Part shown: in pieces, positions 1 through 64,000 of the stretch | Numbering within the stretch: position 1 is the stretch's first letter | Layout: each line of letters opens with the position of its first letter | Source: Nannocystis pusilla | GTDB taxonomy: Bacteria > Myxococcota_A > Polyangia > Nannocystales > Nannocystaceae | DNA length: 64,000 nucleotides | Assembly (NCBI RefSeq): GCF_020073745.1 | Contig: NZ_JAIRAU010000047.1 | Span: 285,990-349,989, forward strand | Direction: 5' to 3' | Made by a program: the position numbers and the translations under genes | Notes under the pieces: generated by a model | Seen by the model: the letters and a program-made list of their open reading frames with translations, nothing else | The model's database searches: none | Told to the model about the DNA's origin: nothing

Positions 1-63
1 AGCACGTGAACCGGTAGGGGCCCGCCGAGCGAGGGACCCAAGTCCGCCGCTCCGTGCCCGCCG

Positions 64-828
64 TCACCCAGTTCTTCCGGGCCCCGCGCCTCCGCACGAG
101 CGAAGCTCTCCGGCCCCCGCCCCTCCGCCCGAGCGAAGCTCTCCGGACTCGCCCCCCGCCCCTCCGGACTCGACCCCCGCACTCCCGGACGAGCCAGCCC
201 GCTCGATCGCCCCGTAAAGCAACCGAGCCGCCCGCGCCACCTGCTCCACCACCGTCTCCGGCCCGTGCAGCTCGCCCGTCCAGCCGACCAGGCGGGAGAA
301 CCACACGTCCTGCAGGACCGCCAGCATCTCGAGCTCCGTCGCCGTCACCGGTCCCTCGTCGCGGCCGCGGATCGCCCCCACGATCAGCTCCATCAGCGCG
401 CTGTGGAACCTGTGCAGCCGTTCTGCCAGCGCGTTCTCACCCGTCGCCGCCGAGCGGATCACCGCGCGTCCCAGGTGCGGTCGAGCGCACAGCGTCTCGG
501 TCAGCGCGGCGAAGCACTCGATCAGGCGGTCGAGGCGGGTCGCCCCGGGCAGGGGTGCGTCGCCGAAGCGCTCGCGCAGTGCCACCAGCTCGAGCGACAG
601 CACCCCGACCAGCAGGTCTTCCTTGCTGCGGAAGCGCTTGTAGACCGTGCCCAGGGCCACGCCGGACGCCTGGGCCACGTCGCGCAGGCGCACCGCCGAG
701 AACCCGCCGGACTCGGCGAGTCGGACTGCCGCGTCGAGGATTCGGCGGGCGCGGTCGTCGACGAGGGTGAGCTCGCCTGGGATCGGGGCAGCCGTCATGT
801 CTCCTCGGTGTATGCGGCTCGGGGGCAC
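64..828 (-). CDS. TetR/AcrR family transcriptional regulator
   Basis: ORF 254 aa. N-terminal HTH ('RILDAAVRLAESGGFSAVRLRDVAQASGVALGTVYKRF') is typical of TetR. It lies adjacent and co-directional to the P450 gene. Confidence 0.8.
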   Translation of the reverse strand: MPPSRIHRGDMTAAPIPGELTLVDDRARRILDAAVRLAESGGFSAVRLRDVAQASGVALGTVYKRFRSKEDLLVGVLSLELVALRERFGDAPLPGATRLDRLIECFAALTETLCARPHLGRAVIRSAATGENALAERLHRFHSALMELIVGAIRGRDEGPVTATELEMLAVLQDVWFSRLVGWTGELHGPETVVEQVARAARLLYGAIERAGSSGSAGVESGGAGGESGELRSGGGAGAGELRSCGGAGPGRTG

Positions 829-831
829 GCG

Positions 832-2214
832 TCAACGCTTCGCTTCGACGCGAACGAGGACCCCGTGGCGGGGCCGCATCGTGATCTGGAATTCTTGCGC
901 GATCCGGGCCTGCGGGCTCAGCGACAGGCGGAAGCGCTGGGCGATCATCGCCAGCACCAGCGTCCCTTCGAGCAGCGTGAAATGATTGCCGATGCACATT
1001 CGCGGACCGGCGCTGAACGGGATGTAGGCCAGCTTGTGCCGGCCTTGCGCCTGGCCTGGCAGAAATCGCACGGGTTCGAAGCGCTCGGGTTCGTCCCAGA
1101 AGCGCGGGTCGCGGTGCATCAAGAACGGCAAGTACAGCACGCGATCGCCCGGATGGACCCGGTGGCCCGCGAGTTCGGTCTCCGCCACGATGTCGCGGCC
1201 TCCGCTCCAGGTCGGCGGGTACAGCCGCAGCGACTCTTGCAGCACCGCCTTCGTGTACACCAGCGTCGTCTGCACGTCCTCCGCGGTCGGCACGCGTCCG
1301 CCCAGCGCATCGACCTCCGCGATCACGCGGTCCCACACCTCGGGATGCGTCCCCAGCAGGTAGAACGTCCACGCCAGCGCGATCGCCGTCGTCTCGTGGC
1401 CTGCCAGGAAGAACGTCACGATCTCGTCGCGCACCAGCCGTGGGTCGAGCGGTGCCCCCTGTTCGTCGCGCGCGTTCAGGTACGCCGCCAGCAGGTCGTC
1501 GCCGTGCGTCCCTGCCGCCCGGCGGCGCGAGATGATCTCGAACGTCACCGCGTCGAGCGTCCGCAGCGCCTTGCGCAGGCGCAGGTTGCCCGGCGTCGGC
1601 CAGTGCAACGGCAGCTGCAGCATCTGGTTCCCGCGGCCCGACACCTGCTCGAGCGCCACCGTGAACGCCTCCGCCGACTCGTCCACGCGCGCGCTGAGGT
1701 CGAGGCTGAAGAGCGTCTCGCCGATGATCTCCATCGCCAGCGCCAGCAGCTCCTTGTACACGTCGAACTCGTCGCCGACCTCGTAGCGCTGCGTCCACCT
1801 CGTCAGCGTCCGCTCCGTCAGCCGCGTCATCTTGCCCGCCAGCGCCGCCACACTGCCCTTATTAAAACTCGGCTGGGCGATCCGGCGCTCGCGCCGCCAC
1901 AGCTCGCCCTCGCTGGTCAGGATCCCGTCGCCGACCAGCACGCGGATCGAGTCGTACGTGTCGCGCTTCCCGTACGAGTCCTTGTCCGTCAGCAGGATCT
2001 GCTCGACCGCGTCGGGGTGCAGCGCCACGAACAGCGAGTGCTTGCCGACGCACAGGCGAAAGAAGTCGCCGTGCTTCTGCCGCGCCGCCTCGACCACCGG
2101 CATCAGCCCGTGGCGCGTGAGCATCGGCAGGTGGCCGAACACCGGCCACCGCGACGGCGTGGGGATCGAGTCGATGGGCGGCGGCGAGACGCGGTCGAGC
2201 AGGGCTTGCAGCAC
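832..2214 (-). CDS. cytochrome P450
   Basis: 460 aa. Heme-thiolate signature 'FSAGPRMCIGNHF' (FxxGxRxCxG), an EXXR-like 'ESLRLYPP', and an 'AGHETT' I-helix motif. Confidence 0.9.
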   Translation of the reverse strand: MLQALLDRVSPPPIDSIPTPSRWPVFGHLPMLTRHGLMPVVEAARQKHGDFFRLCVGKHSLFVALHPDAVEQILLTDKDSYGKRDTYDSIRVLVGDGILTSEGELWRRERRIAQPSFNKGSVAALAGKMTRLTERTLTRWTQRYEVGDEFDVYKELLALAMEIIGETLFSLDLSARVDESAEAFTVALEQVSGRGNQMLQLPLHWPTPGNLRLRKALRTLDAVTFEIISRRRAAGTHGDDLLAAYLNARDEQGAPLDPRLVRDEIVTFFLAGHETTAIALAWTFYLLGTHPEVWDRVIAEVDALGGRVPTAEDVQTTLVYTKAVLQESLRLYPPTWSGGRDIVAETELAGHRVHPGDRVLYLPFLMHRDPRFWDEPERFEPVRFLPGQAQGRHKLAYIPFSAGPRMCIGNHFTLLEGTLVLAMIAQRFRLSLSPQARIAQEFQITMRPRHGVLVRVEAKR

Positions 2215-2475
2215 GGAGATTCATCCTCTTTGAAACGTGTTCTACACACCTAGAACGCGTTTCATTTCCAGGCAAGAGGCCTACCTCGCGCGATGCCGAG
2301 CATTCCTGCTCGGACGCCCGTCTCAGCCGCCATCTCGCCCTCTCCGCCGCGGCCGACCGCCGCGATTGTCGCGCGCGAATCCGCCCCGCGCGGGGCCGAC
2401 CAGGCGAACCGGCGTCGGCATGCCCCGGAGGACATGTCCTTCAGGTCACTATCACATGTCCCGAGAGACAGCCCA

Positions 2476-4614
2476 TCACAGGCACGGGTCGCCGGCCGGC
2501 AGCAGCACCCGCAGCGAGCGCGGCGCCATCGCCACCTCCGCGCCCGGCCTCACCTCGAGCGGCTCGCCCGTCAGCGCGTCCACGTACGAGCCTGGCGCGA
2601 AGGACATGTCCTCGAGCGCGATCGCCCCCGCCTGCCCCGCGCGCCACGCCAGCACCAGCGCGCGCTGCCCCTCCGGCGTCGCCCGCTCGAACGCGTACGC
2701 CTCGCCCTCGGCCACCAGCGCCCGCCGTTCGCCGCGCAGCAGCGCCGGCGAGCAGCGGCGCAGCTGCCCGAGCCGGCGCGTCGTCGCCAGCAACCTCGCT
2801 TGCGGCTCCATCAACGCGTCGAGCGCCGGCATCACCCGCCGGCAGTCGGGGTCGTTGCCGCCGGCCAGCCCGACCTCGTCGCCGTAGTAGATCACCGGCA
2901 GCCCCGGCAGCGTCAGCACCAGCCCGAGCGCCAGCGCCTGGCGCTCGTACGGCTCCGCCGCGACCGGCTGCGGCTCCGGGCTGGCCCATGGGTCAGGTGC
3001 CGTCCCGCCGGCGGCCTCCGACAAAAACCGCGTCGTGTCATGGTTGCCGATCATCCGCGCCAGCGTCCCGCCGCTGCCGGCCGTCTTCGCCTCGACCGCG
3101 AGCAGCGACGTCTCGACCGCCTCGAACCCCGCCGACTCGTGAGCCACCGCGTCGCGCAGCGCCCACATCAGCGGGAAGTCGAACACGCTGTCGAGCCCTT
3201 CCGGACCCAGGTAGTAGCGGATCACCTCGATCCCGCCCGCCCCCGGCCCCGTGAACACCTCGCCGACGAAGAAGCTCGCCTCGCGCGGCGCCAGCCGCTC
3301 GCGCACCTCCGCCGCGATCCGGCGCGTCGCCGCCCGCGGCATCATCGGCACCGCGTCGACCCGCATCCCGTCGACGTCGAATTCTTCCATCCACCACACC
3401 GCGTCCTCGTAGGCCCAGCGCAGCGCCTCCGGCCGCTCGAGCCGCAGGTCGGGCAGGTACGGCGTGAACCAGCACGTCTGGATGTAGCGCCCCCAGTCGC
3501 AGCTCCCGAGCCCGCACACACATGTCGGATCGGACCTGTTCCACAGGTCATCCGCCGCGTGCGCCACGTAGCGCTCGTTGGCCTCGTACAAGTGGTTGGG
3601 CACCAGGTCGAGCAGCACCCGGATCCCGCGTGCGTGCGCCGCCGCCACCAGCGAACGCAGCGCCGCCTCGCCGCCGATCCGCGGATCGACCGCGCGCGAC
3701 TCGAGCGGCCAGTAGCCGTGATAGCCCTCGTAGAGGTGCCCGTCGCCGCGGCCCTCGCGGGCCTCGGTCGGGTTCACGTACACCGGCGACAGCCACAGCG
3801 CCGTCGCCCCGAGGGCCGCGATCGACTCGAGCTCCGCCTCGATCCCGTCGAGCGTCCCGCCCGCGCGCCCGCCCGGGCTCGCCGGCGGCGCCAGCGTCGC
3901 CCCGCCCGGCCCGCGGAAGCGATCGATCATCACCTGCACGAGCACGCCCTCCTGCGGCCGGGCCGCCGCCGGCTCGACCCACGCGACCGCCCGCGCCCGC
4001 GCCTCGCGACCGGCGCGATCGAGCGCCACCAGCTCGAGCGAGTGCTTGCCGCGAGGCAGCCCCGCGCGCTCGATCGTGATCGACCCGCTCGCCGGATCGA
4101 TCACCGCCGGCACCACCGTCCCGTCGCTCGCGCGGCCCTCCGCGCGCTGCAGCGGCGAGCCGTCGGCCCCCGCCAGCAGCCGCGCCGACGCCGACCACGT
4201 CCCGGCCGGCGTCGCCTCGACCGCGTCGACCACCAGCTCCGGCTGCGCACAATCGGCGATCCGCAGCAGCGACACCTCGAGGTCGTCCTGCTCGCGCCAG
4301 AACGTCGTTAGCGGGTTGTGCTCGTCGACGCGATCGACCCCGTCCTCGACGATCAGGTAGCCGTATTCGCCGGGCGGCAGCTCGAGCCGCGCCACCTGCC
4401 ACTGCGGGTCCTCGGAGCTGGTCCGCAGCGGCACCCCGGGCACGTACCACGCGTTCCACGAGCCCACGATCTCGAGCGACGCCCCGGTCCGCTGCGGCTG
4501 AGCCCACACCGTCACCGAGCAATCGCGCCGCGGCGGCGCCGCGTCCTCGCAAGCGGCGAGCCCGACCGCGATCGCCGCGGCCATCACTCGGACCTGCCGA
4601 CCTCCCCCGCGCAT
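2476..4614 (-). CDS. GH13 alpha-amylase family glycoside hydrolase (lipoprotein signal)
   Basis: 712 aa. N-terminal signal/lipobox 'AAIAVGLAAC'. GH13 catalytic motifs 'DGMRVDAVPMM' and 'GNHDTTRF', plus a 'YHGYW' motif. Confidence 0.85.
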   Translation of the reverse strand: MRGGGRQVRVMAAAIAVGLAACEDAAPPRRDCSVTVWAQPQRTGASLEIVGSWNAWYVPGVPLRTSSEDPQWQVARLELPPGEYGYLIVEDGVDRVDEHNPLTTFWREQDDLEVSLLRIADCAQPELVVDAVEATPAGTWSASARLLAGADGSPLQRAEGRASDGTVVPAVIDPASGSITIERAGLPRGKHSLELVALDRAGREARARAVAWVEPAAARPQEGVLVQVMIDRFRGPGGATLAPPASPGGRAGGTLDGIEAELESIAALGATALWLSPVYVNPTEAREGRGDGHLYEGYHGYWPLESRAVDPRIGGEAALRSLVAAAHARGIRVLLDLVPNHLYEANERYVAHAADDLWNRSDPTCVCGLGSCDWGRYIQTCWFTPYLPDLRLERPEALRWAYEDAVWWMEEFDVDGMRVDAVPMMPRAATRRIAAEVRERLAPREASFFVGEVFTGPGAGGIEVIRYYLGPEGLDSVFDFPLMWALRDAVAHESAGFEAVETSLLAVEAKTAGSGGTLARMIGNHDTTRFLSEAAGGTAPDPWASPEPQPVAAEPYERQALALGLVLTLPGLPVIYYGDEVGLAGGNDPDCRRVMPALDALMEPQARLLATTRRLGQLRRCSPALLRGERRALVAEGEAYAFERATPEGQRALVLAWRAGQAGAIALEDMSFAPGSYVDALTGEPLEVRPGAEVAMAPRSLRVLLPAGDPCL

Positions 4615-4710
4615 CGGCCTCAGCGTATCACGCCGGGCTCTGCCGCCGGCCGCCGCGTGCAGCCCCGTGCGCGTCTGCCTGGTGGTGCTACGGGTTTCAC
4701 GGAGCCACCC

Positions 4711-5019
4711 ATGCAGTCACAACAGATGATCCAGGCCCTCGCGCAGATCACCTCGGACTTCCGCCGCGGCGACCTCGACGCCGCCTATCAGGGCTATCGC
4801 GACCTGTTCAGCAGCCCCGCCTTCAACCAGGGCAACGCCGACGATCGGCGACATGCCCTGCGGCAACTCGTCTACACCCAGGGCGCCCCGACCCAGTTCA
4901 CCCGGACCATGCGGGTCGCCCACGACGCCGCGCTCGGGCCGATCCAGGCCCTCATCGCCGAGCAGGACGACCCGGCCGACCGCGAGCTGCTGCGCGTCTG
5001 CAAGACTCGCCTGACGTAG
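4711..5019 (+). CDS. hypothetical small protein
   Basis: About 102 aa ORF starting at ATG 4711 (MQSQQMIQALAQ...). No recognisable motif. It sits in the gap between the two divergent amylase-locus genes. Confidence 0.35.
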   Translation: MQSQQMIQALAQITSDFRRGDLDAAYQGYRDLFSSPAFNQGNADDRRHALRQLVYTQGAPTQFTRTMRVAHDAALGPIQALIAEQDDPADRELLRVCKTRLT

Positions 5020-5076
5020 CCCGCGATCCACGCTCGACAACCGTCGTCGCTTCGGAGTACCACTTGCGACGACGCC

Positions 5077-6720
5077 GTGCGCCGCGATCTTCGTCCTGTC
5101 CTGTCCCTCGCCGTCGCGTTCCTCGGCGCCGCCGTCTCACCTGCGGCCGCCGCCCAGAGCCCGCCCGCGCCGCCGACCACCTCGCAACCGACCGCCTCGA
5201 CGCCGCCGGTCACCCCGGAACCGACTGAAGCTGTCCCTGCGGACAGCCCGACCGAGGTCGCCACCGAGCCTGAGCCCGCGCCCGACGGGCCCGACGAGGC
5301 CACCCCGCGCGAGGCCCCGCCGCCCGCGCCCGTGCCCGAGCCGGCCGTCAAGCCGGACAAGAAGCCGGCCGCCAGGGGCCCGCACCCGCACGATCCCAAC
5401 AGCCCCCCGGGCCTCGCCGACGGCTTCCACTTCGGCTCCTACGGCCGCGTCATCGCCGGCGGGGACGCGGCAGGTCGGGCCGGGCGCAACGGCGACATCG
5501 TCGCCCGCGGCTCGCGGCTCGACGAGGCCAACTACGCCGAGCTCGAGCTGCGGCGCGAGGACTACTGGAAGTCGACCGGCGCCTACACGCGGATCGTCGC
5601 CACGACCGCCTTCGCCAACCCGATCTTCCACTACAACGGCCAGTTCGCCGCCGCGCTGGCGATCCGCAACCTCTACCTCGAGGTCCGCAACGCCGGCCTC
5701 AAGGGCCTGTCCTTTTGGGCAGGTGCCCGCATGTACCGCGGCGACGACATCTACCTGCTCGACTTCTGGCCGCTCGACAACCTCAACACCGTCGGCGGCG
5801 GCGTCGGTTACACCTTCAAGACCGGCACCGAGCTCAAGTTCCACGCCGGCCTCAATCAGCCGACCGATCCGTACTATCGCCAGACCATCCTGCGCCCGCC
5901 CACCTACAATCAATTCGGGCAGGCCGAGGTCGCGATCCTCGATCGCCAGAAGCTGGTCAGCAGCGTCAAGCTCAGCCACGTCTGGCCGATCGGCGCCAGC
6001 GGCGGCGTCAAGGGCATCCTCTACGGCGAGCTGCACTACGTGCCCGAGGGCCAGCGCGAGGTCGAGAACAAGGTCTACGAGCAGGTCCCGAAGGACAAGG
6101 GCTTCGTCGGCGGCGCCCAGATCAGCGCCTTCACCGGCAAGCGCAGCACCTACGTCAACCTCACCGCGCGCTTCGCCTCCGGCCTGGCCGCCTACGGCGA
6201 GCTCAACGCGCCCCGGCAGCTGCGGCCCGATCGCCTGACCACCGGCGCCTACGAGATGCTCGTCACCCTCAGCGGCAACTGGGAGCGCGGCCCGTTCGGC
6301 CTGCTCATGGGCTCGTATTATCGCCAGTTCCGCAACGCCAGCCGCACGCTCGACTGGGACGACCTCAACGAGGGCATCGTCATCGTCCGCCCGCAGGTGT
6401 GGTTCGCCAAGATCGCCGGCGTCGCGCTCGAGGCCTCGTATCAGGCCCAGCAGCGCGGCGTCGCCACCGAGGCCGAGCCCGACCTGTTCAAGCCCGTGTT
6501 CGCCCAGATGGGCCGCTTCGGCTTGATCCCCTTCATCACCCCGGGCGGCCCCGGCGCGTTCCAGCGCCCGCACATCCGCCTGATCTACCTCCTCACCGTG
6601 CGCGACGCCGCCGCGCGCTCGTTCTACCCGGCCGACGACAAGTTCGCCCGCCGCGGCGTCGACCATTTCATCGGCGTCGGCGCCGAATGGTGGTTCGGCT
6701 CGACCAGTTATTTCCGCTGA
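5077..6720 (+). CDS. putative secreted/outer-membrane beta-barrel protein (possible maltodextrin porin)
   Basis: 547 aa. Signal peptide 'LSLAVAFLGAAVSPAAAAQ', a Pro-rich linker, then alternating amphipathic beta-strand-like segments with an aromatic-rich C-terminus. It is embedded in the amylase/mal transporter locus. Confidence 0.45.
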   Translation: MRRDLRPVLSLAVAFLGAAVSPAAAAQSPPAPPTTSQPTASTPPVTPEPTEAVPADSPTEVATEPEPAPDGPDEATPREAPPPAPVPEPAVKPDKKPAARGPHPHDPNSPPGLADGFHFGSYGRVIAGGDAAGRAGRNGDIVARGSRLDEANYAELELRREDYWKSTGAYTRIVATTAFANPIFHYNGQFAAALAIRNLYLEVRNAGLKGLSFWAGARMYRGDDIYLLDFWPLDNLNTVGGGVGYTFKTGTELKFHAGLNQPTDPYYRQTILRPPTYNQFGQAEVAILDRQKLVSSVKLSHVWPIGASGGVKGILYGELHYVPEGQREVENKVYEQVPKDKGFVGGAQISAFTGKRSTYVNLTARFASGLAAYGELNAPRQLRPDRLTTGAYEMLVTLSGNWERGPFGLLMGSYYRQFRNASRTLDWDDLNEGIVIVRPQVWFAKIAGVALEASYQAQQRGVATEAEPDLFKPVFAQMGRFGLIPFITPGGPGAFQRPHIRLIYLLTVRDAAARSFYPADDKFARRGVDHFIGVGAEWWFGSTSYFR

Positions 6721-6748
6721 CGCGGACCTTCGCGAACGGAGGCACCCC

Positions 6749-8707
6749 ATGCAATTCCGACTCCTCGCATTCGCCCCCGCGCTCCTCGCCGCCGCCGGCT
6801 GCCTGCACTTCGACACCCTCGAGGAGCCGGTCAAGGTCGCCACCCACGCCAAGGACTGGCGCGAGGCCGTCATCTACCAGGTCCTCATCGACCGCTTCGA
6901 CGACGGCGACGACGGCAACAACTACTTGCTCGACCGCGAGAACATGGCCCGCTACCACGGCGGCGACTGGATCGGGCTCGAGAACCGGCTCGACTACATC
7001 CTGGAGCTCGGCGTCAACACCCTGTGGATCTCGCCGGTCATCAAGAACATCGAGACCGACGCCAACGTCGACGGCTACCACGGCTACTGGGCCGTCGACC
7101 TGACCCAGCCGAACGCCCACTTCGGCAACCTCGACGATCTGCGCAGCCTCGTCCAGGCCGCGCACGAGCGCGACATGCTGGTCGTGATCGACATCGTCGC
7201 CAATCACATGGGTCAGCTGTTCTTCTACGACATGAACCTCAACGGCGTGCCCGACATCTTGCTGCAGGGCACCGGCACCCGCCCGCAGGGCACCCCGGTG
7301 CCGCCCGGCTTCGACCAATCGGGCTTCACCCACATCACCGAGTACGACCCCGACTTCAACCCCGGCGGCGTCCAGGCCTTCACCTCGCTCGGGCCCGCCG
7401 GCCCGGCGCCGATCATCTTCCCCTTCGATCCGAAGAGCGGCCACGTCACCCCGATGCCGGCCATCTTCCAGAACCCCGACGTCTACAACCGCAAGGGCCG
7501 CACCTTCAATTATGACGACCCGCAGCAGCTCCTCACCGGTGATTTCCCCGGCGGCCTGAAGGACGTCAACACCACCCGCTGCGACGTCAAGCAGGCGTTC
7601 GTCGACTCCTACGCGCGGTGGATCGAGCTGACCGACGCCGACGGCTTCCGCATCGACACCGTCAAGCACGTCGAGCGCGAGTTCTGGCGCTACTTCACCC
7701 AGCGCGTGCGCCAGCGGCTGGCGGCCCGGGGCAAGCACAAGTTCTTCATGTTCGGCGAGGCCTTCGACGGCCGCGACGAGTTGGTCGGCTCGTTCACCAA
7801 GAACGACCTCCCGAGCGACGAGGAGCTCGCGCGCGAGAACTCGTGCGACGACGGCCCCGAGCTCACCGGCGACCAGCTCGACAGCGCCTTCTACTTCCCG
7901 CAGCACTACCAGGTGTTCCGCGACGTGTTCCAGGACGCCGCCTCGACCGACCGGATCGCCAATTTGTGGGCCAACAAGACCGTCAATTACGGCACCGTCG
8001 CCCCGGCCGACAGCGCCGGCGTCGCGCCCCACAAGGTCCTCGTCAACTTCATCGACAACCACGACGTCGCCCGCTTCCTCTACTTCGCCCGCGCGCGCGT
8101 CGACGCCGACCCCGCGTTCGCCGGCAAGTCGCTGCGCGACAAGGAGCTGCGCCTGCGCGCCATGCTGCAGAACGCCCTCCTCATGCTCATGACCGCCGAG
8201 GGCATCCCGTGCCTCTATTACGGCACCGAGCTCGAGTACCGCGGCGGCAACGACCCGAGCAACCGCGAGGACATGTGGCGGCCCTACCCCTATTTGGGCG
8301 ACACCGCCGCGCCGCCCGCGTTCGACACCACCGGCCCGACCTTCGTCTTCACCAAGAAGCTGATCGAGATGCGCAAGAAGCTGGCCGCCCTGCGCCGCGG
8401 CGACACCACGGTCGTGTGGTCGACCTCGCGCACCGGCGACGAGTCCGACGCCGGCATCTTCGCGTTCGAGCGGGCCGGCGGCGAGGCCGGCGGCAACTAT
8501 GCGCTCGTCGTGTTCAACACCAACCAGCACCACGACAGCCGCACCGCCTTCGACGGCACCACCATGACCACCTCCGCACCCGCCGGGGCCGTGCTGGTCG
8601 ACGTCCTCGACGGCAACAAGCAGTACACCGTCGGGGCCGGCGGCGCGCTCGACCTCACCCTCCCGCCGGTGTCCGGCATGCTCCTGGTCCCGCAGCAAGA
8701 CGTCTGA
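6749..8707 (+). CDS. GH13 alpha-amylase family protein (lipoprotein)
   Basis: 652 aa. Lipobox 'LLAAAGC'. GH13 motifs 'DGFRIDTVKHV', 'FIDNHDVARF' and 'GYHGYWAVD'. Confidence 0.85.
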   Translation: MQFRLLAFAPALLAAAGCLHFDTLEEPVKVATHAKDWREAVIYQVLIDRFDDGDDGNNYLLDRENMARYHGGDWIGLENRLDYILELGVNTLWISPVIKNIETDANVDGYHGYWAVDLTQPNAHFGNLDDLRSLVQAAHERDMLVVIDIVANHMGQLFFYDMNLNGVPDILLQGTGTRPQGTPVPPGFDQSGFTHITEYDPDFNPGGVQAFTSLGPAGPAPIIFPFDPKSGHVTPMPAIFQNPDVYNRKGRTFNYDDPQQLLTGDFPGGLKDVNTTRCDVKQAFVDSYARWIELTDADGFRIDTVKHVEREFWRYFTQRVRQRLAARGKHKFFMFGEAFDGRDELVGSFTKNDLPSDEELARENSCDDGPELTGDQLDSAFYFPQHYQVFRDVFQDAASTDRIANLWANKTVNYGTVAPADSAGVAPHKVLVNFIDNHDVARFLYFARARVDADPAFAGKSLRDKELRLRAMLQNALLMLMTAEGIPCLYYGTELEYRGGNDPSNREDMWRPYPYLGDTAAPPAFDTTGPTFVFTKKLIEMRKKLAALRRGDTTVVWSTSRTGDESDAGIFAFERAGGEAGGNYALVVFNTNQHHDSRTAFDGTTMTTSAPAGAVLVDVLDGNKQYTVGAGGALDLTLPPVSGMLLVPQQDV

Positions 8708-8713
8708 CGATCC

Positions 8714-9785
<1,072 letters not shown>

Positions 9786-9787
<2 letters not shown>

Positions 9788-9868
9788 GCATGTCCTCGAG
9801 AGCCTGTCGATACGCGCGTGTCCGTCCGGGCATGTCCCCGCGAACAGGCTCCTTCGCACATGTCCTCT
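9786..9868. repeat. six-unit phased palindromic array (14-bp period: ...gagCATGtcc / agCCTGtcg / gcgCGTGtcc / gggCATGtcc / gaaCAGGctc / gcaCATGtcc)
   Basis: CATG/CCTG/CGTG/CAGG cores fall at 9789, 9803, 9817, 9831, 9845 and 9859, exactly 14 bp apart. The array spans the malK stop and the MalE-F start. Confidence 0.85.
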
Positions 9869-12027
9869 GCCTCATCTTCGCCCTGCTCGCCGCCCTCGCC
9901 CCCGCCCGCGCGCGGGCCGACGACCTGCGGCTGTGGCACGCCTACCGCGACGCCGAGGCCGCCGCCCTGGTCGAGGTCGTCGAGCGCTTCAGCGCGGCCA
10001 CCGGCCACCGCGTCGAGCTGCTGGCCGTCGCCCACGAGAGCTTCGCCAGCAAGCTGGTGGCGACCATCCCGCGCGGCCAGGGGCCCGACGTCTTCATCGA
10101 CTCGCACGAGCGCCTCGGCGACTACCGCCAGCGCGCCCTCGTCGGCCCGGCGACCGCGGCGCTCGACGACCCCGCCGTCTACTCCGCGCAGTCGCTGGCC
10201 GCGGTCACCCGGGACGGCGTCGTCTGGGGCGTGCCGCTGAGCGCCAAGTCGGTCGCCCTGTTCGTCAACACCGGTCTCGTCGGACATGTCCCGAAGACCC
10301 TGGAGGAGATCGCCGCGCTGTCGCTGCCCGCCGGCGTCTACCCGCTCGCCTACGAGGCCCAGAGCGCCTACGGTCACATGCCGCTGCTTGCGGCCTTCGG
10401 CGGGCGCATGCTCGCCGAGGACGCCTCCTTCGGGTTCGTCGGACCGGCCGCCGAGCGCTCGCTGGCGTTCGCGCGCGAGCTCGCCGAGCGCGGCGCCGTC
10501 CCGCGCGACGCCGACGGTGCGCTGGTCGCCGACCTGTTCCGCAGCGGTCGGGCCGCGTTCGCGATCAGCGGTCCGTGGCTGGTCGGCGACCTCGCGCAGG
10601 TCCGCTTCGCCTGGCGCGTCATCCCGCTGCCCGTCGTCGCCGAGACCGGCCTGCCGATGCGCCCGCCGCTGACCGTCGAGGCCGCCATGCTGTCGCCGCA
10701 GGGCGCCGCCAAGCCGGCCGCGCTGGCCCTGGCCCGCGCTCTCGGCGGCGCCGACGCGGCCGAGCTGCGCCAGCGCCAGGCCGGCACCCTGTCCGTGAGG
10801 ACAGACGTACCTGTCCCCGAGGACAACCCCGTCCTCGCCGGCTTCCGCGCCCAGGCCGAGCTCGCCGAGCCGATGTCGGCCGACCCGGCGATGCGCTCGA
10901 CCTGGGAGCCGGCCTTCCGCGCGATCCGCAAGGTCCTGCGCGGCCAGGCCGACCCCGCCGAGGCCCTCGCCGAGGCCGCGCACCGCTTCGCCGACGTGCG
11001 CCGCCCCCCGCCGGCCGCCGCCTCGCCGACCCCCGCGCTGTTGCTGCTCGGCCTCGGCCTCCTGCTCGTCGCGTTCCACCTCGTCCGCCGCGCCCGCGAC
11101 CCCGACGCGCGCCAGGCATTGCGCCGCTCGCTGCCCGCCTACCGCTATGTCGCCCACAGCGTCGTCGTCGTCGGCCTGCTGGTGTTCGTCCCGCTGATCG
11201 TCGGCGCCGCCACCTCGCTGTTCGCCGGCCGCCCCGGCGAGGGCTACTACGTCGGCCTCGCCAACTTCGTCGAGATCCTCACCGCCCGCGGCGGCCCCCT
11301 GCTCGCCACCGGCTCGTTCTGGTTCGTCCTCCTCGTCACCTTCCTGTGGACGGCCGTCAACGTCGTCCTCCACCTCGGCATCGGCCTCGCGCTCGGCCTC
11401 GTGCTGTCGCGCCCGACCCTGCGCCTGCGCGCGCTCTACCGCGTGCTGCTGATCATCCCCTGGGCCGTCCCCAGCTACGTCACCGCCCTGGCGTGGAAGG
11501 GCATGTTCCACCAGCAGTACGGCGCCGTCACCGGCCTGATCCACGCCGTCAACGACCTGTTCGGCACCAGCGTCGAGCCGATCGCCTGGTTCTCGCGCTT
11601 CGCCACCGCCTTCGCCGCCAACGTCGCCACCAACGTGTGGCTCGGCTTCCCCTTCATGATGGTCGTCACCCTCGGCGCGCTCACGGCCGTGCCCGCCGAC
11701 GTGCTCGAGGCCGCCGAGGTCGACGGCGCCTCGCGCTGGCAACGCCTCACCCGCGTCACCCTGCCGATGATCCGCCCCGCCCTCGCCCCGGCCGTCACCC
11801 TCGGCGCGATCTGGACCTTCAACATGTTCAACGTCGTGTTCCTCGTCTCGGGCGGCGACCCCGACGGCGCGACCGACATCCTCGTCAGCGAGGCCTACCG
11901 CTGGGCCTTCACCCGCGAGGCCCAGTACGGCTACGCCGCCGCCTACGCCGTCCTGATCTTCCTGCTCCTGCTCGTCACCACCCGCCTGCCGGCCTGGCTG
12001 GCCCGCCGCTCGGAGGCCGCGCGATGA
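9832..12027 (+). CDS. fused maltose/maltodextrin-binding protein (MalE-like) and ABC permease (MalF-like)
   Basis: Single stop-free frame. Signal peptide 'MSPRTGSFAHVLCLIFALLAALAPARARA'. The MalE-like solute-binding domain is followed, without a stop, by a permease with the EAA-type motif 'EAAEVDGASRWQRLTRVTLPMIRPAL'. An alternative start at ATG 9784 overlaps the malK stop. The N-terminus is encoded by a 6-unit palindromic array. Confidence 0.7.
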   Translation: MSPRTGSFAHVLCLIFALLAALAPARARADDLRLWHAYRDAEAAALVEVVERFSAATGHRVELLAVAHESFASKLVATIPRGQGPDVFIDSHERLGDYRQRALVGPATAALDDPAVYSAQSLAAVTRDGVVWGVPLSAKSVALFVNTGLVGHVPKTLEEIAALSLPAGVYPLAYEAQSAYGHMPLLAAFGGRMLAEDASFGFVGPAAERSLAFARELAERGAVPRDADGALVADLFRSGRAAFAISGPWLVGDLAQVRFAWRVIPLPVVAETGLPMRPPLTVEAAMLSPQGAAKPAALALARALGGADAAELRQRQAGTLSVRTDVPVPEDNPVLAGFRAQAELAEPMSADPAMRSTWEPAFRAIRKVLRGQADPAEALAEAAHRFADVRRPPPAAASPTPALLLLGLGLLLVAFHLVRRARDPDARQALRRSLPAYRYVAHSVVVVGLLVFVPLIVGAATSLFAGRPGEGYYVGLANFVEILTARGGPLLATGSFWFVLLVTFLWTAVNVVLHLGIGLALGLVLSRPTLRLRALYRVLLIIPWAVPSYVTALAWKGMFHQQYGAVTGLIHAVNDLFGTSVEPIAWFSRFATAFAANVATNVWLGFPFMMVVTLGALTAVPADVLEAAEVDGASRWQRLTRVTLPMIRPALAPAVTLGAIWTFNMFNVVFLVSGGDPDGATDILVSEAYRWAFTREAQYGYAAAYAVLIFLLLLVTTRLPAWLARRSEAAR

Positions 12028-12074
12028 CCCACCGCCGACGCCCGTCTCGTCGCCCCCCGCCGACGCGTCCCTTC

Positions 12075-12127
12075 GAGCATGCCCCTGCGACCATGTCCTT
12101 CGGGTCATGCCCCTCACGACATGCCCT
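12075..12127. repeat. four-unit phased array of GMCATG(Y)CC units (period 14-15 bp) in the malF-malG intergenic region
   Basis: 'gagcatgcccc tgcga ccatgtcc ttcggg tcatgcccc tcacg acatgccc'. Confidence 0.8.
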
Positions 12128-12163
12128 GACGACCATCCACCCCGCCATCATCGAGGTCGGCCG

Positions 12164-13042
12164 ATGAGCCCGTCCGGCCAGGGCCGCAGGGTCGGCCTCG
12201 TCGAGTCGATCGGCGCCCACCTGCTGCTGATCGTCGCCGTCGCGTTCGCCCTCTACCCTGTCCTTTGGGTCATCTCGCTCGCCTTCTCCGGCGCCGTCGA
12301 GCCGACCGCGCGGGTGATCCCGGTCCCGATCGAGCCGACCCTCGAGCACCTGCGCGGCGTCGCCTTCTCGACCCTCGAGGTGCCCGGCGGCCCCGACCGG
12401 TGGTTGTTCGGCCTGCAGCTCGCCAACTCGATCGTCATCAGCCTGGCGACCGCGCTGGTCGGCGTCGTCATCGCCGTGCCGACCGCCTACGCTCTGGCCC
12501 GCTTCGAGTTCGTCGGCAAGGACTCGGGCGTGCGCGCGCTGCTGGCCACGCAGATGTTCCCTGCGGTCGCCAGCGCGATCCCCCTCTACATCATCCTCGA
12601 CGGCCTCGGTTTGCTCGGCACCCGCTCGGGCCTGGTCCTCTGCTACGCCACCACCGCCGTCCCGTTCGCCATCTTCCAGCTGCGCGGCGCCTTCGAGACC
12701 ATCCCGCGCGACCTCGAGGAGGCCGCCATGGTCGACGGCGCGACCCGCTTCGAGGCCTTCCGCAAGGTCGTCCTGCCCGCCGCGCGCCCCGCCATCGCCG
12801 TCACCGCGCTGTTCGCCTTCATGAGCGCCTACAACGAGTTCGTGCTGGCCCACACCATGCTCGGCCGCGAGGAGATGTACACCGTCCCGGTGGTGCTGCA
12901 GCGCTACATCTCCGAGTTCAGCGCCGACTGGCCCAAGTTCGCCGCCGGCTCGCTGATCGTCTCGATCCCGGTGATGGTCCTCTTCTACATCGCCCAGCGC
13001 CACCTCATCGCCGGCCTCACCGCTGGCGGCGTCAAGGGCTGA
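12164..13042 (+). CDS. malG: ABC transporter permease MalG-like
   Basis: 292 aa. An ABC transmembrane type-1 permease: multiple TM segments and an EAA-type motif ('EEAAMVDGATRFEAFRKVVLPAARPA'). Confidence 0.85.
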   Translation: MSPSGQGRRVGLVESIGAHLLLIVAVAFALYPVLWVISLAFSGAVEPTARVIPVPIEPTLEHLRGVAFSTLEVPGGPDRWLFGLQLANSIVISLATALVGVVIAVPTAYALARFEFVGKDSGVRALLATQMFPAVASAIPLYIILDGLGLLGTRSGLVLCYATTAVPFAIFQLRGAFETIPRDLEEAAMVDGATRFEAFRKVVLPAARPAIAVTALFAFMSAYNEFVLAHTMLGREEMYTVPVVLQRYISEFSADWPKFAAGSLIVSIPVMVLFYIAQRHLIAGLTAGGVKG

Positions 13043-13256
13043 CGGGCGAGCGAGCGCAATGATGGCACTGTGATGTTCGCCCGGAGGCCGCGGCCCCCAC
13101 GAAACACAATGCACATACCGGGCTTCGGCCCCACGAAACGCATCACGCTCGTTTTCGCCCCAGCATGCGTTCGGCAAATTTCACACCAGGCCGTGAATCC
13201 AACCCGCGGTCGCCGCATTCCAAGCCTGGAACTCTCAGCCCACCCTGGAGAATCTC

Positions 13257-15344
13257 ATGCGCCGTCCTCTGCTCCTGACCCTCGGCCTCGTCTTCGCCGG
13301 CTGTAGCGGCCAGCCCGCCGAACCCACCCCGGCCAAGCCCGCCGCCGCCAAGCCCACTCCGGAGGCCGCGCCGCCCGCCGCCGCGCCCGAGCTCATCCCG
13401 CGCGAGGCGCTGTTCGGCAACCCCGAGCGGGCCAACGTGCAGATCAGCCCCGACGGCAAGTACCTCAGCTGGGTCGCGCCGGTCGACGGCGTGCTCAACG
13501 TCCACGTCGCGCCAGCCGACGAGCCCGCCAAGGCGCGCGCCGTCACCAGCGACAAGGCGCGAGGCATCGTCCAGTACTTCTGGGCCTACAAGCCGGACAC
13601 CCTGCTGTACCTGCGCGACACCGGCGGCGACGAGGACTACCACCTCCACGCCGTCGACCTCACCAGCGGCGAGAGCCGCGACCTCTCGCCCTTTCCGAAG
13701 ACACGCGCTCAGGTCGACGGCGTCAGCCACCTCCACCCCGAGTCCGTGCTCGTCGGGATGAACGACCGCGATCGCCAGTGGCACGACGTCTACCGCGTCG
13801 ACCTCGCCACCGGCCAGCGCACGCTGGTCGCCCGCAACGACCACAAGATCGCCGGCTACATCGCCGACGCCGACTTCAAGCTGCGCCTCGCCACGCGCGC
13901 CCGCGAAGACGGCGGCATCGACGTCCTCCAGTCCGACGGCAAGAACGGCTGGAAGGACCTCGAGCAGATCCCGTTCGACGACTCGCTGAGCACCGGCTAC
14001 GGCGGCATCACCGTCGACGGCAAGACCGCCTACCTCCGTGAGTCGCGCGACCGCAACACCGTCGCCCTCTACGCGGTCGACCTCGCCACGCGCGAGCGCA
14101 AGCTCGTGTTCGAAGATCCGCGGGCCGACATCAGCGGCGTGCTCGCCGACCCGCAGACCGGCGAGGTGCAGGCGGTCGCCTCCAACTACCTGCGCGAGGA
14201 GTGGAAGGCCGTCGACTCCGGCATCGAGGCCGACCTCAAGAAGCTGCAGGCGCTCGGTCCCGGCGTGATCGGCGTCGGCGCCCGCACGCTCGACGACAAG
14301 ACCTGGATCGTCACCTACTCGGCCGCCGAGGCGCCCGCGATCTACTACCGCTACGACCGCGGCGGCGAGCCGCAGAAGTTGTTCTCGGCCCGACCCGCGC
14401 TCGACGGCAAGCCGCTGGTGAAGCAGTGGCCGCAGGAGATCCCGTCGCGCGACGGCCTCAAGCTGGTCAGCTACCTCAGCCTGCCGCTCGTGGCCGACCC
14501 CGACCAGGACGGCAAGGCGAACACCGCCGTCCCGCTGGTGCTCTACGTCCACGGCGGCCCGTGGGCGCGCGACACCTACGGCTACGCCGCCTCGCCGCAG
14601 TGGCTGGCCAACCGCGGCTACGCGGTGCTGCAGGTCAACTATCGCGGCTCGACCGGCTTCGGCAAGGACTTCGTCAACAAGTCCAACTACGAGTGGTCGG
14701 GCAAGATGCACGACGACCTGCTCGACGCCGTCAACTGGGCCGTCAAGCAGGGCGTCACCACCGAGGACCAGGTCGCGATCATGGGCGGCAGCTACGGCGG
14801 CTACGCCACCCTGGTCGGCCTGACCTTCACGCCCGACACCTTCAAGTGCGGCGTCGACGTCGTCGGCCCCTCCAACCTCAACACCCTGTTCGCCACCTTC
14901 CCGGCCTACTGGGCCAGCTTCATGAACCAGTGGTACATGCGCGTCGGCGACTCGCGCACCGAGGACGGCAAGAAGCAGCTGCTCGAGCGCTCGCCGATCA
15001 GCCGCGTCGATCGCATCAAGAAGCCGCTGCTGATCGCCCAGGGCGCCAACGACCCGCGCGTCAGCCAGGCCGAGAGCGACCAGATCGTCGCCGCCATGCA
15101 GGCCAAGAAGATCCCGGTCACCTACGTGCTGTTCCCCGACGAGGGCCACGGCTTCGCCCGCGCGGCGAACAGCACCGCCTTCAACGCCGTCGCCGAGGGC
15201 TTCCTCGGCGCCTGCCTCGGCGGTCGCGTCGAGCCGATCGGCAAGGACTTCACCGGCTCGAGCATCACCGTCCCGGCCGGCGCCGACGGCGTGCCCGGCC
15301 TGACCGAGGCCCTGCAGTCGCACACGCAGCAGATCAAGAAGTGA
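13257..15344 (+). CDS. S9 family serine peptidase (prolyl oligopeptidase/dipeptidyl aminopeptidase-like), lipoprotein
   Basis: 695 aa. Lipobox 'LVFAGC'. N-terminal beta-propeller region. C-terminal alpha/beta hydrolase with GxSxGG 'GGSYGGY' and an Asp/His region ('QGANDPRV', 'EGHGF'). Confidence 0.85.
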   Translation: MRRPLLLTLGLVFAGCSGQPAEPTPAKPAAAKPTPEAAPPAAAPELIPREALFGNPERANVQISPDGKYLSWVAPVDGVLNVHVAPADEPAKARAVTSDKARGIVQYFWAYKPDTLLYLRDTGGDEDYHLHAVDLTSGESRDLSPFPKTRAQVDGVSHLHPESVLVGMNDRDRQWHDVYRVDLATGQRTLVARNDHKIAGYIADADFKLRLATRAREDGGIDVLQSDGKNGWKDLEQIPFDDSLSTGYGGITVDGKTAYLRESRDRNTVALYAVDLATRERKLVFEDPRADISGVLADPQTGEVQAVASNYLREEWKAVDSGIEADLKKLQALGPGVIGVGARTLDDKTWIVTYSAAEAPAIYYRYDRGGEPQKLFSARPALDGKPLVKQWPQEIPSRDGLKLVSYLSLPLVADPDQDGKANTAVPLVLYVHGGPWARDTYGYAASPQWLANRGYAVLQVNYRGSTGFGKDFVNKSNYEWSGKMHDDLLDAVNWAVKQGVTTEDQVAIMGGSYGGYATLVGLTFTPDTFKCGVDVVGPSNLNTLFATFPAYWASFMNQWYMRVGDSRTEDGKKQLLERSPISRVDRIKKPLLIAQGANDPRVSQAESDQIVAAMQAKKIPVTYVLFPDEGHGFARAANSTAFNAVAEGFLGACLGGRVEPIGKDFTGSSITVPAGADGVPGLTEALQSHTQQIKK

Positions 15345-15655
15345 GCGCCTGACGCTCGACGCCAGCGACACGACCCGGCCGGGCCCGCCCGGCCTGAGCG
15401 GGTCGCTGTCGCACACGCAGACCGCACGAAGCGAGCGCCTGTCGATCTTGCAACCTCCTCGCGTCTCCCGACCTGTCGAGCCCGCGACGCGGGATCGACC
15501 GGCTCGATCGCAGCGGATCCAGGGCGTTAAGCGACTCCTTGCCGCGGAGCGCCCCGCGGCGAGTCGACCTCGAGCGACCTCTCGCCGCCGCCGCGCGGAT
15601 GCGACCTGCCCGATGAGCCAGGCCCAAGCTCTGCACCTGTCCCAAAGACCAGCCG

Positions 15656-17944
15656 TTGCACCGCTCGCGCACGATTTTGCTATCGTCGTCTGCCGTGCCC
15701 GAGACGGAGCTCTCAGAGGCCGCGCGAGGTTCGCCCCCCGACCCCGCCGCGGCGACAGGCCGTGCGACCTCGACGCGGCCGACCGGCGCGCACCGGATCG
15801 CCAGCGCCGAGGTGACCGGCTTCTTCGACGCGCTGCCGCACGGCACCGTGTTGATGCGGCTGTGGGCCCGCTTCGGCCTGCTCATGGGCCAGCAGCTGGC
15901 CCGGGTCGTGCGCGACGACCACGTGTTCCTGATCGTCATGGCCGCGGTCGTCGGCACCACCAGCGGGATCGCGGCCGGCGCGTTGCTGGCGTGGATCGAC
16001 TACGCCTTCCGCCTGTTCCCGCGGCCCGAGGAGAGCAGCGCGCTGGTCCGCTGGGCCGCGGTCATCGGCGTCCCGGTGCTCGGCGGGCTCGCGGCCGGCG
16101 GCCTGCACTTCGTGCTGCGGCGGCTCATCCGGCAGCCGCTGGTCCAGAGCATCCCCGCCGTCATCGAGGCCATCGCCCGCAAGCAGGGCGCGATCGGCGG
16201 GCGCCAGGCCGTCATCGCCGGCGTCGGCACCGGCATCACGATCGGCAGCGGCGGCTCGTGCGGGCACGAGGGTCCCAGCGTCGCCATCGGCGCCGCCGTC
16301 GGCAGCGTGATGGCCCGCTTCTTCGGCCTGCGCATGCGCTGGCACCTGGCGATGGTCGGGGCCGGCTGCGCCGGCGGCCTCGCGGCGGCCTTCAACGCCC
16401 CGCTGGCCGGCGTCGTGTTCACCGTCGAGATCGTGTTCGGCGGCGCCATCGGCGGCAACATCGGCACCATGTCGGTGTTCGTGCCGCTGATCGTCGCCGC
16501 GGTCGCCGGCACCTTCACCTCGCACGCGATCCGGGGCGAGCACCTGACCTTCACGACAGTCCAGCACGGCGACGCCATGCTCGCCGAGATGGGCCTATTC
16601 GTCGCCCTGGCCGTGCTCGCCGGGGTGCTCGGCACGCTCATGGGCCGGGCCGTCATCGGCATGACGAAGTGGTTCCAGGCGCTGAAGGCCCCCGTCCTGC
16701 TCAAGCCGGCGCTCGGGGCCCTCGGCGTCGGTGTGCTCGCCGCCGTCGTCTCCAACGACGTCCTCGGCGGCGGCCTCCCGACCATCAACGAGGCGCTGCA
16801 GGGCCACCTCGGCTGGCAGCTCGCGCTCGCGCTGCTCGGCCTCAAGATCGTCGCCACCGCGCTGACCGTCGGCAGCGGCGGCTTCGGCGGCGTGTTCACG
16901 CCCTCGCTGTACATCGGCGCCTGCCTCGGCACCGTCGTCGGCGCGCTCGCCAACTTCGCGCTCGGCCCCGCCGCCGAGTCGACCGCCGCCTACGCGCTCG
17001 TCGGCATGGGGGCGATCTTCGCCGCCACGATGCAGGCCCCGCTGACGCCGATCGTGATGATCTTCGAGCTCACCCGCGACTACCAGCTCATCCTCCCGCT
17101 GATGCTCGGCTGCATCCTCGCGGTGTTCGTGGCCCGCCGCATGTCGCCGCGCAGCCTGTTCCAGGAGGTCCTCCACCAGCAGGGCGTGGTGCTCGGGCAC
17201 GAGGCCGAGGTCGAGGTCATGAAGCGCGGCCACGTCGCCGACCTCATGCGCCCGCCGCCGCGTACTCTGTCCGAAGGGACAGGTGCCGCCGAGGTCCGGC
17301 GCGTCGCCCTCGACGAGGGCCGCTCGCCGTTCGTCGTCGACGACACCGGTGCCGTGGTCGGCTTCATCGACGCCGACCTGCTGGCCAAGCGCGTCCTCCA
17401 CGGCGACGTCCCGGCCGACGCCGCCGCGCGCGACCTCATGTCCGACGTCCAGCTCGCCCTCCTCTACCCGACCGACACCCTCGCCGGCGCGATGCTGGCC
17501 TCGGCGCGCGCCGCCGTCGAGGTCCTGCCGGTCGTCGACCACGAGCACCGGCTCGTCGGCGTCATCCGCCGCGGCGACCTGCTCGCCCACTACAGCGACA
17601 AGGTGCTCGGCCAGCAGGAAGAGGCCGTGCACATGCACACCACCGGCGGCGCCGTCCACGGCCACGAGGTCGGCCTCGGCAAGGGCACGATCCTCGACCA
17701 CATCGTCGTCGGCCGCCGCTGGGCCGGCCGCACCCTCGCCGACCTCGCCCTGCGCTCCCAGACCGGCGCCACCGTGGTCGAGTGGCTGCGCGGCGACGCC
17801 CCGCTGGCGCTCGACCCCAACGCCCCGCTGCAGCACAACGACGTCCTGGCGATCGTCGGCACCCGCGAGCAGATCCTCGCCGCCCGGCGCATGGGCCCGA
17901 CCCACCCCGGCGTGCCTGTCACCCCGCCGCCGATGCGCCCTTGA
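15656..17944 (+). CDS. ClC family voltage-gated chloride channel with C-terminal CBS pair and RCK/TrkA-C domain
   Basis: 762 aa. ClC selectivity motifs 'GSGGSCGHEGP' and 'GGFGGVFTPSLYIGA'. C-terminal CBS-like and TrkA-C-like regions. The start is uncertain. Confidence 0.8.
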   Translation: MHRSRTILLSSSAVPETELSEAARGSPPDPAAATGRATSTRPTGAHRIASAEVTGFFDALPHGTVLMRLWARFGLLMGQQLARVVRDDHVFLIVMAAVVGTTSGIAAGALLAWIDYAFRLFPRPEESSALVRWAAVIGVPVLGGLAAGGLHFVLRRLIRQPLVQSIPAVIEAIARKQGAIGGRQAVIAGVGTGITIGSGGSCGHEGPSVAIGAAVGSVMARFFGLRMRWHLAMVGAGCAGGLAAAFNAPLAGVVFTVEIVFGGAIGGNIGTMSVFVPLIVAAVAGTFTSHAIRGEHLTFTTVQHGDAMLAEMGLFVALAVLAGVLGTLMGRAVIGMTKWFQALKAPVLLKPALGALGVGVLAAVVSNDVLGGGLPTINEALQGHLGWQLALALLGLKIVATALTVGSGGFGGVFTPSLYIGACLGTVVGALANFALGPAAESTAAYALVGMGAIFAATMQAPLTPIVMIFELTRDYQLILPLMLGCILAVFVARRMSPRSLFQEVLHQQGVVLGHEAEVEVMKRGHVADLMRPPPRTLSEGTGAAEVRRVALDEGRSPFVVDDTGAVVGFIDADLLAKRVLHGDVPADAAARDLMSDVQLALLYPTDTLAGAMLASARAAVEVLPVVDHEHRLVGVIRRGDLLAHYSDKVLGQQEEAVHMHTTGGAVHGHEVGLGKGTILDHIVVGRRWAGRTLADLALRSQTGATVVEWLRGDAPLALDPNAPLQHNDVLAIVGTREQILAARRMGPTHPGVPVTPPPMRP

Positions 17945-18290
17945 GGACATGCTCTCCAAAACATGTCCTCCAAAACATTATCGTAAGGACATGTCCTCGA
18001 CGGCCTCCTGCTCGCCCCTCCTTCGGCGCCCAGCGCTGCGCCGCCGGGCCCCCACTGCGCGGAGCGCCGCCTCGCTCGCCGCGCCGGGAAGGACTGGTCC
18101 TGCGCACCGACGCCGGCCGTTTGATGTCCACCATCCTCGTCATTCCCCGCCCGGCTCGAGCCACGCTCTCGCCGCTCGTGACGCCCCGCGACGACCTGTC
18201 CCGCCCGGACAGAGCGCCGCTCGCGTCGCTCTCGTGACCCCCGCGGCGCACCTGCTCCCCCGGGTTCGAGTCCCGCTCGCGTCGCCCGTC

Positions 18291-18806
18291 ATGACGCCTC
18301 GCGGCAAGACGCGCTACCCTCCGCCCGTGCCACACGACCCCCAGGGCTGGATCGACGCGCTTCACCTCGTCCCGCACCCCGAGGGCGGGCACTACCGCGA
18401 GACCTACAGGGCCGGGCTCGCCGTCGAGCGCGACGGCCGGCGGCGCAGCGCCTCGACCGCGATCTACTACCTCCTGCGCCACGGCGAGCGCTCGCGGCTG
18501 CACCGGATCCGCAGCGACGAGCTGTGGCACTTCCACGCCGGCGACGGGCTCCAGGTCCACGTGTTCGACGCGCGCGGCCACGCCGTCCTGCGGCTCGGCC
18601 TCGACCTCGCGGCCGGCGAGGCCCCGCAGCAGTGGGTGGCCGCCGGCGCGTGGTTCGGCGCCGAGGTCGAGCGGCCGGGCGGCTGGGCGCTCGTCGGCTG
18701 CACCGTCGCCCCGGGCTTCGAGTTCGCCGACCTCGAATTCGCCGACCGCGACGCGCTCCTCCGCGCCCACCCGGCCCACGCCGACGTCATCGCCCGCCTC
18801 GCCTGA
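18291..18806 (+). CDS. cupin domain protein (DUF985-like)
   Basis: 171 aa starting at ATG 18291 (MTPRGKTRYPP...). 'HPEGGHYRETY' and 'WHFHAGD' resemble the DUF985 cupin family. Confidence 0.55.
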   Translation: MTPRGKTRYPPPVPHDPQGWIDALHLVPHPEGGHYRETYRAGLAVERDGRRRSASTAIYYLLRHGERSRLHRIRSDELWHFHAGDGLQVHVFDARGHAVLRLGLDLAAGEAPQQWVAAGAWFGAEVERPGGWALVGCTVAPGFEFADLEFADRDALLRAHPAHADVIARLA

Positions 18807-18926
18807 AGATCGCGGTCACGCGCCTGCGGCCCTGAATATTCCCCGGGAACCTCGCCGGGGCGGCGCTGTCTGCCGCTCCCGAGCGACGCGCGTGCGGCCG
18901 GTGGCGGCCGACCTGTCCGTCGCGAC

Positions 18927-19487
18927 ATGTCCATTTCGCCAGCTGACTCATCGCTGCCATCGGAGGACCCCGCCGTGCCCACCCGCAAGCCGCCCGAGGA
19001 AGAGACCGTCCAAGCCGACCTCCTGCCCGTCATGAACATCATGTTCTTGCTGATCCCCGCCTTGCTGCTGGCGATGGAGTTCGCCAGCATGGCCCAGATC
19101 TCGGTCGCCGTCCCGCGCACCGTCAGCGACGTGACCGCGCGGCCGAAGGATCCCGGCCAGCCCGAGCTCGGCTTCAAGGTGGCGATCGGCCGCGACGGCT
19201 TCCGCACCCGCTCCGGCGGCGCCGACGCCGGCCCGGGCACGATCCCCCTGAGCGGCGGCGCCTACGACTACGCCGCCCTCGCCGCCGCCGCCCGCGACCT
19301 CAAGCAGCTGTTCCCCACCGAGTCGACCGTCACAATCACCGCCGAGGGCGACGTGCCGATGGACGTCCTCGTCCGCACCATCGACGTCCTCCGCGGCGAC
19401 AGCTGCAAGCTCGGCGGCTGGGCCCGCGGCGAGCAGCCCGGCGACGGCTGCCTGTTCTGGACGCCGGTGATCGAGAGCGTCGGCTGA
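18927..19487 (+). CDS. ExbD/TolR-like biopolymer transport protein (tentative)
   Basis: 186 aa. Single N-terminal TM 'LLPVMNIMFLLIPALLLAM', similar to the ExbD signature, followed by a periplasmic domain. The start ATG lies inside a GACATGTCC palindromic unit. Confidence 0.4.
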   Translation: MSISPADSSLPSEDPAVPTRKPPEEETVQADLLPVMNIMFLLIPALLLAMEFASMAQISVAVPRTVSDVTARPKDPGQPELGFKVAIGRDGFRTRSGGADAGPGTIPLSGGAYDYAALAAAARDLKQLFPTESTVTITAEGDVPMDVLVRTIDVLRGDSCKLGGWARGEQPGDGCLFWTPVIESVG

Positions 19488-19858
19488 GCCCGCGGCTTCG
19501 AGCATCGCCCCCCGCGCCGTTGCCCGGGTGCTTTGGACATGTCTCACAAGACATGTCCATGAGAACATCTCATTGCCGGCCCAAGGTCCGCGCGGCCGCG
19601 TGCCCCGCAGGTCGCCTCACCTTGACGAGCAGTCTCCTGACGCCTCCGGGCCGCTGCAAGGCCGCCCACGCCGCCAGGTCGGGGGGCCCCGCAACGGGCG
19701 CAGCTTCACGCGACCTCACGCGTGCGCGAAGCGCGGCTCGCCCTTCCGCCCAGGCGCGAGGCGACGCTCGCGCTCGCGCGGCGAGCGGCGGCATTCGCCG
19801 CGACGCTGAATGAGGATCGCCGGCGCGCGTTCTCGCGCCCCGCGCGCGCTCGCGCGCC

Positions 19859-20194
19859 TCAGTACTCCTCGACCCACTCCGCCACGGGCGTGCCCTCACC
19901 GGCGTGGCGCTCGAGGATGACCGGCAGCATCTCCTCGGTCACCCCCGGATAGAACCCGCGTCCGCTGACGTCGCGGGGCTCGACGTCCCCGTTCTCGCCG
20001 GGGGCCAGCGGCCGCACGAACACGTTGGGCCCCTCGCTGCAGCGGCCGAAGCAGTTGTAGGCGACCACGTGGCAGCGCGGCTTCAGCCCGGGGTCGGCCG
20101 CGATCCCCGCCTTGAGCAGCGTCACCAGGCGCTCGCTCTCATGGGTGATGCCGCAGCTCGGCCCGTCGCAGACGAGGATCTGAAACCTTCGCAT
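19859..20194 (-). CDS. thioredoxin-like [2Fe-2S] ferredoxin
   Basis: 111 aa. Four Cys in the arrangement 'CDGPSC...C..C' ('LVCDGPSCG', 'YNCFGRCSEGP'), typical of [2Fe-2S] ferredoxins of the NuoE/thioredoxin-like fold. Confidence 0.7.
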   Translation of the reverse strand: MRRFQILVCDGPSCGITHESERLVTLLKAGIAADPGLKPRCHVVAYNCFGRCSEGPNVFVRPLAPGENGDVEPRDVSGRGFYPGVTEEMLPVILERHAGEGTPVAEWVEEY

Positions 20195-20292
20195 GGCGCC
20201 CGGGCCTTGTAGCGAACAACGCCCAGGCCCCGCAAGTCGCCCGTCTGCCGGTTTTTTGGCGGTCCGCGGTCCGGCGAGTAGCGTCTCGCTCC

Positions 20293-22821
20293 ATGATCGG
20301 ATCCCCGGAGCCTGGCGTGCGCAGCGGCTCGCGCCGAACCTCGCAAGCCGGGCCGCGGGCCGGCTGCTCGTGCGAGCTGCTGCTCTCGCTGTGCGCCGCC
20401 GACTCGGTCCAGGGCGTCCTGGCCGCCCACGGCCTCGACGTCGCCCGCCTGCGCGCCGTCGTCGACGAGCTCCACGCCGAGGTCGAGACCGAGCCGGCCG
20501 ACTGGCGCCTGCGGATCACCCAGCGCGGCGGTCGCGCCGCCGACCCCGACCTCGACCTCCTGCTCGCCCTCGTCCGCTCCGCCGACTCGCACGCCTACCA
20601 GCTGCTCGAGCGGGCCGGCGCCGCCTGCGGCGCCCTGCGCAAGCTGCTGATCGACCGCCTGCGCGCGCTCGAGGCCGCCGCGCTCACCGGGACAGGTCCC
20701 TCGCGCCATGTCCCATCCGGCATGTCCTCCGAGACAGCCCTGCCGCGGCGCCCCGTCGTCCAGCGCATGTCGACCATCGGCGCCGCCGGCGAGCGCCCGG
20801 TCCGCCGCTCGCTCGCCGACGCGCGCGCGAGTGACATGTCCCCGCGGACAGGTGCCGGCGACGCCCCGCCCCGCCCCGCCCGCGGCGGCGGCGCCCGCAC
20901 CTGGCCCGAAGGCCAGCCTGCCGCGCGCCCGGCCCGACCGACCGACGTCCGCACCTGGCCCGAAGACCACCCGGCCCGCGCCCGCCTCGACGCCCCCCGC
21001 GCCCGGCCCGAAGACCCGCGCGCGCCGACCCGCGCCCAGCCGCGCCTGCCCGCCCGCCCCGAGCCGGGCCGCGCCTCGGCCCTGGCCCTCAAGCCAGGTC
21101 CAGGCGCCCAGGTCGCGCCGGCCGGCGAGCCCGAGCCGCGCCCGGCCCCCGCGCCCCAGCCCGAGGCCCGCAGCCAGCGCCTGAGCCCGATCGACCCCTC
21201 GGCCCTGCCGCCGCTGCACGGCCGCGAGGGCGAGCTGGCGCGCCTCGCCGACGCCGTCCTGCGCCGCTCGCCGCGCCCGCCGCTGCTCGTCGGCCCGGCC
21301 GGCAGCGGCCGCACGCTGGTCGCCAAGCACCTCGCCGGCCTGCTGCACCAGCCGGTCTTCTACCTGTCCGCGACCCGCTACGAGGACGAGGACGGCCTGC
21401 GCGCCGACCTCGCCGCCGTCGCCAAGCAGGGCGGCGTCGCCATCCTCGACGACCTCGACCGCCTCGGCGGCGACGGCCCGCCGGCGCTGCTCGGCGCCCT
21501 CGCCAAGGCCTGGTCTTCGGGACAGCCGCCGATCGTCGCCGTCGCCTCGCCCGAGGGTCAGGCCCGCCTGTGCGCCTGGGCCCCCGGCCTGGCCGCCGCC
21601 CTCGACCTCGTCACCCTCCAGCCGCTCGAGGGCGACGACCTGCGCGCCGCCGTGGCCGCCGCCGCGCCCGCGGTGCTGGCCCAGCACGGCCTGTCTCTCG
21701 GGTCAGGTAGTCGCCTCGCCGAGCTCGTGCGCCTGTCCGACCGCTTCCTCGCCGGCCTGGCCCAGCCCGGCCGCAGCCTCGACCTGCTCGACCTCGCCTG
21801 CGCCCGCACCGCCCGCGAGGGCCGCGGCGCCGTCCAGCGCGACACCTGGATCGACATCGTCTGCGAGCGCAGCGGCGTCCCGCGCGAGCGCCTCGAGGGC
21901 CAGGGCCACCAGGACATGCTCGAGCTCGAGGCCGAGCTCGCGCGCAAGGTCGTCGGCCACGAGCACGCCCTCGCCGCCGTCGCCCAGCTGATCCGCAGGA
22001 ACCGGGCCGGCTTCGGCTCGCAGCGCCCGATCGCCACCGTCCTCCTGCTCGGGCCCAGCGGCGTCGGCAAGACCGAGATCGCCAAGGCCCTGTGCGGCGC
22101 CCTGTTCGACCGCCCCGACGCGTTCGTCCGCCTCGACATGAGCGAGTACGCCGAGGCCCACGCGGTCGCGCGGATCGTCGGCGCCCCGCCCGGCTACGTC
22201 GGCCACGAGCAGGGCGGCGCGCTGACCGACCCGCTGCTCAAGCAGCCGCACTGCGTCGTCCTCCTCGACGAGATCGAGAAGGCCCACCGCGACGTCCACC
22301 AGCTGCTGCTGCAGGTGTTCGACGAGGGCCGGCTCACCGACGGCCGCGGCCGCACCATCGACTTCCGCCACGCCGCGATCATCATGACCTCGAACCTCGG
22401 CGCCACCTGCCTCGACGCCACCGGCGACGCCCGCCTCGACGAGGCCCGCGTGCTCGAGGCCGCCCGCGCCGCCTTCCCGGTCGAGCTGTGGAACCGCATC
22501 GAGGCCCCGCTGGTGCTCCACCCGCTCGGCGGCGAGCAGCTGGCCCGGATCTGCGCCCGCCTGGTCCGCGCCTCCTCCGACCGCCTGCTGCGCGAGCGCG
22601 GCATCCGCTACCGCCTCACCGAGGCCGCCACCCGCCACGTCGTCTCGCTGTGCGGAAAGGACATGTCCCTTGGGGCACGTCCCTTGCGACATGTCCTTAC
22701 GCGCAGCGTCGAGGCCCTCCTGGCCGACGCGATCCTGCGCGGCCAGATCCGCGCCGGCATGCAGGTCGAGGTCGATCTCGACCACACCGGCGCGCTGTGC
22801 CTGCTGGCCTCGCGCGCCTAG
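20293..22821 (+). CDS. ClpA/ClpB-family AAA+ ATPase with degenerate first nucleotide-binding domain
   Basis: 842 aa. Clp_N-like N-terminus. D1 P-loop is 'GPAGSGRT' (Lys to Arg). D2 is canonical: 'GPSGVGKTE' and 'VVLLDEIEKAH'. A sensor-2 region 'GARPL' is present. A roughly 150-aa Pro/Arg/Ala low-complexity insert lies between the domains. Confidence 0.8.
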   Translation: MIGSPEPGVRSGSRRTSQAGPRAGCSCELLLSLCAADSVQGVLAAHGLDVARLRAVVDELHAEVETEPADWRLRITQRGGRAADPDLDLLLALVRSADSHAYQLLERAGAACGALRKLLIDRLRALEAAALTGTGPSRHVPSGMSSETALPRRPVVQRMSTIGAAGERPVRRSLADARASDMSPRTGAGDAPPRPARGGGARTWPEGQPAARPARPTDVRTWPEDHPARARLDAPRARPEDPRAPTRAQPRLPARPEPGRASALALKPGPGAQVAPAGEPEPRPAPAPQPEARSQRLSPIDPSALPPLHGREGELARLADAVLRRSPRPPLLVGPAGSGRTLVAKHLAGLLHQPVFYLSATRYEDEDGLRADLAAVAKQGGVAILDDLDRLGGDGPPALLGALAKAWSSGQPPIVAVASPEGQARLCAWAPGLAAALDLVTLQPLEGDDLRAAVAAAAPAVLAQHGLSLGSGSRLAELVRLSDRFLAGLAQPGRSLDLLDLACARTAREGRGAVQRDTWIDIVCERSGVPRERLEGQGHQDMLELEAELARKVVGHEHALAAVAQLIRRNRAGFGSQRPIATVLLLGPSGVGKTEIAKALCGALFDRPDAFVRLDMSEYAEAHAVARIVGAPPGYVGHEQGGALTDPLLKQPHCVVLLDEIEKAHRDVHQLLLQVFDEGRLTDGRGRTIDFRHAAIIMTSNLGATCLDATGDARLDEARVLEAARAAFPVELWNRIEAPLVLHPLGGEQLARICARLVRASSDRLLRERGIRYRLTEAATRHVVSLCGKDMSLGARPLRHVLTRSVEALLADAILRGQIRAGMQVEVDLDHTGALCLLASRA

Positions 22822-22855
22822 TCGATCGCTGCGCCGCGTGGTACCGTGCGGCGCG

Positions 22856-23233
22856 GTGGCGTCCGCCCTCATCATCGACGCCGACGCCCGGCTGACGATC
22901 CGCCTGGCGACGATCCTCGCCGCCCGCTCGCTGCCGGCCGCGGTGCTCGTCGATCCCGGCGAGGCCGTCGCGTGGGTGCGGGCCCACGCGCCCGCGCTCG
23001 TGCTGCTGCGCGTCGAGCTGCCGGGCACCTCCGGCTTCGCGGTGTGCAACCGCCTGCGACGCGACGACGACACCCGGGCGATCCCGCTCATCCTGTACGG
23101 CTCCGAGGTCCCACCCGAAGTCTTCGACGGCCACAGCAAGCTGCGCACCCGCGCCACCGCCTACTTGCACGCGCCCTTCGACCCCGCCCGCGTCCACGCC
23201 GCCGTCGCCGCGTGCCTCTCCGTGAGCGCGTGA
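22856..23233 (+). CDS. stand-alone pseudo-receiver (REC-like) domain protein
   Basis: About 125 aa from GTG 22856. REC fold ('ALIIDAD...') but the phospho-acceptor position is 'LVLLRVELPG', with Arg in place of Asp. Paralogous to the N-terminus of the next gene. Confidence 0.55.
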   Translation: MASALIIDADARLTIRLATILAARSLPAAVLVDPGEAVAWVRAHAPALVLLRVELPGTSGFAVCNRLRRDDDTRAIPLILYGSEVPPEVFDGHSKLRTRATAYLHAPFDPARVHAAVAACLSVSA

Positions 23234-23390
23234 AGCCGGCGCGTGTCTCGCGGTGACCGCGCGACGATCGTCGTCGCAAGAGCCTCGTCGCAGGCGGCGG
23301 CGCCGGCCCGTCGAACGTCGTTATGCGGGCCGCCAAGGACCGGCCCGTCGCCCCTGGTGGAAGCGAGCAAGGCCGGATATTTTGGCCCAC

Positions 23391-25169
23391 GTGCACTCAG
23401 CGCTGATCATCGACGCGGACGGCAAGACCCCGGCCACCCTCAAGAACATCCTGGCCCCGTACGGCTTCGAGTTCACGATCACGGAGAACGGGCCTGAAGC
23501 TGTCAACGTCGCGCGCCAGGCCGCGCCGGACATCATCTTCTTGCGCGCCGAGCTGCCGCTGACCTCCGGCTTCTCGGTGTGCAACCGCCTGCGGCGCCAC
23601 GAGGACACCAAGCGGATCCCGCTCATCATGTACTCCTCGAACGTCAGCGAAGACGTGTTCGAGCAGCACCGCAACCTCAAGACCCACGCCGACGACTACC
23701 TGCGCCTGCCGCTCGACGAGAGCCGCCTGATCTCGGCGATCCGCCCCGTCCTGCCGATCGGCGAGGCCAAGGCCGCCCAGGACGCCCCGCCGGGGCCCGC
23801 GCGGCCCGGCGCCGGCGCGAACCCGCCCGCCGCCGCCTCCGCCAGGCCGGCCCGCCCCCTGCGTGCAAAAGAGCGCCTCGAGATCGAGCTGCGCGACCCG
23901 CCCGCGCGCGCCGGCGAGAGCCGCCAGCAGTTCGAGCAGGAGTTCGAGGGTGGCTTCAGCGCCCTGCAGGACGAGCCCTCGAGCGCCCTCCCGCGCGAGG
24001 GCTCCGGCGCCCTCCCGCCGCCCGACTCCGAGATGTCCGACGCCACCATGGCCGCCGGCGGCTTCAAGGCCCAGCGCGAGGTGCTGCAGCTCAGGAGCCA
24101 GCTCAACGCCCGCAGCCGCGAGATCCTGACCCTCAAGGACGAGCTCGAGTCGCGCGAGCGCACCATCCTCGACTCGAAGAAGCTCCAGCGCGAGCTGCAG
24201 GCCCAGATCAGCGAGCTCGAGAACCAGGTGCTCGCCGCCCAGGAGCAGATCCTGTCGTCGCGCGAGGCCGTCGAGGCCTCCGTGCGCGACAAGCAGACCG
24301 CGCTCAAGCGCGAGGAGGGCGTCAAGACCCGCCTCGAGGTGCTGCAGAAGAAGCTCAAGGACACCGAGACCGAGTTCGCCGCCGTCCGCGCCCAGAACGC
24401 CCAGGACCGCGACAAGGCCGCCATCGCCCTCGCCGAGGCCCAGCAGCGCGTCGAGAGCCAGGCCGTGACCATCACCGAGCTCGAGGCCGAGCGCGAGCGC
24501 CTGAGCGCGCAGCTGCTCGAGTCCAGCGGTCAGGTCACCAGCCTCGTCGACGGCTTCGAGGGCGCGCGCAAGAGCGTCGCCGAGCTCGAGGCCCAGCTCG
24601 AGCAGCACCGCCAGGAGATGGAGCGCGTCCTCGCCGACGCGGAGATCGAGCGGGTCGCCGCGCTCGAGTCGCTGGCCCGCCAGCACCAGGCCGAGATCGA
24701 CGACCGCGAGCAGGACCACCGCGCCACCGTCAACCAGCTCCACGGCCAGATCGCGACCCTGCGCGATCAGGCCCAGCAAGAGCGCGAGCGCGTGGCGCAG
24801 ACGATCATGGAGACCGAGGAGAACGCCCGCCTGCAGATCAGCCAGCTGACCCAAACGCTGGCCGCCACCGAGGAGGCGGCGCGGCGGGAGATCCAGCAGC
24901 TGCAGCAGACGCTGGCGCAGACCGAGGAGACCGCGCGCGGCGAGATCGGCGCGCTGCAGGCCGCCCTCGCCGACAGCCGCGCCCAGGCCGAGGACGCGGC
25001 CGCCGACGCCAACCGGCGGATCGCCGGCCTCGAGCATCAGGTCGACGAGCTCGGCGCTCAGCTCGACCGCTCCGAGACCCTGCTGGCCCGCCGCCGCGAC
25101 GCCGCCCAGCGCGCCCAGCAGGCCCTCGCCGTCGGCCTCAAGCTGCTCGAGGACGACGACCTGACCTGA
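23391..25169 (+). CDS. FrzS-like protein: N-terminal pseudo-receiver domain plus long coiled-coil
   Basis: About 592 aa from GTG 23391. REC-like N-terminus 'IIFLRAELPLTSGF' (Asp to Arg), then about 400 aa of heptad-rich E/Q/L/A/R coiled coil. This architecture matches the Myxococcus FrzS social-motility protein. Confidence 0.6.
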   Translation: MHSALIIDADGKTPATLKNILAPYGFEFTITENGPEAVNVARQAAPDIIFLRAELPLTSGFSVCNRLRRHEDTKRIPLIMYSSNVSEDVFEQHRNLKTHADDYLRLPLDESRLISAIRPVLPIGEAKAAQDAPPGPARPGAGANPPAAASARPARPLRAKERLEIELRDPPARAGESRQQFEQEFEGGFSALQDEPSSALPREGSGALPPPDSEMSDATMAAGGFKAQREVLQLRSQLNARSREILTLKDELESRERTILDSKKLQRELQAQISELENQVLAAQEQILSSREAVEASVRDKQTALKREEGVKTRLEVLQKKLKDTETEFAAVRAQNAQDRDKAAIALAEAQQRVESQAVTITELEAERERLSAQLLESSGQVTSLVDGFEGARKSVAELEAQLEQHRQEMERVLADAEIERVAALESLARQHQAEIDDREQDHRATVNQLHGQIATLRDQAQQERERVAQTIMETEENARLQISQLTQTLAATEEAARREIQQLQQTLAQTEETARGEIGALQAALADSRAQAEDAAADANRRIAGLEHQVDELGAQLDRSETLLARRRDAAQRAQQALAVGLKLLEDDDLT

Positions 25170-25203
25170 CCTATCCTGAAGGTCATCTGCGAGGATCGAT
25201 CGC

Positions 25204-26946
25204 TTGAGCGCCGACCGCATCCACGGCGACACCGCCAACCTGAAGAGCAGCCAGTCGCGCGCCCTCCAGCGCCTCGGCGAGCGCCGCGTCCCCGCCGACC
25301 GCGTCATCTCGGCCGCCCTCGCGCGCGACCTGCTCGACCTCTCGCACCAGCTCGGGCGTCAGCTCGGCCTCTTCATCGACCGCCGCGGCCAGGTCGAGCG
25401 CGTCATCCTCGGCGACGCGCACAGCCTCAGCCTGCCGGAGTTCGCCCGCGTCCGCGGCGCCCTCGGCCGCTTGCGCGGCGTCCGCCTGATCGTCACCCAC
25501 CTCGTGCCCGACCCGCTCACGCGCGAGGAGCTGGCCGACCTCGCCAAGCTGCGCCTCGACCTCGTCGCCGGCGTGCACCGCGGCCCCGCCGGCATCCAGC
25601 TCGACCTCGCCAGCCTCACCCCGGCCGCGCCCGGGGCCGCCGAGGTGTTCACGCTGCGGACCTGGCCGAGAGTACCTGTCTCGACGCTCAGCCGCGATCT
25701 GTCGACCCGACCCGACGACGAGACGCCCCCGCCAGCCGACGCGCCCGACCTGCCGATCGACTTCACCGGCTTCATCCGCGAGCTCGAGGCCAAGCTCGTC
25801 GCCGCGACCACCGACGCGCGGGCCGAGGCGCGCGGCACCAAGGCGACCGCGCTGGTGATCCACGGCGGCGGCCCCGAGGTCCCGGCGCGGATCAGCGAGC
25901 TGCGCGAGCTGTGCCGCACCGCCGGCATCCAGCTGATGGACCTCGTGACCCAGCGGCGCCCGCAGCCCGACCCGCGCACCTTCTTCGGCCAGGGCAAGCT
26001 GCGCGAGGTCATCGTCCGCGCGCTCGAGCAGGACTGCGAGCTCCTGATCTGCGACCCCGACCTCACGCCCTCGCAGGCGCACGCGATCGCCGACGAGACC
26101 GAGCTCAAGGTCATCGATCGCACCACGCTGATCCTCGACATCTTCGCCCAGCACGCCCGCAGCGCCGACGGCAAGCTGCAGGTCGAGCTGGCCCAGCTGC
26201 GCTACATGTTGCCGCGCATGGTCGGCAAGGGCACCGCGATGTCGCGGCTCGCCGGCGGGATCGGCGGGCGCGGCCCCGGCGAGACCAAGCTCGAGATCGA
26301 TCGCCGCCGCGCCAAGGAGCGGATAAGCGCCCTGACGCGCCGCCTCGCCGAGCTGCGCCAGCGTCGCGACCAGCGCCGCGCGCTGCGCCGCAGCACCAAC
26401 GTCCCGGTGGTCGCGATCGTCGGCTACACCAACGCCGGCAAGTCGAGCCTGCTCAACACCGTGACCCAGAGCGAGGTCCTGGCCGAGAACAAGCTGTTCG
26501 CCACCCTCGACCCGACCGTCCGCCGGATCCGCTTCCCCGAGGACCGCGAGGTCGTCCTGCTCGACACCGTCGGCTTCATCCGCGACCTCCCGCCGGCCCT
26601 GCTGCAGGCGTTCAGCGCCACCCTCGAGGAGGTCGCCGACGCCGACCTGCTGCTGCTCGTCGTCGACGCCAGCGACCCCGACCGCGACCAGCAGCGCGCC
26701 GCCGTCGAGGCGATCCTCGGCGACCTCGGCGCCGGCAAGGTCCCGCGCCTGCTCGTGTTCAACAAGTGCGACCTGCTCGCGCCGGAGGAGCTGGCCGCCC
26801 GCCGCGAGGACGCCGGCCCCGACACCTTCTTCATCAGCGCGATCGACCGCCGCAGCACCTTCCCGCTCATGCACGCCATCGAGACGCACCTGTGGGAGCG
26901 CGGAATGATCGAGCGCGCGGCCACGTTCACGGGTGACGAGCCCTGA
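25204..26946 (+). CDS. hflX: GTPase HflX
   Basis: 580 aa with a TTG start. HflX N-terminal domain. G1 'GYTNAGKSSL', G3 'DTVGF', G4 'NKCD'. Its stop overlaps the uppP start (ATGA overlap). Confidence 0.85.
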   Translation: MSADRIHGDTANLKSSQSRALQRLGERRVPADRVISAALARDLLDLSHQLGRQLGLFIDRRGQVERVILGDAHSLSLPEFARVRGALGRLRGVRLIVTHLVPDPLTREELADLAKLRLDLVAGVHRGPAGIQLDLASLTPAAPGAAEVFTLRTWPRVPVSTLSRDLSTRPDDETPPPADAPDLPIDFTGFIRELEAKLVAATTDARAEARGTKATALVIHGGGPEVPARISELRELCRTAGIQLMDLVTQRRPQPDPRTFFGQGKLREVIVRALEQDCELLICDPDLTPSQAHAIADETELKVIDRTTLILDIFAQHARSADGKLQVELAQLRYMLPRMVGKGTAMSRLAGGIGGRGPGETKLEIDRRRAKERISALTRRLAELRQRRDQRRALRRSTNVPVVAIVGYTNAGKSSLLNTVTQSEVLAENKLFATLDPTVRRIRFPEDREVVLLDTVGFIRDLPPALLQAFSATLEEVADADLLLLVVDASDPDRDQQRAAVEAILGDLGAGKVPRLLVFNKCDLLAPEELAARREDAGPDTFFISAIDRRSTFPLMHAIETHLWERGMIERAATFTGDEP

Positions 26947-27821
26947 TGTCCGCCCCCGAGCTCGACCTCGGCCTCGCCGCCCTCCTCGGCGCCCTCCAGG
27001 GCGTGGCCGAGTTCCTGCCGATCTCCTCGTCCGGCCACCTCGCCCTGGCCCAGCGCGTCGCCGGCCTCGACGCCGGCGCCGGCGGCCACTCGTTCAACAT
27101 CGTCGTCCACGCCGGCACCCTGCTGGCCGTCCTGTTCCACTACCGCGGCGACCTGCTCGCGCTGGCCCGCGCCGTCTTGCGTCCGGGACATGTCCCCCAG
27201 CACATGCCCGATGCGCCAGGCTCGGAAGGACATGTCCCCTCGGGCAGCTCACCGAGCGACGCGCGAGCGCTGCTGCTCGCGCTCGTCCTCGGCACCTTGC
27301 CGCTGGCCGCCGCCCTCGCCCCGCCGGTCGAGAACCTCGTCATCGCCGCCGAGCACCACCCCCGGGCCATCGGCGCCTGCTTCCTCGTCACCGCGGCGAT
27401 GCTCGGCCTGGCCGAGTGGCTGACCCGCCGGCGCCGGAGCCCGCAGGAGGTCCCGCGGCCGCTGCAGGCGCTGCTCATCGGCCTCGCGCAGCTCGTCGCC
27501 ATCCTGCCCGGCATCTCGCGCAGCGGCTCGACGATCGCCGCCGCCATGGGCCTCGGCCTCGGCCGCCTGCCGGCCGCGCGCTTCTCGTTCCTGCTGGCGA
27601 TCCCCGCCATCCTCGGCGCCGCGCTCAAGGAGGCGCTCGACCTGATGAAGGAGGGCCTGCCCGCCGTCGACCCGCTCGCCTTCGTCGTCGGCTTCTTCGT
27701 CAGCTTCGTCGTCGGCGTCGCCACCCTGCGCGTGCTGCTGGTCCTGCTGGTCCGCGTCGGCGTGGTGCCCTTCGTGCCCTACCTCGTCGTCCTCGGCCTC
27801 GCCGTCCTCGCCCTCGGCTAG
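26946..27821 (+). CDS. uppP: undecaprenyl-diphosphate phosphatase UppP/BacA
   Basis: 291 aa. Conserved 'EFLPISSSGH' and 'PGISRSGSTI' motifs and 8 TM segments. The loop at 27181-27245 is encoded by palindromic units. Confidence 0.85.
   Translation: MSAPELDLGLAALLGALQGVAEFLPISSSGHLALAQRVAGLDAGAGGHSFNIVVHAGTLLAVLFHYRGDLLALARAVLRPGHVPQHMPDAPGSEGHVPSGSSPSDARALLLALVLGTLPLAAALAPPVENLVIAAEHHPRAIGACFLVTAAMLGLAEWLTRRRRSPQEVPRPLQALLIGLAQLVAILPGISRSGSTIAAAMGLGLGRLPAARFSFLLAIPAILGAALKEALDLMKEGLPAVDPLAFVVGFFVSFVVGVATLRVLLVLLVRVGVVPFVPYLVVLGLAVLALG
27185..27240. repeat. three palindromic units (GGGACATGTCCC, CACATGCCCG, GGACATGTCCC; core spacing 14 and 28 bp) inside the uppP coding sequence
   Basis: Direct reading. 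The units encode loop peptide 'RPGHVPQHMPDAPGSEGHVPSG'. Confidence 0.85.
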
Positions 27822-28196
27822 GAGCCTGTCCGGGAAATCGCGGGGCCGGAGGCGCGGGGCCGTGGAGTTCTGGGTGACGGCGGGCACGGAGCGGCGGAGC
27901 GGGTCCCTCGCTTCGGCGGGGCCCTCCCAGGCAACGTGCTCGGCGCCCTCGGGCTTCGATATCGATCTGTCGTTGAGGACAGGTTCGTACGTGCCTCACG
28001 GACGATGGCGCCTGCGCGCGGTTGCCTGCGGCCCCTCCCGCCGGCGTCCCACTCCGCCGCTCCGTGCCCGCCTGCGAAGAGCGTCGCCGGCCCCGCTTGT
28101 CGCCGCGCGGGAGCCTCACGGAGCGGCGGCGAGTGCGGCGCGTCCGGCTTCGTTTCTACCTGTCCTAAAGAACAGGACCGATCCACCATAACCTTG

Positions 28197-28236
28197 TAGA
28201 CATGCCCATCACGACATGCCCGTACGAGCATGCCCT
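28197..28236. repeat. three direct GACATGCCC units at 14-bp spacing, preceded by GTCCT-N7-AGGAC inverted repeat (28160-28178)
   Basis: 'tagacatgcccatcacgacatgcccgtacgagcatgccct', in the convergent uppP/queA intergenic region. Confidence 0.8.
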
Positions 28237-28245
28237 ACCGACGGC

Positions 28246-29277
28246 TCAGCCGCCGGCCCGCGTGAGCAGCATGCAGTCGCCGTACGAGTAGAAGCGGTAG
28301 CCGGCGGCCACCGCCTCGGCGTAGGCCGCCAGCACCCGCTCGCGCCCGCCGAGGCAGCACACCAGCATCAGCAGCGAGCTGCGCGGCAGGTGGAAGTTGG
28401 TGACGATCGCGTCGACCACCTTGAACTCGAAGCCGGGCGCGATCACCAGGTCGGTCGTGCCGGAGAACGGCGCGATCTCGCCGGCGCGGGCGACCGACTC
28501 GAGCGCGCGCGTGGCCGTGGTGCCGACGGCCACGACCGGCCGGCCCTCGGCCTTCGCCGCCGCGATCCGGCTCGCCGCCCCCGCGTCGAGCTCGACCCGC
28601 TCGGCGCCGACCTTGTGCTCGCGGACATCCTCGGCCTCGAGCGGCAGGAACGTGCCCGGACCGACGTGCAGCGTCACCCGCACGACGTCGAGCTGCGCCA
28701 GCACCTCGGGCTCCCAGTGCAGCCCGGCCGTCGGCGCGGCCACCGAGCCCGGCTGGGCCGCGTAGATCGTCTGGTAGCGCGACGCGTCCTCGTCGGTCGG
28801 CCCCGCGGGCCGGCGGATGTACGGCGGCAGCGGCACCTCGCCGCGGCTCGTGAGCGCGCCCATCCACTCGCCGGCCTCGACGCAGAACACCCGCGCCCGC
28901 GGGTCGACGGCGTCGGGCTCGACGTAGCGGGCCACCCACTCGCCGCAGCGCACCACGTCGCCGGCCCGCAGCCGCTTGGCCCCGCGGACCCACGCGCGGA
29001 ACGTCTGCCCCGGCGACAGCCCCGGCCGCGGATCGCAGACCAGCAGCTCCAGCTCGCGCCCGTTGTGCAGCACCCGCAGCCGCGCCGGCACCACCCGCGA
29101 GTCGTTGACCACGACCAGCGCGCGCGGGTCGAGGAAGCGCGGCAGCTCACGCGCATACGCGTGGACCGGCGCCCCCGCGTCGCGCTGCACCAGCATGCGG
29201 GCATCGCCGCGCCGCGCCGCGGGCGTCTGGGCGATCTGCTCGGACGGCAACACGTAGTCGTAGGCTTCGGGACCCAT
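28246..29277 (-). CDS. queA: S-adenosylmethionine:tRNA ribosyltransferase-isomerase QueA
   Basis: 343 aa. N-terminal 'YDYVLPSEQIAQTPAARRGDARMLV' and the QueA core 'TAGLHWEPEVL...TLHVGPGTFLPL'. Confidence 0.85.
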   Translation of the reverse strand: MGPEAYDYVLPSEQIAQTPAARRGDARMLVQRDAGAPVHAYARELPRFLDPRALVVVNDSRVVPARLRVLHNGRELELLVCDPRPGLSPGQTFRAWVRGAKRLRAGDVVRCGEWVARYVEPDAVDPRARVFCVEAGEWMGALTSRGEVPLPPYIRRPAGPTDEDASRYQTIYAAQPGSVAAPTAGLHWEPEVLAQLDVVRVTLHVGPGTFLPLEAEDVREHKVGAERVELDAGAASRIAAAKAEGRPVVAVGTTATRALESVARAGEIAPFSGTTDLVIAPGFEFKVVDAIVTNFHLPRSSLLMLVCCLGGRERVLAAYAEAVAAGYRFYSYGDCMLLTRAGG

Positions 29278-29357
29278 CGCTCGCGCGCGGGTTTTGACAC
29301 ACCCGCGCCGGCGCGCACAAGTGGTCCGCGCCGCGCGACGGTGCCATCCTCGCCGCA

Positions 29358-30722
29358 GTGTCCGCCCGCACGCTCCTCGCCGCCGCCTCCCTCGCCCTGC
29401 TCGCCCTGGCGCCCGCGTCGGTCCGCGGCGGCGAGTCGAGCGCCGAGCGCCTGCACCGCAAGGGCGTGCACTGCATGGAGGAGATCGAGCGCCGCGACTG
29501 CGCGATCGAGCACTTCGAGGAGCTGCTCGACGAGCGCACCGATCGCCGCGAGCTCGTCACCGACGGCCTCCTGCGCCTCGTCAAGCTGTACGAGAAAGAG
29601 GATCGACCCGAGGACCTCAAGGCCGCGCTGCGCCGCTTCTGGGACGCCGGCAAGACCGACACCCGCCGCGGCCACCTGCCCTACACCGCCCGCTTCCTGC
29701 CGAAGGACTTCGACGTCGTCTTCCACGCCCACATGCAGCGCCTCATGGCCGCGCCGCTGGCCAAGCAGCTCGACGAGATCGCCGAGTACGTCATGACCTG
29801 CGACCCGCACGTGCGCGCCCAGCTCGACGACGTCCGGATCCTCCGCAAGGCCCAGCGCAAGGCCCGAGAGACAGGTGTGACTGTCCAAAAGGCCATGTCG
29901 GACGTCGTCGCCGAGGAGCACAAGCGGACCGAGGCGTACAAGAAGCGGCGCGCCCAGGCCGAGGCCGAGGGGCGGCCGCGCCGGCCCGAGCCGGTGTTCG
30001 CCGACGCCACCTGCCAGGTCGCGCGCGCCCTCGGCGACGACACCGCGGCGGTCTGGACCCGCGGCGCGTTCGCCCTCGCGCACGGCGACTTCACCCGCTC
30101 CGCCGCGATCATCGAGATCCCCGACCTCCCCGCCAAGCTCGAGGCCGCGGTCGCCGCCGGCCGCCTGCTCCCGCGCGGCGAACGGGCCTATGCGCTCACG
30201 CCGCTGCGCTACCAGAACGGCGAGGTGCTGCTGCGCGTGCTCGACGGCGGCGAGCTGGTCGTCGCGCCGCCGGGCGTCATGAACGAGATCGCCGCCAACT
30301 ACGCCCGCGGCAAGCGCACGCTGCCCCGCGAGGTCGACCGCCTCGTCGTCGGCGTGCCCGTCGACGCCGGCTTCTTCGCCGTCGCCACCGAGGCCGCCGT
30401 CCGCGAGCTCGGCTTCGGCGGCATGTCGAAGGGCCGCCGCGGCCTGCTCCAGCTGCTGCTGCCGCGCCCCGAGGGCCTGCAGATGGCCGGCGTGGCCCAC
30501 GAGTACTTCGGCTTCTTCCTCCGCATGCCGACCGACACCCCGCTCAAGGCCGGCGCGCTCGTCGAGGTCGTCCAGCGGATGATCGCCAACCAGGCCGAGG
30601 CCGACTCCGAGAGCGCCGACTTCCTGCGCCTGCTCGACGTGACTCAAGCCACGGACAAGCGCGCGCTCCTCCTGTCGTACGTCATGTCGCGCCGGCAGAT
30701 CGAGACGATCGTGCTGCGCTGA
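29358..30722 (+). CDS. hypothetical secreted protein
   Basis: 454 aa. Signal peptide 'LLAAASLALLALAPASVRG'. No catalytic motif recognised. Confidence 0.45.
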   Translation: MSARTLLAAASLALLALAPASVRGGESSAERLHRKGVHCMEEIERRDCAIEHFEELLDERTDRRELVTDGLLRLVKLYEKEDRPEDLKAALRRFWDAGKTDTRRGHLPYTARFLPKDFDVVFHAHMQRLMAAPLAKQLDEIAEYVMTCDPHVRAQLDDVRILRKAQRKARETGVTVQKAMSDVVAEEHKRTEAYKKRRAQAEAEGRPRRPEPVFADATCQVARALGDDTAAVWTRGAFALAHGDFTRSAAIIEIPDLPAKLEAAVAAGRLLPRGERAYALTPLRYQNGEVLLRVLDGGELVVAPPGVMNEIAANYARGKRTLPREVDRLVVGVPVDAGFFAVATEAAVRELGFGGMSKGRRGLLQLLLPRPEGLQMAGVAHEYFGFFLRMPTDTPLKAGALVEVVQRMIANQAEADSESADFLRLLDVTQATDKRALLLSYVMSRRQIETIVLR

Positions 30723-30732
30723 GCGGCGAGGC

Positions 30733-32445
30733 GTGGCAGTCTTGTCCCCCGTGGCGACCCCCCTGTCGGCCCTCTCGCTGATCGCCTGGCTCGCGCTCGC
30801 CGGCGCGGCGCCTGGCGGTCCGCGCATGTCCCTCGGCGCAGGTCCTGACGGCCAGGTGCGTTCGGGCATGTCCGAAAGTCCAGGCCCTCTGCTGGCCCTC
30901 GCGCCGGCCCGCGGCGGCAAGGCCAAGCCCCCCGCGCCCGAGCCCGCGCCGGCCCCCGCGCCGACCTACGGCCCCGAGCAGGCCCGCGCCGACATCGAGC
31001 TCGTGCTGACCGGCCGCGGCCAAGACTACCTGCAGGCCCGCGCGCGGCTCGAGCAGCACCCGACCGTCGCCGCGCCGCTGGTCACCGCGCGCATGACCGC
31101 CACGCCCGCGCCCACCGCGGTCGAGCAGCGCCGCCTGCTCGCTCTGCTCGGCGGCATCGCCCGCCCCGAAGACGTCCCGCTGTTCGCCGACGCCATGCGC
31201 CGCGACGTCGCCGCCGCGGTCAAGCAGTCGCAGGAGCAGGGCATCGAGCTGCCGGCCGCCGAACCGTGGCGCGAGATCTTGCGCGCCCAGGGCCCGGCGG
31301 CCGCGCCCGCGCTCACCGGGCTCGTGGCCGAGAAGTCGTTCAGCGAGGAGCTGCGCGGCCTCTTGCTCGCCGACCTCGTCGCCGTCACGCCGGCCGACAA
31401 GCTGCCCGAGCTCGTCGCGCTGGTCGGCCTCGGCACGCCGAGCCTGCGCGCCGCGCTGCGCCAGGCGATCGCCCGGCGCGCGCACGCGTCCGCCGGCGAG
31501 CGGGCCCAGCTCGTGCAGGTCGTCGACGCCGCGATCGAGGCCGGCGAACCGGCGCGCCTGCCCGGCCTCGTGCTGCTGCGCGCCGCGATCGGCGGCAGCG
31601 ACGACGCTCCGTTCACCCGGCGCGCGGCCGCCCTCGCCGAGGACGCCGCCGCCGAGTTCGCCGCCCGCGTCGCCGCGCTCCGCGTGCTCGTCGCCCGTCG
31701 TAGCGACCCCGCGGCGCAGACGGTGCTCGCGCGCCTCGCCGAGCAGCACCTGCCCGCCGACAAGCGCGTCGAGCTGCGCAGCGAGATCCTCGGCAGCCTC
31801 GCCCTCGCCGGGCTCGAGCCCGGCCCTGCCGCCGCCGTCGTCGACCGCCTGCAGCTCACCGGCGCCGACGCGCCGCGGGTCGCCGTCGCGGCCTTCTCCG
31901 TCGCCACCCTGCCGGCCGACGGCGCCTGGCTCGACGTCAGCCAGCGCCACGCCTGGCCCGAGGTCCGCGCCGCCGCGCTCGCCCGCGTCGACGGCCCGTG
32001 CTCCGCGGGCGTCCTCCGCCGGCTGCGCGACGGCACCAGCACCTCCGGCAACACCTTCGAGGCCGACGCCGCCGTCGCGCGCGAGGTCATCGCCGCGCTC
32101 GGCCGCTGCGGCGGTCCCGACGCCTTCGCCGCGCTGCAGGCCGTGGTCGTCAGCGCCGAGCAAAACGTCGACCGGCGGGCCGAGGCCGCGCGCCAGCTCG
32201 TCGACCGCCACGGCAGCGCCGGCGCCGACGTCGTCGCCGCCGTGCTGCGCAGCACCGACGACCTCGCGGTCGCGCTCCGCCTCGTGCGCGCCCTGCAGCG
32301 CTACGCCGACGACGAGGCGGCCCCCTCCGACGACGTGCGCACGGCCCTGTGCGCCGCGAGCAAGCGCCAGGAGCTGGCCACGATCGCCCAGCGGGCCGTC
32401 CGCGGCCTGTTCCCCGACCTCGACGACCCCTGCGCGGGCAACTGA
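30733..32445 (+). CDS. hypothetical protein, probable HEAT/ARM-like helical repeat protein
   Basis: 570 aa, Ala/Leu/Arg-rich with repeated helical hairpins. The N-terminal 50 aa are encoded by a 5-unit 14-bp phased palindromic array, so the true start may be the internal ATG at about 30866. Confidence 0.4.
   Translation: MAVLSPVATPLSALSLIAWLALAGAAPGGPRMSLGAGPDGQVRSGMSESPGPLLALAPARGGKAKPPAPEPAPAPAPTYGPEQARADIELVLTGRGQDYLQARARLEQHPTVAAPLVTARMTATPAPTAVEQRRLLALLGGIARPEDVPLFADAMRRDVAAAVKQSQEQGIELPAAEPWREILRAQGPAAAPALTGLVAEKSFSEELRGLLLADLVAVTPADKLPELVALVGLGTPSLRAALRQAIARRAHASAGERAQLVQVVDAAIEAGEPARLPGLVLLRAAIGGSDDAPFTRRAAALAEDAAAEFAARVAALRVLVARRSDPAAQTVLARLAEQHLPADKRVELRSEILGSLALAGLEPGPAAAVVDRLQLTGADAPRVAVAAFSVATLPADGAWLDVSQRHAWPEVRAAALARVDGPCSAGVLRRLRDGTSTSGNTFEADAAVAREVIAALGRCGGPDAFAALQAVVVSAEQNVDRRAEAARQLVDRHGSAGADVVAAVLRSTDDLAVALRLVRALQRYADDEAAPSDDVRTALCAASKRQELATIAQRAVRGLFPDLDDPCAGN
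30821..30885. repeat. five-unit 14-bp phased array (CATGTCC / CAGGTCC / CAGGTGC / CATGTCC / CAGGCCC) at the 5' end of the HEAT-like gene
   Basis: Cores at 30824, 30838, 30852, 30866 and 30881. Confidence 0.8.
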
Positions 32446-32447
32446 CG

Positions 32448-33728
32448 ATGGCCACCGACAAGCCCAGGCTCCGCAAGGTCGAGCGCATGGCGCTGCAGCG
32501 CGGCGACGAGGCGCTGATCGTCCTGCGCGACCCGACCGGTCTCAGCGAGCAGGTCGCCTTCCCCCAGGAGGCCTCCGTCATCCTCGACGCGCTCGACGGC
32601 CAGCGCACCGTGCCGCAGCTGCGCCAGTCGCTGGCGATGCGCGGCATCATCGACATCCCGCTCGCCGACCTCGAGGCGCTGGTGCGCGACCTCGAGAGCG
32701 CCGGCTACCTCGACGACGACGCCTTCCGCGCCCGCTGGGAGGCCATCCACCGCGAGTTCCTCGCCAACCCGGTCAGGCGGCCGCGCTGGGCCGGCCTGCT
32801 CTACCCCGACGACCCGGTTGCCCTCGCCGCCGCCCTGGCCGCCGCACTACCTGACCCTTCGGCCAGGCTCGCCGACACCAGCGACACCCTCGGCGTGCTC
32901 CTGCCGCACCAGCCGCTGCCGGGCACCGGCGCCGCCCCGCCCGAGGCCGCCGTCCACGCCGCCGCCGGCCTCGGCGACGAGGTCCTGCGCGGCCTGCCGC
33001 GCGCCCGCGACATCGACCTCGTCGTCGTCCTCGGCACCGACTACCACCCCGGCCTGCAGCCGTTCGTCATCACCGACAAGCGCTACGCCACCCCGCGCGG
33101 CGAGCTGGCCAGCGACCCGGCGCTGGTCCGCGCGCTCGACCGCCGCCTGCCGTGGATCCGGCGCGAGGAGATCCGCCACCGCGAGGCGCTGAGCCTCGAG
33201 CTCGCCGCGGCTGTCCTTCAGCACCTGTACGATGGAGCATGTCCTCCGGTACTCCCGGTGCTGTGCGGGCCCGGCGCGATCGAGCTCGACGACGGCGGCC
33301 CGGTCGAGGGCTTCCTCGCCACCATGGAGCATGTCCTCGAGGACAGGCGCGTGCTCTGGTGGGTGACCGCCGAGCTCGGCCACGAGGGGCCGGCCTACGG
33401 GCGCGCGCCGCTGACGCGGGAGCGGGCCGCCGCCCTCGTGGCCCGCGATCGGGCCTGCCTGGCCGCTCTGGCCGACGCGCGGCCCGAGCAGCTGGAGCGC
33501 TGCTGCAAGGGCGTCCCGGGCCTCGACCCGCCGAGCGGCACCGCGGCCCTCGTCACCGCTGCGCGTCTGTTCCCTGTCGGCTACGGGGCCGACCTCGTCG
33601 CCTACGCCTCCGGCCGCCCGGTCGGTCCCGACGACGGGTGGGTCGGCCTCGGCGGGGTCCGCTTCACGCGGCCCGTCGACCTCGGCGACGACGACGACTT
33701 CAGACCCGCGAGCCTGCGAGCCTCATGA
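32448..33728 (+). CDS. fusion protein: N-terminal PqqD-like RRE domain and MEMO1-family domain
   Basis: 426 aa. N-terminal 'ALIVLRDPTGLSEQVAFPQEASVILDALDGQRTVPQLRQSL...LVRDLESAGYL' fits the PqqD/RiPP-recognition-element pattern. The C-terminal part aligns to MEMO1/AmmeMemoRadiSam-B landmarks ('LLPHQPLPGTG', 'VVLGTDYH', 'YATPRGEL', 'WWVTAELGHEG'). Confidence 0.5.
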   Translation: MATDKPRLRKVERMALQRGDEALIVLRDPTGLSEQVAFPQEASVILDALDGQRTVPQLRQSLAMRGIIDIPLADLEALVRDLESAGYLDDDAFRARWEAIHREFLANPVRRPRWAGLLYPDDPVALAAALAAALPDPSARLADTSDTLGVLLPHQPLPGTGAAPPEAAVHAAAGLGDEVLRGLPRARDIDLVVVLGTDYHPGLQPFVITDKRYATPRGELASDPALVRALDRRLPWIRREEIRHREALSLELAAAVLQHLYDGACPPVLPVLCGPGAIELDDGGPVEGFLATMEHVLEDRRVLWWVTAELGHEGPAYGRAPLTRERAAALVARDRACLAALADARPEQLERCCKGVPGLDPPSGTAALVTAARLFPVGYGADLVAYASGRPVGPDDGWVGLGGVRFTRPVDLGDDDDFRPASLRAS

Positions 33729-34292
33729 TCTGCTCGACGGCCTGCTCGACCGTCAGCGGGATCCGGCCCTGCGGGTCGACCGACGCCTGGGCCGCCAGCC
33801 CGTAGATCACGGCGATGATGCCGCGGGCCACCACCTGCGGGTCCCCGGCCAGCACGCCCTGCTCGACGCCGCGGCGCACGATCTCGGCGTAGGCCGTGCG
33901 CATCTCGGCGAACGTCTTCTCGAGCTTCTCGCGGTACTCCTGGATCTGGCCCGACATCGTCACCAGCAAGTTGCAGAGCTTGGCCTCGTCGCCGTGCTCC
34001 ACGAACAGGCGGAGGTGGTTGCTCGCCACCTGCGCGAGCGCCCGGTCGGCCGGCAGGTCCGGCGGGATGTCCGCCGCCCAGCGCTCTTGCAGGGCCAGGA
34101 GCTGCGCGTCCAGGATGTCGTGGAACAGCGACTCTTTGGCCTTGTAGTGGAAGTAAACCCCGCCCTTGCTGAGGCCGGCGTCGCGGGCGATGTCCAGGAG
34201 CCGCGTCGAGGAGTAGCCGCGGCGCACGAAGCACCGCGTCGCCGCAGCCCTGATCTGCTGCTTGCGCTGGTCGTCGATCTTCTGGCGTGTCA
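33700..34292 (-). CDS. TetR family transcriptional regulator
   Basis: About 197 aa from ATG 34292 (MTRQKIDDQRKQQIRAAATRCFVRRGYSSTRLLDIARDAGLSKGGVYFHYKAKE). Classic TetR HTH. Its 3' end overlaps the convergent upstream gene. Confidence 0.75.
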
Positions 34293-34617
34293 TCGCTGCT
34301 CCCCACCCTCCCGGCGCCTGGCCAGCGCCCCCGGCCTCCACGCTAACGGAGACCCCCACCGGTCTGTAAAGCCGCCTCGCACCCTCACAGACGACGGGTG
34401 ATAATGGCCCTCTCGCCGCGAACGGCCGCGTAGAGGTGGCCAGGCCGCCGGATCGGCCCCGCCGCGGCGCGCGGGCGGTATCGGCCCTCGCACGCGTCGA
34501 TCTCCGTCGCCGTGAGCTCCCTGCTGGCGGGCGATGCCGCCCCGCGCGAGGCTACCCCTTGGCCAGACCCCCTCCTGAATAAGACACTAAGTCGCGCGTC
34601 CTGGACGCCGAGGTTTT

Positions 34618-35178
34618 ATGCGCAAGCTCCTTCCGGTCTTCATGGCCCTCGCCTTCTCGCTGCCCGCCTGCTCCTTCTCGTATTCGTCGTCGAGCCGCTC
34701 CGGAACGGCGCCCGGCACCACCGACGGGACGAAGAGCGGCAAGGGCAAGCCGGCGCGCCAGGCCGCGGTCGACACGTCGAGCACACCTGCTCCGGCGCCC
34801 GCTGCCAAGCCCACCCCCAAGCCCGCCCCCGAGCCCGAGCCCGCCGCCACCACTCCCGAGCCCGCGCCGGAGCCGACCGAAGAGCCCACGCCCGGCCGCG
34901 CCACCGATCCCAAGCCGGGCCGCGCCGAGCCCAAGCCGGGCCGCGCCACCGAGCCCGCGTCGGCCCGCCTCGTCGACCCCGCGACCCAGCCCACCCCGCG
35001 TGACGACCCGCAGCAGGCCGGCCTCAGCCTCACCGCCGGCGAGTCCAAGCCCAAGCCCAAGACCAGCACCATCTCCAACGGCGGCGCGGCGCCGAAGGGC
35101 AAGCCCGGCACCCTGACCGGCACCCCCAAGCCGACCGAGCCGCCCAAGCACGAGGCCAAGCTGGCCGCGCCGCAGTGA
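34618..35178 (+). CDS. Pro/Lys/Thr-rich lipoprotein of unknown function
   Basis: 186 aa. Lipobox 'SLPACS'. Low-complexity PAPEP/KPK repeats. Confidence 0.5.
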   Translation: MRKLLPVFMALAFSLPACSFSYSSSSRSGTAPGTTDGTKSGKGKPARQAAVDTSSTPAPAPAAKPTPKPAPEPEPAATTPEPAPEPTEEPTPGRATDPKPGRAEPKPGRATEPASARLVDPATQPTPRDDPQQAGLSLTAGESKPKPKTSTISNGGAAPKGKPGTLTGTPKPTEPPKHEAKLAAPQ

Positions 35179-35210
35179 GCCGGCGGCCCTTCGTCCGCCC
35201 TCCGTGAACC

Positions 35211-35240
35211 AAGGGCCATGACCGCGAGGTCATGGCCCTT
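35211..35240. terminator. perfect 13-bp-stem hairpin AAGGGCCATGACC-gcga-GGTCATGGCCCTT between convergent genes (candidate bidirectional terminator)
   Basis: Direct reading. It lies between the lipoprotein stop (35178) and the HU-like gene stop (35299). It is followed by imperfect direct repeats 'gggacag...caggagcgcgagccgg' at 35255-35318. Confidence 0.5.
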
Positions 35241-35298
35241 CATTCATGACCTCTGGGACAGGAGCGCGAGCCGGCTGCCATGTCCCGCGGGACAGCTC

Positions 35299-35940
35299 TC
35301 AGGAGCGCGAGCCGGTGCGCGCGTGGGCGCGGCGGCCCGGCACGTCGGCGCGCTGCATCGGCGCCGGCGGCAGCTCGAGCCGCGGGTCGGCGGGCTGGCT
35401 GCGGCGCAGCACGTCGAGCGAGACCTCGTCGAACTCGTCGTCGACGTCGTCCTCCTCGAGGTCCTCGCGCGCGGTGAAGCGGCGGCGGAGGATCAGCGCC
35501 TCGTCGGCCTCGTCGCCGAGCTCCTCCTCGTCGACCTCGTCGAGCTCGGCCGGATCGGCGCACGGCGGCTCGAGCTCGAGCTGGGCCGGGCCGGCGCGCC
35601 GCTTGCGAGCCGCGGGGGCGGACTTGCCGGCCGGGGCGTTGAGGCTCGCACGCAGCTCGACGCCCGGGCGGAAGTCGATCGTGAAGGCCGCGTCGATCGT
35701 CATGGGCTCGAGCGTCCGCGGGTTGACGCCCTTGCGAGCCGAGCGCTTCTTCTTGGTGAAGGTGCCGAAGCCGGGGAACGTGAAGCGCGGGCTCTGGGCC
35801 CGCGTCACCCTCGCCTTGACGAAGTAGGCGGCCATCTCCCCGAACGCGATCTCGAGGATCTGCTGCACGCACTTCTTCGTGATGTCCGGCGGCAGATCAC
35901 GGTTGCGTGCGATTTTTTCGATGAGTTCAGCCTTCGTCAT
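35299..35940 (-). CDS. HU/IHF-family DNA-binding protein with long charged C-terminal extension
   Basis: 213 aa. N-terminal 90 aa match the HU fold ('MTKAELIEKIA', 'GFGTFTKKKRSARKGVNPRT'). The C-terminal 120 aa form an acidic/Ala/Arg-rich tail. Confidence 0.7.
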   Translation of the reverse strand: MTKAELIEKIARNRDLPPDITKKCVQQILEIAFGEMAAYFVKARVTRAQSPRFTFPGFGTFTKKKRSARKGVNPRTLEPMTIDAAFTIDFRPGVELRASLNAPAGKSAPAARKRRAGPAQLELEPPCADPAELDEVDEEELGDEADEALILRRRFTAREDLEEDDVDDEFDEVSLDVLRRSQPADPRLELPPAPMQRADVPGRRAHARTGSRS

Positions 35941-36156
35941 CGCGTCGCCACAGAAACGTGACTGTAGAAGTGGCGACGCGAACCGTCAACTGTACTGCCG
36001 AACAGCATCCGCAGCGGACGTGACGATCATCGCTGAAAACTGGACTACAGAAATTTCACGACGCGGATCGCAAGCGGCGCGCGCGGCCCACTTCTCCACA
36101 GCTCTTCACGCGTGAAAATCCGTCGCGCATCCGGGCATTGCATGTGCATGACGCGA

Positions 36157-37788
36157 TCAACTTCGCAGCACGCGCAGCGCTCGCTCGAGGTCCGACATCA
36201 CCGTGTCGTCGGCCGGATTTCGCTGCCCCGGAGGGAGTTCACCCTCGCGTCGGATCACGTACGACGGATGATACGTGACGTGAAGTGGGATCTGCAGGCC
36301 TGCACCCGGGTCGTCGTAGGTCCAACGACGGTTGCGCATCTGTGCCAACTTCAGATCCTGATCGGTGCCGGTCAGCAACATCCCCGCGTGCCGGCCGAGC
36401 GCCACGATCACCGCGGGACGGATCGCCCGGATCTGGGCGCGCAGGAACGGCGAGCACTTCTCGATCTCGTCGGCGGCCGGTTCGCGGTTGCCGGGCGGCC
36501 GGCACTTCAGCACGTTGGCGATGTAGACCTGCTCGCGCTTCATGCCCAGGCGCTCGATCCACTGCGTCAGCCGCCGGCCGGCAGCGCCGACGAACGGCTC
36601 GCCGCGCCGATCTTCGTCCGCGCCGGGCGCCTCGCCGATGAACATCACCCGCGCGTCGGGGTCGCCGACGCCGAATACAATGTTCGTGCGGGTCTTCGAG
36701 AGCTTGCAGCGGGTGCAGTCGCCGACGTTACGGGCCCGCAAGTACTCGAGCTTCTGCGCCGGCGTCCACGCCTGAGCCTGCGCGCGTAGCGAGGCATCGC
36801 CGGCCGGGCGCGGCGCGCCCTCGGCCGCACGCGGCGGTGCCCCCTGATCCGCCAGCGGCAGGCTGACCGTCCGGGGCCGCGGCGACGGCTCCGCGGGCTG
36901 CTGGTGGACCGTGCGAGCGCGCGGCGGCTCCGCGGGCGCGCGCGAACGCGGTGCATCTTGCGGCGGCGGCTCCCAGTCTGCAGGGCCCCGCTGCGTGCGC
37001 CCTCGCGTCGTCTCCTGCGGCGACGACTCGCGGTCTGCATGGCCCCGCTGCGCGCGCCCTCGCGTCGTCTCCTGCGACGACGCCTCCCGGTCTGCAGGGC
37101 CCGGCTGCGCGCGCCCTCGCGTCGGCTCGTGCGGCGACGGCTCCCGGTGTGCAGGGCCGGGCTGCGCGCGCCCGCGTGTCGTCTCCTGCTGCGACGACTC
37201 CCAGTCTCCGGAGCCCGACTGCGCGCGCCCGCGTGTCGTCTCCTGCGGCGGCCACGGCTCCCAGTCTCCGGGGTCCGGCTGCGCGCGCTCTCGCGTCGTC
37301 TCCTGCGGCGACGGCTCCCAGTCATCCGGGCCCGGCTGCGCTCGACCGCGTGGCGTCTCTTGCGGCAGCGACGGCTCCCAGTCCTCGGGGCCCGGCTGCG
37401 CGCGCCCTCGCGTCGTCTCCTGCGACGGCTCCCAGTCCGCCGGGCCCGGCTGCGCGCGCCCTCGCTTCGTCTCCTGCGGCGGCGGCCCCGAGGCCGCGCC
37501 CGGCTGTGTGCGCGCTCGCGGCTCGGGATCGCGGGCGGATCTGGCCTGGTCTTCGGGCCATGTCGGCGCGCGCGCCCCCGCGGCGGTGCGCTCGGTCGCC
37601 TGTCCGGACGGCCAGGTGCTGTCCGGCGCCGGCGATCGCTCCTCGGGCGCGGAGATCGGCGCGCTCGCGCGACGCGGAGAGGCCGCGGCGGACACGTACG
37701 CCAGACCGCGGAACTCCCGGAGGTGACGCAGGTGGGCGGCGAACTGAACCGCCAGCCGCCGGGTCGCGTCGCGTCGATCGCCTTCCAC
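36157..37788 (-). CDS. family-4 uracil-DNA glycosylase with N-terminal tandem-repeat extension
   Basis: The C-terminal 200 aa carry UDG-4 motifs: '[20 protein letters not shown]', '[13 protein letters not shown]', 'HPSYVIR', and a 4Fe-4S Cys cluster 'CTRCKL'. The N-terminal 330 aa form an in-frame Pro/Arg-rich repeat tract. The start codon is uncertain. Confidence 0.65.
36960..37500. repeat. about 9 tandem copies of a roughly 57-60 bp repeat (19-20 aa unit '[19 protein letters not shown]') inside the UDG N-terminal extension
   Basis: Direct reading: 'ggctcccagtc[tc]...gggcccggctgcgcgcgccctcgcgtcgtctcctgcg' recurs head-to-tail. The peptide repeat is visible in the ORF translation. Confidence 0.8.
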
Positions 37789-37802
37789 CGCGAGATCCTC
37801 CG

Positions 37803-39108
37803 TCAGTTCGTCGCCGCCAGCGCGTCGAGCAGCCAGGCCGCCAGCGCCGCCTTGGCGATCGGCGGGCCCGACGCGCGCACGGCGATCGCGTCGCCGTCGC
37901 GCGCCAGCAACAGGCCGGCGTTGGTCGCCGACGCGAAGCCGACCCCGGGCGCGCCGACGCGGTTGACGAAGATCGCGTCGGCGCCCTTGGCCCGCAGCTT
38001 GGCCGAGCCGAGCCGGATCAGCTCCTGCTGCAACCTGTCCTCGGGGCCATCCTCGACCGTCTGCGCGGCGAACCCGAGGAAGCGCGAGCGCGGGGCGCCC
38101 GGCGCCGCGCCGCGGCCGAAGCGGACCGTGAGCGCGGCGAGGATGTCGGGCGCGGCCCGCCAGGCGAGCGTCGGCAGCGTCGCCAGCAGCTCGGCCTTCT
38201 CGAGCTTGCGCGCGGCGCCGCCGTCGATCTCGAGGTCTTGCACCGCCGCGACCATGGCCACCCAGTCACATGGCCCTTGAGACAGCTCGTTCTCCAGCGC
38301 CGCCTGCATCTCGGCCGCGGTCTCGACGTCGACGCGGCGCACCCCCGCCGGCGTGGCCAGCTCGACCGGTCCGGCCACCAGCGTCACCGCGGCGCCGGCG
38401 CGCTGGGCCGCCTCGGCCAGCGCGAAGCCCATCGCCCCGGTCGACGCGTTGGTGACGAAGCGGACCGGATCGATGTACGTGCGCGTCGGCCCGGCCGACA
38501 CCAGCACGCGCTTGCCCGCCCACGGCCCGCGGCCGACGCCGAGCCGCGCCAGCGCGGCGGCGACGATCAGCGGCGGGTCGATCATGCGGCCCTCGCCGAT
38601 CCACCCGCACGCCAGCTGCCCGCGATCGGGCCCGACGAACTCGGCCCCGCGGGCGCGCAGTGTCGCCAGGTTGTCCTGCGTGGCCGGGTGGCGCCACATG
38701 TTCGTGTTCATCGCCGGCGCCCACAGCACCGGCGCGCGCGTGGCCAGCAGCACCGTCGCGGCGAGGTCGTTCGCCAGGCCGTGGGTCGCGCGCGCCAGCA
38801 GGTCGGCGGTGGCCGGCGCGACGACCACCAGGTCGGGCCAGTCGGCGAGCTCGATGTGGCCGACGTGGCCCTCCTCCTCCGGGTCGAGCAGGCGCGTGCG
38901 CACCGGCCGGGTCGACACCGTCGCCAGCGACAGCGCGCTGACGAACGCCTCCGCCGCCGGCGTCATCACCACCTGGACCTCGCAACCGGCGGCGACGAAC
39001 GCCCGCACCAATTCCGGCGCCTTGTAGGCCGCGATCCCGCCGCTGACGATCAGCAGGACGCGACGGCCCCGCGGACGTGTCCCATGGGACATGTCCGTGG
39101 CACCAGCC

Positions 39109-39116
<8 letters not shown>
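37803..39116 (-). CDS. coaBC: bifunctional phosphopantothenoylcysteine decarboxylase/phosphopantothenate-cysteine ligase CoaBC
   Basis: 437 aa. Flavoprotein N-terminus '[20 protein letters not shown]' and 'PAMNTNMW'. C-terminal CoaB ligase domain. An alternative start at the ATG inside a palindromic unit at about 39092 would remove the overlap with ribBA. Confidence 0.85.
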
Positions 39117-40270
<1,154 letters not shown>

Positions 40271-40273
40271 TCT

Positions 40274-41029
40274 TTAGCTGTTCTTGGAGACAGGTGCTTC
40301 GGGACAGGGCGCTTCGGACCTGTCCCCGGAGTCAGCATTCACGTCGGCCGCGGCGGCGTAGCCGGCCGCGGCGTCGAGGTAGCCGGCGCGGACCAGGGCC
40401 TCGCGCGTGACCGCGGGCGCGGCGGCCCGGCCGGCCTCGGCCCCGGCGCCGAGCAGGCGGGCGACGTAGCGCGCCAGCAGGTCGACCTCGAGGTTGAGCG
40501 CGTCGCCCACCTTCAGGTCGGCCAGGGTCGTGGCCGCGAGCGTGTGCGGGATCAGGCCCACGGCGAACCCACGCGGGTCGACCGCGTTGACCGTGAGGCT
40601 GACGCCGTCGACGCACACGCTGCCCTTGACCGCGATGTAGCGGGCCAGCTCGCCCGGGACGTCGAACCACATCTCGACCGCGTCGCCGCGGGCGACCCGG
40701 CTGCGCACGCGCGCCAGGCCGTCGACATGGCCGGACACGAGGTGGCCGCCGAGCGCGTCGCCGAGCCGTAGCGCCGGCTCGAGGTTGACGCGGCTGCCGG
40801 GCCGCAGCTCGCCGAGGGTGGTGACCGCGAGCGTCTCGAACGCGGCTTCGACGGTGAAGTCGCCGGCGGTCGAGGCGACCACGGTGAGACACACGCCGGA
40901 GATCGCCACGCTGGCGCCGAGGCTGCGATCGCCCTCCGACAGCGCGTAGCGGATCACGAAGGTGCGTCGCTGCGCGCCAGGGATCACGCGCTCGACCGTG
41001 CCGACGCCGCGCACGAGGCCGGTGAACAT
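40274..41029 (-). CDS. ribE: riboflavin synthase alpha subunit with atypical C-terminal tail
   Basis: 251 aa. 'MFTGLVRGVGTV' start and two lumazine-binding repeats. The last 45 aa ('...ADSGDRSEAPCPEAPVSKNS') are encoded by palindromic repeat units. Confidence 0.8.
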   Translation of the reverse strand: MFTGLVRGVGTVERVIPGAQRRTFVIRYALSEGDRSLGASVAISGVCLTVVASTAGDFTVEAAFETLAVTTLGELRPGSRVNLEPALRLGDALGGHLVSGHVDGLARVRSRVARGDAVEMWFDVPGELARYIAVKGSVCVDGVSLTVNAVDPRGFAVGLIPHTLAATTLADLKVGDALNLEVDLLARYVARLLGAGAEAGRAAAPAVTREALVRAGYLDAAAGYAAAADVNADSGDRSEAPCPEAPVSKNS

Positions 41030-41089
41030 GCGGGGGTTATGGCACAGATCACCGGCCGGTGCGACGGCCCGCAGAGCCCGCCGGATGCG

Positions 41090-42325
41090 TCAGATCTCGC
41101 GTCCTTCGGGATCGTCGGCGGCGTCCGCCGGCGGGCCGAGGACGGTCAGGCCGTCGACCCCGACGTCGGTGCGCAGCAGCGGACGAAGCCGCGTGGCGTC
41201 GGCGACCGCCGCGACCTTGAGGCCGGCGGCGGCGGGACGTCCGTCACCCAGCACGATCGGCGCATGGAACCAATAGAACCGCTGCCACGCGGCGGCGGCG
41301 ACGAAGCTGGCGATCATCCGCCCGCCGCCCTCGACCAACAGCGAACGCAGCGGCAGCTTGCCGAGCGCCTGCAACGCGCCGGCGACGTCGACCCGGCCCT
41401 CGGCGTCGCCGTCGAGCTCGATGCGCCGCAGGCCGAGCTCCTCGACCGCCCGCTGCGCCGCGGCGGGAGCGCGGCTGGTGTGCAGCACCACGGTGCCCGG
41501 CCGCAGCAACGTCGGCCGGCGCACCGCCCCGGCCACGCGCAGCCCGCTGTCGAAGATCACCGGCAGCGGGTCGACGCCGGTCACCATGCGCACCGACAGC
41601 GCGGGATCGTCGCGCAGCACCGTGTCGGCGCCCACGGCGATCGCGTGGTGACGGGCCCGCAACCAGTGTCCGAGGCGCCGCGCCGGCGCGCCGGTGATCC
41701 ACTTGCTGTCCCCCGAGCCAGCCGCGATCTGGCCGTCGAGCGACGACGCGATCTTCAGCGTGACGAACGGCAGTCGCGTCCTCTCGTGGTGCAGGTAGTG
41801 CTCGTGCGCAGACGCGCACGCGCCCGCGAGCACGCCCTCACGCACGCGGATGCCGGCCGCGCGCAGCAGTTCGATCCCGCGACCGCCGGCGTGCACCGCC
41901 GGATCGAGGCTGCCGATCACGACCTCGGCCACCCCGGCGGCGATCAGCGACCCGGTGCACGGCGGCGTGCGGCCGAAGTGCGAGCACGGCTCGAGCGTGA
42001 CGTAGACCGTCGCCCCGCGCGCGGCCTCGCCGGCCTGCTGCAGCGCGGCGACCTCGGCGTGCGGGCCTCCCGTGACCGCGCTGCGCCCGGCGCCGACGAC
42101 CTTCTCGCCCTGCACGACGATCGCGCCCACGCACGGGTTCGGGTAGGTCGCGCCGGTGCCCGAGCGAGCCAGCGCCACGGCCGCGCCCATCAGTCGGACG
42201 TCGCGTGCCGCCCGCGACTCGTCCGCCGCCGGCGCGCTCGCCAGCGCCGCCGCGATCGCAGCCGGGCCGTCGTCCGCGGTCCCGCTCGCGCCGCCGAGCA
42301 GGTCAGCGAGCTCCGGGTAAATCAA
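41090..42325 (-). CDS. ribD: bifunctional diaminohydroxyphosphoribosylaminopyrimidine deaminase/5-amino-6-(5-phosphoribosylamino)uracil reductase RibD
   Basis: 411 aa. Deaminase zinc motif 'HAEVAAL...TLEPCSHFGRTPPC' plus a C-terminal reductase domain. Confidence 0.8.
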   Translation of the reverse strand: MIYPELADLLGGASGTADDGPAAIAAALASAPAADESRAARDVRLMGAAVALARSGTGATYPNPCVGAIVVQGEKVVGAGRSAVTGGPHAEVAALQQAGEAARGATVYVTLEPCSHFGRTPPCTGSLIAAGVAEVVIGSLDPAVHAGGRGIELLRAAGIRVREGVLAGACASAHEHYLHHERTRLPFVTLKIASSLDGQIAAGSGDSKWITGAPARRLGHWLRARHHAIAVGADTVLRDDPALSVRMVTGVDPLPVIFDSGLRVAGAVRRPTLLRPGTVVLHTSRAPAAAQRAVEELGLRRIELDGDAEGRVDVAGALQALGKLPLRSLLVEGGGRMIASFVAAAAWQRFYWFHAPIVLGDGRPAAAGLKVAAVADATRLRPLLRTDVGVDGLTVLGPPADAADDPEGREI

Positions 42326-42939
42326 TTCACCTCGCTCTCCGGCGACGCTGCCGGCGCGGACCTGTCCCCAGAGTCAGCCTCGTCCTCGCCCTCGGCGAAG
42401 GCCGGCAGCCGGGTCGGCGCGCTGAGCTGGATCTGCCCGCGGGCGTCGATCTCGAACAGCGTGCGCTGGCCCTCGGGGCTGGTGTGCGCGGCCTTCTCCA
42501 TCTCGTTCAACAGGTGCACGAACTCGTCGACCGCCTGGTACTCGCCGTGGATGGCGACGTAGCGCACGTAGGCGACGGCGTCGAGCGGGCGCAGCAACCG
42601 GAGGATCCGGTCGGCGATCTCCTCGGCGCGGATCTCCTTCTCGCCGCGCGTCGCGGCCCACAGCTCGACCACGCCGAGCAGCGCCTCGATCTGCTCGTCA
42701 TCGACGGGGCGCTTGCGGCAGACCGCCTGCAGCGAGGCGCGGATCTTGTTGCGATCGAACAGCTGCTTGCCTCCGCCGCGCCCCAGCACGATCGGCGGCG
42801 TGGTCTCGATGCGCTCGTAGGTGGTGAAGCGGTGGTTGCAGTCGAGGCACGCACGTCGCCGCCGGATCGCACCGCCGTCCCGACTCTCCCTCGAGTCGAG
42901 GACCTTGATGCTCCCGCTGCGGCAGACCGGGCAGAGCAA
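42322..42939 (-). CDS. nrdR: transcriptional repressor NrdR with extended C-terminal tail
   Basis: 205 aa. Zinc ribbon 'MLCPVCRSGSIKVLDSR...CLDCNHRF' and an ATP-cone. The final 40 aa ('...EDEADSGDRSAPAASPESEVN') include the same 22-bp element found in the ribE tail. Confidence 0.8.
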   Translation of the reverse strand: MLCPVCRSGSIKVLDSRESRDGGAIRRRRACLDCNHRFTTYERIETTPPIVLGRGGGKQLFDRNKIRASLQAVCRKRPVDDEQIEALLGVVELWAATRGEKEIRAEEIADRILRLLRPLDAVAYVRYVAIHGEYQAVDEFVHLLNEMEKAAHTSPEGQRTLFEIDARGQIQLSAPTRLPAFAEGEDEADSGDRSAPAASPESEVN

Positions 42940-42940
42940 C

Positions 42941-43381
42941 CTACCCCCCGGGCTCCAGCTTCTCGACTCGCCGGGCGTGGCGCCCCCCGGCGAAGCGGGC
43001 GTCGAGGAAGGTCCTGAGCAGGACCTTCGCCAGCTCGACGCCGACGACCCGCGCGCCCAGACAGAGCACGTTGGCGTCGTTGTGTTCGCGGGCCATCGCC
43101 GCGCTGAACGGATCCATCACCACGGCGGCGCGGATGCCCGCCTGCTTGTTGGCGGCCATGGCCATCCCCTGACCTGTCCCACAGACCAGGAGGCCGAGCG
43201 AGCCCGGCTCGGCGCGCACGCGCCGGGCGACCTCGACCGCCACGTCGGGGTAGTCGACCGACTCGCTGGCCGCGGCCGGCCCGGACTCGCTGGCGACCTC
43301 GTGGCCGAACGCGGCCACGGCGGCCGCGAGCTCGCGCCGGAGATCGATCGCCGCGTGGTCGCTGCCGAGGTGCACGCGCAT
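42941..43381 (-). CDS. rpiB: ribose-5-phosphate isomerase B
   Basis: 146 aa. 'LLVCGTGQGMAMAANK' RpiB/LacAB signature. Confidence 0.8.
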   Translation of the reverse strand: MRVHLGSDHAAIDLRRELAAAVAAFGHEVASESGPAAASESVDYPDVAVEVARRVRAEPGSLGLLVCGTGQGMAMAANKQAGIRAAVVMDPFSAAMAREHNDANVLCLGARVVGVELAKVLLRTFLDARFAGGRHARRVEKLEPGG

Positions 43382-43384
43382 GGT

Positions 43385-44623
43385 CTAGCCCGCCCGCTTG
43401 AACACGAGGCACGCGTTGGTGCCGCCGAAGCCGAAGCTGTTGGAGAGGGCGACGTCGACCGCGACGCGGCGCGCCTCGTGCGGCACGTAGTCGAGGTCGC
43501 AGTCGGGGTCCGGCTCGTCGAGGTTGATGGTGGGCGGCAGCACGTTGTGGTGCAGCGCGAGGGCGCAGATCGCCGCCTCGAGCCCGCCCGTGGCCCCGAG
43601 CAGGTGGCCGTGCATCGATTTGGTCGACGACACCGCCAGCTTGCGCGCGTGCTCGCCGAACACCGCCTTGATCGCGCCGGTCTCGGTCGCGTCGGCGCTG
43701 GTCGAGGTGCCGTGCGCGTTGATGTAGCCGACCGTCTCGGGGGCGAGCCCCGCGTCGCGCAGCGCGAGCCGCATGCACCGCTGCGCGCCCTCGCCGTCGG
43801 GCGACGGCGCGGTGATATGATGCGCATCGGAAGTGGCCGCGTAGCCGACGATCTCGGCGTAGATCCGGGCTCCGCGGGCCTTCGCGCGCTCCCACTCCTC
43901 GAGGATCACGAGGCCGCAGCCCTCGCTGAGGACGAAGCCGTCGCGGCTGACGGTGAACGGCCGCGACGCCTTGGTCGGCTCGTCGTTGCGGGTCGACAGC
44001 GCGCGCATCGACGCGAAGCCGCCGACGCACAGCGGCGACACCGTGGCCTCGGTGCCGCCGGCGATCATCACGTCGGCGCCGCCGCGGGCGATCAGGTGGA
44101 ACGCCTCGCCGATGCTGTGGGCGCCGGTCGAGCAGGCCGACACGTGGCTCATGTTCGGCCCGCGGTAGTTGTGGCGGATCGAGATCTGCCCGGGCGCGAG
44201 GTTGACGATGATCGCCGGCACGAAGTACGGGCTGATGCCGAGGCGCGGGCCCTTCTCGCGCAGCGAGTCGTGCGTGGCCTCGAGGACCGGCAGACCGCCG
44301 AGGCCGGCGCCGACGTAGACGCCGAAGCGCTCGGGGTCGTCGGGCGCACCGAGCTGCGCGTCCTCGACGGCCATCGCCGCGGCCGCGATCGCGTACTGGA
44401 TGAAGAGGTCCATCTGTCGGACCTCTTTCTTGGCGATCCAGCGGGTCGGATCGAAGTTTCGGACCTCACCCGCGATCCGCGTCGACAAGATGCTGGCGTC
44501 GAACCGCGTGATCGGCCCGATCCCCGACTGCCCCGCGCACAAGCTCCGCCAGTTTTCGTCGTTGCCGACGCCCAGCGGGCTGATGAGCCCCACTCCCGTG
44601 ATCGCGACCCTGCGCCCCGTCAC
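43385..44623 (-). CDS. fabF: 3-oxoacyl-[ACP] synthase II
   Basis: 412 aa. KAS active-site Cys region '[11 protein letters not shown]'. His-His region '[11 protein letters not shown]' and 'GHLLGATG'. Confidence 0.9.
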
Positions 44624-44632
44624 AACGACCTC

Positions 44633-44878
44633 TCAGGCCTTGCGGCGCGCGCGGATGTAGCTCACCGCGTCGCCGACGGTCTTGATGTTCTCGACCTCTT
44701 CGTCGGGGATCTTGATCTCGAAGTGCTCCTCGAACGCGAGGACGAGCTCGACGATCGCCAGCGAGTCGGCGCCGAGGTCGTCGGTGAAGATCTTGTCCAG
44801 CGTGCAGTCCTCGGGCTTCACGTCGAGCTGCTCGCGCACGATTTCGATGACCTGCTTCTCGATGTCGGATGTCGTCAT
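44633..44878 (-). CDS. acpP: acyl carrier protein
   Basis: 81 aa. Phosphopantetheine attachment motif '[18 protein letters not shown]'. Confidence 0.9.
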
Positions 44879-44932
44879 GGTGGTAGTTCCCTCTCAGGAC
44901 GGGTCACAAGCGGCGCACTAAATACGGAGGCT

Positions 44933-45730
44933 TCACATGCGCAGGCCGCCGTTGATCGCGAGGACTTGCCCCGTGATGTAGGCGGCGGCCGGCGCGGCCA
45001 GGTAGGCCACGGCCTCGGCGACCTCTTCGGGTCGACCGATCCGGCCCAGCGGGATCTGCTTGAGCAGCGCCTCGCGGGCCTCGCCCTGGACGCTGGCGGC
45101 CGTCATGTCGGTCTCGAAGAAGCCCGGCGTGACCGCGTTGACGGTGACGCCGCGGCTGGCGAACTCGCGGGCGAGCGAGCGGGTCAGGCCGAGCATGCCG
45201 GCCTTGGCGGCGGCGTACATCGCCTGGCCGGCGTTGCCCTGCTCGCCGATCACGCTGCTGATGTTGATGATGCGGCCGTCGGCCTTGGCCTTGAGCAGTT
45301 GGCGAGCGGCCGCCTTGGCGCAGAAGAACGCGCCCTTGAGGTTCACGTCGAGGACGCGCTGGAAGTCGGCCGCGGAGGCGCGCATCAGCAGGGCGTCGAT
45401 CGAGATCCCGGCGTTGTTGACGAGGATGTGCAGCCCGCCGAGCTCGGCGGCGATGCGCTGCACGCCGGCCTCGACCGCGGCCGCGTCGGCGACGTCGAAC
45501 CCGTACGGCCTGGCCGCGCCGCCCTCGGCGACGATCTCGTCGCACAGCTCGCGGGCGGCGTCCTCGCGGGCGGCGTAGTTGACGGCGACGCTCGCCCCGC
45601 GCTGCGCGAGCAGCTTGGCGATCGCCCGCCCGATCCCTCTCGACGCGCCGGTCACGAGCGCGACGCGCCCGGTGAGCGCGAGCGACGGCGGCAGCGCCCG
45701 GGGCTGGGTATTGGCTTCGTGGCCCGACAC
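44933..45730 (-). CDS. fabG: 3-oxoacyl-[ACP] reductase FabG
   Basis: 265 aa. SDR Rossmann motif '[12 protein letters not shown]', 'NNAG', and a catalytic YxxxK region. An N-terminal 20 aa extension suggests the true start may be internal. Confidence 0.85.
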
Positions 45731-46713
45731 TAGGTGCCGAGCTTTAGCACATCGAGGTCCGCCGGGGAACCGACGGCGGCGAGCGAGAAGCCCTTGTCGA
45801 TGCGTTTAATCAAGTTGCAGAGCACTTTGCCGTGCCCGAGCTCGAGCCCGCGAGAGATATCCATGCGTATCACCGTTCGCACGGACGCCTCCCAGCGGAC
45901 GCGGCCGGTGATCTGACGAACGAGTCGATCGCGGACGTCCTGCGGCCCGCCGCTCGTCGGATACGGCTCGGCATCGACGTTCGCGATCACGGGCGCACGC
46001 GGCGCGGCGATGTCCATCGTCGCCAGCGCCTCGGCCACCCGCTCGGCCGCGGGCCGCATCAGCGCGCAGTGGAACGGCGCCGACACGTTGAGCTTCATCG
46101 CTCGCGCCTTGCTCTCCTTGGCGCGCGCGACCACCCGCTCGACCGCCGCCGCGTGCCCGGCGATCACGATCTGTCCGCCGCCGTTCTCGTTCGCGGGGCT
46201 CACGACCTCGCCCCCGGCGCTCGCTTCTTCGCACCACTGCTCGAGCGCGAGCGGGTCGGCGCCGATCACCGCCGCCATCGCGCCCACGCCCGCGGGCACG
46301 GCCTCTTGCATGGCGAGCCCGCGCAGGCGCACCAGCTTGACCGCGTCGACGAACGCCAGCGCGCCCGCGGCGACCAGCGCCGAGAACTCGCCGAGGCTGT
46401 GACCGAGCAGCGCGGCCGGCTGCAGCCCGAGCTCGCTCGTGACCACCGTCCACGCCGCGATGCTGCAGGTGAGGATCGCCGGCTGGGTGTTGGCGGTCTG
46501 CGCCAGCGCCTCGGCCGGGCCCTCGAAGCACAGCCGCGACAGCGGCTCGCCGAGCGCGTCGTCGGCCTCGGCGAACACGCGCCGCGCGGCCGGGAACGCC
46601 TCGGCCAGCGCCTTGCCCATCCCGGGCTCCTGGCTGCCCTGACCGGGGAACAGGAACGCGAGCGGCCGGGCGACCCCAGCCGAGGAGCTGTCTGAAGAGA
46701 CATGTTCGTTCAT
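45730..46713 (-). CDS. fabD: malonyl CoA-ACP transacylase FabD
   Basis: 327 aa. '[14 protein letters not shown]' and active-site '[14 protein letters not shown]'. The start codon lies in a palindromic unit array. Confidence 0.85.
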
Positions 46714-47771
46714 ACAGGTGAATCCTCGCGCTTGGCGGCCGCGAACAGCTCGCGGTGATCGCCGATCGCGGCGCGCAGCGCCGGCGTGAGGTCGCGCGCC
46801 GCGTAGTCGGCCGCGATCCGGATCCCGCCGGCGAGCGCCTTCGGCCCGGCGCCGCCGTGACAGATGATCGCCACCCCGTCGACGCCGAGCAGCGGCGCGC
46901 CGCCGTAGCTGTCGGGGTCGAGCTGCTCGCCGAGGGCGCGGAAGGCCGGGCGCAGGATCAGCCCGCCGAGGCGGGTGCGCGCGGTCTTCATCACCGCGGC
47001 GCGCAGGAACCCGACGATGCCGCCGGCGGTCCCCTCCATCACCTTGAGCGCGACGTTGCCCGTGAACCCGTCGGTGACGATGACGTCGACCGTGTCCTTA
47101 AAGAAGTCCTTGCCCTCGACGTAGCCGTGGAACGAAAACGCGGGGCTCGGGTGGGCGGACAGCAGGCGGTGGGCCGCGCGCGTGAGATCGGTGCCCTTGC
47201 CCTCCTCGCTGCCGTTCGACAGCACGCCGACGCGCGGCGTGATCCCGTGCACGGTGCGGGAGAAGATCGCCCCCAGCACCGCGAACTGCACGAGGTTGAT
47301 CGGCTTGCAGTCGACGTTCGCGCCCATGTCGATGAGCACGCACGGGCCGCCCTTCGGCCGCGGGAAGCTCGAGACGATCGCCGGGCGGTCGATGCCCTTG
47401 AGCCGGCCGAAGCGGAACAGCCCGCACGCCAGCATCGCCCCGGAGTTGCCGGCCGAGACCACGGCCGCGGCCTGGCCGCGCCGGACCAGGTCGAAGCACA
47501 CCAGCATCGACGCGTCGGGCTTGGAGCGCACCACCTTGGAGGGCGTGTCCTCCATGGTGATCACCTCCGACGCGTGATGGACCGTGATGCCGTCCTCGCC
47601 GTCGTAGCGAGTGACCCCGAGGAGCGCGAGCTGCGGCATGAGCCGTGCCCGATCGCCGACGAGGATCACCTCTTGCCCGGCGCGCGCGGCGAGGACTGCG
47701 GCCTCGACCTCGACGAAGGGACAGTGATCACCGCCGAAGGCGTCGAGCGCGATCTTCCTCGTCGCCGCCAC
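46710..47771 (-). CDS. plsX: phosphate acyltransferase PlsX
   Basis: 353 aa with a PlsX fold. The ORF overlaps the fabD start. Confidence 0.85.
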   Translation of the reverse strand: MAATRKIALDAFGGDHCPFVEVEAAVLAARAGQEVILVGDRARLMPQLALLGVTRYDGEDGITVHHASEVITMEDTPSKVVRSKPDASMLVCFDLVRRGQAAAVVSAGNSGAMLACGLFRFGRLKGIDRPAIVSSFPRPKGGPCVLIDMGANVDCKPINLVQFAVLGAIFSRTVHGITPRVGVLSNGSEEGKGTDLTRAAHRLLSAHPSPAFSFHGYVEGKDFFKDTVDVIVTDGFTGNVALKVMEGTAGGIVGFLRAAVMKTARTRLGGLILRPAFRALGEQLDPDSYGGAPLLGVDGVAIICHGGAGPKALAGGIRIAADYAARDLTPALRAAIGDHRELFAAAKREDSPV

Positions 47772-47778
47772 CTCTTAC

Positions 47779-47964
47779 TTACTCTTGCGCGATCGTGATC
47801 ACCTCACGGCCCTTGTAGTGGCCGCAGGCCGGGCACACGTGGTGGCTACGCACGCGCTCCTGGCAGTTCGGGCAGGCGACGAGGGTCGGCGCCGAGCGCT
47901 TGTCGTGGTGGGCGCGCCGCATGTCGCGGCGGGACTGGGACTTCTTCTTCTTGGGGACAGCCAT
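47779..47964 (-). CDS. rpmF: 50S ribosomal protein L32
   Basis: 61 aa from the internal ATG ([20 protein letters not shown]...). 'CPNC...CPACG' zinc ribbon. Confidence 0.8.
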
Positions 47965-48085
47965 GGCACAAAACCGCCTTGGAAGCGGGGGCGGGAGTCT
48001 AGCGCTTTTCCCGGCGCCACAATCGGCGCAGGGGGCGGTAGGGTGCCCCGGGGACCTGAGATAACTCAAGCCCTCGAGGCGAAGA

Positions 48086-49003
48086 TCACTGCTTCTTCTT
48101 ACTGGGGGGCTTCTTGGAGGACCTGCTCGCCGCGTTGCCGGCGGGCGACTTGCCGGCGGACGACCTGGCCGCCGGCTTGCCCGCGGCGGGCTTGCCCGTC
48201 GGCTTGGCCGCCGATCTCCCGGCCGGCTTGCCCGATCTGGCGGGCGTCGGGTCGGGCTCCGGCTCGAACCCGGGATCGAAATCGTCGACGCCAGGAATAG
48301 GGCCGGCGAACTCCAGGTTGTCGGCCCCGATGTCGTCGTCGCCCTCGCCCACGCCGGAGTCGGCGAGCTGCTTCAGGGCCGCTTGCCACGAGCTCGCGGG
48401 CCTGGCCGGCTCCTCGAGGTCGGCGTCGGCGGCGATCGGCACCTGGGCGTCGACCGCCCCGCACGCCGCGCACGGCCCCGGCGGCTGACCGTTCAGCTCG
48501 GCGCCGCAGCGCATGCACAGGCCGCGGCACGCCTCCCCGTACGCGCACAGCGCCCGGATCGGATACGACAGCAGCACCTGCTCGGTGATCAGCGGCCGCA
48601 GGTCGATGCGCGTGCCGGAGAAGCTGCGCTCGTCGGGCGACTCGGTCTCGGTCTCCTCGTCGTCGGCGTCGCCGACGCGATCGCGGACGAAGTGCACACA
48701 AATCTCGCCGCCGGCGGAGACCGCGGCCGGGGCCAGGCAACGGGCGCAGGGGACGCTGTAACCGCCCTGGATCGAGCCGCGGACCAGGTAGCTGCTCCCC
48801 TCGCCGATCGGCGTGACCTCGAGCTTGGTGGAACCGGCGCTCGTGACCTCCGCGTCGGTGTGCGCCAGCACCGTCGCCATCCACGGCGCCGGAAGCTCCG
48901 CCTGGATGTCGTACGGACCCGGCCCCGAGCGGGCCAGGGCCACGAGATCGAGGTCAAGCTCCGGCGGGAGCTGCGTGCCGTCGTCGCGGGTCGTGGCCTT
49001 CAT
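48086..49003 (-). CDS. yceD: YceD/DUF177 family protein with Lys/Ala/Pro-rich C-terminal tail
   Basis: About 305 aa from ATG 49003 (MKATTRDDG...). Paired CxxC motifs ('CARC...', 'CMRCG...CAACG') are typical of DUF177. It sits in the conserved position upstream of rpmF. Confidence 0.65.
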
Positions 49004-49250
49004 CCGGCCGCATGTAGCGCGTGGCGCCAGGGCTGTCAAACCGCCGCCAGCCCGGATCCATTCCCCGCCAGCCCCGGATCCTTGTGGATCCTTCTGTTGA
49101 CACGGCAAACGTGGATTGGCTATTGCCTCCCGGCCCTTGGTCGCCTCTGAGCCCACTGCGCGCCTCGGAGGCGCCGACGCGAGTCCCGAGCTCGACGCGC
49201 CCGGCGACGTCCGGGTCGACGCGCCGGCGCGTCCGCTCGACGACATCATG

Positions 49251-49313
49251 ATGCGCACGCCCGACGACCTCATGCGCACGCGCGACGACCTCATGCGCAC
49301 GCGGGTCGTCGCG
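49251..49313 (+). repeat. three tandem 21-bp repeats each starting with ATG (ATGCGCACGCSCGACGACCTC), at the 5' end of the giant gene
   Basis: Direct reading: 'atgcgcacgcccgacgacctc atgcgcacgcgcgacgacctc atgcgcacgcgggtcgtc'. A 15-bp duplication 'gcctgcctgatcggc/gcctgtctgatcgga' follows. Confidence 0.85.
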
Positions 49314-52300
49314 GTCTCGGCCTGCCTGATCGGCGCCTGTCTGATCGGACTTGTCCCTCGGGACAGCCACGCCGCGCGCCCGGTCCGGCAGCTCGGCATG
49401 GTCGCCTCGACCGGCGCGCCGACCTGGCCGGCCCTGCACGCCGCGCCCGGGCTGCGCCCCACCGACCTGGTCGCCGGCCTCGGCGCGCCGCTGCTGCTCG
49501 CCCCGCCGCGCACCACCCCGCGGCGCCTGCCCGGCGGCCAGGCCGAGCCGCCCGCCGGCGAGCCGCCCGCCGGCGAGCCGCCCGCGAGCGAGGCGACGCC
49601 GGTCGAGCCTGTCCCCGAGGACATGCCCGATCAGCCAGGGCCTTCGGCACCTGGCCCCACGGGCAGCCCGTTGACGCGGCCGACCCCGAACCTCGCGCCG
49701 CCGCCGAGCGGCGACGATCTCGAGGCCGGCGACGAGGAGGTCGCGCCGGCGCCGGAGCCGACCAACGACAACGCCCCGCCAGTGACGGTGCTGGTGCCCG
49801 AGCCGGAGAAGCCCGACCCGGCCGACGAGGTCCCGCGCTTCCTCAAGGGCAAGAGCGTCCCGCCGTTCTGGATCGACCGCACCTACACGACGCACCGCAC
49901 GCGCGCGCTGACGCTGCCGCCGCTGTTCTTCGACCGCCGCGGCACCGCGACCCACCCGGAGAAGCTGTTCCACTTCAACCTGTCCTTGACGACAGGTTGG
50001 TACAGCCAGCGCACGGCCAAGCGGCGGTGGTTGTCGCCGGCGATCCTGTTCTTCGGCTCGTTCAGCGAGCGCACCAGCGGCTGGGGCGCGGTCGCGCTGC
50101 TGATGGGCTACAAGCGGGTCGGCGAGCAGTTCAGCTTCGGCCAGTTCCCGTTCGTGTGGCGGTGGGGCAACAAGTCGGTCAAGAACCTGATCGTCGTCCC
50201 CTTCCACTACCACCAGAAGACGCCCGACAGCATGCGCGGCTTCTCGGCGCTGCTGTTCTGGTACGGCCACAAGAACACCACCGACAAGGATCCGCTCAAC
50301 GACCTGCGCTACTTCGTCGGCGCGCCGCTGTTCTACCGCGTGACCCGCGGCCCGAGCACCGTCAACGTCGGCGTCCCGCTCTACGTGGGCGGGCAGAACA
50401 AGGCCCGCGGGGTCAAGTGGCACACGGTGCTGCCGTTCGTGCACTGGCAGTCGAGCGAGTACGGCAACCGCAAGGACCTGTGGACGCTGCTGTACGTGCA
50501 GCGCAGCGACAAGGCCCGCAGCCAGCGCACCTGGGCGGTCCCGCCGCTCCTCACGTTCTCGCGCCAGACCCCGACGCGCAAGCTGTTCTCGGCCACGCCG
50601 CTGGTGTGGCGCGCCGAGAACCGCGACCGCGGCAGCGTCGCCTGGTCGGCGTTCCCGTGGGTCAGCTACCGCGACCCGGAGCAGCGCAACCGGGTGCTGT
50701 TCCCGCTGTTCTGGCAGTTCGGCGACGTCAAGGCCGGCGTCACCAGCAGCGTGTTCGTCCCGCTGCTGTACGCGCGCAAGAGCCCGCAGGACACGCGGGT
50801 CTACACCCTGCTCGGAGGCGGTCGCGCCGGCAAGGACGGCCGCTGGGGCTTCGGCATCACCCCGCTGCTGACGTTCGTGCGCAACGAGCCCGGCGGCAAC
50901 AGCTTCCAGGTCGTCACGCCGCTGTTCGGCCACTCGCACGACCCGAGCGCCTACGACGGCAAGGGCTCGCGCACGCTGTCGGCCGGCGTGCTCGGCTTCT
51001 ACCGCCGCCGCGGCGAGCGCTGGGACGCCGGCCTCGCCCCGCTCGCGTTCGTCGGCCGCGACGGCACCCGCTCGTACCAGACCATCACCCCGCTGTTCTG
51101 GCACCGCCGCGACACCGACCCGGCCAAGCCGAGCGACCTGTGGGTGCTCGGCCCGATCTACGCCAAGAAGGTCAAGTCCGGCGGCCACGGCGGCCTCGCC
51201 CCGCTGGTGTTCGCCGGGCGCGACGACAAGTTCCGCTACGGCATCGTCCCGCCCTTGCTCTTCGGACATGTCCACGACGTCGAGGCCCAGCGCGCGCTGA
51301 CGGTGTCGCCGCTGTTCGCCCGCAGCAAGGGCCCCGACCACCGCACGATCGGGGTGCTCAACCTGTTCTGGGACGTGAAGCGCGCCGGCGACGAGCGCCA
51401 CACCGCGCTGTTCCCCCTCTTCTACCGGCGGCAGAAGGACGGCAAGGCGCTCACCCTGACCCCGCTGGGCGGCGCCTATCGCACGCCGGAGCAGCGGACC
51501 TGGTCGGCCGCGGCGCTCCTGTACGGCTTCCGCGGCTACAAGGATCCGGTCCGCCGCGGCTTCGGCCTGATCCCGCTGGTGTTCTACGACCGGCGCAAGG
51601 TCGAGGGCGGCGTCGCCAGCAACCTCGTCGTCGCGCCGCTGTTCGCCCGCCACCGCGCGCCGAGCGAGGACCTCGACATGTGGTCGCCGCTGGTCTGGCG
51701 CACCGCCACGCGCGGCGAGAAGCCGCGCAAGAACCTCGCGGTCGTCCCGTTCTACTTCCGCCAGCGCCAGCCCGAGGGCATCGACGTCGACGCCGGCCTG
51801 CTGCTGCCGTTCTTCTACAGCCGCGACAAGATCCGGCGCACGCACACGCTCATCGCCGGCCCGGCGTTCCACCGCCTCACCCGCACCTCGCTCCACGCCG
51901 GCGTGGTCCCGGTCTACTGGTGGATGGACTCGGCCGAGAAGCGGCGCCTGATCTCGCTGCCGCTCATCTTCCACCAGGCCGACAAGGCGAAGAACGAGCA
52001 CACCACCATCGCCGTGCCGTTCTGGTTCGACCGTCAGCGGGCCAACGGTCGCCGCTCGTGGGTCGCGTTCCCGTTCGTCGTCGGCGTCAAGGGTCAGTTC
52101 AACTTCACGCGCTTCAGCCTGGCCCCGCCGATCTACTTCGACTTCTTCCGCCTGCACAAGAACTACCGCTTCACCGGCGTGGTCCCGTTCGCGTTCCGCT
52201 ACCAGAAGTGCGGCTTCCGCGAGGAGGACGACGATCGTTGCCGCTACACGGTGTGGGGCTCGTGGCCGTTCTTCCTCTACGGCAAGGACGGCAAGGGCCG

Positions 52301-53243
52301 CACCAGCCACGGCGCGCTGATGCTCTACTACTTCGACAAGGACCCGGGCGGCCGCCGGTTCCTCACCTTGCTGGGCGGCGCCAACGTGCGGCCCGGCGAG
52401 CGCCTCACCTGGTACGCGCTCAACTTCGGCCACACGACCACGCGGCAGTTCAAGACCACCGTCTTCTTCCCGCTGTTCTTCCGCAAGGCCTACCGCACCA
52501 AGGATCGCAGCACCACCGTCGTGCTGCCGCCGCTGTTCGTCGGCGCCCGTCGCGAGGACTACCGGTGGTTCCAGGCCGGGCTGATGGTCTGGAACTTCCG
52601 CCGGCCGCACAAGGTGACCACCGTGGTCGCGCCGCCGCTCTTCTACACCGCGCACAGCTACGCCGAGCGGCGCATGACCTGGCTCTTGCCGCTGTTCCTG
52701 CGCGACAACAACTGGGCCAAGGACACCAGCTTCACCAGCGTCTTCCCGGCCCTGGTGTTCCAGCGCCGCCGCGGCCAGGACAACGACTGGGTCCAGTTCC
52801 CGCTGATCTGGCACATCGAGCGCGGCGAGAACTCGGGCACCTTCGGCGCCTTCTTGTGGTGGGACATCCGCCGCAAGGGCCGCGTCACGCAGGTCGTGCC
52901 GGCCATCTGGGCCCGCCAGCGCGGGCGCGGCCGCGAGACCCAGGTCATCGGCCCCGGCCTCGGCTGGTGGTGGCGCACCGAGCAGACGATCAGCGACGCC
53001 AAGGGCGACGGCATCGGCGTCAAGAAGGGCCTCCACTGGCGCGCCCTGTTCGGTCTCATCGGCGGCGGCAACGACGGCGCGCAGCGCTACTTCTCGCTGT
53101 TCGGCGGCCGGATCCCCCTGCGGCCCAAGGCCGTGTGGGAGCCGCGACGCAAGCGCCTCAAGGCCCAGACCCCCGCGGCGCCCAAGGCCCTGCCCCCGGC
53201 CGCGCCGAAGGCCCCGGTCGAGCCCGCGCAGCCCAAGCCCTGA
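49293..53243 (+). CDS. giant (about 1316 aa) aromatic-rich tandem-repeat lipoprotein of unknown function
   Basis: Signal/lipobox 'MRTRVVAVSAC' (duplicated 'ACLIG'). A Pro/Glu-rich linker is followed by about 1100 aa of degenerate 25-40 aa repeats, each beginning 'PLF/PLL...' and rich in W/F/Y/R. The frame also opens at ATG 49116, 49251 and 49272. Confidence 0.6.
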   Translation: MRTRVVAVSACLIGACLIGLVPRDSHAARPVRQLGMVASTGAPTWPALHAAPGLRPTDLVAGLGAPLLLAPPRTTPRRLPGGQAEPPAGEPPAGEPPASEATPVEPVPEDMPDQPGPSAPGPTGSPLTRPTPNLAPPPSGDDLEAGDEEVAPAPEPTNDNAPPVTVLVPEPEKPDPADEVPRFLKGKSVPPFWIDRTYTTHRTRALTLPPLFFDRRGTATHPEKLFHFNLSLTTGWYSQRTAKRRWLSPAILFFGSFSERTSGWGAVALLMGYKRVGEQFSFGQFPFVWRWGNKSVKNLIVVPFHYHQKTPDSMRGFSALLFWYGHKNTTDKDPLNDLRYFVGAPLFYRVTRGPSTVNVGVPLYVGGQNKARGVKWHTVLPFVHWQSSEYGNRKDLWTLLYVQRSDKARSQRTWAVPPLLTFSRQTPTRKLFSATPLVWRAENRDRGSVAWSAFPWVSYRDPEQRNRVLFPLFWQFGDVKAGVTSSVFVPLLYARKSPQDTRVYTLLGGGRAGKDGRWGFGITPLLTFVRNEPGGNSFQVVTPLFGHSHDPSAYDGKGSRTLSAGVLGFYRRRGERWDAGLAPLAFVGRDGTRSYQTITPLFWHRRDTDPAKPSDLWVLGPIYAKKVKSGGHGGLAPLVFAGRDDKFRYGIVPPLLFGHVHDVEAQRALTVSPLFARSKGPDHRTIGVLNLFWDVKRAGDERHTALFPLFYRRQKDGKALTLTPLGGAYRTPEQRTWSAAALLYGFRGYKDPVRRGFGLIPLVFYDRRKVEGGVASNLVVAPLFARHRAPSEDLDMWSPLVWRTATRGEKPRKNLAVVPFYFRQRQPEGIDVDAGLLLPFFYSRDKIRRTHTLIAGPAFHRLTRTSLHAGVVPVYWWMDSAEKRRLISLPLIFHQADKAKNEHTTIAVPFWFDRQRANGRRSWVAFPFVVGVKGQFNFTRFSLAPPIYFDFFRLHKNYRFTGVVPFAFRYQKCGFREEDDDRCRYTVWGSWPFFLYGKDGKGRTSHGALMLYYFDKDPGGRRFLTLLGGANVRPGERLTWYALNFGHTTTRQFKTTVFFPLFFRKAYRTKDRSTTVVLPPLFVGARREDYRWFQAGLMVWNFRRPHKVTTVVAPPLFYTAHSYAERRMTWLLPLFLRDNNWAKDTSFTSVFPALVFQRRRGQDNDWVQFPLIWHIERGENSGTFGAFLWWDIRRKGRVTQVVPAIWARQRGRGRETQVIGPGLGWWWRTEQTISDAKGDGIGVKKGLHWRALFGLIGGGNDGAQRYFSLFGGRIPLRPKAVWEPRRKRLKAQTPAAPKALPPAAPKAPVEPAQPKP

Positions 53244-53405
53244 TCGGCGGCAGTTGTCCTCCTTGCGAATGCAAGGACGATGACGACGCACGGATGACGC
53301 CGATGGGCGCGATGCGGTGCACCCGCGTCGCGCCCACACATCATGCTTGCCTGCGGCCACGAGGGCCCCGGGCGCGGACCCGGAGCCCACGTCGCGCCGT
53401 GGTGA

Positions 53406-55142
<1,737 letters not shown>

Positions 55143-55340
55143 GGTCCTCGGGTCTAAGATTCGCGGGCCGCCCACGCACGCATGGGCGAACCAGCGGAGT
55201 CGACGTAGCGTTTCGGATCGCGAGCGATCGATCAAGCGTGCAAGTCCGCGACGCGCGTCGTCGTGCCAACGAATTTCACCCGCGAAAACACCGACGCGGG
55301 CCGCCCCGGCCGGAGCGACCCGCGCGTCATGCCACATCAC

Positions 55341-57086
55341 TCACATCGGCTGGATGCCGCAATCGTCGACCTCGTTCGGAATGCAACCCTCGCAATCCCA
55401 CCGGAAGTTGTCGAGCAGCGCGACCGTGGTCAGGTATTGATCGGACATGTCGGCCAAGAAGAAGCCGATCGTGATCTCGGCACCCGGCTGCACACCGCCC
55501 TTGGCGGTGAACCAGTCGGTGCAGGCGTGCTGCTCGAAGCCCGTGCCCTGCAGCTGCGGCTCGGCGAAGGTGTAGCCGGGGCCGTCGTAGTACGGGTCGA
55601 GCGCCGTGATCGTCAGCGGCAGGCCGCTGGCCGGATTGTTCGGGTCGGGGATGAAGGTGACGTTGCCGCTGTACGGGTCGACCGGGGGCATCGCGTTCGG
55701 GTTGTCGGGCGTCGGATCGACCTGATAGGCGATCAGCAGGTCGTTGTACGAAGAACCGACCCACGTCGGCCACTCCGCCGAGCAGAACACGAAGTCGAAG
55801 GTGTAGCCGAACGTGCCCGCCGGCACCTTCGTATTGAAGGTGAAGTAGATGCGGTCGTTGGCGTTGCCGTTGGTCATCGCCCACTGGGCCTGGAGCGTGT
55901 CCGAGCAGTCGCGGTCGCCGTTCGGCACGCCGTTGTCGCAGTTCTTGAAGGGCGTGCCGCCGGCGCCGTTGTTGCTGCCGTTCTGGTTGTTGAACGGCGC
56001 CGGCAGGACGCCGCCGTCGGGGTTGAAGTTGTCGTCGTGCGTCTGCGAATTCGCCGGCTCGACGACGACGCCCTGGCCGTTCGGCGGGGTGATCGTGCCC
56101 GTCGACAGCATCAGGAAGGCCGCGCCCTCGCGCGGGCTGTAGAGCAGCTGCGGCGGCGTATTCGCGTCCATGTCGTGGTCGTAGGTGTACGTGCCGAAGC
56201 CCTTCGCCACCTGCCACGAATTGTCGACCGCCTGCGAGAACTGGAAGTTGCTCGTCATGATCGAGTCGGCCGGGGTGCTGTTGCAGATGCCGATCGCCTT
56301 GAGCGCGTTGTTCTTGTCGGCCTTGTTGCTGATCACGTCGGGCGCGTCGTCGCACACGACATAGTTGGCCGGGGCCTGACAGCTGGCCGGGAAGTAGGTG
56401 GTGCAATTGTTGAGGCAGAAGTCGCCGGGGCCGCCGTCGACCGTGTTGCCGTCGTCGCACTCCTCGCCGGCCTCCTTGATGCCGTTGCCGCAATCGGCCG
56501 GCGAGAACGTGCAGTCGGGCTCGCAGCCGTCGCCGGGGACCACGTTGCCGTCGTCACACTGCTCGGGGCGCTCGACCGTGCCGTTGCCGCAGTCCTGCAG
56601 CGGCGTGGCCGTCTGGCAGTCGGCGCTGCACTCGTCGCCGTCCTCGGTGTTGCCGTCGTCACACGCCTCGCCGGCCTCGACGTTGTTGTTGCCGCAAACG
56701 GCCGTGATCGTGCACGTCGGCTCACAGCCGTCGCCCGCGACGTCGTTGCCGTCGTCGCACTCCTCGCTGCCCTCCTGAACGCCGTTCCCGCAGTCCGGCA
56801 CGCCCTCCGTCACGCCCTCCGTCTCGGCCGCCGTGGCCGTCCCCTCCGTCGTGCCCTGCGTGGCGCTGTCGCTCACGCCCGTGGTCGGCGTGCCCGTCGT
56901 CGGCTGCGAGGTCTCGGTCGCCGAGTCGCCGCCCGCGGTCGCGTCGACCGTGGCTTGTGAGGCGGTGTCGCCCTCGGTCTGACCGTCGGACGCGCTCGAA
57001 AGTTTGCCGCCGTCGTCGCCGCACGCGGCGAGCGCCGAGGCGAGAAAGCCGGCCGTAAGGATTCGAAAAGTCGGTCGAGTCATCAT
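55341..57086 (-). CDS. myxobacterial Cys-rich repeat lipoprotein, paralog 2
   Basis: About 581 aa from ATG 57086 (MMTRPTFRILTAGFLASALAACG). Same architecture as paralog 1. Confidence 0.7.
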   Translation of the reverse strand: MMTRPTFRILTAGFLASALAACGDDGGKLSSASDGQTEGDTASQATVDATAGGDSATETSQPTTGTPTTGVSDSATQGTTEGTATAAETEGVTEGVPDCGNGVQEGSEECDDGNDVAGDGCEPTCTITAVCGNNNVEAGEACDDGNTEDGDECSADCQTATPLQDCGNGTVERPEQCDDGNVVPGDGCEPDCTFSPADCGNGIKEAGEECDDGNTVDGGPGDFCLNNCTTYFPASCQAPANYVVCDDAPDVISNKADKNNALKAIGICNSTPADSIMTSNFQFSQAVDNSWQVAKGFGTYTYDHDMDANTPPQLLYSPREGAAFLMLSTGTITPPNGQGVVVEPANSQTHDDNFNPDGGVLPAPFNNQNGSNNGAGGTPFKNCDNGVPNGDRDCSDTLQAQWAMTNGNANDRIYFTFNTKVPAGTFGYTFDFVFCSAEWPTWVGSSYNDLLIAYQVDPTPDNPNAMPPVDPYSGNVTFIPDPNNPASGLPLTITALDPYYDGPGYTFAEPQLQGTGFEQHACTDWFTAKGGVQPGAEITIGFFLADMSDQYLTTVALLDNFRWDCEGCIPNEVDDCGIQPM

Positions 57087-57453
57087 GGTCGTGTCCTGTA
57101 TGCGAAGCATGTGGGCCGTCCTCGAATGCATGGCGGTCCCGCCTTGATTCCTCATGATTCATGAGTGATCAAGGCCGGTGCCTCGCGCAGCGGTCCGCAG
57201 GCCTCATTGGTGAATCTGCAGCCTCGACCGCGCGAGACCGTCGTTCCGGCGCAGGAAGCACGCGATTCGTCGTCGCTGCCGATGGTGATCCACCGCAAGC
57301 TGTCGAGCTCGCTGGAAGACCACGGGTAGACGTCACATTTGTTCGACTCGCGCGATTCGACGCAACATCACACCATCGATTCCGCCCGCTCGAGACGCGA
57401 CGAGGCGCGCACGTCGCCGTGCGCGCCGCGTCACTCGTACCTCGAGCCGTCGA

Positions 57454-59187
<1,734 letters not shown>

Positions 59188-59503
59188 GGCGAAGGTATCC
59201 TTGAACGTGGTGGCGCGCCCTTCCAGGACGGGCACGCCGCTGCCGCAGCGGCGCGCGCGCGGAATGACGTGAATCAACCGGGCCACGATTTCGGACTTCG
59301 CCGCAGGATCAAGCGTCCACCGACCTGGTGCCTTCAAACCATGCCTGACGACGATCGTGGCAAATCTGCGCCCGCAGAGGCGCTGCCGCCGCGCGCCGCT
59401 CGTTCGCTACTCCAGCGACCGCGAACCTTCGATCCGGACAACAGAGGCGCAGACTCCGCCGCAGCTGCAGAGACTGCCATGAATCAACTTCATCGCCTGT
59501 CCT

Positions 59504-60031
59504 TCAGAACCTGTCCGAAGGGACCTGTCCACTTGTTGTCGTCACGCGCCCCCGCTGGCGAACGGCGGTCAGCCGCGCCGGACCGATCCCGCGCACACGC
59601 CTCAAGTCATCGACCGTGGAGTACGGTCTCCCTTCGATGATTCGCCGCGCGAGCTCGGGACCGATCCCGGGCATACTCTCGAGCTCGCTGGCCGACGCTC
59701 GATTGAGGTCGACAGGGACCGCGAGCGCCTCGAGATCGTCTCCTCGCATTCGCCCCCAGCCGAGCTCGCCAGGTCGCGGAGATCCGCCTGCGCACAATGA
59801 TGCACGCACGATCGCGTCGCCGTGGTTCAGCACCCCGCTCGCCGTGGCGTCGCCGCACACGCTCGCGACGTCGCGCGGCGCCTCGTCGTCGCAGCGCAGC
59901 ACGCCGTCGACCTCGACGGCGAATTCGCAGGCGACCCGCACCAGCAGCTCCGGCGCCGCCGGCCTCAGCCATGCCGCCAGCGCCACCGCGAGCGCGGCGA
60001 TCAGCGCGAGCCCTGCCCCGACGCGCATCAC
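59504..60031 (-). CDS. comEA: ComEA-like helix-hairpin-helix DNA-binding protein
   Basis: 175 aa. N-terminal TM 'GAGLALIAALAVALAAWL'. C-terminal tandem HhH 'DLNRASASELESMPGIGPELARRIIEGRPYSTVDDLRRVRGIGPARL'. The last 10 codons are encoded by palindromic units. Confidence 0.7.
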   Translation of the reverse strand: MMRVGAGLALIAALAVALAAWLRPAAPELLVRVACEFAVEVDGVLRCDDEAPRDVASVCGDATASGVLNHGDAIVRASLCAGGSPRPGELGWGRMRGDDLEALAVPVDLNRASASELESMPGIGPELARRIIEGRPYSTVDDLRRVRGIGPARLTAVRQRGRVTTTSGQVPSDRF

Positions 60032-60042
60032 CGCGACCGGCC

Positions 60043-61338
60043 TCAGGCGGCGCTGCTCGCCGGCCCCTCGTGCAGCCCGAACCCGGCGTGCAGCGCCCGC
60101 AGGGCCAGCTCGCCGTAGCGCTCGTGCACGATCACCGAGACCTTGATCTCCGAGGTCGAGACCATCTGGATGTTGATGTTCTCGCGCCCGAGGATCTCGA
60201 ACGCCTTGGACGCCACGCCCGCGTGGGTGCGCATGCCGACGCCGACGATCGAGATCTTGCAGATGTCGGGGTCGCTGAGGATCTCCATCGGCCCGGCGCC
60301 CGGGAGGTCGAGGCTTCGCAGCCCGGCGACCGCCTTCTTGAGGTCGTTCTCCGGCACCGTGAAGGTGACGTCGGTCGACCCGCCGCGGCTCGCGTTCTGG
60401 ATGATCATGTCGACGATGATGTCGGCCCCGGCGAGCACGCCGAAGATCGACGCGATCGTGCCCGGGACGTCCGGCACGTTGGTGAGGGTGACCTTGGCCT
60501 CGTTGCGGTCGAGGGCGACGCCGGTCACGACCGCGGACTCCAGACTCTTCTGCTCAGACACGATCCACGTCCCTTCGCTCTCGTTCAGGCTCGATCGCAC
60601 GTGCACCGGCACGCCGAACTTCATGGCGAACTCGACGCTGCGGATCTGCAGCACCTTGGCGCCGAGGCTCGCCAGCTCGAGCATCTCCTCGTAGGTGATG
60701 CGGTGGATCTTGCGCGCGCGCGGCTCGATGCGCGGGTCGGTGGTGTAGACCCCGTCGACGTCGGTCAAGATCTCGCAGACATCGGCCTTCAGCGCCGCCG
60801 CCAGCGCGACCGCCGACGTGTCGGAGCCGCCGCGGCCGAGCGTGGTGATGTTGCCGGCCGCGTTCAACCCCTGAAAGCCGGCGCACACCACCACGTTGCC
60901 GGCGCTCAGCTCCTGGCGGATGCGCCCGTGGGAAAACCCGAGGATCCGCGCGTTGGTGTAGGTGGCGTCGGTCTGCAGGCCGATCTGGTGGCCGACCAGC
61001 GAGATGGACCGACCCCCCGCGTTCTGGATCGCCATCGCCAGCAGCGCGGCGCTGACGTTCTCGCCGGTGCTGACCAGCTGGTCGAGCTCGCGCTCGTGGG
61101 CCCGGTCGCCGGCCCGCTCGCTCGCCACGTACGGCCCCTTGCTGGTCAGCGTGACGTCGCCCTCGCTGGCGAGCTGGTTGGACAGACCGATCAGGCGATT
61201 GGTCTCGCCCGCCATCGCCGAGACGACGACCACGACGTCCTGACCCGTGCGCTGGGTCGCGAGGACCCGCTGCGCGACGTTGCGGATCCGCTCGAGCGTG
61301 GCGACCGACGAGCCGCCGAATTTCTGCACGATGAGCAT
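60043..61338 (-). CDS. lysC: aspartate kinase
   Basis: About 431 aa from ATG 61338 ([25 protein letters not shown]...). Amino-acid kinase domain and two C-terminal ACT domains. Confidence 0.85.
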
Positions 61339-61402
61339 GGCTTTCGATCGGGACGCGCGGTCCCGTGCGCGCATGCTGTACCTCAATTGCGGTGCAAGGG
61401 CA

Positions 61403-61708
61403 CTAGTCTTTTCGCGACTTGAACAGCGGCAGCTGAAACAGCGCCTCGGGCGCCCCGCCGTCACGCCCGCTGCGGCGGCGCTGCGCCTCTTCCTCGAGGA
61501 TCGTCTTGATCGCCCCGCGACAGCTGCCGCACCCGGTGCCCGCCTCGCAGGCGTCGCCAACATCTTCGACGCTGCGGGCCCCCTGGCGCACGCAGGCGAC
61601 CACCTCGTGCTCGAAGACCGTGTTGCACTGGCACAGCAGCACCCGCACCCCTCCGGGATACCGCAGCGACCGCCGCCCGTCGACGCCCCGCCGCGAGCGC
61701 GGGCGCAC
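61403..61708 (-). CDS. BFD-like [2Fe-2S]-binding domain protein
   Basis: '[47 protein letters not shown]' is a Bfd-type C-x-C...C-x2-C domain. The true start is likely internal, giving a product of about 75 aa. Confidence 0.5.
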
Positions 61709-61766
61709 GCGCGCACCGCCGCGCGCGCCGCAAGCTGACTATTCGGACATGTCTCTCAAGACATGG

Positions 61767-62501
61767 CTATTCGGCCAGCGCGGCGAGGTAGTCGGCGACG
61801 GCCCGCGCGAGCCCGACGAACAGCGCGTGGCTGATGAGCGCGTGGCCGATCGAGGCCTCGTCGAGGTGCGGCAGGCGGCTGAACAGCGGCAGGTTGTCGA
61901 GGTCGAGGTCGTGACCGGCGTTGACGCCGAGCCCGAGCGAGTGCGCCAGCTCGGCCGCGGCGGCGAACTGCGCCAGCGAGGCCGCGCCCGCGCCGGCCGC
62001 GAAGGCCCGCGCGTACGGCTCGGTGTACAGCTCGATGCGCTGCGCGCCGACGTCGGCGGCCCAGCGCACCGCGGCGGGGTCGGCCTCGATGAACAGCGAG
62101 ACCCGCACCCCGAGCTTGTGCAGCCGGGCCACGACCGCCCCGAGCTCGGCGCGCGAGGTGTCGGGCGGCCACCCGGCCTGGCTCGTGATCTCGCCCGGCC
62201 GCACCGGCACGAGGGTGCACTGGTGCGGCCGCAGCTCCTCGACCATCGCCAGCAGGTCGGGCCGCGGGTCGCCCTCGATGTTGAACTCGACGCGATCGCG
62301 CAGCGGCGCCAGCTCGGCCGCGATCGCCCGCGCGTCGGCGGCCCGGATGTGGCGCTCGTCGGCCCGCGGGTGCACGGTGATGCCCGGCGCGCCGGCCGCG
62401 ACGATCGTCCGCACCGCCTCGATCACGCTCGGGACGTCGCCGCCGCGGGCGTTGCGGAGGGTGGCGACCTTGTTGACGTTGACGCTGAGGCGGGCGGCCA
62501 T
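61767..62501 (-). CDS. pdxJ: pyridoxine 5'-phosphate synthase PdxJ
   Basis: About 244 aa from ATG 62501 (MAARLSVNVNKVATLRNARGGDVPSVIEA...). PdxJ TIM-barrel signature ('GITVHPRADERHI', 'NIEGDP'). Confidence 0.85.
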   Translation of the reverse strand: MAARLSVNVNKVATLRNARGGDVPSVIEAVRTIVAAGAPGITVHPRADERHIRAADARAIAAELAPLRDRVEFNIEGDPRPDLLAMVEELRPHQCTLVPVRPGEITSQAGWPPDTSRAELGAVVARLHKLGVRVSLFIEADPAAVRWAADVGAQRIELYTEPYARAFAAGAGAASLAQFAAAAELAHSLGLGVNAGHDLDLDNLPLFSRLPHLDEASIGHALISHALFVGLARAVADYLAALAE

Positions 62502-62747
62502 GCCGCGCGGATAGCATCGGCGCCCGCGCTTGTCACCTGGCGAGTGTCGCGGGCGCGATGTTCGATCTCTCGCCTCGCGCCGGATCCGCCCACCGCCGGG
62601 CGCGAGGCAGGCGCCGGCACACGGAAGGCTCGCCGAACTCGCCGTCCCTGGCTCATGCGGGCCCGACGGGGCGCAAAACGAGGCGACGAGCGCCCGGAAG
62701 TCCGCGCGCCCTGGCCGGACCCGTTGAAGCCGCCGGCGCCGGGCACT

Positions 62748-64000
62748 AGTACAGCCGACCCGAAGTTCTCCATGGGTTCCTGCGAGCTGCTCCGTCCTGG
62801 ATCTAACTGGATCCATCGCGAAGGCGATACAGGCGGCGGAATAGACGAGGCGCGAAAACGATCTCGTCGATGTGTCGGGCCCGCGAGCGCAACGGCTTCG
62901 TGTGGCGCCTTCGGTCCGTGAGGAGTTGAAGGTGCTCGCTCGGAGTGGGCGCGCCGAGGCACGCCTCGTCCTTCGGGCGAAGCTCGTGCTGCTCGCCGCC
63001 GAGGGGCACTCAAACCAGGATATTGCGCGCAGCTTGGGTTGCCACGTGGATACGGTGAGAGTGTGGCGTGGGCGGTTCGCGCGTGATGGGCGGGTCGTGA
63101 CGCTCGAGGATCGCCCTCGAAGTGGGCGACCTGCTCGGATATCGCCGGCGGCACGCTGCGAGCTCATCAAGCTCGCCTGTGACAAGCCTGCCAACCACGG
63201 CCTGCAGACGCGTACGACGTGGACGTACGCGACGTTGGCGAGGCGCCTGCTTCATGAGACAGGTATTGGCCTCAGCGTATCTGAGGTGGGGCGAATCCTC
63301 CGCAACGAGGACTTCCGGCCGCACAAGATGAGGCTCTGGCTACACAGCCCCGATCCCGACTTCTGCCGCAAAGTTCAGCGCATCTGCGACCTCTACCATC
63401 ATCCTCCCGACGGAGCTCACGTGCTCTGCGTGGACGAGAAGACCGGCATGCAGGCGCTCGGACGGAGATTCCCCAGCAAGCTCCCCGCACCCGGTCGCGC
63501 GGGCCGTTTCGAGTTCGAATACGTCCGCCGCGGCACGTCGTCGCTGATCGCAGCCTTCGACGTCCGCACCGGCCGGGTTCTGGGTGAGTGCAAGCCGCAG
63601 CGGCGGGCCGAGGATCTCGTGGGCTTCATGGAAGCCCTCGCCCGCAACTATCCCACCGGCCAGGTCTACATCGTCTGGGACAACCTCAACATCCACTATG
63701 ACGGCTCGGACAACCGTTGGGTCCGCTTCAACCAGCGCCACGGCGACCGCTTCCACTTCGTGTACACGCCGATTCACGCCTCGTGGATCAACCAGATAGA
63801 GATCTGGTTCTCGCTGCTGCAGCGCCGTGTCCTTCGCTGCCGACTTTCCCTGCGCCGGTGCCTTGCCCCGCGCCGTGATGGCCTTCATCCGCCGCTGGAA
63901 CCGCGACGAAGCCCACCCGTTCAACTGGACCTTTCGTGGCCACTTCGTCCAAACTCAGCGGCATCACGCCGCATGAGCCGCCCACGCACCAGCCGCAACA
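62748..64000 (+). mobile_element. IS630-family insertion sequence (left end tentatively at the TA of CTAG 62745-62748; right end at or beyond the window edge)
   Basis: The transposase is as described above. IS630 elements are known to target CTAG/TA. The 'gggcacTAgtacagcc' junction candidate is about 120 bp upstream of the transposase start. Terminal inverted repeats could not be verified. Confidence 0.4.
62869..63975 (+). pseudogene. IS630-family transposase, frameshifted near 63830-63870
   Basis: GTG-initiated frame gives an IS630 HTH ('LVLRAKLVLLAAEGHSNQDIARSLGCHVDTVRVWRGRF') and DDE core ('VLCVDEKTGMQ', 'YIVWDNLNIHY', 'SWINQIEIWFSLLQRRVL'). The expected C-terminus 'MAFIRRWNRDEAHPFNWTFRGHF' lies in a different frame. 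It was not in the ATG-based ORF list. Confidence 0.7.

Follow-up and report, generated by a model that had tools for sequence, protein, structure and literature searches.

Phased arrays of a 10-bp palindrome in Nannocystis as possible REP/BIME- or HIP-like elements of gene 3′ ends

What is the short palindrome that recurs in tightly spaced arrays in the DNA of Nannocystis, a soil genus of the Myxococcota, and what keeps it there? We addressed this question starting from a 64,000-nt stretch of Nannocystis pusilla DNA (GC content 72%; hereafter the window), for which a preliminary description had reported a massively over-represented palindrome repeated at 14-bp intervals. The myxobacterial setting assumed there was appropriate, as the closest proteins were those of Nannocystis (86-95% identity).

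The perfect 10-bp palindrome GGACATGTCC occurred nine times in the window, in comparison to a mean of 0.11 in dinucleotide shuffles and 0.07 in a third-order Markov simulation, in agreement with the claimed over-representation. The excess was also seen for GGACNNGTCC (16 sites versus 2.6 expected) and for sites with one (18 versus 2.2), two (54 versus 30) and three mismatches (268 versus 228) to GGACATGTCC. Roughly 50-90 units in the window exceed the background; the earlier figure of about 70 is reached if degenerate units are included, but not for the exact or near-exact units (9 exact and 18 with one mismatch) for which it had been given. The density of near-perfect units, 0.4-0.9 per kb, was of the same order as that of the DNA-uptake sequences to which it had been likened.

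Among the 81 window units with at most two mismatches, 15 pairs were spaced by 14 bp, six by 28 bp and four by 42 bp, and none by 13 or 15 bp. In 100 third-order Markov simulations of the window the mean number of 14-bp pairs was 0.02 (maximum 1), and the phasing noticed earlier was thereby confirmed. In 809 kb of loci retrieved by pattern match, we counted 248 pairs at 14 bp (103 of which are the pairs used to select those loci), 66 at 28 bp, 59 at 42 bp, and one each at 13 and 15 bp. Tandem duplications of 42 bp, as seen clearly in locus L080, and the in-frame constraint within genes account for part of the 42-bp excess. An array consists of 2-7 units of 10 bp separated by A/T-rich 4-bp spacers, and the register is kept through degenerate middle units. 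Arrays with an odd number of units and lone exact units were enriched too.

Most arrays singled out in the preliminary description were recovered (Table 1). The four units placed at 49608-49650 and the arrays at 22662/22676/22690, 27189/27203/27231 and 59495/59509/59524 were present in register. The "six units in perfect phase" at 9789-9862 do occupy six in-register positions, but two of these are weak, with four mismatches each; the five units at 30824-30881 correspond to five in-register positions with one to four mismatches; the array at 12078-12121, described as four units, in fact has five; and the one at 46687/46701/46715 is weak, with 3, 2 and 5 mismatches from 46684. The four units reported at 15605-15647 could not be upheld, since they were out of register, with two weak units followed by one offset by 17 nt. 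MalE and MalF are encoded in the window as one fused gene starting at 9832.

Table 1. Units and arrays in the window (mismatches to the palindrome per unit in brackets)
Coordinates	Feature	Location
2416-2439	2-unit array (3, 0)	36 nt downstream of alpha-amylase gene stop (gene 2476-4584, minus strand)
2602-2611	lone exact unit	within alpha-amylase gene, 130 nt from stop
9786-9865	six in-register positions (2, 4, 3, 1, 4, 1)	over TGA of MalK-like gene (8714-9787) and MalE-MalF ATG at 9832
10282-10291	lone exact unit	within MalE-MalF gene
12061-12126	5-unit array (3, 3, 2, 2, 2)	fills MalF-MalG intergenic region
17945-17996	4-position array (2, 2, 5, 0)	begins directly after CLC channel gene stop (15812-17944)
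18909-18932	2-unit array (2, 1)	42 nt upstream of ExbD-like gene; core invariant in four species
19535-19572	3-unit array (1, 1, 3)	convergent intergenic region, 47 nt past ExbD stop
20690-20727	3-unit array (1, 2, 2)	ClpC-like gene, low-complexity N-terminal linker
20832-20855	2-unit array (1, 2)	ClpC-like gene, low-complexity N-terminal linker
22659-22696	3-unit array (0, 2, 1)	ClpC-like gene, on codons of conserved DMSLGARPLRHVL motif, 144 nt before stop
27186-27237	4-position array (0, 2, 5, 0)	encodes UppP/BacA loop GHVPQHMP..GHVP
28198-28235	3-unit array (2, 2, 3)	convergent intergenic region, 10 nt from queA stop (28246-29277, minus strand)
30822-30887	five in-register positions (2, 3, 3, 1, 4)	between two co-directional genes
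33221-33350	two 2-unit arrays (33221-33244, 33327-33350)	within a gene as called by our gene caller
35214-35299	two 2-unit arrays (35214-35237, 35276-35299)	convergent intergenic region; abut HU-like gene stop (35299-35868, minus strand)
39073-39096	2-unit array (1, 0)	between ribBA stop (39109) and coaBC start
40288-40325	3-unit array (3, 3, 1)	ribE/ribBA junction
42358-42367	lone 1-mismatch unit	gene junction upstream of ribD
46684-46707	weak 2-unit array (3, 2)	plsX/fabD junction
49347-49356	lone unit GGACTTGTCC, 1 mismatch	near 5′ end of large gene 49137-53243
49605-49656	four in-register positions (3, 1, 4, 3)	within gene 49137-53243
51264-51273	lone exact unit	within gene 49137-53243
59493-59530	three in-register positions (4, 2, 1)	long intergenic region; every centre CCTG (direct, not complementary)
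61745-61768	2-unit array (1, 3)	abuts pdxJ stop (61767-62501, minus strand)

To see how widely the arrays occur, 185,579 species genomes (596 Gb) were scanned for pairs of perfect units at the 14-bp spacing, which returned 103 such doubles, 100 of which came from Nannocystis or two closely related MAG lineages. As a highly iterated palindrome, GGACATGTCC is specific to this genus and the relatives nearest to it, with thousands of arrays per genome by extrapolation. Rfam contained nothing matching the phased arrays, and no published description was found in the literature searched, in keeping with the earlier failure to recognise a described element family.

In loci chosen mainly for a perfect double, with genes called by our own GC3-based gene caller and the selected arrays masked where possible, a phased pair was present in 54% of the intergenic regions between convergent genes, in 18-22% of those between tandem genes and in 12% of the divergent ones, and unit density decreased in the order convergent, tandem, divergent, coding (3.8 per kb in convergent regions versus 0.15 per kb in coding sequence). 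The arrays lay chiefly 0-50 bp past stop codons, and the distance to the nearest stop in the convergent set was mostly below about 30 nt. They were also found at intra-operon junctions (rib, fab, mal) and, less often, within genes. The ATG of coaBC apparently lies within a unit of the 39073-39096 array. The arrays had been correctly placed in intergenic regions and also inside ORFs (e.g., the ClpC-like gene and UppP), but their description as both promoter-side and terminator-side understated the strong bias of the intergenic arrays towards stop codons.

Within genes, the array at 22659-22696 in the ClpC-like gene, whose GC3 is 0.94, makes use of rare A/T-ending codons: the LGARPLRHV stretch is coded GGG GCA CGT CCC TTG CGA CAT GTC in Nannocystis and a 74%-identical MAG, and GGC GCC CGC CCG CTC CGC CAC GTG in relatives without the motif. 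A third in-register unit of this array arose through a Leu-Ala to Met-Ser change (CTG GCC to ATG TCC). In UppP/BacA, the loop encoded by the array carries a 14-aa (42-nt) in-frame insertion in comparison to E. coli UppP, corresponding in length to three units. Of 28 exact units in coding sequence (12 of which belong to the perfect doubles that selected the loci), 20 had a neighbour at 14 bp and none at 10-13 or 15-18 bp.

Such a pattern could reflect a genome-wide drive and not a local function, with the motif being best tolerated in low-constraint 3′ intergenic DNA and in protein linkers. The driving signal might be one for DNA uptake (DUS/USS-like), for recombination or repair, or one linked to methylation (the core contains CATG); a genome-wide drive is also debated for cyanobacterial HIP1. 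The lineage specificity and density of the motif, its occurrence within genes through codon choice and in poorly constrained loops or linkers, and a density gradient that mirrors constraint would all be in agreement with a drive. So would the parallel of HIP1, which is described as 15-300-fold over-represented and conserved both within and between ORFs, with no evidence that it serves at the level of genes, for instance as an RNA motif or in the regulation of expression (PMC5861425). However, a drive on a 10-mer predicts no rigid 14-bp register, which was kept even by most exact coding units, some of them contributed by locus selection, and we consider this explanation unlikely.

The positions of orthologous arrays were common to four species. 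The ClpC-like linker array at 20690-20727 occupied an identical position in all four, and the array at 19535-19572 was the sole conserved island in a diverged convergent spacer (mean identity 49%), with an invariant unit core. At the convergent queA junction arrays were present in all four species, with their sequences turned over, and copy number per array varied among species at fixed sites. GGACATGTCC is maintained by selection. The comparison also revealed one presence/absence polymorphism, at the malF-malG junction: the array region is missing in N. exedens, where both genes overlap by 4 bp, and the insertion has a duplicated junction of ~15 bp at its borders.

This polymorphism with its flanking direct repeats, together with the extragenic, 3′-biased location and the in-frame insertion in UppP, would suit a REP/REPIN or MITE family of the classical mobile kind, dispersed by a tyrosine transposase of the RAYT type, and the preliminary description had likened the arrays to mobile miniature REP/RPE palindromes. 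We found little to sustain this likeness. Only a 10-bp unit is shared, with no tag sequence and no conserved flanks around the arrays, although these were looked for; spacers are mostly unrelated to one another; and none of the 127 genes adjoining the perfect doubles encoded a Y1 transposase, nor did any gene family recur among them. Moreover, orthologous positions are stable across species, and the array in the ClpC-like gene was made by codon choice and substitutions, not by insertion. Such a family appears very improbable.

For most arrays the predicted fold was much stronger than that of shuffled controls, with z = -3 to -6.5 (individual values of -5.7, -3.9, -6.5 and -3.1), and the mean z was -3.7 for convergent intergenic regions with units, in comparison to -1.1 for those without and -0.3 for divergent regions. 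A transcript crossing two good units would form a G+C-rich hairpin of 10-12 bp, which may stabilise 3′ ends. The arrays could thus act purely at the RNA level, each pair of units being a hairpin with a 4-nt loop and no dedicated sequence reader, either as a bidirectional terminator without U-tract or by hindering 3′ exonucleases, as is known for REP sequences of E. coli operons. The location of the arrays right past stops and between convergent genes would fit such a role, as would the fact that canonical hairpin-plus-T-run terminators were not enriched (1 versus 2.6 expected in the 20 kb searched) and that the 3′ array of queA folds, via G-U pairs, on the sense strand of that gene only. Deviations compensated in the neighbouring unit were in slight excess (82 versus 53 ± 9 in shuffles, about 14% of deviations), as expected under selection for a hairpin, and hairpin covariation is weak. 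However, fold energy did not differ between sense and antisense strands (26 versus 20, p = 0.39), the malF-malG array had no sense-strand fold (z = +0.3), and the centre variants of neighbouring units were mostly direct (23) and not complementary (8). Structure would also leave unexplained a single sequence-conserved 10-mer throughout the genome, the near absence of loops of 3, 5 or 6 nt (248 pairs versus 1 and 1 in the 809-kb set), and the enrichment of odd-numbered arrays and single units, and conserved arrays in essential ORFs would end transcription prematurely. A purely RNA-level role is possible but, in our view, doubtful.

The compensated deviations could alternatively be the trace of self-propagation by replication errors, where fold-back or template switch of the palindrome would copy a neighbour over a minimal 4-nt loop and slippage would amplify blocks of 14 or 42 bp, so that the register would be a mutational footprint. 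Neighbouring spacers more alike than by chance (1.42 versus 1.07 identities of 4), the tandem duplications (42 bp in L080 and ~150 bp, ending in arrays, in L028), the clustered CTG GCC to ATG TCC change that made a unit beside an existing one, and the duplicated malF-malG junction all point in this direction. However, the compensated deviations are a small fraction, and neither the common genome-wide consensus and its restriction to one clade nor the persistence of conserved unit islands within spacers that have diverged would be explained, which makes this origin quite unlikely.

We tentatively favour the reading of the arrays as REP/BIME- or HIP-like 3′-end elements, read in register by a putative sequence-specific protein. 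The register, the selection at the sequence level, the stop-side position and the lineage restriction all argue for this reading. The absence of fold-energy asymmetry, the numbers of changes tolerable as G-U wobbles on the sense strand (66, versus 46 mirror-image changes, a tally from the position matrix), the direct centre variants, and frequencies of AT, CT/AG and CG centres roughly equal to those of independently varying half-sites (by arithmetic on the centre counts) point to double-strand symmetry. The duplex units would be bound by a dimeric protein, cooperatively on neighbouring units; 14 bp would correspond to a rotation of 120 degrees per unit and 42 bp to four helical turns. The putative reader could serve to mark transcription-unit ends or to insulate them, as a roadblock, as a terminator or in the handling of supercoiling. 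The strong folds and the slight excess of compensation count against this reading, and the intra-operon arrays argue against a strong roadblock terminator.

Among known systems, the REP/BIME/REPIN sequences of enterobacteria and pseudomonads are similar in being abundant short palindromic repeats in arrays, located past stops, between convergent genes and within operons, scarce in divergent promoter regions, and species-variable in copy number at fixed sites. REPs act both on RNA, through 3′-end protection, and on DNA, through binding of gyrase and IHF. However, a REP is an imperfect hairpin of 20-40 nt, whereas the Nannocystis unit is a perfect 10-bp palindrome which cannot fold on itself, is set in a fixed register of 14 bp, lacks a conserved tag or linker, has no RAYT near its best copies, and is frequent within genes, in one case through codon choice. 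HIP1 of cyanobacteria (GCGATCGC) is likewise a short, perfect, lineage-specific palindrome, tens- to hundreds-fold over-represented in genic and intergenic DNA, whose conservation between genomes implies selection (PMC5861425, PMC4390886). The abstract of PMC5861425 is silent on short-range HIP1 arrays, and a text search of PMC4390886 gave no mention of tandem arrays, hairpins or terminators, whereas the 10-bp Nannocystis motif forms 14-bp phased arrays concentrated at stop codons. The DUS of Neisseria and USS of Pasteurellaceae share a density of about one per kb, lineage-specific "dialects" and accommodation in coding regions, but they are non-palindromic and have no multi-unit phased arrays. 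Pairs of DUS/USS downstream of genes can form hairpins, as the Nannocystis units can. The RPE of Rickettsia also lie in frame in loops and linkers of protein-coding genes; however, they are mobile elements of 100-150 bp with conserved sequence, whereas in Nannocystis conservation is limited to the 10-bp units, and substitution gave rise to one array. In anatomy, the arrays resemble ribbon-helix-helix operator arrays (MetJ metboxes, omega heptads, ParR/parC iterons), in which 2-10 short, often palindromic units stand in exact register and degenerate units are tolerated beside strong ones. Those operators and centromeres, however, are few per replicon and on the promoter side, whereas the extrapolated thousands of Nannocystis arrays per genome are on the terminator side.

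Exact copies of the 10-bp palindrome GGACATGTCC, which together with its degenerate copies is referred to here as the unit, were found 9 times in the window against 0.07-0.11 expected, and GGACNNGTCC 16 times against 2.6. An excess was also seen for copies with one mismatch (18 observed, 2.2 expected), two mismatches (54 and 30) and three mismatches (268 and 228). The preliminary description had put the number of units at about 70, a figure that is acceptable only with degenerate units included, since about 50-90 units exceed the background. Among units with at most two mismatches, 15 pairs were spaced by 14 bp, 6 by 28 bp and 4 by 42 bp, with none at 13 or 15 bp, and the mean number of 14-bp pairs in third-order Markov simulations (n = 100) was 0.02. 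The 14-bp phasing first noticed by eye is thus real and sharp. Most of the arrays (units phased at 14 bp) cited at that stage were also recovered, though with weak members; the one at 15605-15647 was not, because its units are out of register.

The same register was observed in 809 kb of loci fetched for their match to a perfect double, i.e. two exact units 14 bp apart: spacings of 14, 28, 42, 56 and 84 bp occurred 248, 66, 59, 20 and 13 times, and spacings of 13 and 15 bp once each. In gene interiors, GGACATGTCC was present in 28 copies per 649 kb, compared with 0-9 copies for 29 composition-matched palindromes, 12 of the 28 belonging to the perfect doubles used for locus selection. A chance or composition artefact was rejected on the basis of the shuffle and Markov expectations, the composition-matched palindromes and the register simulations.

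Within the unit, C4, A5, T6 and G7 were nearly invariant, G1, G2, C9 and C10 were strong, and A3 and T8 were softer. Variants with CCTG or CAGG centres occurred at about the frequency expected from independently varying half-sites, according to our own arithmetic on the counts. The 4-bp spacer was A/T-rich (38-52% A+T per position vs 28% in the genome). Arrays contained 2-7 units, commonly as two strong units followed by a weak one, with a 42-bp repeat. In the 40-nt flanks of 456 array ends, no position outside the unit exceeded 0.22 bits, indicating that the arrays do not belong to any longer element, and a larger mobile element around them was rejected for the same reason. Recent slippage as the sole origin was rejected as well, because consecutive spacers were identical in only 10 of 159 cases, their similarity being slightly raised. 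At one fetched locus, L028, a stretch of about 150 bp is present in three tandem copies, each made up of the final ~60 nt of a gene together with the stop codon and a 2-unit array; local tandem duplications may thus be marked or promoted by arrays. Two further loci, L052 and L093, carry a Gly/Pro-rich repetitive minus-strand ORF with GGACCTGTCC doubles every 84-96 bp, which drive up the number of direct CT-CT centre pairs and were left out of one test. The p53 half-site has the textbook consensus RRRCWWGYYY, which GGACATGTCC fits; as the context is entirely bacterial, we treat this as a coincidence.

A scan for perfect doubles in one genome per species (185,579 species, 596 Gb) returned 103 stretches, 100 of which came from Nannocystis species or MAGs, Nannocystaceae bacterium BC1.173 and Myxococcales bacterium HK-STAS-MYXO-15. 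The other three were isolated matches in a gammaproteobacterial MAG, Diplocloster agilis and a Terriglobales MAG; by our estimate about one match to 20 specified bases is expected by chance in 596 Gb. Loci of more distant Nannocystaceae/Myxococcales MAGs encoding the same ClpC-like protein (60-63% identity) showed neither enrichment nor phasing, and the viral collection yielded a single contig with one double and no enrichment, an uninformative match. GCA_009613035.1 also counts among the motif-bearing genomes, and GCA_016793465.1 and the MAGs of loci L006 and L007 among the motif-free relatives. Literature searches for the motif, for palindromic or intergenic repeats of Nannocystis and for RAYT in myxobacteria produced nothing relevant and no description of the motif. 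The repeat system is real, strongly non-random and genus-specific, and it is apparently undescribed.

To place the arrays relative to genes we used our own GC3-based caller, which differed from the database calls of the strain SCPEA4 locus only in a single gene of low G+C content and in a few start codons. The positional statistics derive for the most part from 8-kb blocks selected for a perfect double, with the selected arrays masked where possible. Arrays with at least two good units numbered 106 in convergent intergenic regions (20.8 kb of background), 64 in co-directional regions (76 kb), 17 in divergent regions (41.7 kb) and 41 in coding sequence (691 kb). After masking of the selection arrays, unit density was 3.8 per kb in convergent, 0.76-0.88 in tandem and 0.65 in divergent regions and 0.15 in coding sequence, the window being unusually rich in in-gene units (0.37 per kb). 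Of the convergent intergenic regions, 54% carried a phased pair, as did 18-22% of the tandem and 12% of the divergent ones. Between co-directional genes, the arrays adjoined the stop codon of the upstream gene, often starting 0-15 nt away from it and sometimes overlapping it, and arrays were also located at junctions within the rib, fab and mal operons. A role as promoter or enhancer sites of the genes downstream had been considered first, owing to the array of the ClpC-like gene, which lies upstream of a response-regulator gene; this reading was dropped because arrays were rarest in divergent, promoter-only regions. Units also supply in-frame ATGs that can mislead the choice of start codon, and the likely starts of the MalE-MalF fusion and of coaBC are ATGs within a unit (ATG TCC, Met-Ser).

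Genes, arrays and loci discussed in the text (window positions unless a fetched locus is named)
Feature	Position	Strand	Content
Maltodextrin cluster			
CLC channel, HflX, UppP and QueA genes			
Riboflavin operon and CoaBC			
plsX-fab cluster, aspartokinase, PdxJ			
MalE-MalF fusion gene	9832-12027		SBP_bac_1/8 and BPD_transp_1 domains, 731 residues; likely start at 9832
malF-malG junction	11968-12230		
malF-malG junction, L002	1900-2022		
malF-malG junction, L001 (SCPEA4)	36-286		
malF-malG junction, L003	174-610		
Region upstream of ExbD-like gene	18800-18980		intergenic
ClpC-like gene	20293-22821		AAA+ protein
Array in ClpC-like gene	22659-22696		
HU/IHF-domain gene	35299-35868	minus	189 residues
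coaBC, likely start	39092	minus	
Three tandem DUF4215 genes	53406-59067		paralogues
GGACATGTCG in two of the DUF4215 genes	53508, 55443		
AIPR gene, L001 (SCPEA4)	1307-3082		abortive-infection type
Tandem copies, L028	3100-3660		
Repetitive ORF, L052	2900-4050	minus	
Repetitive ORF, L093	6880-7750	minus	

The window has a G+C content of 72% and carries ordinary housekeeping and transport genes. Its ClpC-like AAA+ protein shares 95% identity with the counterpart of Nannocystis sp. SCPEA4 and 86-88% with those of N. exedens, N. punicea and strain ILAH1. At the syntenic loci of SCPEA4, N. exedens and N. punicea, arrays were found at the same places as in the window. In a convergent spacer otherwise only 49% identical, the unit core was the only invariant island, and in a well-conserved spacer both units were invariant; at intergenic arrays, the unit number and the detailed sequence turn over between species. 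The region upstream of the ExbD-like gene stood out with 84% identity across the four species, far above other spacers; a TGAATATTCC..GGGAACCTC block within it is invariant, and the region is probably regulatory. SCPEA4 has a lower-G+C AIPR gene inserted between malG and an S9 peptidase gene, which is missing from the window, N. exedens and N. punicea, and the fusion of a periplasmic solute-binding domain with an ABC permease domain in one protein is kept in the other Nannocystis genomes. The protein with an HU/IHF-family DNA-binding domain is much longer than ordinary HU, and two arrays adjoin the stop codon of its gene.

The array within the ClpC-like gene overlies the codons for DMSLGARPLRHVL, the conserved sensor-2 region of the AAA+ protein. 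In Nannocystis and in a 74%-identical MAG, LGARPLRHV is encoded with GGG GCA CGT CCC TTG CGA CAT GTC, in motif-free relatives with GGC GCC CGC CCG CTC CGC CAC GTG. Given the GC3 of the gene, 0.94, such a run of A/T-ending codons is exceptional, and N. punicea has retained it through additional synonymous changes. The first unit of the array arose within the genus through a Leu-Ala to Met-Ser change, exactly 14 bp upstream of the existing units. Substitutions thus produced this array in register, and it was subsequently retained. Insertion seems to account for other in-gene arrays: compared with E. coli UppP, the loop encoded by the UppP array has 14 additional residues (42 nt, three units). 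At the malF-malG junction, the 4-bp ATGA stop/start overlap of N. exedens corresponds in the window, SCPEA4 and N. punicea to 136-310 bp, largely array, with a copy of a junction sequence of about 15 bp (GAGGyCGsSCGATGA) on either side; the difference is due to insertion with duplication or else to a precise deletion of the DNA between the repeats. Two of the three tandem DUF4215 paralogues carry GGACATGTCG exactly 106 nt before the stop codon; the unit was thus copied together with the gene.

In a single strand, two good neighbouring units inevitably pair, hairpins being formed only between units. Several arrays folded at z = -3 to -6.5, the mean fold z of convergent spacers was -3.7 with units and -1.1 without, and deviations from the consensus were compensated in the neighbouring unit in 82 cases vs 53 +/- 9 in shuffles. 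Canonical hairpin-plus-T-run terminators were absent from the arrays: the scan gave one site in 20 kb (9001-29000) vs 2.6 in shuffles, and that site was not at an array. No T-run followed the arrays, no sigma-70-like promoters were found in the 20 kb, and Rfam 15 at gathering score had no match on either strand of the 64 kb. Against a purely structural role, directly shared deviations between neighbours were about as frequent as compensated ones (76 vs 53 +/- 9), and neighbouring centre variants were direct in 23 cases and complementary in 8 (13 and 8 without one repetitive locus pair). Sense and antisense fold energies did not differ (26 vs 20, p = 0.39), and the malF-malG array did not fold on the sense strand (z = +0.3). 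By our tally on the position matrix, wobble-compatible sense-strand changes numbered 66 vs 46 mirror-image ones, a weak bias. The hairpin covariation tests as a whole gave only weak and ambiguous signals. In addition, a single word recurs throughout and its sequence is conserved, at a spacing that is essentially never 13 or 15 bp. We consider a purely RNA-hairpin role rather unlikely, and the evidence therefore favours, short of proof, a reader of the DNA duplex in a fixed geometry.

At 14 bp per unit, successive units are rotated by 120 degrees, and 42 bp corresponds to four helical turns. The explanation that we put forward tentatively, at somewhat below even confidence, is a protein that would bind, in dependence on the register, where transcription units have their 3' boundaries. 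A more specific form of it is doubtful: that a dedicated sequence-specific protein polymerises on 14-bp-phased GGACATGTCC units and defines the 3' boundaries of transcription units, as a genome-wide, sequence-coded system of termination or insulation, the constraint shaping synonymous codons and adding unit-encoded peptides. What probability remains we assign to drive-type or mutational explanations. We know of no earlier example in bacteria of one specific DNA word, in fixed register, marking where most transcription units end; if a protein does read the arrays, this would be the first, and would offer a handle on how transcription is ended or insulated in very G+C-rich bacteria lacking canonical terminators. 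The motif is also a signature for recognising Nannocystis DNA in metagenomes and may serve as a ready-made part for engineering these natural-product producers. Gene callers should be applied with caution, since units supply ATG codons and inflate ORFs.

Among known systems, REP/BIME elements resemble the arrays in position and clustering. REP/BIME are extragenic, lie at gene 3' ends or between operon genes and are absent from divergent promoter regions; the arrays have a strong 3' bias (54% of convergent vs 12% of divergent regions), but 20 of the 27 near-perfect units of the window lie inside called genes. REP units are self-folding imperfect palindromes, about 20-40 nt long, with a conserved tag (e.g. 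GTAG) by the stem, whereas the Nannocystis unit is a 10-bp perfect palindrome with no self-fold, in arrays without a tag. REP/BIME are also tied to a REP-flanked RAYT (Y1 tyrosine transposase), and no Y1 transposase was present among the 127 genes flanking perfect doubles sampled here; 125 Pfam families were matched, none more than three times, and a linked gene family (transposase or DNA-binding protein) beside the best arrays was rejected, as none recurs. Intrinsic terminators combine a G+C-rich hairpin with a T-run, which the arrays do not have. Ribbon-helix-helix proteins such as MetJ bind operator arrays cooperatively, and the anatomy of these operators is similar to that of the Nannocystis arrays, which are, however, orders of magnitude more numerous and located on the terminator side.

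The cyanobacterial HIP1 is similar in abundance, lineage restriction and conservation both inside and between genes. As for HIP-type sequences, we found a short perfect palindrome over-represented tens- to hundreds-fold in and between genes, with sites conserved beyond the expectation from codon usage (orthologous arrays, rare codons, the conserved spacer island). The function of HIP1 is still debated, according to the accessible parts of two papers (PMC5861425; PMC4390886), where we came across neither short-range phased arrays nor a bias towards stop codons. Even without a protein reader, the motif sharpens the HIP1 puzzle of how a short palindrome is kept hyper-abundant within a single lineage, and the 14-bp register and the position at stop codons are two added constraints that make a question of this type testable. 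We rate the arrays as belonging with the extragenic or highly iterated palindromes.

Follow-up and report, generated by a model that had tools for sequence, protein, structure and literature searches.

The window analysed here, a 64,000-nucleotide stretch of Nannocystis pusilla DNA, contains a group of mal genes in which two gene junctions are occupied by arrays of short palindromes:

8714..9787, plus strand, malK-like ABC ATPase gene, an open reading frame whose TGA stop (9785–9787) abuts unit 1 of the array
9784..12027, plus strand, fused malE-malF gene (solute-binding protein plus permease), with in-frame ATGs at 9784, 9790 and 9832
9786..9865, unstranded, flagged array of six 14-nt units, each a palindromic 10-mer plus a 4-nt spacer
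12061..12126, unstranded, five-unit array within an insert of ∼140 nt between malF and malG

The malK orthologue in the called genes carries ABC_tran and OB_MalK domains. The six-unit array pointed out at the malK/malE junction in a preliminary description of this DNA is real: its units lie in phase at 9786–9865, extend from the stop of malK into the beginning of the fused malE-malF gene, and read, in order, GAGCATGTCCtcga GAGCCTGTCGatac GCGCGTGTCCgtcc GGGCATGTCCccgc GAACAGGCTCcttc GCACATGTCCtctg, with an exact 14-nt period. Measured against the decamer GGACATGTCC, units 1, 4 and 6 are good copies (1–2 mismatches) and units 2, 3 and 5 degenerate ones (3–4 mismatches). A nested imperfect palindrome runs across the array, with units paired 1:6, 2:5 and 3:4, and three compensated deviations common to units 2 and 5 can be read from the sequence. 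The RNA fold computed for 9775–9880 has an energy of −39.5 kcal/mol (z −2.6), and the antisense strand folds equally well (−39.0).

The same description held that the only ATGs available to start MalE-F are internal to units. This applies to the in-frame ATGs at 9790 (given there as 9789) and 9832, and not to the one at 9784, which overlaps the malK stop as ATGA and belongs to no unit. The ATG of unit 6, at 9860, is out of frame for MalE, and from the ATG candidates to the signal peptide's hydrophobic core no GTG or TTG start occurs. The MalE start in three relatives is an ATG overlapping the malK stop (ATGyTGA), and in these same relatives array-like units fall within the coding sequence of the MalE signal peptide; the unit-encoded peptide H-V-L is present in the relatives' signal peptides. 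Because the relatives start at the overlapping ATG, the non-unit ATG 9784 is most likely the MalE start in the window as judged from sequence, with 9832 as the alternative. The reading frame from the ATG overlapping the malK stop is closed in N. exedens, and the MalE start has therefore moved there; it must be either the unit ATG 1148 or the GTG 1193.

The second array lies in an insert bounded by CGATGA at 12022–12027 and again at 12162–12167. In four relatives the stop codon of malF and the start codon of malG overlap and the array is absent. The conserved MalG start is ATG 12164 (MSPSGQGR), and the in-frame unit ATG at 12107 is not the conserved start. Transposition with target duplication was considered for this insert, but one of the sequences compared, L108, duplicates the same malF/malG junction plainly over 57 nt, so that the CGATGA flanks are ambiguous as a mark of insertion.

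The flagged array is one copy of a large family of short palindromic repeats. The repeat unit consists of the 10-nt palindrome GGACATGTCC and a free 4-nt spacer, and two arms around such a spacer make up the basic palindrome, at most 24 nt long, (GGACA)TGTCC-N4-GGACA(TGTCC); because the 10-nt arms are themselves palindromic, successive elements join head to tail into arrays of 2–7 units whose period is exactly 14 nt. In the window the exact decamer occurs 9 times (0.11 expected), copies with at most two mismatches 81 times (27 expected) and TGTCC-N4-GGACA 10 times (0.03 expected), and the distances between the copies with at most two mismatches are 14 nt (15 cases), 28 nt (6) and 42 nt (4), with hardly any others. 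Family-wide spacing was counted in a sample of 892 kb of Nannocystis DNA, where TGTCC-Nx-GGACA was found 243 times as N4, 3 times as N3 and twice as N5, and GGACA-Nx-TGTCC 266 times as N0 and twice as N1; the core-to-core distance was 14 nt in 264 cases and 13 nt and 15 nt in one case each.

The spacers are near random in sequence, adjacent ones being identical in 2.2% versus 0.9%. Recent tandem duplication as the main origin of the arrays was rejected on the same count, since only 2.2% of adjacent spacers are identical. A conserved end tag or flank was absent, every flanking position reaching at most 39% for any base and the downstream profile being flat. A miniature transposon of the MITE type was likewise rejected, with only the 10-nt core conserved and flanks and spacers near random, and CRISPR repeats, iterons and DNA-uptake sequences are ruled out by period, copy number and strict phasing. 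Conservation within the unit is base-specific and peaks at C4 and G7; a stable hairpin by itself would demand much less rigidity in loop length and much less conservation of the bases C4 and G7. Units contain one ATG and no stop codon in any of the six frames, and are therefore translatable and able to donate start codons. No match in the window reached the gathering score in Rfam 15, and the searchable literature held nothing on GGACATGTCC in bacteria, on Nannocystis repeats or on myxobacterial REPs; the family is apparently previously undescribed. Its copy number would, by extrapolation, be a few thousand in Nannocystis genomes of 11–13 Mb.

The window holds these further arrays and elements:

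2416..2461, unstranded, array past the stop of a minus-strand gene ending at 2476, kept in Nannocystis sp. RBIL2 (four units)
17945..17996, unstranded, four-unit array with the third unit degenerate, directly following the stop (17944) of a chloride-channel-like gene
18909..18932, unstranded, two-unit array upstream of an ExbD-like gene, with ATG 18927 as its likely start codon
19535..19572, unstranded, three-unit array between convergent genes, fold −22.1 kcal/mol, z −3.7
20690..20727, unstranded, three-unit array within the domain-free N-terminal part of a ClpB-like open reading frame, orthologous and near-identical in N. exedens
20832..20855, unstranded, two-unit element, exact TGTCC-N4-GGACA
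27186..27251, unstranded, units inside the BacA/UppP coding sequence, each translated G-H-V-P
28198..28235, unstranded, three-unit array of the variant GACATGCCC, between convergent genes
30822..30887, unstranded, five-unit array upstream of a HEAT-like gene, with unit ATGs 30826 and 30868 in frame
33327..33350, unstranded, two-unit element in a Memo-like open reading frame, exact TGTCC-N4-GGACA
35214..35299, unstranded, two adjacent arrays between convergent genes, fold −52.6 kcal/mol, z −4.3
39073..39096, unstranded, two-unit hairpin at the junction of the ribBA stop and the coaBC start, fold −25.4 kcal/mol
40288..40325, unstranded, three-unit array lying upstream of minus-strand ribBA, at the preceding gene's 3′ end
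46684..46707, unstranded, two degenerate units at the FabD junction, translated E-H-V and not a start codon
49333..49370, unstranded, three-unit element near the 5′ end of open reading frame 49188–53243, exact TGTCC-N4-GGACA
49605..49656, unstranded, four-unit element within the same large open reading frame (49188–53243), exact TGTCC-N4-GGACA
59493..59530, unstranded, three-unit array in an intergenic gap between tandem minus-strand genes
61745..61768, unstranded, two-unit array at a junction of tandem minus-strand genes, with a T10/A1 compensated pair

The array at 17945..17996 folds at −18.2 kcal/mol (z −4.0), and the matching site in N. exedens holds TGTCC-ttcg-GGACA hairpins. N. exedens also keeps one unit of the array upstream of the ExbD-like gene (18909..18932) and has an array at the site matching 19535..19572. 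In the window's own array at 19535..19572, GGACATGTCTcacaAGACATGTCC gives a perfect 10-bp stem that includes one compensated change. Within 35214..35299, the inverted repeat GGCCATGACCgcgaGGTCATGGCC is perfect and includes two compensated changes. The units in BacA/UppP sit in a hypervariable loop insert that is exclusive to Nannocystis and is itself unit-encoded. Three in-phase units at 22659–22696, which could be taken for an array invading a conserved domain of the ClpB-like gene, were dismissed as mostly coincidence plus one residue, because D-x-S-L-G-A-R-P-L-R-H-V-L is conserved in relatives.

The placement of the arrays was determined on a gene map made with our own codon-usage caller rather than an annotation; its stops agreed with called genes wherever the two were comparable. 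The family marks the 3′ ends of genes, chiefly just past their stops and above all between convergent genes. Arrays of at least two units are 77% intergenic, versus ∼20% of the DNA, and their density per kb is 6.2 in convergent gaps, 1.1 in tandem gaps and 0.7 in divergent gaps; most loci were chosen for holding a perfect doublet, and counts without those doublets are weaker and point in the same direction. Perfect doublets number 60 in convergent, 31 in tandem and 1 in divergent gaps, and the occupancy of convergent gaps by arrays is high. Within tandem gaps arrays lie a median of 26 nt after the upstream stop and 162 nt before the next coding start, and ∼20% of 3′ ends carry an array versus 4% of 5′ ends, a roughly five-fold difference. 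Some arrays are also found inside coding sequence or in divergent gaps. The arrays are not followed by a T tract (T frequency at most 0.34 at each downstream position), a consensus scan of 20 kb for canonical hairpin-plus-T-run terminators gave one, not at an array, against 2.6 expected, and canonical sigma-70 promoters were no more frequent than by chance.

The family is essentially confined to Nannocystis, a myxobacterial genus: 103 perfect doublets were found among 185,579 species genomes, and all but about three of them belong to Nannocystis species or to metagenome bins of Nannocystaceae/Myxococcales; the scan gave no perfect doublet for the family's other genera. The same junctions hold arrays in N. 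exedens and in Nannocystis sp. RBIL2 with differing unit numbers and sequences; the arrays thus keep their orthologous places although their units are replaced in number and sequence. The core of the unit is kept across species though the neighbouring intergenic DNA diverges.

Doublets fold at −18 to −33 kcal/mol (z −3.2 to −6.5), and their loop-side halves are better kept (0.91 and 0.88) than the outer halves (0.73 and 0.76). Folding of the sense and antisense RNA (47 versus 43 arrays) gave no advantage to the sense strand, and we do not claim a strand-specific, RNA-only element, the energies of the two strands being alike. The sense strand does show an excess of G:U over A:C (96 versus 60), which could stem from a mutation bias linked to transcription. 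A deviation in one unit is compensated in the adjacent unit in 15.5% of cases, versus 8% at random and 7% inside the same unit. Neighbouring units share identical deviations (15–21% versus 8.8%) with as much enrichment as complementary ones, and covariation therefore does not single out pairing and is suggestive of it rather than a proof. Complementarity reaches 1–2 nt past the core (0.46 and 0.40 versus ∼0.27).

By analogy, the closest known kind would be the REP/BIME elements, minus their tag. REP, BIME and REPIN sequences are short imperfect palindromes (20–40 nt) of very high copy number in Enterobacteria and Pseudomonas; they are extragenic, typically past stops, between convergent genes or within operons, and occur singly or in regularly spaced clusters, with conserved stems, variable loops and a lineage-specific distribution (PMC3733652, PMC2817692). 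The Nannocystis doublet is likewise a 24-nt palindrome able to form a stem-loop, and the arrays are likewise high-copy, mainly extragenic, regularly spaced and lineage-specific. They differ in being without an unpaired GTAG or CGTC end tag, in having 10-nt arms that are perfect palindromes with exact 14-nt tiling, so that orientation is meaningless, and in having a loop fixed at 4 nt and units that are readily translated. REP elements also flank a cognate tyrosine transposase gene (RAYT); a tblastn search for one, a weak test with unverified IS200 TnpA and E. coli RAYT queries, found none in the 892 kb covered. The classic example of REP function is itself a mal operon junction, namely the stabilisation of malE-malF mRNA in E. 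coli.

Other known systems are more distant in one respect or another. Rickettsia palindromic elements (RPEs) also add peptide segments as in-frame palindromes, comparable to what is seen in the MalE signal peptide and in the loop of BacA, but they are 100–150 bp long, resemble mobile elements and are conserved over their full length, whereas the Nannocystis repeat has a 10-nt core with free spacers and is mostly extragenic. HIP1 of cyanobacteria (GCGATCGC) is likewise a lineage-specific, far over-represented short perfect palindrome; it is scattered over coding and non-coding DNA without fixed phasing, whereas the decamer of Nannocystis keeps strict phase and is found mostly between genes, close to their 3′ ends. 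Intrinsic terminators share a G+C-rich hairpin shortly past the stop and the ability to function both ways between convergent genes; the arrays, in contrast, are without a T/U tract, have identical stem sequence and loop length everywhere, and in many copies lie within operons or overlap start codons. The met-boxes of MetJ are short palindromic boxes placed head to tail at a fixed period and read cooperatively by a dimeric protein, and the Nannocystis boxes are also head to tail and fixed in period; met-boxes, however, lie in few promoters, whereas the arrays are extrapolated to number thousands, behind genes.

With slightly more than even confidence, we favour a reading of the repeats as a REP/BIME-like, nearly Nannocystis-only family that forms two-way structures at gene ends and for which the supply of start codons is incidental. 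Two adjacent units in any transcript or single strand would form a 10-bp stem with a 4-nt loop, the same on both strands, and, as has been suggested for REP/BIME, such elements might serve at transcript 3′ ends as barriers or stabilisers, or else as weak terminators or as DNA-topology sites; their function at gene ends we infer from position alone. The conserved decamer and rigid spacing would imply a sequence-specific factor that recognises or maintains the elements. At the malK/malE junction, the array follows the malK stop and has become part of the malE-malF 5′ end; its units can be translated as the initial, loosely constrained stretch of the MalE signal peptide, and they can donate start codons.

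A different reading, which we regard as possible at a clearly lower probability, is that the units are duplex-DNA sites, with TGTCC-N4-GGACA as the operator, for an abundant, sequence-specific dimeric protein that marks gene ends; the protein would bind cooperatively at 14-bp tandem sites in a nucleoid, topology or roadblock role, and hairpin potential would be incidental. Extremely rigid spacing (N4 243, N3 3, N5 2) around a spacer of free sequence is consistent with such a site, as are base-specific conservation that is strongest at C4 and G7, unlike a stem-stability pattern, folding without strand asymmetry, and arrays that change sequence yet keep their place, as selected binding sites would. 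Half-site centres 9 bp apart, as in TGTCC-N4-GGACA, are typical of helix-turn-helix dimers. Thousands of sites behind stops would, however, be unusual for a bacterial DNA-binding protein, and the compensation between adjacent units and the complementarity past the core speak against this reading, although a symmetric protein could yield the latter. We think it rather unlikely that the arrays are the DNA or RNA half of a dedicated, Nannocystis-specific system for marking gene ends, in which a sequence-specific protein would bind TGTCC-N4-GGACA sites and polymerise along the 14-bp-phased arrays past stops. In a genome largely without canonical terminators, such a system would bring transcription to an end or release the supercoiling that builds up between convergent genes. 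It would amount to a code for termination or topology that is read by a protein across the whole genome, which would set it apart from REP/RAYT biology.

It is less probable again that the arrays are selfish or mutation-driven DNA without host function, which arises and expands locally by slippage, quasi-palindrome template switching or a putative mobilising enzyme and persists where it is least harmful, whether past stops, between convergent genes or in coding loops that tolerate it. The ∼140-nt malF/malG insert is missing in four relatives, the BacA insert is hypervariable and unit numbers differ at orthologous sites; the slight excess of identical neighbouring spacers (2.2% versus 0.9%) and of deviations shared within an array points to some local duplication, and the order convergent over tandem over divergent is that expected from purifying selection against promoter disruption. 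Most spacers are nevertheless unrelated, so the arrays derive neither from the copying of a master element nor from recent duplication, and they are without conserved flanks, terminal repeats or tags. The core is, moreover, kept across species amid diverging intergenic DNA, convergent gaps are highly occupied, and the tblastn search for a transposase, a weak test given its unverified queries and the 892 kb covered, gave none.

The preliminary description had listed several genes whose start the units would supply. The ExbD-like gene bears this out, its ATG 18927 lying in the unit CGACATGTCC as the sole candidate upstream of the coding signal, and so does CoaBC, whose minus-strand ATG 39092 is in frame within a perfect unit, has TTG 39116 as the lone alternative and is likely the start. 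For the HEAT-like gene the candidates at 30826 and 30868 (30866 in that description) are also in units and in frame. For RibBA the ATG (40271–40269) coincides with no more than half a unit (GACATGAGC), and the array at 40288–40325 is upstream of it; the FabD ATG 46713 is a non-unit ATG, the nearby unit GAACATGTCT being translated E-H-V.

More generally, the proposal that units supply starts holds in so far as unit ATGs fall at starts or N-termini beyond chance, and is not supported as a reason for the arrays, given their 3′-end placement. For unit ATGs at most 120 nt upstream of the coding-potential start in high-scoring genes, the three frames, with the gene's own frame first, were represented 29:13:14 (p = 0.014), and a separate count near gene starts gave 51:20:19; just downstream of stop codons the frames were even (145:135:149). 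Among 605 genes, 21 have a unit ATG as their nearest upstream start candidate and 8 have it as the sole one, and about 1–3% of genes seem to start in a unit. Start-codon supply is thus a real but secondary effect, a by-product of array position rather than the purpose of the family, and the arrays may plausibly influence translation coupling.

That the arrays exist mainly to provide Met-Ser start contexts, tuning initiation or coupling at operon junctions, is very improbable: the in-frame bias near gene starts (51:20:19 and 29:13:14), the ExbD and CoaBC starts that are most likely unit ATGs, the N. exedens MalE start that must be unit ATG 1148 or GTG 1193, and the candidate start codons covered by hairpins are outweighed by arrays that are ∼5 times commoner at 3′ than at 5′ ends, by a peak density between convergent genes, where nothing starts, by tandem-gap arrays that hug the upstream stop, by the low share of genes with a unit ATG as nearest (21/605) or sole (8/605) candidate, and by a MalE start that in relatives overlaps the malK stop and a MalG start that is not the in-frame unit ATG.

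The arrays bear directly on annotation, as they create long open frames and in-frame ATGs that lead to wrong N-termini (for example 12107 before the MalG start at 12164), and they blur operon boundaries. Rigidly phased decamers behind genes, in genomes seemingly without ordinary terminators, offer a tractable test of how transcript ends or DNA topology are set, in a genus that is a natural-product producer. They are also a natural case of a repeat remodelling protein N-termini, as in the MalE signal peptide and its start shifts between sister species, and protein loops, as in BacA.

The array at the malK/malE junction is real and forms the visible tip of a far larger feature, an abundant family of phased palindromes that is associated with the ends of genes and occurs in essentially no genus other than Nannocystis. 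The unit is 14 nt long, comprising a 10-nt palindromic core (GGACATGTCC) and a 4-nt spacer; two or more in-phase units form an array, and two units a doublet. The genes and arrays discussed below are as follows (window positions).

8714–9787, malK-like ORF, stop codon TGA at 9785–9787
9784–9870, sequence of the malK/malE array, read directly: gcgcATGAgcATGTCCtcgaGAGCCTGTCGatacGCGCGTGTCCgtccGGGCATGTCCccgcGAACAGGCTCcttcGCACATGTCCtctg
9784–12027, malE-malF fusion gene (maltose-type solute-binding protein plus MalF-type permease), a single ORF
12022–12167, malF/malG insert (roughly 140 nt), a five-unit array with CGATGA at both borders
26940–27821, BacA/UppP gene with a loop insert, units at 27186–27251

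The malK/malE array consists of six units from 9786 onwards, each exactly 14 nt (10-nt core plus 4-nt spacer), with 1–2 mismatches to GGACATGTCC in units 1, 4 and 6 and 3–4 in units 2, 3 and 5; the coordinates in the preliminary description were correct to within 1–2 nt. It is predicted to fold into a nested hairpin pairing units 1:6, 2:5 and 3:4 (−39.5 kcal/mol, z −2.6), and three deviations in units 2 and 5 are mutually compensated. The MalE-MalF fusion is a conserved feature of Nannocystaceae and of Sorangium.

Exact copies of GGACATGTCC occur 9 times in the window (0.11 expected), copies with up to 2 mismatches 81 times (27 expected), and the alternative register TGTCC-N4-GGACA 10 times (0.03 expected). 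Distances between units are 14, 28 and 42 nt and hardly any others, giving about 25 arrays of 2–6 units. When 185,579 species, each represented by one genome, were scanned for pairs of perfect units separated by 4 nt, 103 places were found, all but about three of them in Nannocystis (exedens, pusilla, punicea, bainbridge, radixulma, sp. RBIL2 and several metagenome bins), one Nannocystaceae bin and one Myxococcales bin. Protein matches assign the window itself to Nannocystis; the closest are from N. radixulma (BacA 96% identical), followed by N. exedens (MalE-F 91%). No published description of the family was found in the literature searched, and there was no Rfam match in the window.

Across 892 kb (the window plus fetched Nannocystis loci), the geometry is rigid. 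Cores are separated by 14 nt in 264 cases and by 13 or 15 nt once each; TGTCC-Nk-GGACA occurs 243 times with k=4, 3 times with k=3 and twice with k=5, and GGACA-Nk-TGTCC 266 times with k=0 and twice with k=1. The spacer itself is near random. Within doublets the spacer-facing halves are the better conserved (0.91 and 0.88, versus 0.73 and 0.76 for the outer halves), with C4 and G7 the most conserved core bases. It follows that the basic element is a palindrome, at most 24 nt long, with a free tetranucleotide at its centre; it can tile because its arms are themselves palindromic. Array sizes drop steeply, from 245 doublets and 41 triplets to 29, 19, 4 and 1. REP/BIME sequences of enterobacteria are the nearest known elements. 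Unlike them, the Nannocystis family has no tag (no base exceeds 39% at any flanking position around arrays in the 892 kb), a transposase has so far not been found, and the self-palindromic, strictly phased architecture is unusual.

Gene calls came from a scorer of codon usage for which the window served as training set; their stops match the genes called on L001 (a fetched locus). Intergenic DNA makes up only about 20% of the sequence and holds 77% of arrays. Density per kb of gap is 6.2 for convergent, 1.1 for tandem and 0.7 for divergent gaps (3.3, 0.73 and 0.67 without the perfect doublets by which loci were selected); the perfect doublets are distributed 60, 31 and 1. Arrays in tandem gaps lie a median of 26 nt past the upstream stop and 162 nt ahead of the next coding-potential start. 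With the selecting doublets left out, an array is present at 20% of 3′ ends and at 4% of 5′ ends; for the window alone, which was not array-selected, the figures are 28% and 17%, and all the 5′-end arrays there sit at tight operon junctions and are simultaneously at 3′ ends. Canonical terminators were at or below chance, and no T tract was found downstream of arrays. Simple consensus scans of 9001–29000 (20 kb) gave no sigma-70-type promoters and a single terminator-like site, counts that do not exceed those expected from shuffling. The gene-boundary signals of this genome appear to be non-canonical.

Adjacent units are predicted to fold into a 10-bp stem with a 4-nt loop (−18 to −33 kcal/mol per single doublet or triplet). 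The adjoining unit compensates for a deviation in 15.5% of cases versus 8% at random, with clear examples at 19535 (T10/A1) and 35214 (GGCCATGACC/GGTCATGGCC), and complementarity between units reaches 1–2 nt past the core. Pairing as the whole explanation is countered by four observations: identical deviations in neighbouring units are enriched equally to compensated ones, predicted folding is the same for sense and antisense strands, the fixed loop length and base-specific conservation go beyond the needs of stem stability, and most spacers are unrelated between units, so no master element has been copied to give the arrays. We conclude that a sequence-specific factor is probably involved, that hairpin formation in the transcript would, on the folding predictions, be physically unavoidable, and that the selected property may be either a site for such a factor or the hairpin.

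The window and N. exedens share array positions (malK/malE, the chloride-channel 3′ end, cupin/exbD, the exbD 3′ end and 20690), with differing unit numbers and sequences; at malK/malE there are six units versus four. The array at 2416 is retained in Nannocystis sp. RBIL2 although its flanks diverge. Four relatives lack the malF/malG insert, and the stop and start codons there overlap in ATGA or GTGA; in a fifth (L108) this junction is simply duplicated over 57 nt. The BacA/UppP loop insert is found only in Nannocystis, spans about 18–100 residues depending on species and is rich in unit-encoded G-H-V-P and G-H-A-P; in other genera the protein has 275 residues and no insert.

The preliminary description proposed that units supply start codons, including every candidate for MalE-F. 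The in-frame candidates are ATG 9784, 9790 and 9832 and no others (ATG 9860 is out of frame); the latter two lie inside units, but 9784 overlaps the malK stop as ATGA. In three relatives (L106, L107 and L109) MalE starts at an ATG overlapping that stop (ATGyTGA), and unit-like sequences within the signal-peptide coding region give ...(Q/A/G)-H-V-L. The window keeps this arrangement, with the frame from 9784 open across the entire array. In N. exedens a TGA closes the frame from the overlapping ATG, so MalE must start at unit ATG 1148 or GTG 1193. The array thus reshapes the N-terminus of MalE from one sister species to another. The core contains one ATG and no stop codon in six frames, and since 14 is 2 modulo 3, any three-unit array puts an ATG into each frame. 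Close to coding starts, unit ATGs show an in-frame excess over chance (51:20:19), as do units strictly upstream of high-scoring genes (29:13:14, p=0.014), versus 145:135:149 for control units downstream of stops. Among 605 genes, the start candidate closest upstream is a unit ATG in 21, and in 8 it is the sole candidate. Start-codon supply is a genuine but minor by-product.

Several further repeats were seen in the window. Three in-phase units (22659–22696; predicted fold −32.9 kcal/mol) lie inside a ClpB-like D2-small domain and encode D-M-S-L-G-A-R-P-L-R-H-V-L, most of which is a protein motif conserved among relatives; only the Met is window-specific. A 56-nt repeat (18146–18305, 2.5 copies) upstream of the cupin gene holds a rare TGTCC-N5-GGACA variant. 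The minus strand carries 9.2 copies of a 57-nt unit (36959–37486, within ORF 36157–37788) that encode a 19-residue repeat N-terminal to an apparent family-4 uracil-DNA glycosylase domain. It also carries three apparently paralogous tandem genes of about 550–650 residues each (53406–59406), at least two of which have the unit-like GGACATGTCG about equally far from their 3′ ends. The A+T-rich inverted repeat TTTGAAACGTGTTCTACACACCTAGAACGCGTTTCATTT (about 2232–2270), located upstream of the minus-strand gene 832–2220, looks like a putative operator, because it is nearly unchanged in Nannocystis sp. RBIL2 while the intergenic DNA around it diverges.

Follow-up and report, generated by a model that had tools for sequence, protein, structure and literature searches.

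A 14-bp-phased palindromic array over the GARPL codons of a Clp/Hsp100 gene in Nannocystis

The stretch of Nannocystis pusilla DNA analyzed here, 64 kb long and called the window, contains a gene for an AAA+ protein of the Clp/Hsp100 family (Table 1). Its product is laid out as an N-terminal region, a linker rich in P, A and R, a weak first ATPase module, a second ATPase module and a D2-small domain. Pfam places AAA_2 at residues 578-737 (5e-53) and ClpB_D2-small at residues 745-827 (8e-13). This order, AAA_2 and then a D2-small domain carrying GARPL, is that of a Clp/Hsp100 second ATPase module. The best solved relatives of the protein are ClpB and ClpC. Against a related N. pusilla locus (L001), the frame is kept over 840 aligned codons, with 92% amino acid identity.

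In alignment, the GARPL of this protein falls on that of E. coli ClpB (YDPVYGARPLKRAIQ), in the second ATPase module, and most of the 120 homologues listed carry a GAR(P)(L/M) motif. As in other Clp/Hsp100 proteins, it is presumably the sensor-2 motif.

The original prediction held that three units in 14-bp phase surround these codons, with GARPL itself under the middle unit. Both the sequence and the frame are as it described, and the alignment to E. coli ClpB agrees on the middle unit. Here, the codons GAC ATG TCC CTT GGG GCA CGT CCC TTG CGA CAT GTC CTT encode, in frame, DMSLGARPLRHVL. The three cores occupy 22659-22668, 22673-22682 and 22687-22696; the positions that had been named as cores (22662, 22676 and 22690) are the C of the central CATG, CACG and CATG, exactly 14 bp apart. 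Tandem Repeats Finder (TRF) reports a period of 14 with 2.6 copies, and the units score 18.3, 9.9 and 19.7 bits, all in phase.

Two further arrays had been predicted in the same gene, and both are there, in the segment encoding the linker. The three-unit linker array matches the core at 25/30 positions, against 19.8 expected. It is kept with a few changes in L001, and is the counterpart of repeated linker modules in another related locus, L031. The two-unit linker array is species-specific, being missing at the orthologous place in L001; the linker there has its own two-unit array some 250 nt away, across the 54-nt repeats. Two weaker candidates lie further along the gene, and the stretch from 21691 is among those with atypical codons.

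Table 1. Genes and phased arrays discussed in the text, by position in the window.
Feature	Position	Strand	Remarks
Six-unit family member	9786..9869	.	Extends from a stop codon roughly as far as the next gene's start
Family member between convergent genes	19535..19576	.	Sole block there conserved with N. pusilla L001
Clp/Hsp100-family AAA+ gene	20293..22821	+	842 aa from the first ATG; gene-caller start 20317
Three-unit linker array	20690..20731	.	GGACAGGTCC / CGCCATGTCC / CGGCATGTCC; encodes GTGPSRHVPSGMS
Two-unit linker array	20832..20859	.	TGACATGTCC-ccgc-GGACAGGTGC
Weak two-unit array	21506..21533	.	AGGCCTGGTC-ttcg-GGACAGCCGC; scores 6.5 and 5.2; low confidence
Weak phased pair	21687..21742	.	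CGGCCTGTCT-ctcg and GCGCCTGTCC, 42 bp apart; low confidence
Three-unit 14-bp-phased array (GARPL triple)	22659..22700	.	GGACATGTCC-cttg / GGGCACGTCC-cttg / CGACATGTCC-ttac
Codons GGG GCA CGT CCC TTG (GARPL), second ATPase module	22672..22686	+	Under the middle unit; alignment to E. coli ClpB
Response-regulator receiver gene	22856..23233	+	Pfam Response_reg and gene call; downstream of the Clp gene
Five-unit family member inside the BacA/UppP gene	27186..27255	.	In a loop longer by 14 residues than that of E. coli UppP
Six-unit span between convergent genes	28156..28239	.	11 nt from a stop codon

A family of phased arrays in the window

The triple at GARPL is a genuine member of a 14-bp-phased family restricted to one lineage, Nannocystis and some other Nannocystaceae. 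Members were defined as having at least two units with a core near GGACATGTCC, a spacing of exactly 14 bp and a variable 4-nt spacer, and the triple has all of these. The unit is a palindromic core, GGAC-(A/C)(T/G)-GTCC, with a variable 4-nt spacer enriched in A/T; conservation is highest at the central C..G and in the GGA/TCC flanks. About 43 such arrays, of 2-6 units each, lie in the window.

The motif GGACATGTCC, allowing at most one mismatch, occurs 27 times in the window against 1.7 expected, an excess of about 15-fold. Pairs of motif matches number 34 at offset 14, 17 at offset 28 and 10 at offset 42, with 0-2 at other offsets. Half-sites behave in the same way: GGACA-0-TGTCC is found 27 times and TGTCC-4-GGACA 34 times, over a background of 0-3. 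In 630 kb of unrelated bacterial loci no phasing was seen (2 pairs at offset 14 versus 1.6 at others).

The spacers are 46-51% A+T, against a background of 28-29%, inside genes as well as outside. Within one array, the spacers vary while the cores stay conserved; thus, the arrays are not recent tandem duplications. Spacers common to different arrays are found at about the level of chance, by our own estimate, with no sign of copy families. The phase is held across degenerate units, as in the arrays at 17945 and 27186. The latter, inside the BacA/UppP gene, matches the core at 39/50 positions against 30.4 expected (P = 1.4e-8).

A search of 2.9 million viral contigs found two adjacent perfect units once and no phased family, and on that ground a phage feature was dropped as the identity of the arrays. 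Rfam has no match in the window. No transposase was found among the roughly 24 window proteins scanned, from 64 kb of what is probably a much larger genome, the contig of the related N. pusilla locus by itself measuring 11.9 Mb, and literature searches on the motif and on palindromic repeats of Nannocystis and myxobacteria returned nothing relevant or comparable.

Placement relative to genes

About half of the units are inside genes (59 coding, 52 non-coding), with a density 5-7 times higher in non-coding DNA. Most intergenic arrays are no more than some 50 nt from a stop codon, and arrays are enriched near the 3' ends of genes. Arrays occur in none of the five divergent spacers, and in three of the four convergent spacers that have any length (the fifth pair overlaps); these class counts are small, and rest on gene boundaries from a crude codon-based gene caller. 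In the convergent spacer at 19488-19858, the array alone aligns with L001. This island of conservation in a spacer that is otherwise unalignable may reflect constraint.

Such placement would, of course, suit an element that acts as a folded nucleic acid. Here, neighboring units would pair as CATGTCC-N4-GGACATG to form RNA hairpins or DNA cruciforms, serving, much like REP elements, as non-canonical terminators, stabilizers of 3' ends or processing sites between genes, and the copy in the Clp gene would have been pushed into coding sequence by a short intergenic space. The arrays adjoin stops, convergent gaps and operon junctions, and never occupy divergent spacers. In a metagenome-assembled locus (L036), a four-unit array begins 8 nt past the stop codon of the Clp orthologue; in the related locus L030, the convergent neighbor leaves a spacer of just 4 nt. 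The GARPL triple folds at -32.9 kcal/mol (z = -4.7), several other arrays give z between -2.5 and -4, and the exact 4-nt spacing would fit a tetraloop.

The units themselves, however, do not vary as paired strands should. No covariation is seen at the would-be pairs (odds ratios 0.8 and 1.3; p = 1.0 and 0.78), and the stem positions nearest the loop are complementary in just 50-65% of unit pairs. Mismatches that cannot wobble dominate, CC and AG being commonest, and on the sense strand the excess of G.U (25) over A.C (16) is not a clear one. Variants that are not self-complementary occur in direct runs (CCTGTCC three times at 59493), shuffling does not worsen the predicted fold of the arrays at 12055, 30815 and 20685, and the phase retained across degenerate units is a further point against pairing, as are the many units inside genes and the absence of Rfam matches. 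No intrinsic terminator was found in 22400-23300, and no T tract follows the GARPL triple. Further, we reason that a hairpin placed 125 nt ahead of the stop codon would be of no use as a terminator and would not protect the 3' end. The structural explanation is unlikely, in our judgment.

The GARPL triple also lies some 160-200 nt upstream of the start of the response-regulator gene. This raises the possibility that its middle unit is a sigma-54 promoter (GGCACG-N4-TTGC) for downstream response-regulator genes, with the flanking palindromes as activator sites. The -24/-12 consensus has GG at -24 and GC at -12, spaced as in TGGCACG-N4-TTGCW, and GGCACGtcccTTGC agrees with it at each of its ten core positions, about 170 nt upstream of the start. 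The full pattern, however, allowing at most two mismatches, has 2 matches in the window against 8.2 expected, and the consensus of the array family is not sigma-54-like. Nor does the match follow the downstream gene in the related loci: L031 has the response-regulator gene but no GG/GC match, while L030 fits at 9/10 positions, yet has a convergent channel gene downstream. A promoter of this kind is very improbable. No sigma-70-like promoters were found near the GARPL site. An operator for the downstream response regulator was considered separately and rejected, as L030 keeps two units beside a convergent chloride-channel gene and the family avoids divergent promoter regions.

Codons and orthologues at GARPL

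The amino acids at GARPL are fixed by catalysis. This, in turn, means that any deviation in codon choice there measures pressure at the level of the nucleotide. The triple matches the core at 27/30 positions, the maximum that the peptide allows; two core mismatches fall at first codon positions of the Ala and Arg of GAR, a catalytic motif that was preserved, and in the Nannocystis lineage every synonymous position within a core carries the motif base. Choosing codons by the usage of the window, the probability of such a match is 3.6e-9, or about 2e-4 after our own correction for some 54,600 coding positions.

The price is paid in unusual codons. None of the five GARPL codons is the usual one among its synonyms (GGG 15%, GCA 1.2%, CGT 2%, CCC 28%, TTG 3.5%), and usage in the array is quoted at 0.8-7%, with GGG and CCC higher. 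The spacers of the triple (CTTG, CTTG and TTAC) bring in rare, T-rich Leu codons. Six of the 13 codons end in A or T, in a gene whose third positions are 94% G+C. Among 11,699 stretches of 13 codons, this one is the second most atypical (log10 of the probability of the codons given the amino acids, -14.6). Other intragenic arrays are likewise at or near their attainable maximum, with P-values that carry ascertainment bias. DNA-level pressure thus competes with the protein code at the GARPL triple.

One might argue that all of this arose by chance, through the codons that happened to be chosen for a conserved peptide and its surroundings. The peptide alone, after all, predicts 20.5/30 core matches. 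Given the probability just cited, and the strongly phased family to which the triple belongs, an accident hardly deserves further consideration.

The history of the site was examined in 12 sequences, the window and 11 related loci. A scan of genome contigs recovered L001 by similarity at the DNA level, its other 28 loci having no bearing on the site. A metagenome scan contributed little, as generic Clp patterns (DMSEYAEA, LDEIEKAH) dominate its matches, and L038 was the sole useful orthologue. All 12 sequences are collinear across the GARPL site, differing by substitutions only, with no indels. This rules out a mobile insertion, whether a MITE or an in-frame repeat, and means that point substitutions produced the array from a sequence that was pre-adapted.

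The steps can be followed. Nannocystaceae orthologues lacking the array encode D..LGARPLRH[VL]L in ordinary GC-rich codons, and match the core at 14-18/30 positions, against about 8 from base composition alone (our own estimate). They do so because this peptide spells a proto-array in all three reading phases. The closer relatives L030 and L031 match at 23-24/30, and the window and L001 at 27/30. On the way, two tolerant residues were replaced (A or L by M; T or A by S). When codons at GARPL and its flanks are compared across the orthologues, as had been proposed, they differ throughout.

The original prediction had offered two origins for the array: seeding from fortuitous native sequence, or strong pressure creating the motif even at conserved codons. 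The first is borne out by the matches in array-free orthologues, well above those expected, and the second by a match at its maximum, made with rare codons. Both are supported, and they act together. The prediction had further turned on whether the flanking residues are conserved universally, regardless of repeats. In part they are: orthologues that have no repeats nevertheless conserve R-H-[VL]-L and D-x-x-L, which were thus not created by the array. The K, M and S, however, are not conserved.

Identity with L001 at GARPL was rejected as evidence of constraint. Synonymous divergence from that locus is only 8-10% per codon, too little for the purpose, and longer identical runs are found elsewhere in the gene. 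Across the relatives, the presence of arrays is patchy; L036 has them at 68% amino acid identity, while L118 (80%), L033 and L037 do not.

These patterns bring forward a different hypothesis, that the motif has no function at the site. Here, its spread would be due to a drive, neutral or selfish, such as short-patch gene conversion from other arrays, template switching in quasi-palindromes, or motif-biased uptake with recombination (as proposed for uptake sequences), and would accumulate where the protein tolerates it. Gain and loss of linker arrays is rapid, being seen already at a divergence of about 10%. The same 19-mer, TGTCCCCGCGGACAGGTGC, appears at non-orthologous linker positions in the window and L001, and a 15-mer of the GARPL array, GTCCCTTGCGACATG, recurs in the tandem linker modules of L031. 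The patchy phyletic distribution fits as well, as does the location of arrays where the least harm would be expected.

Drive accounts less well for the details. The intermediates L030 and L031 resemble stepwise point changes rather than one conversion tract. Spacers differ within and between arrays, those that are shared being near the estimate for chance, and the array island in the spacer at 19488-19858 is conserved where nothing else aligns. A/T-ending codons persist against the G+C bias of third positions, and the strict 14-bp phasing is unexplained without a physical reader. We consider an explanation by drive alone unlikely.

A putative reader of the arrays

Other hyper-abundant motifs offer points of comparison. 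HIP1 (GCGATCGC), the highly iterated palindrome of cyanobacteria, is short and many-fold over-represented, found in and between ORFs and conserved between genomes; from that conservation, selection rather than neutral replenishment was inferred. No role in peptides, RNA or gene regulation was found for HIP1, a role in chromosome or nucleoid structure is proposed, and a periodicity of 10-90 kb is described (PMC5861425). Like HIP1, the Nannocystis core is a palindrome found far above expectation both in and between genes, with codons bent to fit. HIP1 is not described as a tandem array, whereas the Nannocystis units, 2-6 to an array, keep strictly to a 14-bp lattice, have spacers enriched in A/T and are biased to gene 3' ends.

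Uptake sequences, USS in the Pasteurellaceae and DUS in Neisseria, are lineage-specific, occur about once per kb, and constrain codons and peptides in genes. They form inverted pairs downstream of genes, and may accumulate by drive rather than by local function. They are not known to be palindromic cores in a fixed 14-bp phase, as the Nannocystis units are.

REP and BIME elements are imperfect palindromes of some 20-40 nt, essentially extragenic, tied to the RAYT transposase, and bound by gyrase and IHF. The Nannocystis arrays share with them high copy number, palindromy, and a place after stops and between convergent genes. They differ in having 10-bp cores on a 14-bp lattice, about half of them intragenic, and in lacking the extragenic location and the stem-loops with compensatory changes that define REP and BIME. 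Further, the GARPL copy arose by point substitution, not by insertion.

A mechanistic analogy comes from plasmid parC/ParR, tubC/TubR and the heptads of the omega repressor, where dimers recognize the repeats and assemble on the DNA as a helical array. As in such iteron- or centromere-like tracks, the Nannocystis units are short, have a fixed step, and keep phase across weak units. Each of those tracks, however, is a single locus, on a plasmid or at a promoter, while Nannocystis has its arrays by the dozen in 64 kb, coding sequence included.

This analogy is behind the explanation that we judge best, and to which we give about as much credence as doubt: each array may be a track for a dimeric protein that binds double-stranded DNA with a 14-bp step. 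The source of the pressure would be a sequence-specific protein, with a dimer on each palindromic core, cooperating or polymerizing at that fixed step. By our arithmetic, 14 bp is about 1.33 helical turns, and three units (42 bp) would make four turns. Tracks would be placed mainly at gene 3' ends and junctions; within genes, they would be tolerated, or selected, wherever the protein sequence permits. Binding might create a mark that structures the chromosome, a barrier to transcription, or a barrier to supercoiling at the ends of genes. Fixed step, phase across degenerate units, conserved units and free spacers, the features of a cooperative track, are all found in the arrays.

Counting against a protein reader, the predicted hairpin at GARPL and the placement at 3' ends and junctions would suit an RNA element too, and the turnover of linker arrays and their patchy distribution could come from a selfish or mutational process. 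As a lead only, the lattice TGTCC-N4-GGACA contains ATGT-N8-ACAT, a putative resemblance to PadR-type operators. PadR operators, however, are single promoter sites, and conservation in Nannocystis peaks elsewhere, at the central C..G and the GGA/TCC flanks.

Hyper-abundant motifs that bend codons are already known, HIP1 and uptake sequences among them, and their functions are debated. To these, the Nannocystis arrays add a strict 14-bp lattice. Such a lattice suggests that the reader is physical and oligomeric, and opens the question to direct tests. At the GARPL site, nature has in effect run the experiment, and the pressure brought the match to the highest value attainable. The orthologue series likewise offers a functional DNA element apparently built stepwise on pre-adapted coding sequence, with no insertion. 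For those who annotate genomes, the arrays are intragenic clusters of rare codons with strong palindromes, and might be misread as horizontal transfer, frameshifts or promoters.

A more specific, and decidedly tentative, proposal is that Nannocystis and some other Nannocystaceae have an abundant, putative DNA-binding protein that steps by 14 bp along GGAC-NN-GTCC tracks. These tracks would serve as marks at operon junctions and the 3' ends of genes, perhaps by blocking transcription or acting as a barrier to supercoiling, under selection strong enough to overwrite the synonymous sites of essential motifs. If this is true, the GARPL triple would be a clear case of a second code laid over a catalytic motif.

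A phased family of palindromic units

Allowing one mismatch at most, 64 kb of sequence contains 27 copies of the core GGACATGTCC, where 1.7 would be expected. When the units are used to build a position weight matrix by iteration, the matrix shows a symmetric core (G-G-A-C-A-T-G-T-C-C) and, after it, four weakly conserved positions. Pairs of matrix hits lie at offsets of 14 (34 pairs), 28 (17) and 42 (10), with 0-2 at every other offset, and the half-sites are arranged as GGACA-0-TGTCC (27 times) and TGTCC-4-GGACA (34 times) over a background of 0-3. The window holds about 43 arrays with two or more units. The spacers are rich in A+T (46-51%, against a background of 28-29%) and vary inside single arrays, which implies that the arrays are not recent tandem duplications. 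The excess at offset 14 is absent from 630 kb of unrelated bacterial loci, 284 kb of these above 65% G+C, and searches of the literature gave no description of the motif.

The array at the GARPL motif is a member of this apparently undescribed family of phased palindromes. The original prediction had its coordinates and 14-bp phasing right, and the two further arrays that it placed in the same gene are present; in all, the gene holds three clear and two weak arrays. Tandem Repeats Finder (TRF) gives 2.6 copies of period 14 at the GARPL array, and a repeat search clusters its three units with both linker arrays of the gene (family D2). The array is in frame, and translates as DMSLGARPLRHVL. Its GARPL aligns to that of E. 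coli ClpB (YDPVYGARPLKRAIQ), in the second ATPase module.

Positions of array units and other features in the window and in related loci
Feature	Position	Sequence or remarks
Three-unit GARPL array	22659-22700	GGACATGTCC-cttg-GGGCACGTCC-cttg-CGACATGTCC-ttac
Clp gene (+)	20293-22821	Clp/Hsp100 AAA+ protein; AAA_2 and ClpB_D2-small domains
Middle unit, GARPL array	22673-22686	GGCACGtcccTTGC
Two-unit linker array with spacer	20837-20855; L001 2770-2788	TGTCCCCGCGGACAGGTGC, identical 19-mer
54-nt linker repeat	20892-21016; L001 ~2530-2700	P/A/R-rich peptide repeat (RTWPE...)
L031 linker modules, ~96-nt tandem	L031 414-620	peptide PGLRGGPLRHAPTDMSS
Five-unit array	27186-27255	within BacA/UppP gene; encodes GHVPQHMPDAPGSEGHVPSGSS
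Five-unit phased run	40260-40350	covers a gene's last 14 codons, its stop and the next gene's start codon
GGACCTGTCCCCNGAGTCAGC	40316-40336; 42358-42378	near 3' ends of two minus-strand genes
Core ATG as likely start codon (ATG TCC, Met-Ser)	18923-18932; 9856-9865; 39087-39096	e.g., ExbD-like ORF at 18927
TGA stop abutting or part of unit	9785; 17942; 25167	
Convergent spacer	19488-19858	array is the sole block alignable to N. pusilla
Joined ORF, 731 aa	9832-12027	SBP_bac_8 solute-binding protein and BPD_transp_1 permease
57-nt tandem repeat	36959-37486	~9.2 copies, 83% matches; much of an apparently non-coding ~1-kb gap (36742-37802)
Two neighbouring minus-strand genes	53406-57086	~580 aa each, apparent paralogues; near-identical surroundings of GGACATGTCG at 53508 and 55443

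Codon choice and the origin of the GARPL array

Several of the 13 codons of the GARPL array are rare ones: CTT, used twice (0.8% of synonymous codons), GCA (1.2%), CGA (1.9%), CGT (2.0%), TTG (3.5%) and CAT (6.7%). The three leucine codons in the spacers are likewise rare and T-rich. The log10 probability of these codons given the peptide is -14.6, a value equaled or undercut by 0.07% of 11,699 13-codon stretches in confident genes; those scoring below it are its own overlapping windows and, in a doubtful ORF, one other stretch. With the peptide KDMSLGARPLRHVL held fixed and codons drawn from local usage, 27 of 30 core positions match where 20.5 are expected (P = 3.6e-9, or about 2e-4 once corrected for every coding position of the window). 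Further, 27 is the ceiling that the peptide can attain. Both mismatched core positions are the first bases of the GAR motif's Ala and Arg codons, where any change would cost the motif.

The other intragenic arrays each stand at or within two positions of their peptide's maximum match (P from 1e-3 to 4e-9, values to which ascertainment bias applies), and arrays of this kind account for several of the window's most codon-atypical stretches. The array in the BacA/UppP gene sits in a loop where, compared with E. coli UppP, 14 residues are inserted; the insertion corresponds to 42 nt (three units), the sole array length that preserves frame.

Orthologues in the Nannocystaceae share the peptide D-x-x-L-GARPL-R-H-[VL]-L at the site. 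Related loci L118 and L032 through L038 match the cores at 14-18 of 30 positions, have no phased units there, and use ordinary GC-rich codons (for example, GAC GCG ACC CTC GGC GCC CGC CCC CTG CGC CAC GTG CTC). Loci L030 and L031 match at 23-24 and carry units 1 and 3 (GAC CTG TCC ... TTG CGA CAT GTC C). The window and N. pusilla Na p29 (L001) match at 27, with the full array. No indels separate the orthologues compared at this site; together with the graded matches, this implies that the array was assembled by substitutions on pre-adapted sequence. The residues replaced in the process (A or L by M, T or A by S) sit where change is tolerated. Thus seeding from native GTCC/GGAC sequence, and pressure creating the motif at conserved codons, proposed earlier as alternatives, find support in combination. 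The 100% identity of the array between the window and N. pusilla carries no information, since the Clp gene has longer identical runs elsewhere and few synonymous differences (8-10% per codon).

Exchange between arrays may also have occurred. The 54-nt linker repeat differs in copy number between the window and N. pusilla with the frame kept, and it lies between the positions, non-orthologous in the two species, that hold the identical TGTCCCCGCGGACAGGTGC. This sharing could reflect array conversion or transposition, or coincidence. Modules 1 and 2 of the L031 linker contain GTCCCTTGCGACATG, a 15-mer of the GARPL array (module 3 has a one-base variant, GTCCCTTGCGCCATG), which may point to sequence exchange between the gene's 3' end and its linker. 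Such sharing, and the rapid turnover of arrays in the linker, would suit a neutral or selfish drive that spreads arrays; drive alone, however, leaves unexplained both the 14-bp lattice and the conserved island in the convergent spacer at 19488-19858.

Placement and distribution

With genes taken from our own gene caller, unit density is 5-7 times higher in non-coding DNA, and still about half of the units lie within genes. Arrays occupy none of five divergent spacers (869 nt), three of the four convergent spacers of non-zero length (1,077 nt; one further convergent pair overlaps) and 14 of 36 tandem junctions. A stop codon is no more than about 50 nt away from most intergenic arrays, and some arrays span from stop to the next start codon. 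The 731-aa ORF joined by the caller is either a genuine fusion or a pair of genes sharing one frame, a caveat on the gene map behind these statistics.

Phased arrays are found in L001 (88-94% identical to window 18.3-26.7 kb), in the metagenomic relative L031 (Clp protein 85% identical in amino acids) and in the Nannocystaceae MAG L036 (68%). They were not found in L118 (80%; 21 kb examined), L033 (22 kb), Enhygromyxa salina L037 (12 kb) or L038. Their distribution is thus patchy and confined to certain lineages. Of six arrays at the Clp locus of L031, two lie towards the 3' end of the gene and four in the first ~550 nt of the locus, at or upstream of where the gene is called to start. The orthologous gene of L036 is followed, 8 nt past its stop, by an array of four units. 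Reading the Clp orthologue of the metagenomic contig L118 (11000-11900) through its C-terminus takes two frame changes. These are probably assembly indels, and would account for the lack of a D2-small domain in the called protein.

What may read the arrays

As RNA, the GARPL triple is predicted to fold strongly (-32.9 kcal/mol, z = -4.7), as are several other arrays, and a hairpin might serve as terminator or 3' protector. Three arrays fold no better than shuffled sequence, and a position 125 nt ahead of the stop codon would, we reason, be of little use for either role. Nor do would-be paired positions of neighbouring units covary (odds ratios 0.8 and 1.3; p = 1.0 and 0.78). Loop-proximal stem positions are complementary in just 50-65% of unit pairs, C.C and A.G are the most frequent non-pairs, and sense-strand G.U (25) is not clearly higher than A.C (16). 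Rfam gave no matches, and no terminator-like or sigma-70-like sites were found near the GARPL array. The middle unit does hold GGCACG-N4-TTGC, the -24/-12 core of a sigma-54 promoter; this pattern, however, is no more frequent in the window than chance allows, and in L030 and L031 the match does not track the downstream response-regulator gene.

Among known phenomena, HIP1 of cyanobacteria comes closest: this hyper-abundant palindrome is conserved in and between ORFs and suspected of a role in chromosome structure (PMC5861425). Unlike the Nannocystis arrays, no tandem arrangement is described for HIP1. Some features of placement are common to the arrays, uptake sequences and REP/BIME elements; the arrays differ from REP elements in extragenic location and in stem covariation. 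Iteron and centromere-like tracks resemble the lattice mechanistically, the Nannocystis lattice being at genome-wide density.

Non-self-complementary unit variants occur in runs of direct orientation. This, the lack of covariation and the spectrum of mismatches imply that the units act as independent consensus matches kept in register. Such a pattern would be expected from a cooperative protein binding double-stranded DNA, and a putative protein of this kind would read the units in register; both the arrays' reader and their function are inferred. At the GARPL site a nucleotide-level code plainly overrides the choice among synonymous codons of a catalytic motif.

Follow-up and report, generated by a model that had tools for sequence, protein, structure and literature searches.

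Within the reading frame of the uppP gene of Nannocystis pusilla lies a tract of short palindromes, and the question raised by this locus is how such a tract came to be there and what keeps it. The initial annotation of the DNA, a 64,000-nt stretch of contig NZ_JAIRAU010000047.1 that was analysed as a whole and is called the window here, regarded the units as inserted or expanded inside an essential gene with the reading frame kept, in analogy to Rickettsia palindromic elements (RPEs). An exact look-up of the 291-residue UppP of the window returned no record. Its closest relative was the UppP of N. radixulma (96% identity), the enzymes of other Nannocystis species being 65–88% identical; the relatives carry PF02673, and residues 8–288 matched the E. 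coli BacA/UppP structures 5oon and 6cb2 in the PDB. Both re-entrant motifs, EFLPISSSGH and PGxSRSGxT, were invariant in the UppP protein alignment (A1). That the gene is essential is not established: E. coli BacA is one of four redundant phosphatases, the other three being PAP2 enzymes (PMC4641660).

The tract itself was as quoted in the initial annotation and consists of four in-frame 14-bp units, two of them perfect copies of GGACATGTCC (Table 1). UppP residues 79–100 form the peptide RPGHVPQHMPDAPGSEGHVPSG, which in the alignment to E. coli BacA sits between the conserved helices H3 and H4. Both termini of E. coli BacA are periplasmic and its active site faces the periplasm (PMC5852022); helices counted from these termini would place the H3-H4 loop in the cytoplasm, in agreement with the variable cytoplasmic loop that had been proposed. 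An AlphaFold model built from A1 had a pTM of 0.81 with pLDDT below 50 only at residues 1–3 and 82–101, and the array-encoded segment is predicted to be disordered.

For six Nannocystis species and many outgroups, uppP was retrieved together with 10 kb on either side, and the six Nannocystis loci were syntenic with positions 16.7–38 kb of the window. Outgroup enzymes (Enhygromyxa, Pseudenhygromyxa, Plesiocystis and other Nannocystaceae) had 269–275 residues, H3 running straight into H4 through a loop of 5–9 residues whose DNA had no units in a codon-level comparison. Nannocystis enzymes had 291–374 residues in A1, with ∼16 to ∼100 extra residues exactly at the H3-H4 point, rich in GHVP, GHAP and PAGHVPADS. 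The in-register 14-bp units began directly after the ...VLRP codons in all six Nannocystis species, and an uncultured Nannocystis (L012) showed an intermediate loop with one unit, GGACCTGTCC. The long loops held in-frame tandem duplications, for example 51-bp repeats with two units each (L007 and L009). In N. pusilla strains the uppP array as sequenced contains an in-frame TAA and shifts of frame, which may be long-read errors or may be real, with possible on/off switching through slippage of units. The extra loop segment is lineage-specific and repeat-derived, and it coincides with the units, as had been expected of an alignment with orthologues. Relative to outgroups the uppP loop shows a net insertion, longer by 16 to ∼100 residues with the frame kept, whereas the array in a clp gene treated below appeared without insertion.

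The uppP tract belongs to a family of short tandem arrays that is specific to Nannocystis. Each unit of the family combines a palindromic core of 10 bp, GGACATGTCC, whose CATG centre hardly varies, with four spacer nucleotides of free sequence, and the units recur in strict 14-bp phase; the matrix of 164 units reads G G A C A T/G G T C C, with almost no base preference at the next four positions. In the window (G+C ∼72%) exact GGACATGTCC occurred nine times against 0.11 expected from shuffles, and sites with no more than two mismatches to it occurred 81 times where Markov controls gave 28 ± 5. Two such sites were found 15 times at a spacing of 14 bp, six times at 28 bp and four times at 42 bp, that is 25 pairs in phase against seven at all remaining spacings up to 100 bp taken together, and ∼16 phased arrays were present. 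Since 14 is no multiple of three, the units are read in all three frames, which accounts for the excess of three tripeptides in the ORFs of the window: D-M-S was observed nine times against 0.8 expected, G-H-V seven times against 2.4 and T-C-P three times against 1.0. Their recurrence had been noticed in the initial annotation. The left/right asymmetry of the units followed local GC skew (r = 0.46) and on inspection no link to the gene strand was apparent, so the motif behaves as a true palindrome under background mutation bias. An intrinsically oriented or RNA-sense motif was rejected on the same grounds.

Loci from the six named species of Nannocystis contained 6–13 of the 14-bp pairs per 21 kb, and two deeper-branching Nannocystis MAGs contained one pair each. 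None was found in Enhygromyxa, Plesiocystis and all remaining outgroup loci. A metagenome scan gave many chance matches; only contigs of ∼73–76% GC had multiple phased arrays, and only those entered the statistics. The window and 11 such contigs (178.6 kb) yielded 49 arrays of 2–9 units, about one per 3.6 kb. Overall ∼0.4 Mb of Nannocystis-type DNA was examined, much of it syntenic, with genes called by a GC3 heuristic. Tandem Repeats Finder at low score gave mostly noise in this GC-rich DNA and caught three arrays, and no Rfam family was detected in the window at gathering thresholds. No published description of the repeat was found in the literature on Nannocystis repeats, on the motif in myxobacteria or on RAYT/REP in Myxococcota, and the family appears to be undescribed in the literature searched. 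A phage link was rejected: two phased units were seen in viral contigs only as two incidental matches, on unrelated contigs of 44% and 66% GC.

Coding DNA in the same frame flanked 12 of the 49 arrays on both sides, and the other 37 were at gene edges or intergenic. Gene-edge arrays were located at 3′ ends in 12–13 of 17 cases, and all six arrays at opposite-strand junctions were between convergent genes. On the metagenome contigs, in-frame arrays fell at a break in a NadA domain match, in two AMP-binding enzymes (inside and at the hinge), at the N-terminal border of a UbiA domain and behind an ABC ATPase domain; these host sites apart from uppP are linkers or insert points. The arrays share orthologous positions across seven genomes. 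At 17945, N. radixulma and the window have the same four-unit register although the spacers differ (compared genome L001). Between ∼39.1 and 59.5 kb of the window no arrays were found. This array-free stretch is mostly (from ∼44 kb) the lower-GC part of the window, which may be younger DNA.

Table 1. Arrays, units and related features of the window (positions counted from its first base).
Feature	Position	Strand	Evidence or remarks
Pair of off-phase units, 22 bp apart, in gap flanked by minus-strand genes	2430..2462	.	
Array of 6–7 units over malK-like stop codon (9787) and start/N-terminus of next gene (MalE-like signal peptide)	9772..9869	.	
Five-unit array, junction of upstream transport-gene ORF (ends 12027) and following permease gene	12061..12130	.	
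Four-unit array, from first base after stop codon (17944) of CLC channel gene	17945..18000	.	
Two-unit array; ATG of second unit (18927) is first start codon of exbD-like ORF	18909..18936	.	
Three-unit array, convergent gap after exbD	19535..19576	.	10-bp stem, 4-nt loop, z = −4.3
Three-unit in-frame array, linker after Clp_N-like region of clp gene (TGPSRHVPSGMSSE)	20690..20731	.	orthologous in six species
Two-unit array, same clp-gene linker (DMSPRTG)	20832..20859	.	
Three-unit array over conserved sensor-2 motif KDMSLGARPLRHVL, same gene (Clp/ClpB-type AAA ATPase), length unchanged	22659..22700	.	
uppP (undecaprenyl-diphosphate phosphatase, BacA family), 291 aa	26946..27821	+	ORF; relatives; PDB matches
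Lineage-specific H3-H4 loop segment of UppP, RPGHVPQHMPDAPGSEGHVPSGSSPSDAR	27180..27266	+	alignment A1, codon comparison, pLDDT
In-frame array of four 14-bp units in uppP, encodes residues 81–99	27186..27241	.	same-register units in 6 other Nannocystis genomes
uppP unit 1, GGACATGTCC.ccca, perfect	27186	.	sequence
uppP unit 2, GCACATGCCC.gatg	27200	.	sequence
uppP unit 3, CGCCAGGCTC.ggaa, degenerate	27214	.	sequence
uppP unit 4, GGACATGTCC.cctc, perfect	27228	.	sequence
Weak fifth uppP unit	27242-27255	.	sequence
Three-unit array, uppP/queA convergent gap, ends 6 nt from queA stop codon	28198..28239	.	
Five-unit array near 5′ end of ORF 30643-32445	30808..30877	.	kept in all species
Four-unit intergenic array	35214..35269	.	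8–9 units in other species
Two-unit array, ribBA stop to coaBC start; ATG of one unit in frame with coaBC	39073..39100	.	
Three-unit intergenic array, CCTG-centre variant	59493..59534	.	
Two-unit array, junction of two minus-strand genes	61745..61772	.	

The arrays used for divergence analysis were picked from the window sequence only, so the other six genomes provide an unbiased test. For 17 orthologous units in seven genomes, the mean pairwise divergence at C-A-T-G was 0.045, 0.062, 0 and 0, respectively. It was 0.12–0.23 in the outer core, 0.22–0.34 in the spacers and 0.106 in the flanks, which are mostly coding (core versus spacer, p = 5e-7). The 4-nt spacers thus diverged ∼3 times faster than flanking coding DNA. 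What is preserved, in the face of very strong GC3 pressure, is the nucleotide sequence of the core and the phase; spacers and encoded residues drift. That cores are kept while spacers drift points to nucleotide-level maintenance over simple transposition.

The clp gene shows that an array can be present without any change in length. Its array over the GARPLR motif encodes GKDMSLGARPLRHVL, which aligned without gaps to GYDPVYGARPLKRAI of E. coli ClpB, the conserved GARPL motif in the D2-small domain. GC3 was 0.56 inside the array and 0.98 in the rest of the gene (seven genomes), the array using rare A/T-ending codons. Orthologues from sister lineages were gathered separately; the outgroup uppP loci had no clp-like gene. 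Two of them (L186 and L187) encode D-A-A-L-G-A-R-P-L-R-H-V/L-L with GC3 of 1.00 and without units, and a third (L188) was intermediate, with AGACATGTCC.ttac already there. The three phased units result, by our count, from seven synonymous replacements by rare A/T-ending codons together with one Ala/Pro-to-Met substitution. As the peptide is the same in sisters without units and its length is unchanged, arrays also arise in place and not by insertion alone. The recoded peptide is a constrained one; a cut-and-paste element fails to account for this, and the DNA sequence itself must be under selection or subject to a biased process. In the linker array at 20690 of the same gene each unit is read in a different frame (T-G-P, R-H-V and G-M-S), as follows from a period of 14.

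Taken together, these results make the following account probable: a phased repeat family, an ancestral uppP array with frame-filtered growth, upkeep at the nucleotide level and, with less confidence, recognition as double-stranded DNA. An array took hold where the cytoplasmic H3-H4 loop of UppP begins, already in the common ancestor of the Nannocystis species. Since then blocks that contain units have been tandemly duplicated or lost, presumably through slippage or unequal exchange, and only changes that kept the frame have survived. UppP tolerates the disordered loop, the GHV/DMS/TCP-type peptide being a by-product of the DNA motif and not itself selected. Arrays also form in place by recoding of existing codons, as in the clp-like gene, and would accumulate where they are least harmful: behind stop codons, between convergent genes, and in loops or linkers of proteins.

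What the units are for is a more tentative matter. The family combines conserved cores and free spacers with a fixed phase, occupies old orthologous positions and can be created in place; in our reading this pattern is best explained by a symmetric DNA-binding factor, and the units may be recognition sites for a putative two-fold-symmetric factor that reads double-stranded DNA and binds cooperatively at 14-bp spacing; we regard this as a serious possibility, short of a likelihood. Three units would span 42 bp, equal to four helical turns and to 14 codons. MetJ metboxes, ARG boxes and Fur hexamer arrays are similar in having tandem symmetric cores at a fixed centre distance with free positions between, as would be expected where symmetric dimers bind cooperatively. 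They differ in being confined to the promoters of one regulon, whereas in Nannocystis there is one array per ∼3.6 kb, mostly at 3′ ends and also inside genes, and the 14-bp period matches none of the MetJ, ARG and Fur systems. Against a binding site, concerted evolution by gene conversion or an uptake-type drive could give the same conserved cores and free spacers without function, and the bias to 3′ ends and convergent gaps together with stable hairpins would fit an RNA or single-strand role equally well. No binding protein, methylation or other recognition system for the units was identified in the DNA examined.

A wider form of the binding reading, which we put forward as speculative, is that thousands of phased palindromic arrays constitute a second DNA-level code, read by a putative oligomerising factor and written into coding sequence. 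Candidate readers would be a nucleoid-organising protein, a roadblock protein or an uptake/recombination protein. The requirement would be strong enough to enter coding sequence by two routes, in-frame loop insertion as in uppP and NadA, and synonymous recoding of the catalytic motif in the Clp-type ATPase. If true, this would be a new genome-wide system of cis-elements that has no described counterpart in period, symmetry and coding overlap. A dispersed bacterial repeat here shapes proteins in two ways, by in-frame loop insertions that differ widely in length within one enzyme across the genus, and by recoding a conserved catalytic motif in spite of extreme codon bias, and the 14-bp phase with its invariant CATG centre offers a precise and testable handle on the putative reading factor.

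It is unlikely that the repeat works as a structural element in RNA or single-stranded DNA, in which paired units would be bidirectional terminators or stabilisers of mRNA 3′ ends and intragenic copies would do no harm, being unwound by ribosomes. Folding was much stronger than in shuffles for seven of eight arrays tested (z −2.5 to −4.3), two neighbouring units usually giving a stem of 10 bp and a loop of 4 nt, and the bias of gene-edge arrays to 3′ ends and of opposite-strand junctions to convergent ones agrees with such a role. One clear compensated pair was seen at 35214, where unit 1, GGCCATGACC, is the exact reverse complement of unit 2, GGTCATGGCC, across a GCGA loop and neither is itself palindromic. 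Over all neighbouring units, however, the excess of compensatory changes was marginal (54 versus 43 ± 5.6 with random partners), and conservation falls on the core sequence, not on pairing. A terminator role also leaves unexplained the quarter of arrays that are intragenic, one of them maintained over a catalytic motif. No orientation to transcription was apparent, a U-tract was absent and there was no Rfam match.

A mobile selfish element of the RPE, REP/REPIN or miniature transposon type, with non-autonomous copies moved by a transposase such as the REP-associated Y1 enzyme, would make the uppP tract a tolerated in-frame transposition; we judge this improbable. The high copy number in one genus only, the enrichment after stop codons and in convergent gaps as in REP and clustered BIME, the net insertion in uppP relative to outgroups and the REP-like hairpin formed by two adjacent units all favour it. 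Yet conserved termini, target duplication and a conserved spacer were absent, only the 10-bp core and the phase being common, and units within an array were heterogeneous, unlike recent copies. No array-sized presence/absence polymorphism was seen at aligned orthologous sites in the seven genomes. The resolved differences between species were changes in unit number, tandem duplications or decay of units: the array at 35214 has four units in the window and in N. radixulma and 8–9 elsewhere through duplication of a 56-bp, four-unit module, and in N. pusilla L009 an 88-bp unit-bearing block is tandemly duplicated at the junction of a response-regulator gene and hflX. The clp array came from recoding with length unchanged, and no transposase was noticed, with ∼3% of a genome in view.

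The RPE analogy holds in so far as lineage-specific palindromic DNA lies in frame in genes and encodes a tolerated peptide outside the conserved protein core. RPEs are reportedly (Ogata et al., in 2000) single elements of ∼100–150 bp with a family consensus along their whole length. The Nannocystis repeat differs in its 14-bp unit, in arrays of 2–9 units with only the 10-bp core in common and varying spacers, in the location of most arrays at gene ends and in the origin of at least one by recoding. As the size and consensus features are lacking, the comparison is an analogy only; the initial interpretation is partly supported, and an RPE-like selfish insertion is doubtful as the mechanism. REP units are imperfect palindromes of 20–40 nt that fold on themselves, are extragenic by definition and are linked to Y1 transposases (RAYTs). 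REP, BIME and REPIN elements of proteobacteria resemble the Nannocystis repeat as short, GC-rich, hairpin-forming palindromes that are high-copy, genus-specific and clustered, placed past stop codons, at operon junctions and between convergent genes. By contrast with REP/BIME, the Nannocystis core of 10 bp has no loop and cannot fold alone, so that a hairpin needs two adjacent units; its phase is strictly 14 bp, and a quarter of the arrays are in coding DNA. Mycobacterial interspersed repetitive units (MIRUs) are likewise dispersed short tandem repeats at gene junctions in operons that overlap stop and start codons and vary in unit number from strain to strain, but their units are non-palindromic and 40–100 bp long and occupy tens of loci per genome, against thousands in Nannocystis.

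Molecular drive without a cis-function, by an uptake-sequence-like process or by biased short-patch gene conversion, would let the motif accumulate wherever protein constraint allows, and we hold it to be no better than a slim possibility. In-place origin, a density of this order, coding copies at weakly constrained sites and absence from younger DNA are hallmarks of Neisseria DUS and Haemophilus USS. The clp array was made in place by point changes, arrays occur about once per 3.6 kb, coding copies lie at weakly constrained protein positions, and the possibly younger, lower-GC part of the window at ∼39–59 kb has no arrays. The Nannocystis repeat is, like these, an over-represented short motif that arises in place in coding and non-coding DNA. 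DUS, the USS of Pasteurellaceae and the cyanobacterial HIP1 palindrome are similar as motifs of ∼8–12 bp at about one per few kb in coding and non-coding DNA, kept beyond the expectation from codon usage, at weakly constrained protein positions and originating in place by point mutation. They occur singly or as inverted pairs, and DUS and USS are not palindromic, whereas the Nannocystis units are in phased tandem. To our knowledge, no uptake sequence is palindromic or forms strictly phased tandem arrays, and we know of no documented competence in Nannocystis; both points count against drive.

Selection at the protein level, in which GHVP-type His/Pro-rich repeats would serve a function of the UppP loop such as metal or partner binding and the palindrome would be incidental, finds a basis in the recurrence of GHVP, GHAP and PAGHVPADS in the UppP loops of several species but is very improbable, given that the unit is also intergenic and is read in all three frames even inside one array, that spacer-encoded residues outpace the flanking coding DNA in divergence while the CATG nucleotides are invariant, and that the loop is predicted to be disordered and outgroup enzymes do without the segment.

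In practical terms, the arrays account for unusual differences in length and for possible frameshift calls among annotated Nannocystis genes, and they provide a genus-specific signature for the binning of metagenome contigs.

As shown in the table, duplications carrying units of the 14-bp array family were found between genes. At the junction of the response-regulator gene and hflX, a unit-bearing block has been duplicated in tandem, and this duplication is present only in N. pusilla. In species in which the unit at this junction is intact, the TGA stop codon of the response-regulator gene forms the first three bases of the unit TGACCTGTCC, and the copy in the window has decayed to TGACCTATCC. 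Each copy of the intergenic 56-bp repeat contains GACCTGTCC.cgcc.CGGACAGAG. The corresponding locus of N. radixulma is without this block, and the remainder of the locus is 96-98% identical to the window.

Tandem repeats, duplications and other features (window positions unless L009, the uppP locus of N. pusilla Na p29, is named)
Feature	Position	Period	Copies	Setting or content
Intergenic tandem repeat	18146-18305	56 bp (4 x 14)		Two family units per copy
Tandem duplication	L009 7800-7890 (window 25150-25205)	88 bp		Response-regulator gene/hflX junction
Tandem repeat	36959-37486	57 bp	9.2	Within ORF 36157-37788, minus strand
TWP-type peptides	20890-21200; 37480-37700			TWPEGQ, TWPEDH, TWPSGQ
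Array with in-frame TAA	L009 10240-10450			uppP
Convergent gap	27822-28245			uppP/queA
Three paralogous genes	53406-59406			Minus strand

The 57-bp repeat is translated into 19-amino-acid repeats at the N-terminus of a protein whose C-terminal half, judged by eye, looks like a family-4 uracil-DNA glycosylase. Several overlapping BLAST matches to N. radixulma were obtained over the repeat, which suggests that its copy number differs in that species.

The uppP array of the N. pusilla Na p29 assembly contains an in-frame TAA, and one stretch of it is in a different reading frame from that of related sequences. In a second N. pusilla record (protein P0030), UppP is annotated as a truncated protein of 247 amino acids starting within the array. 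These features could reflect genuine switching of the reading frame through slippage of units; alternatively, they could be a long-read homopolymer error. Downstream, the gap between the convergent uppP and queA genes ranges from ∼100 bp to ∼1200 bp across Nannocystis species and is unalignable between them; the genes on either side are 88-93% identical.

No phased arrays were found across the 20-kb stretch at 39100-59500, which includes the three paralogous genes. Its G+C content is mostly lower, at 0.67-0.71 from ∼44 kb on versus 0.72-0.78 elsewhere, and the stretch may be more recently acquired DNA.

At the GARPLR site, the clp-like orthologue of the Myxococcales MAG GCA_020431275 (L188) is intermediate, with one clear unit (codons GGA GCA AGG CCC TTA AGA CAT GTC CTT ACA; GC3 0.59). 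This state is a hint that arrays are built up stepwise in related lineages. The TWP-type peptides occur repeatedly in two places: the linker of the Clp-like protein, which is rich in Pro, Ala and Arg, and the N-terminal end of the glycosylase-like protein. Their coding sequences are of the type ACCTGGCC.cgaa.GGCCAG and resemble degenerate phased units.
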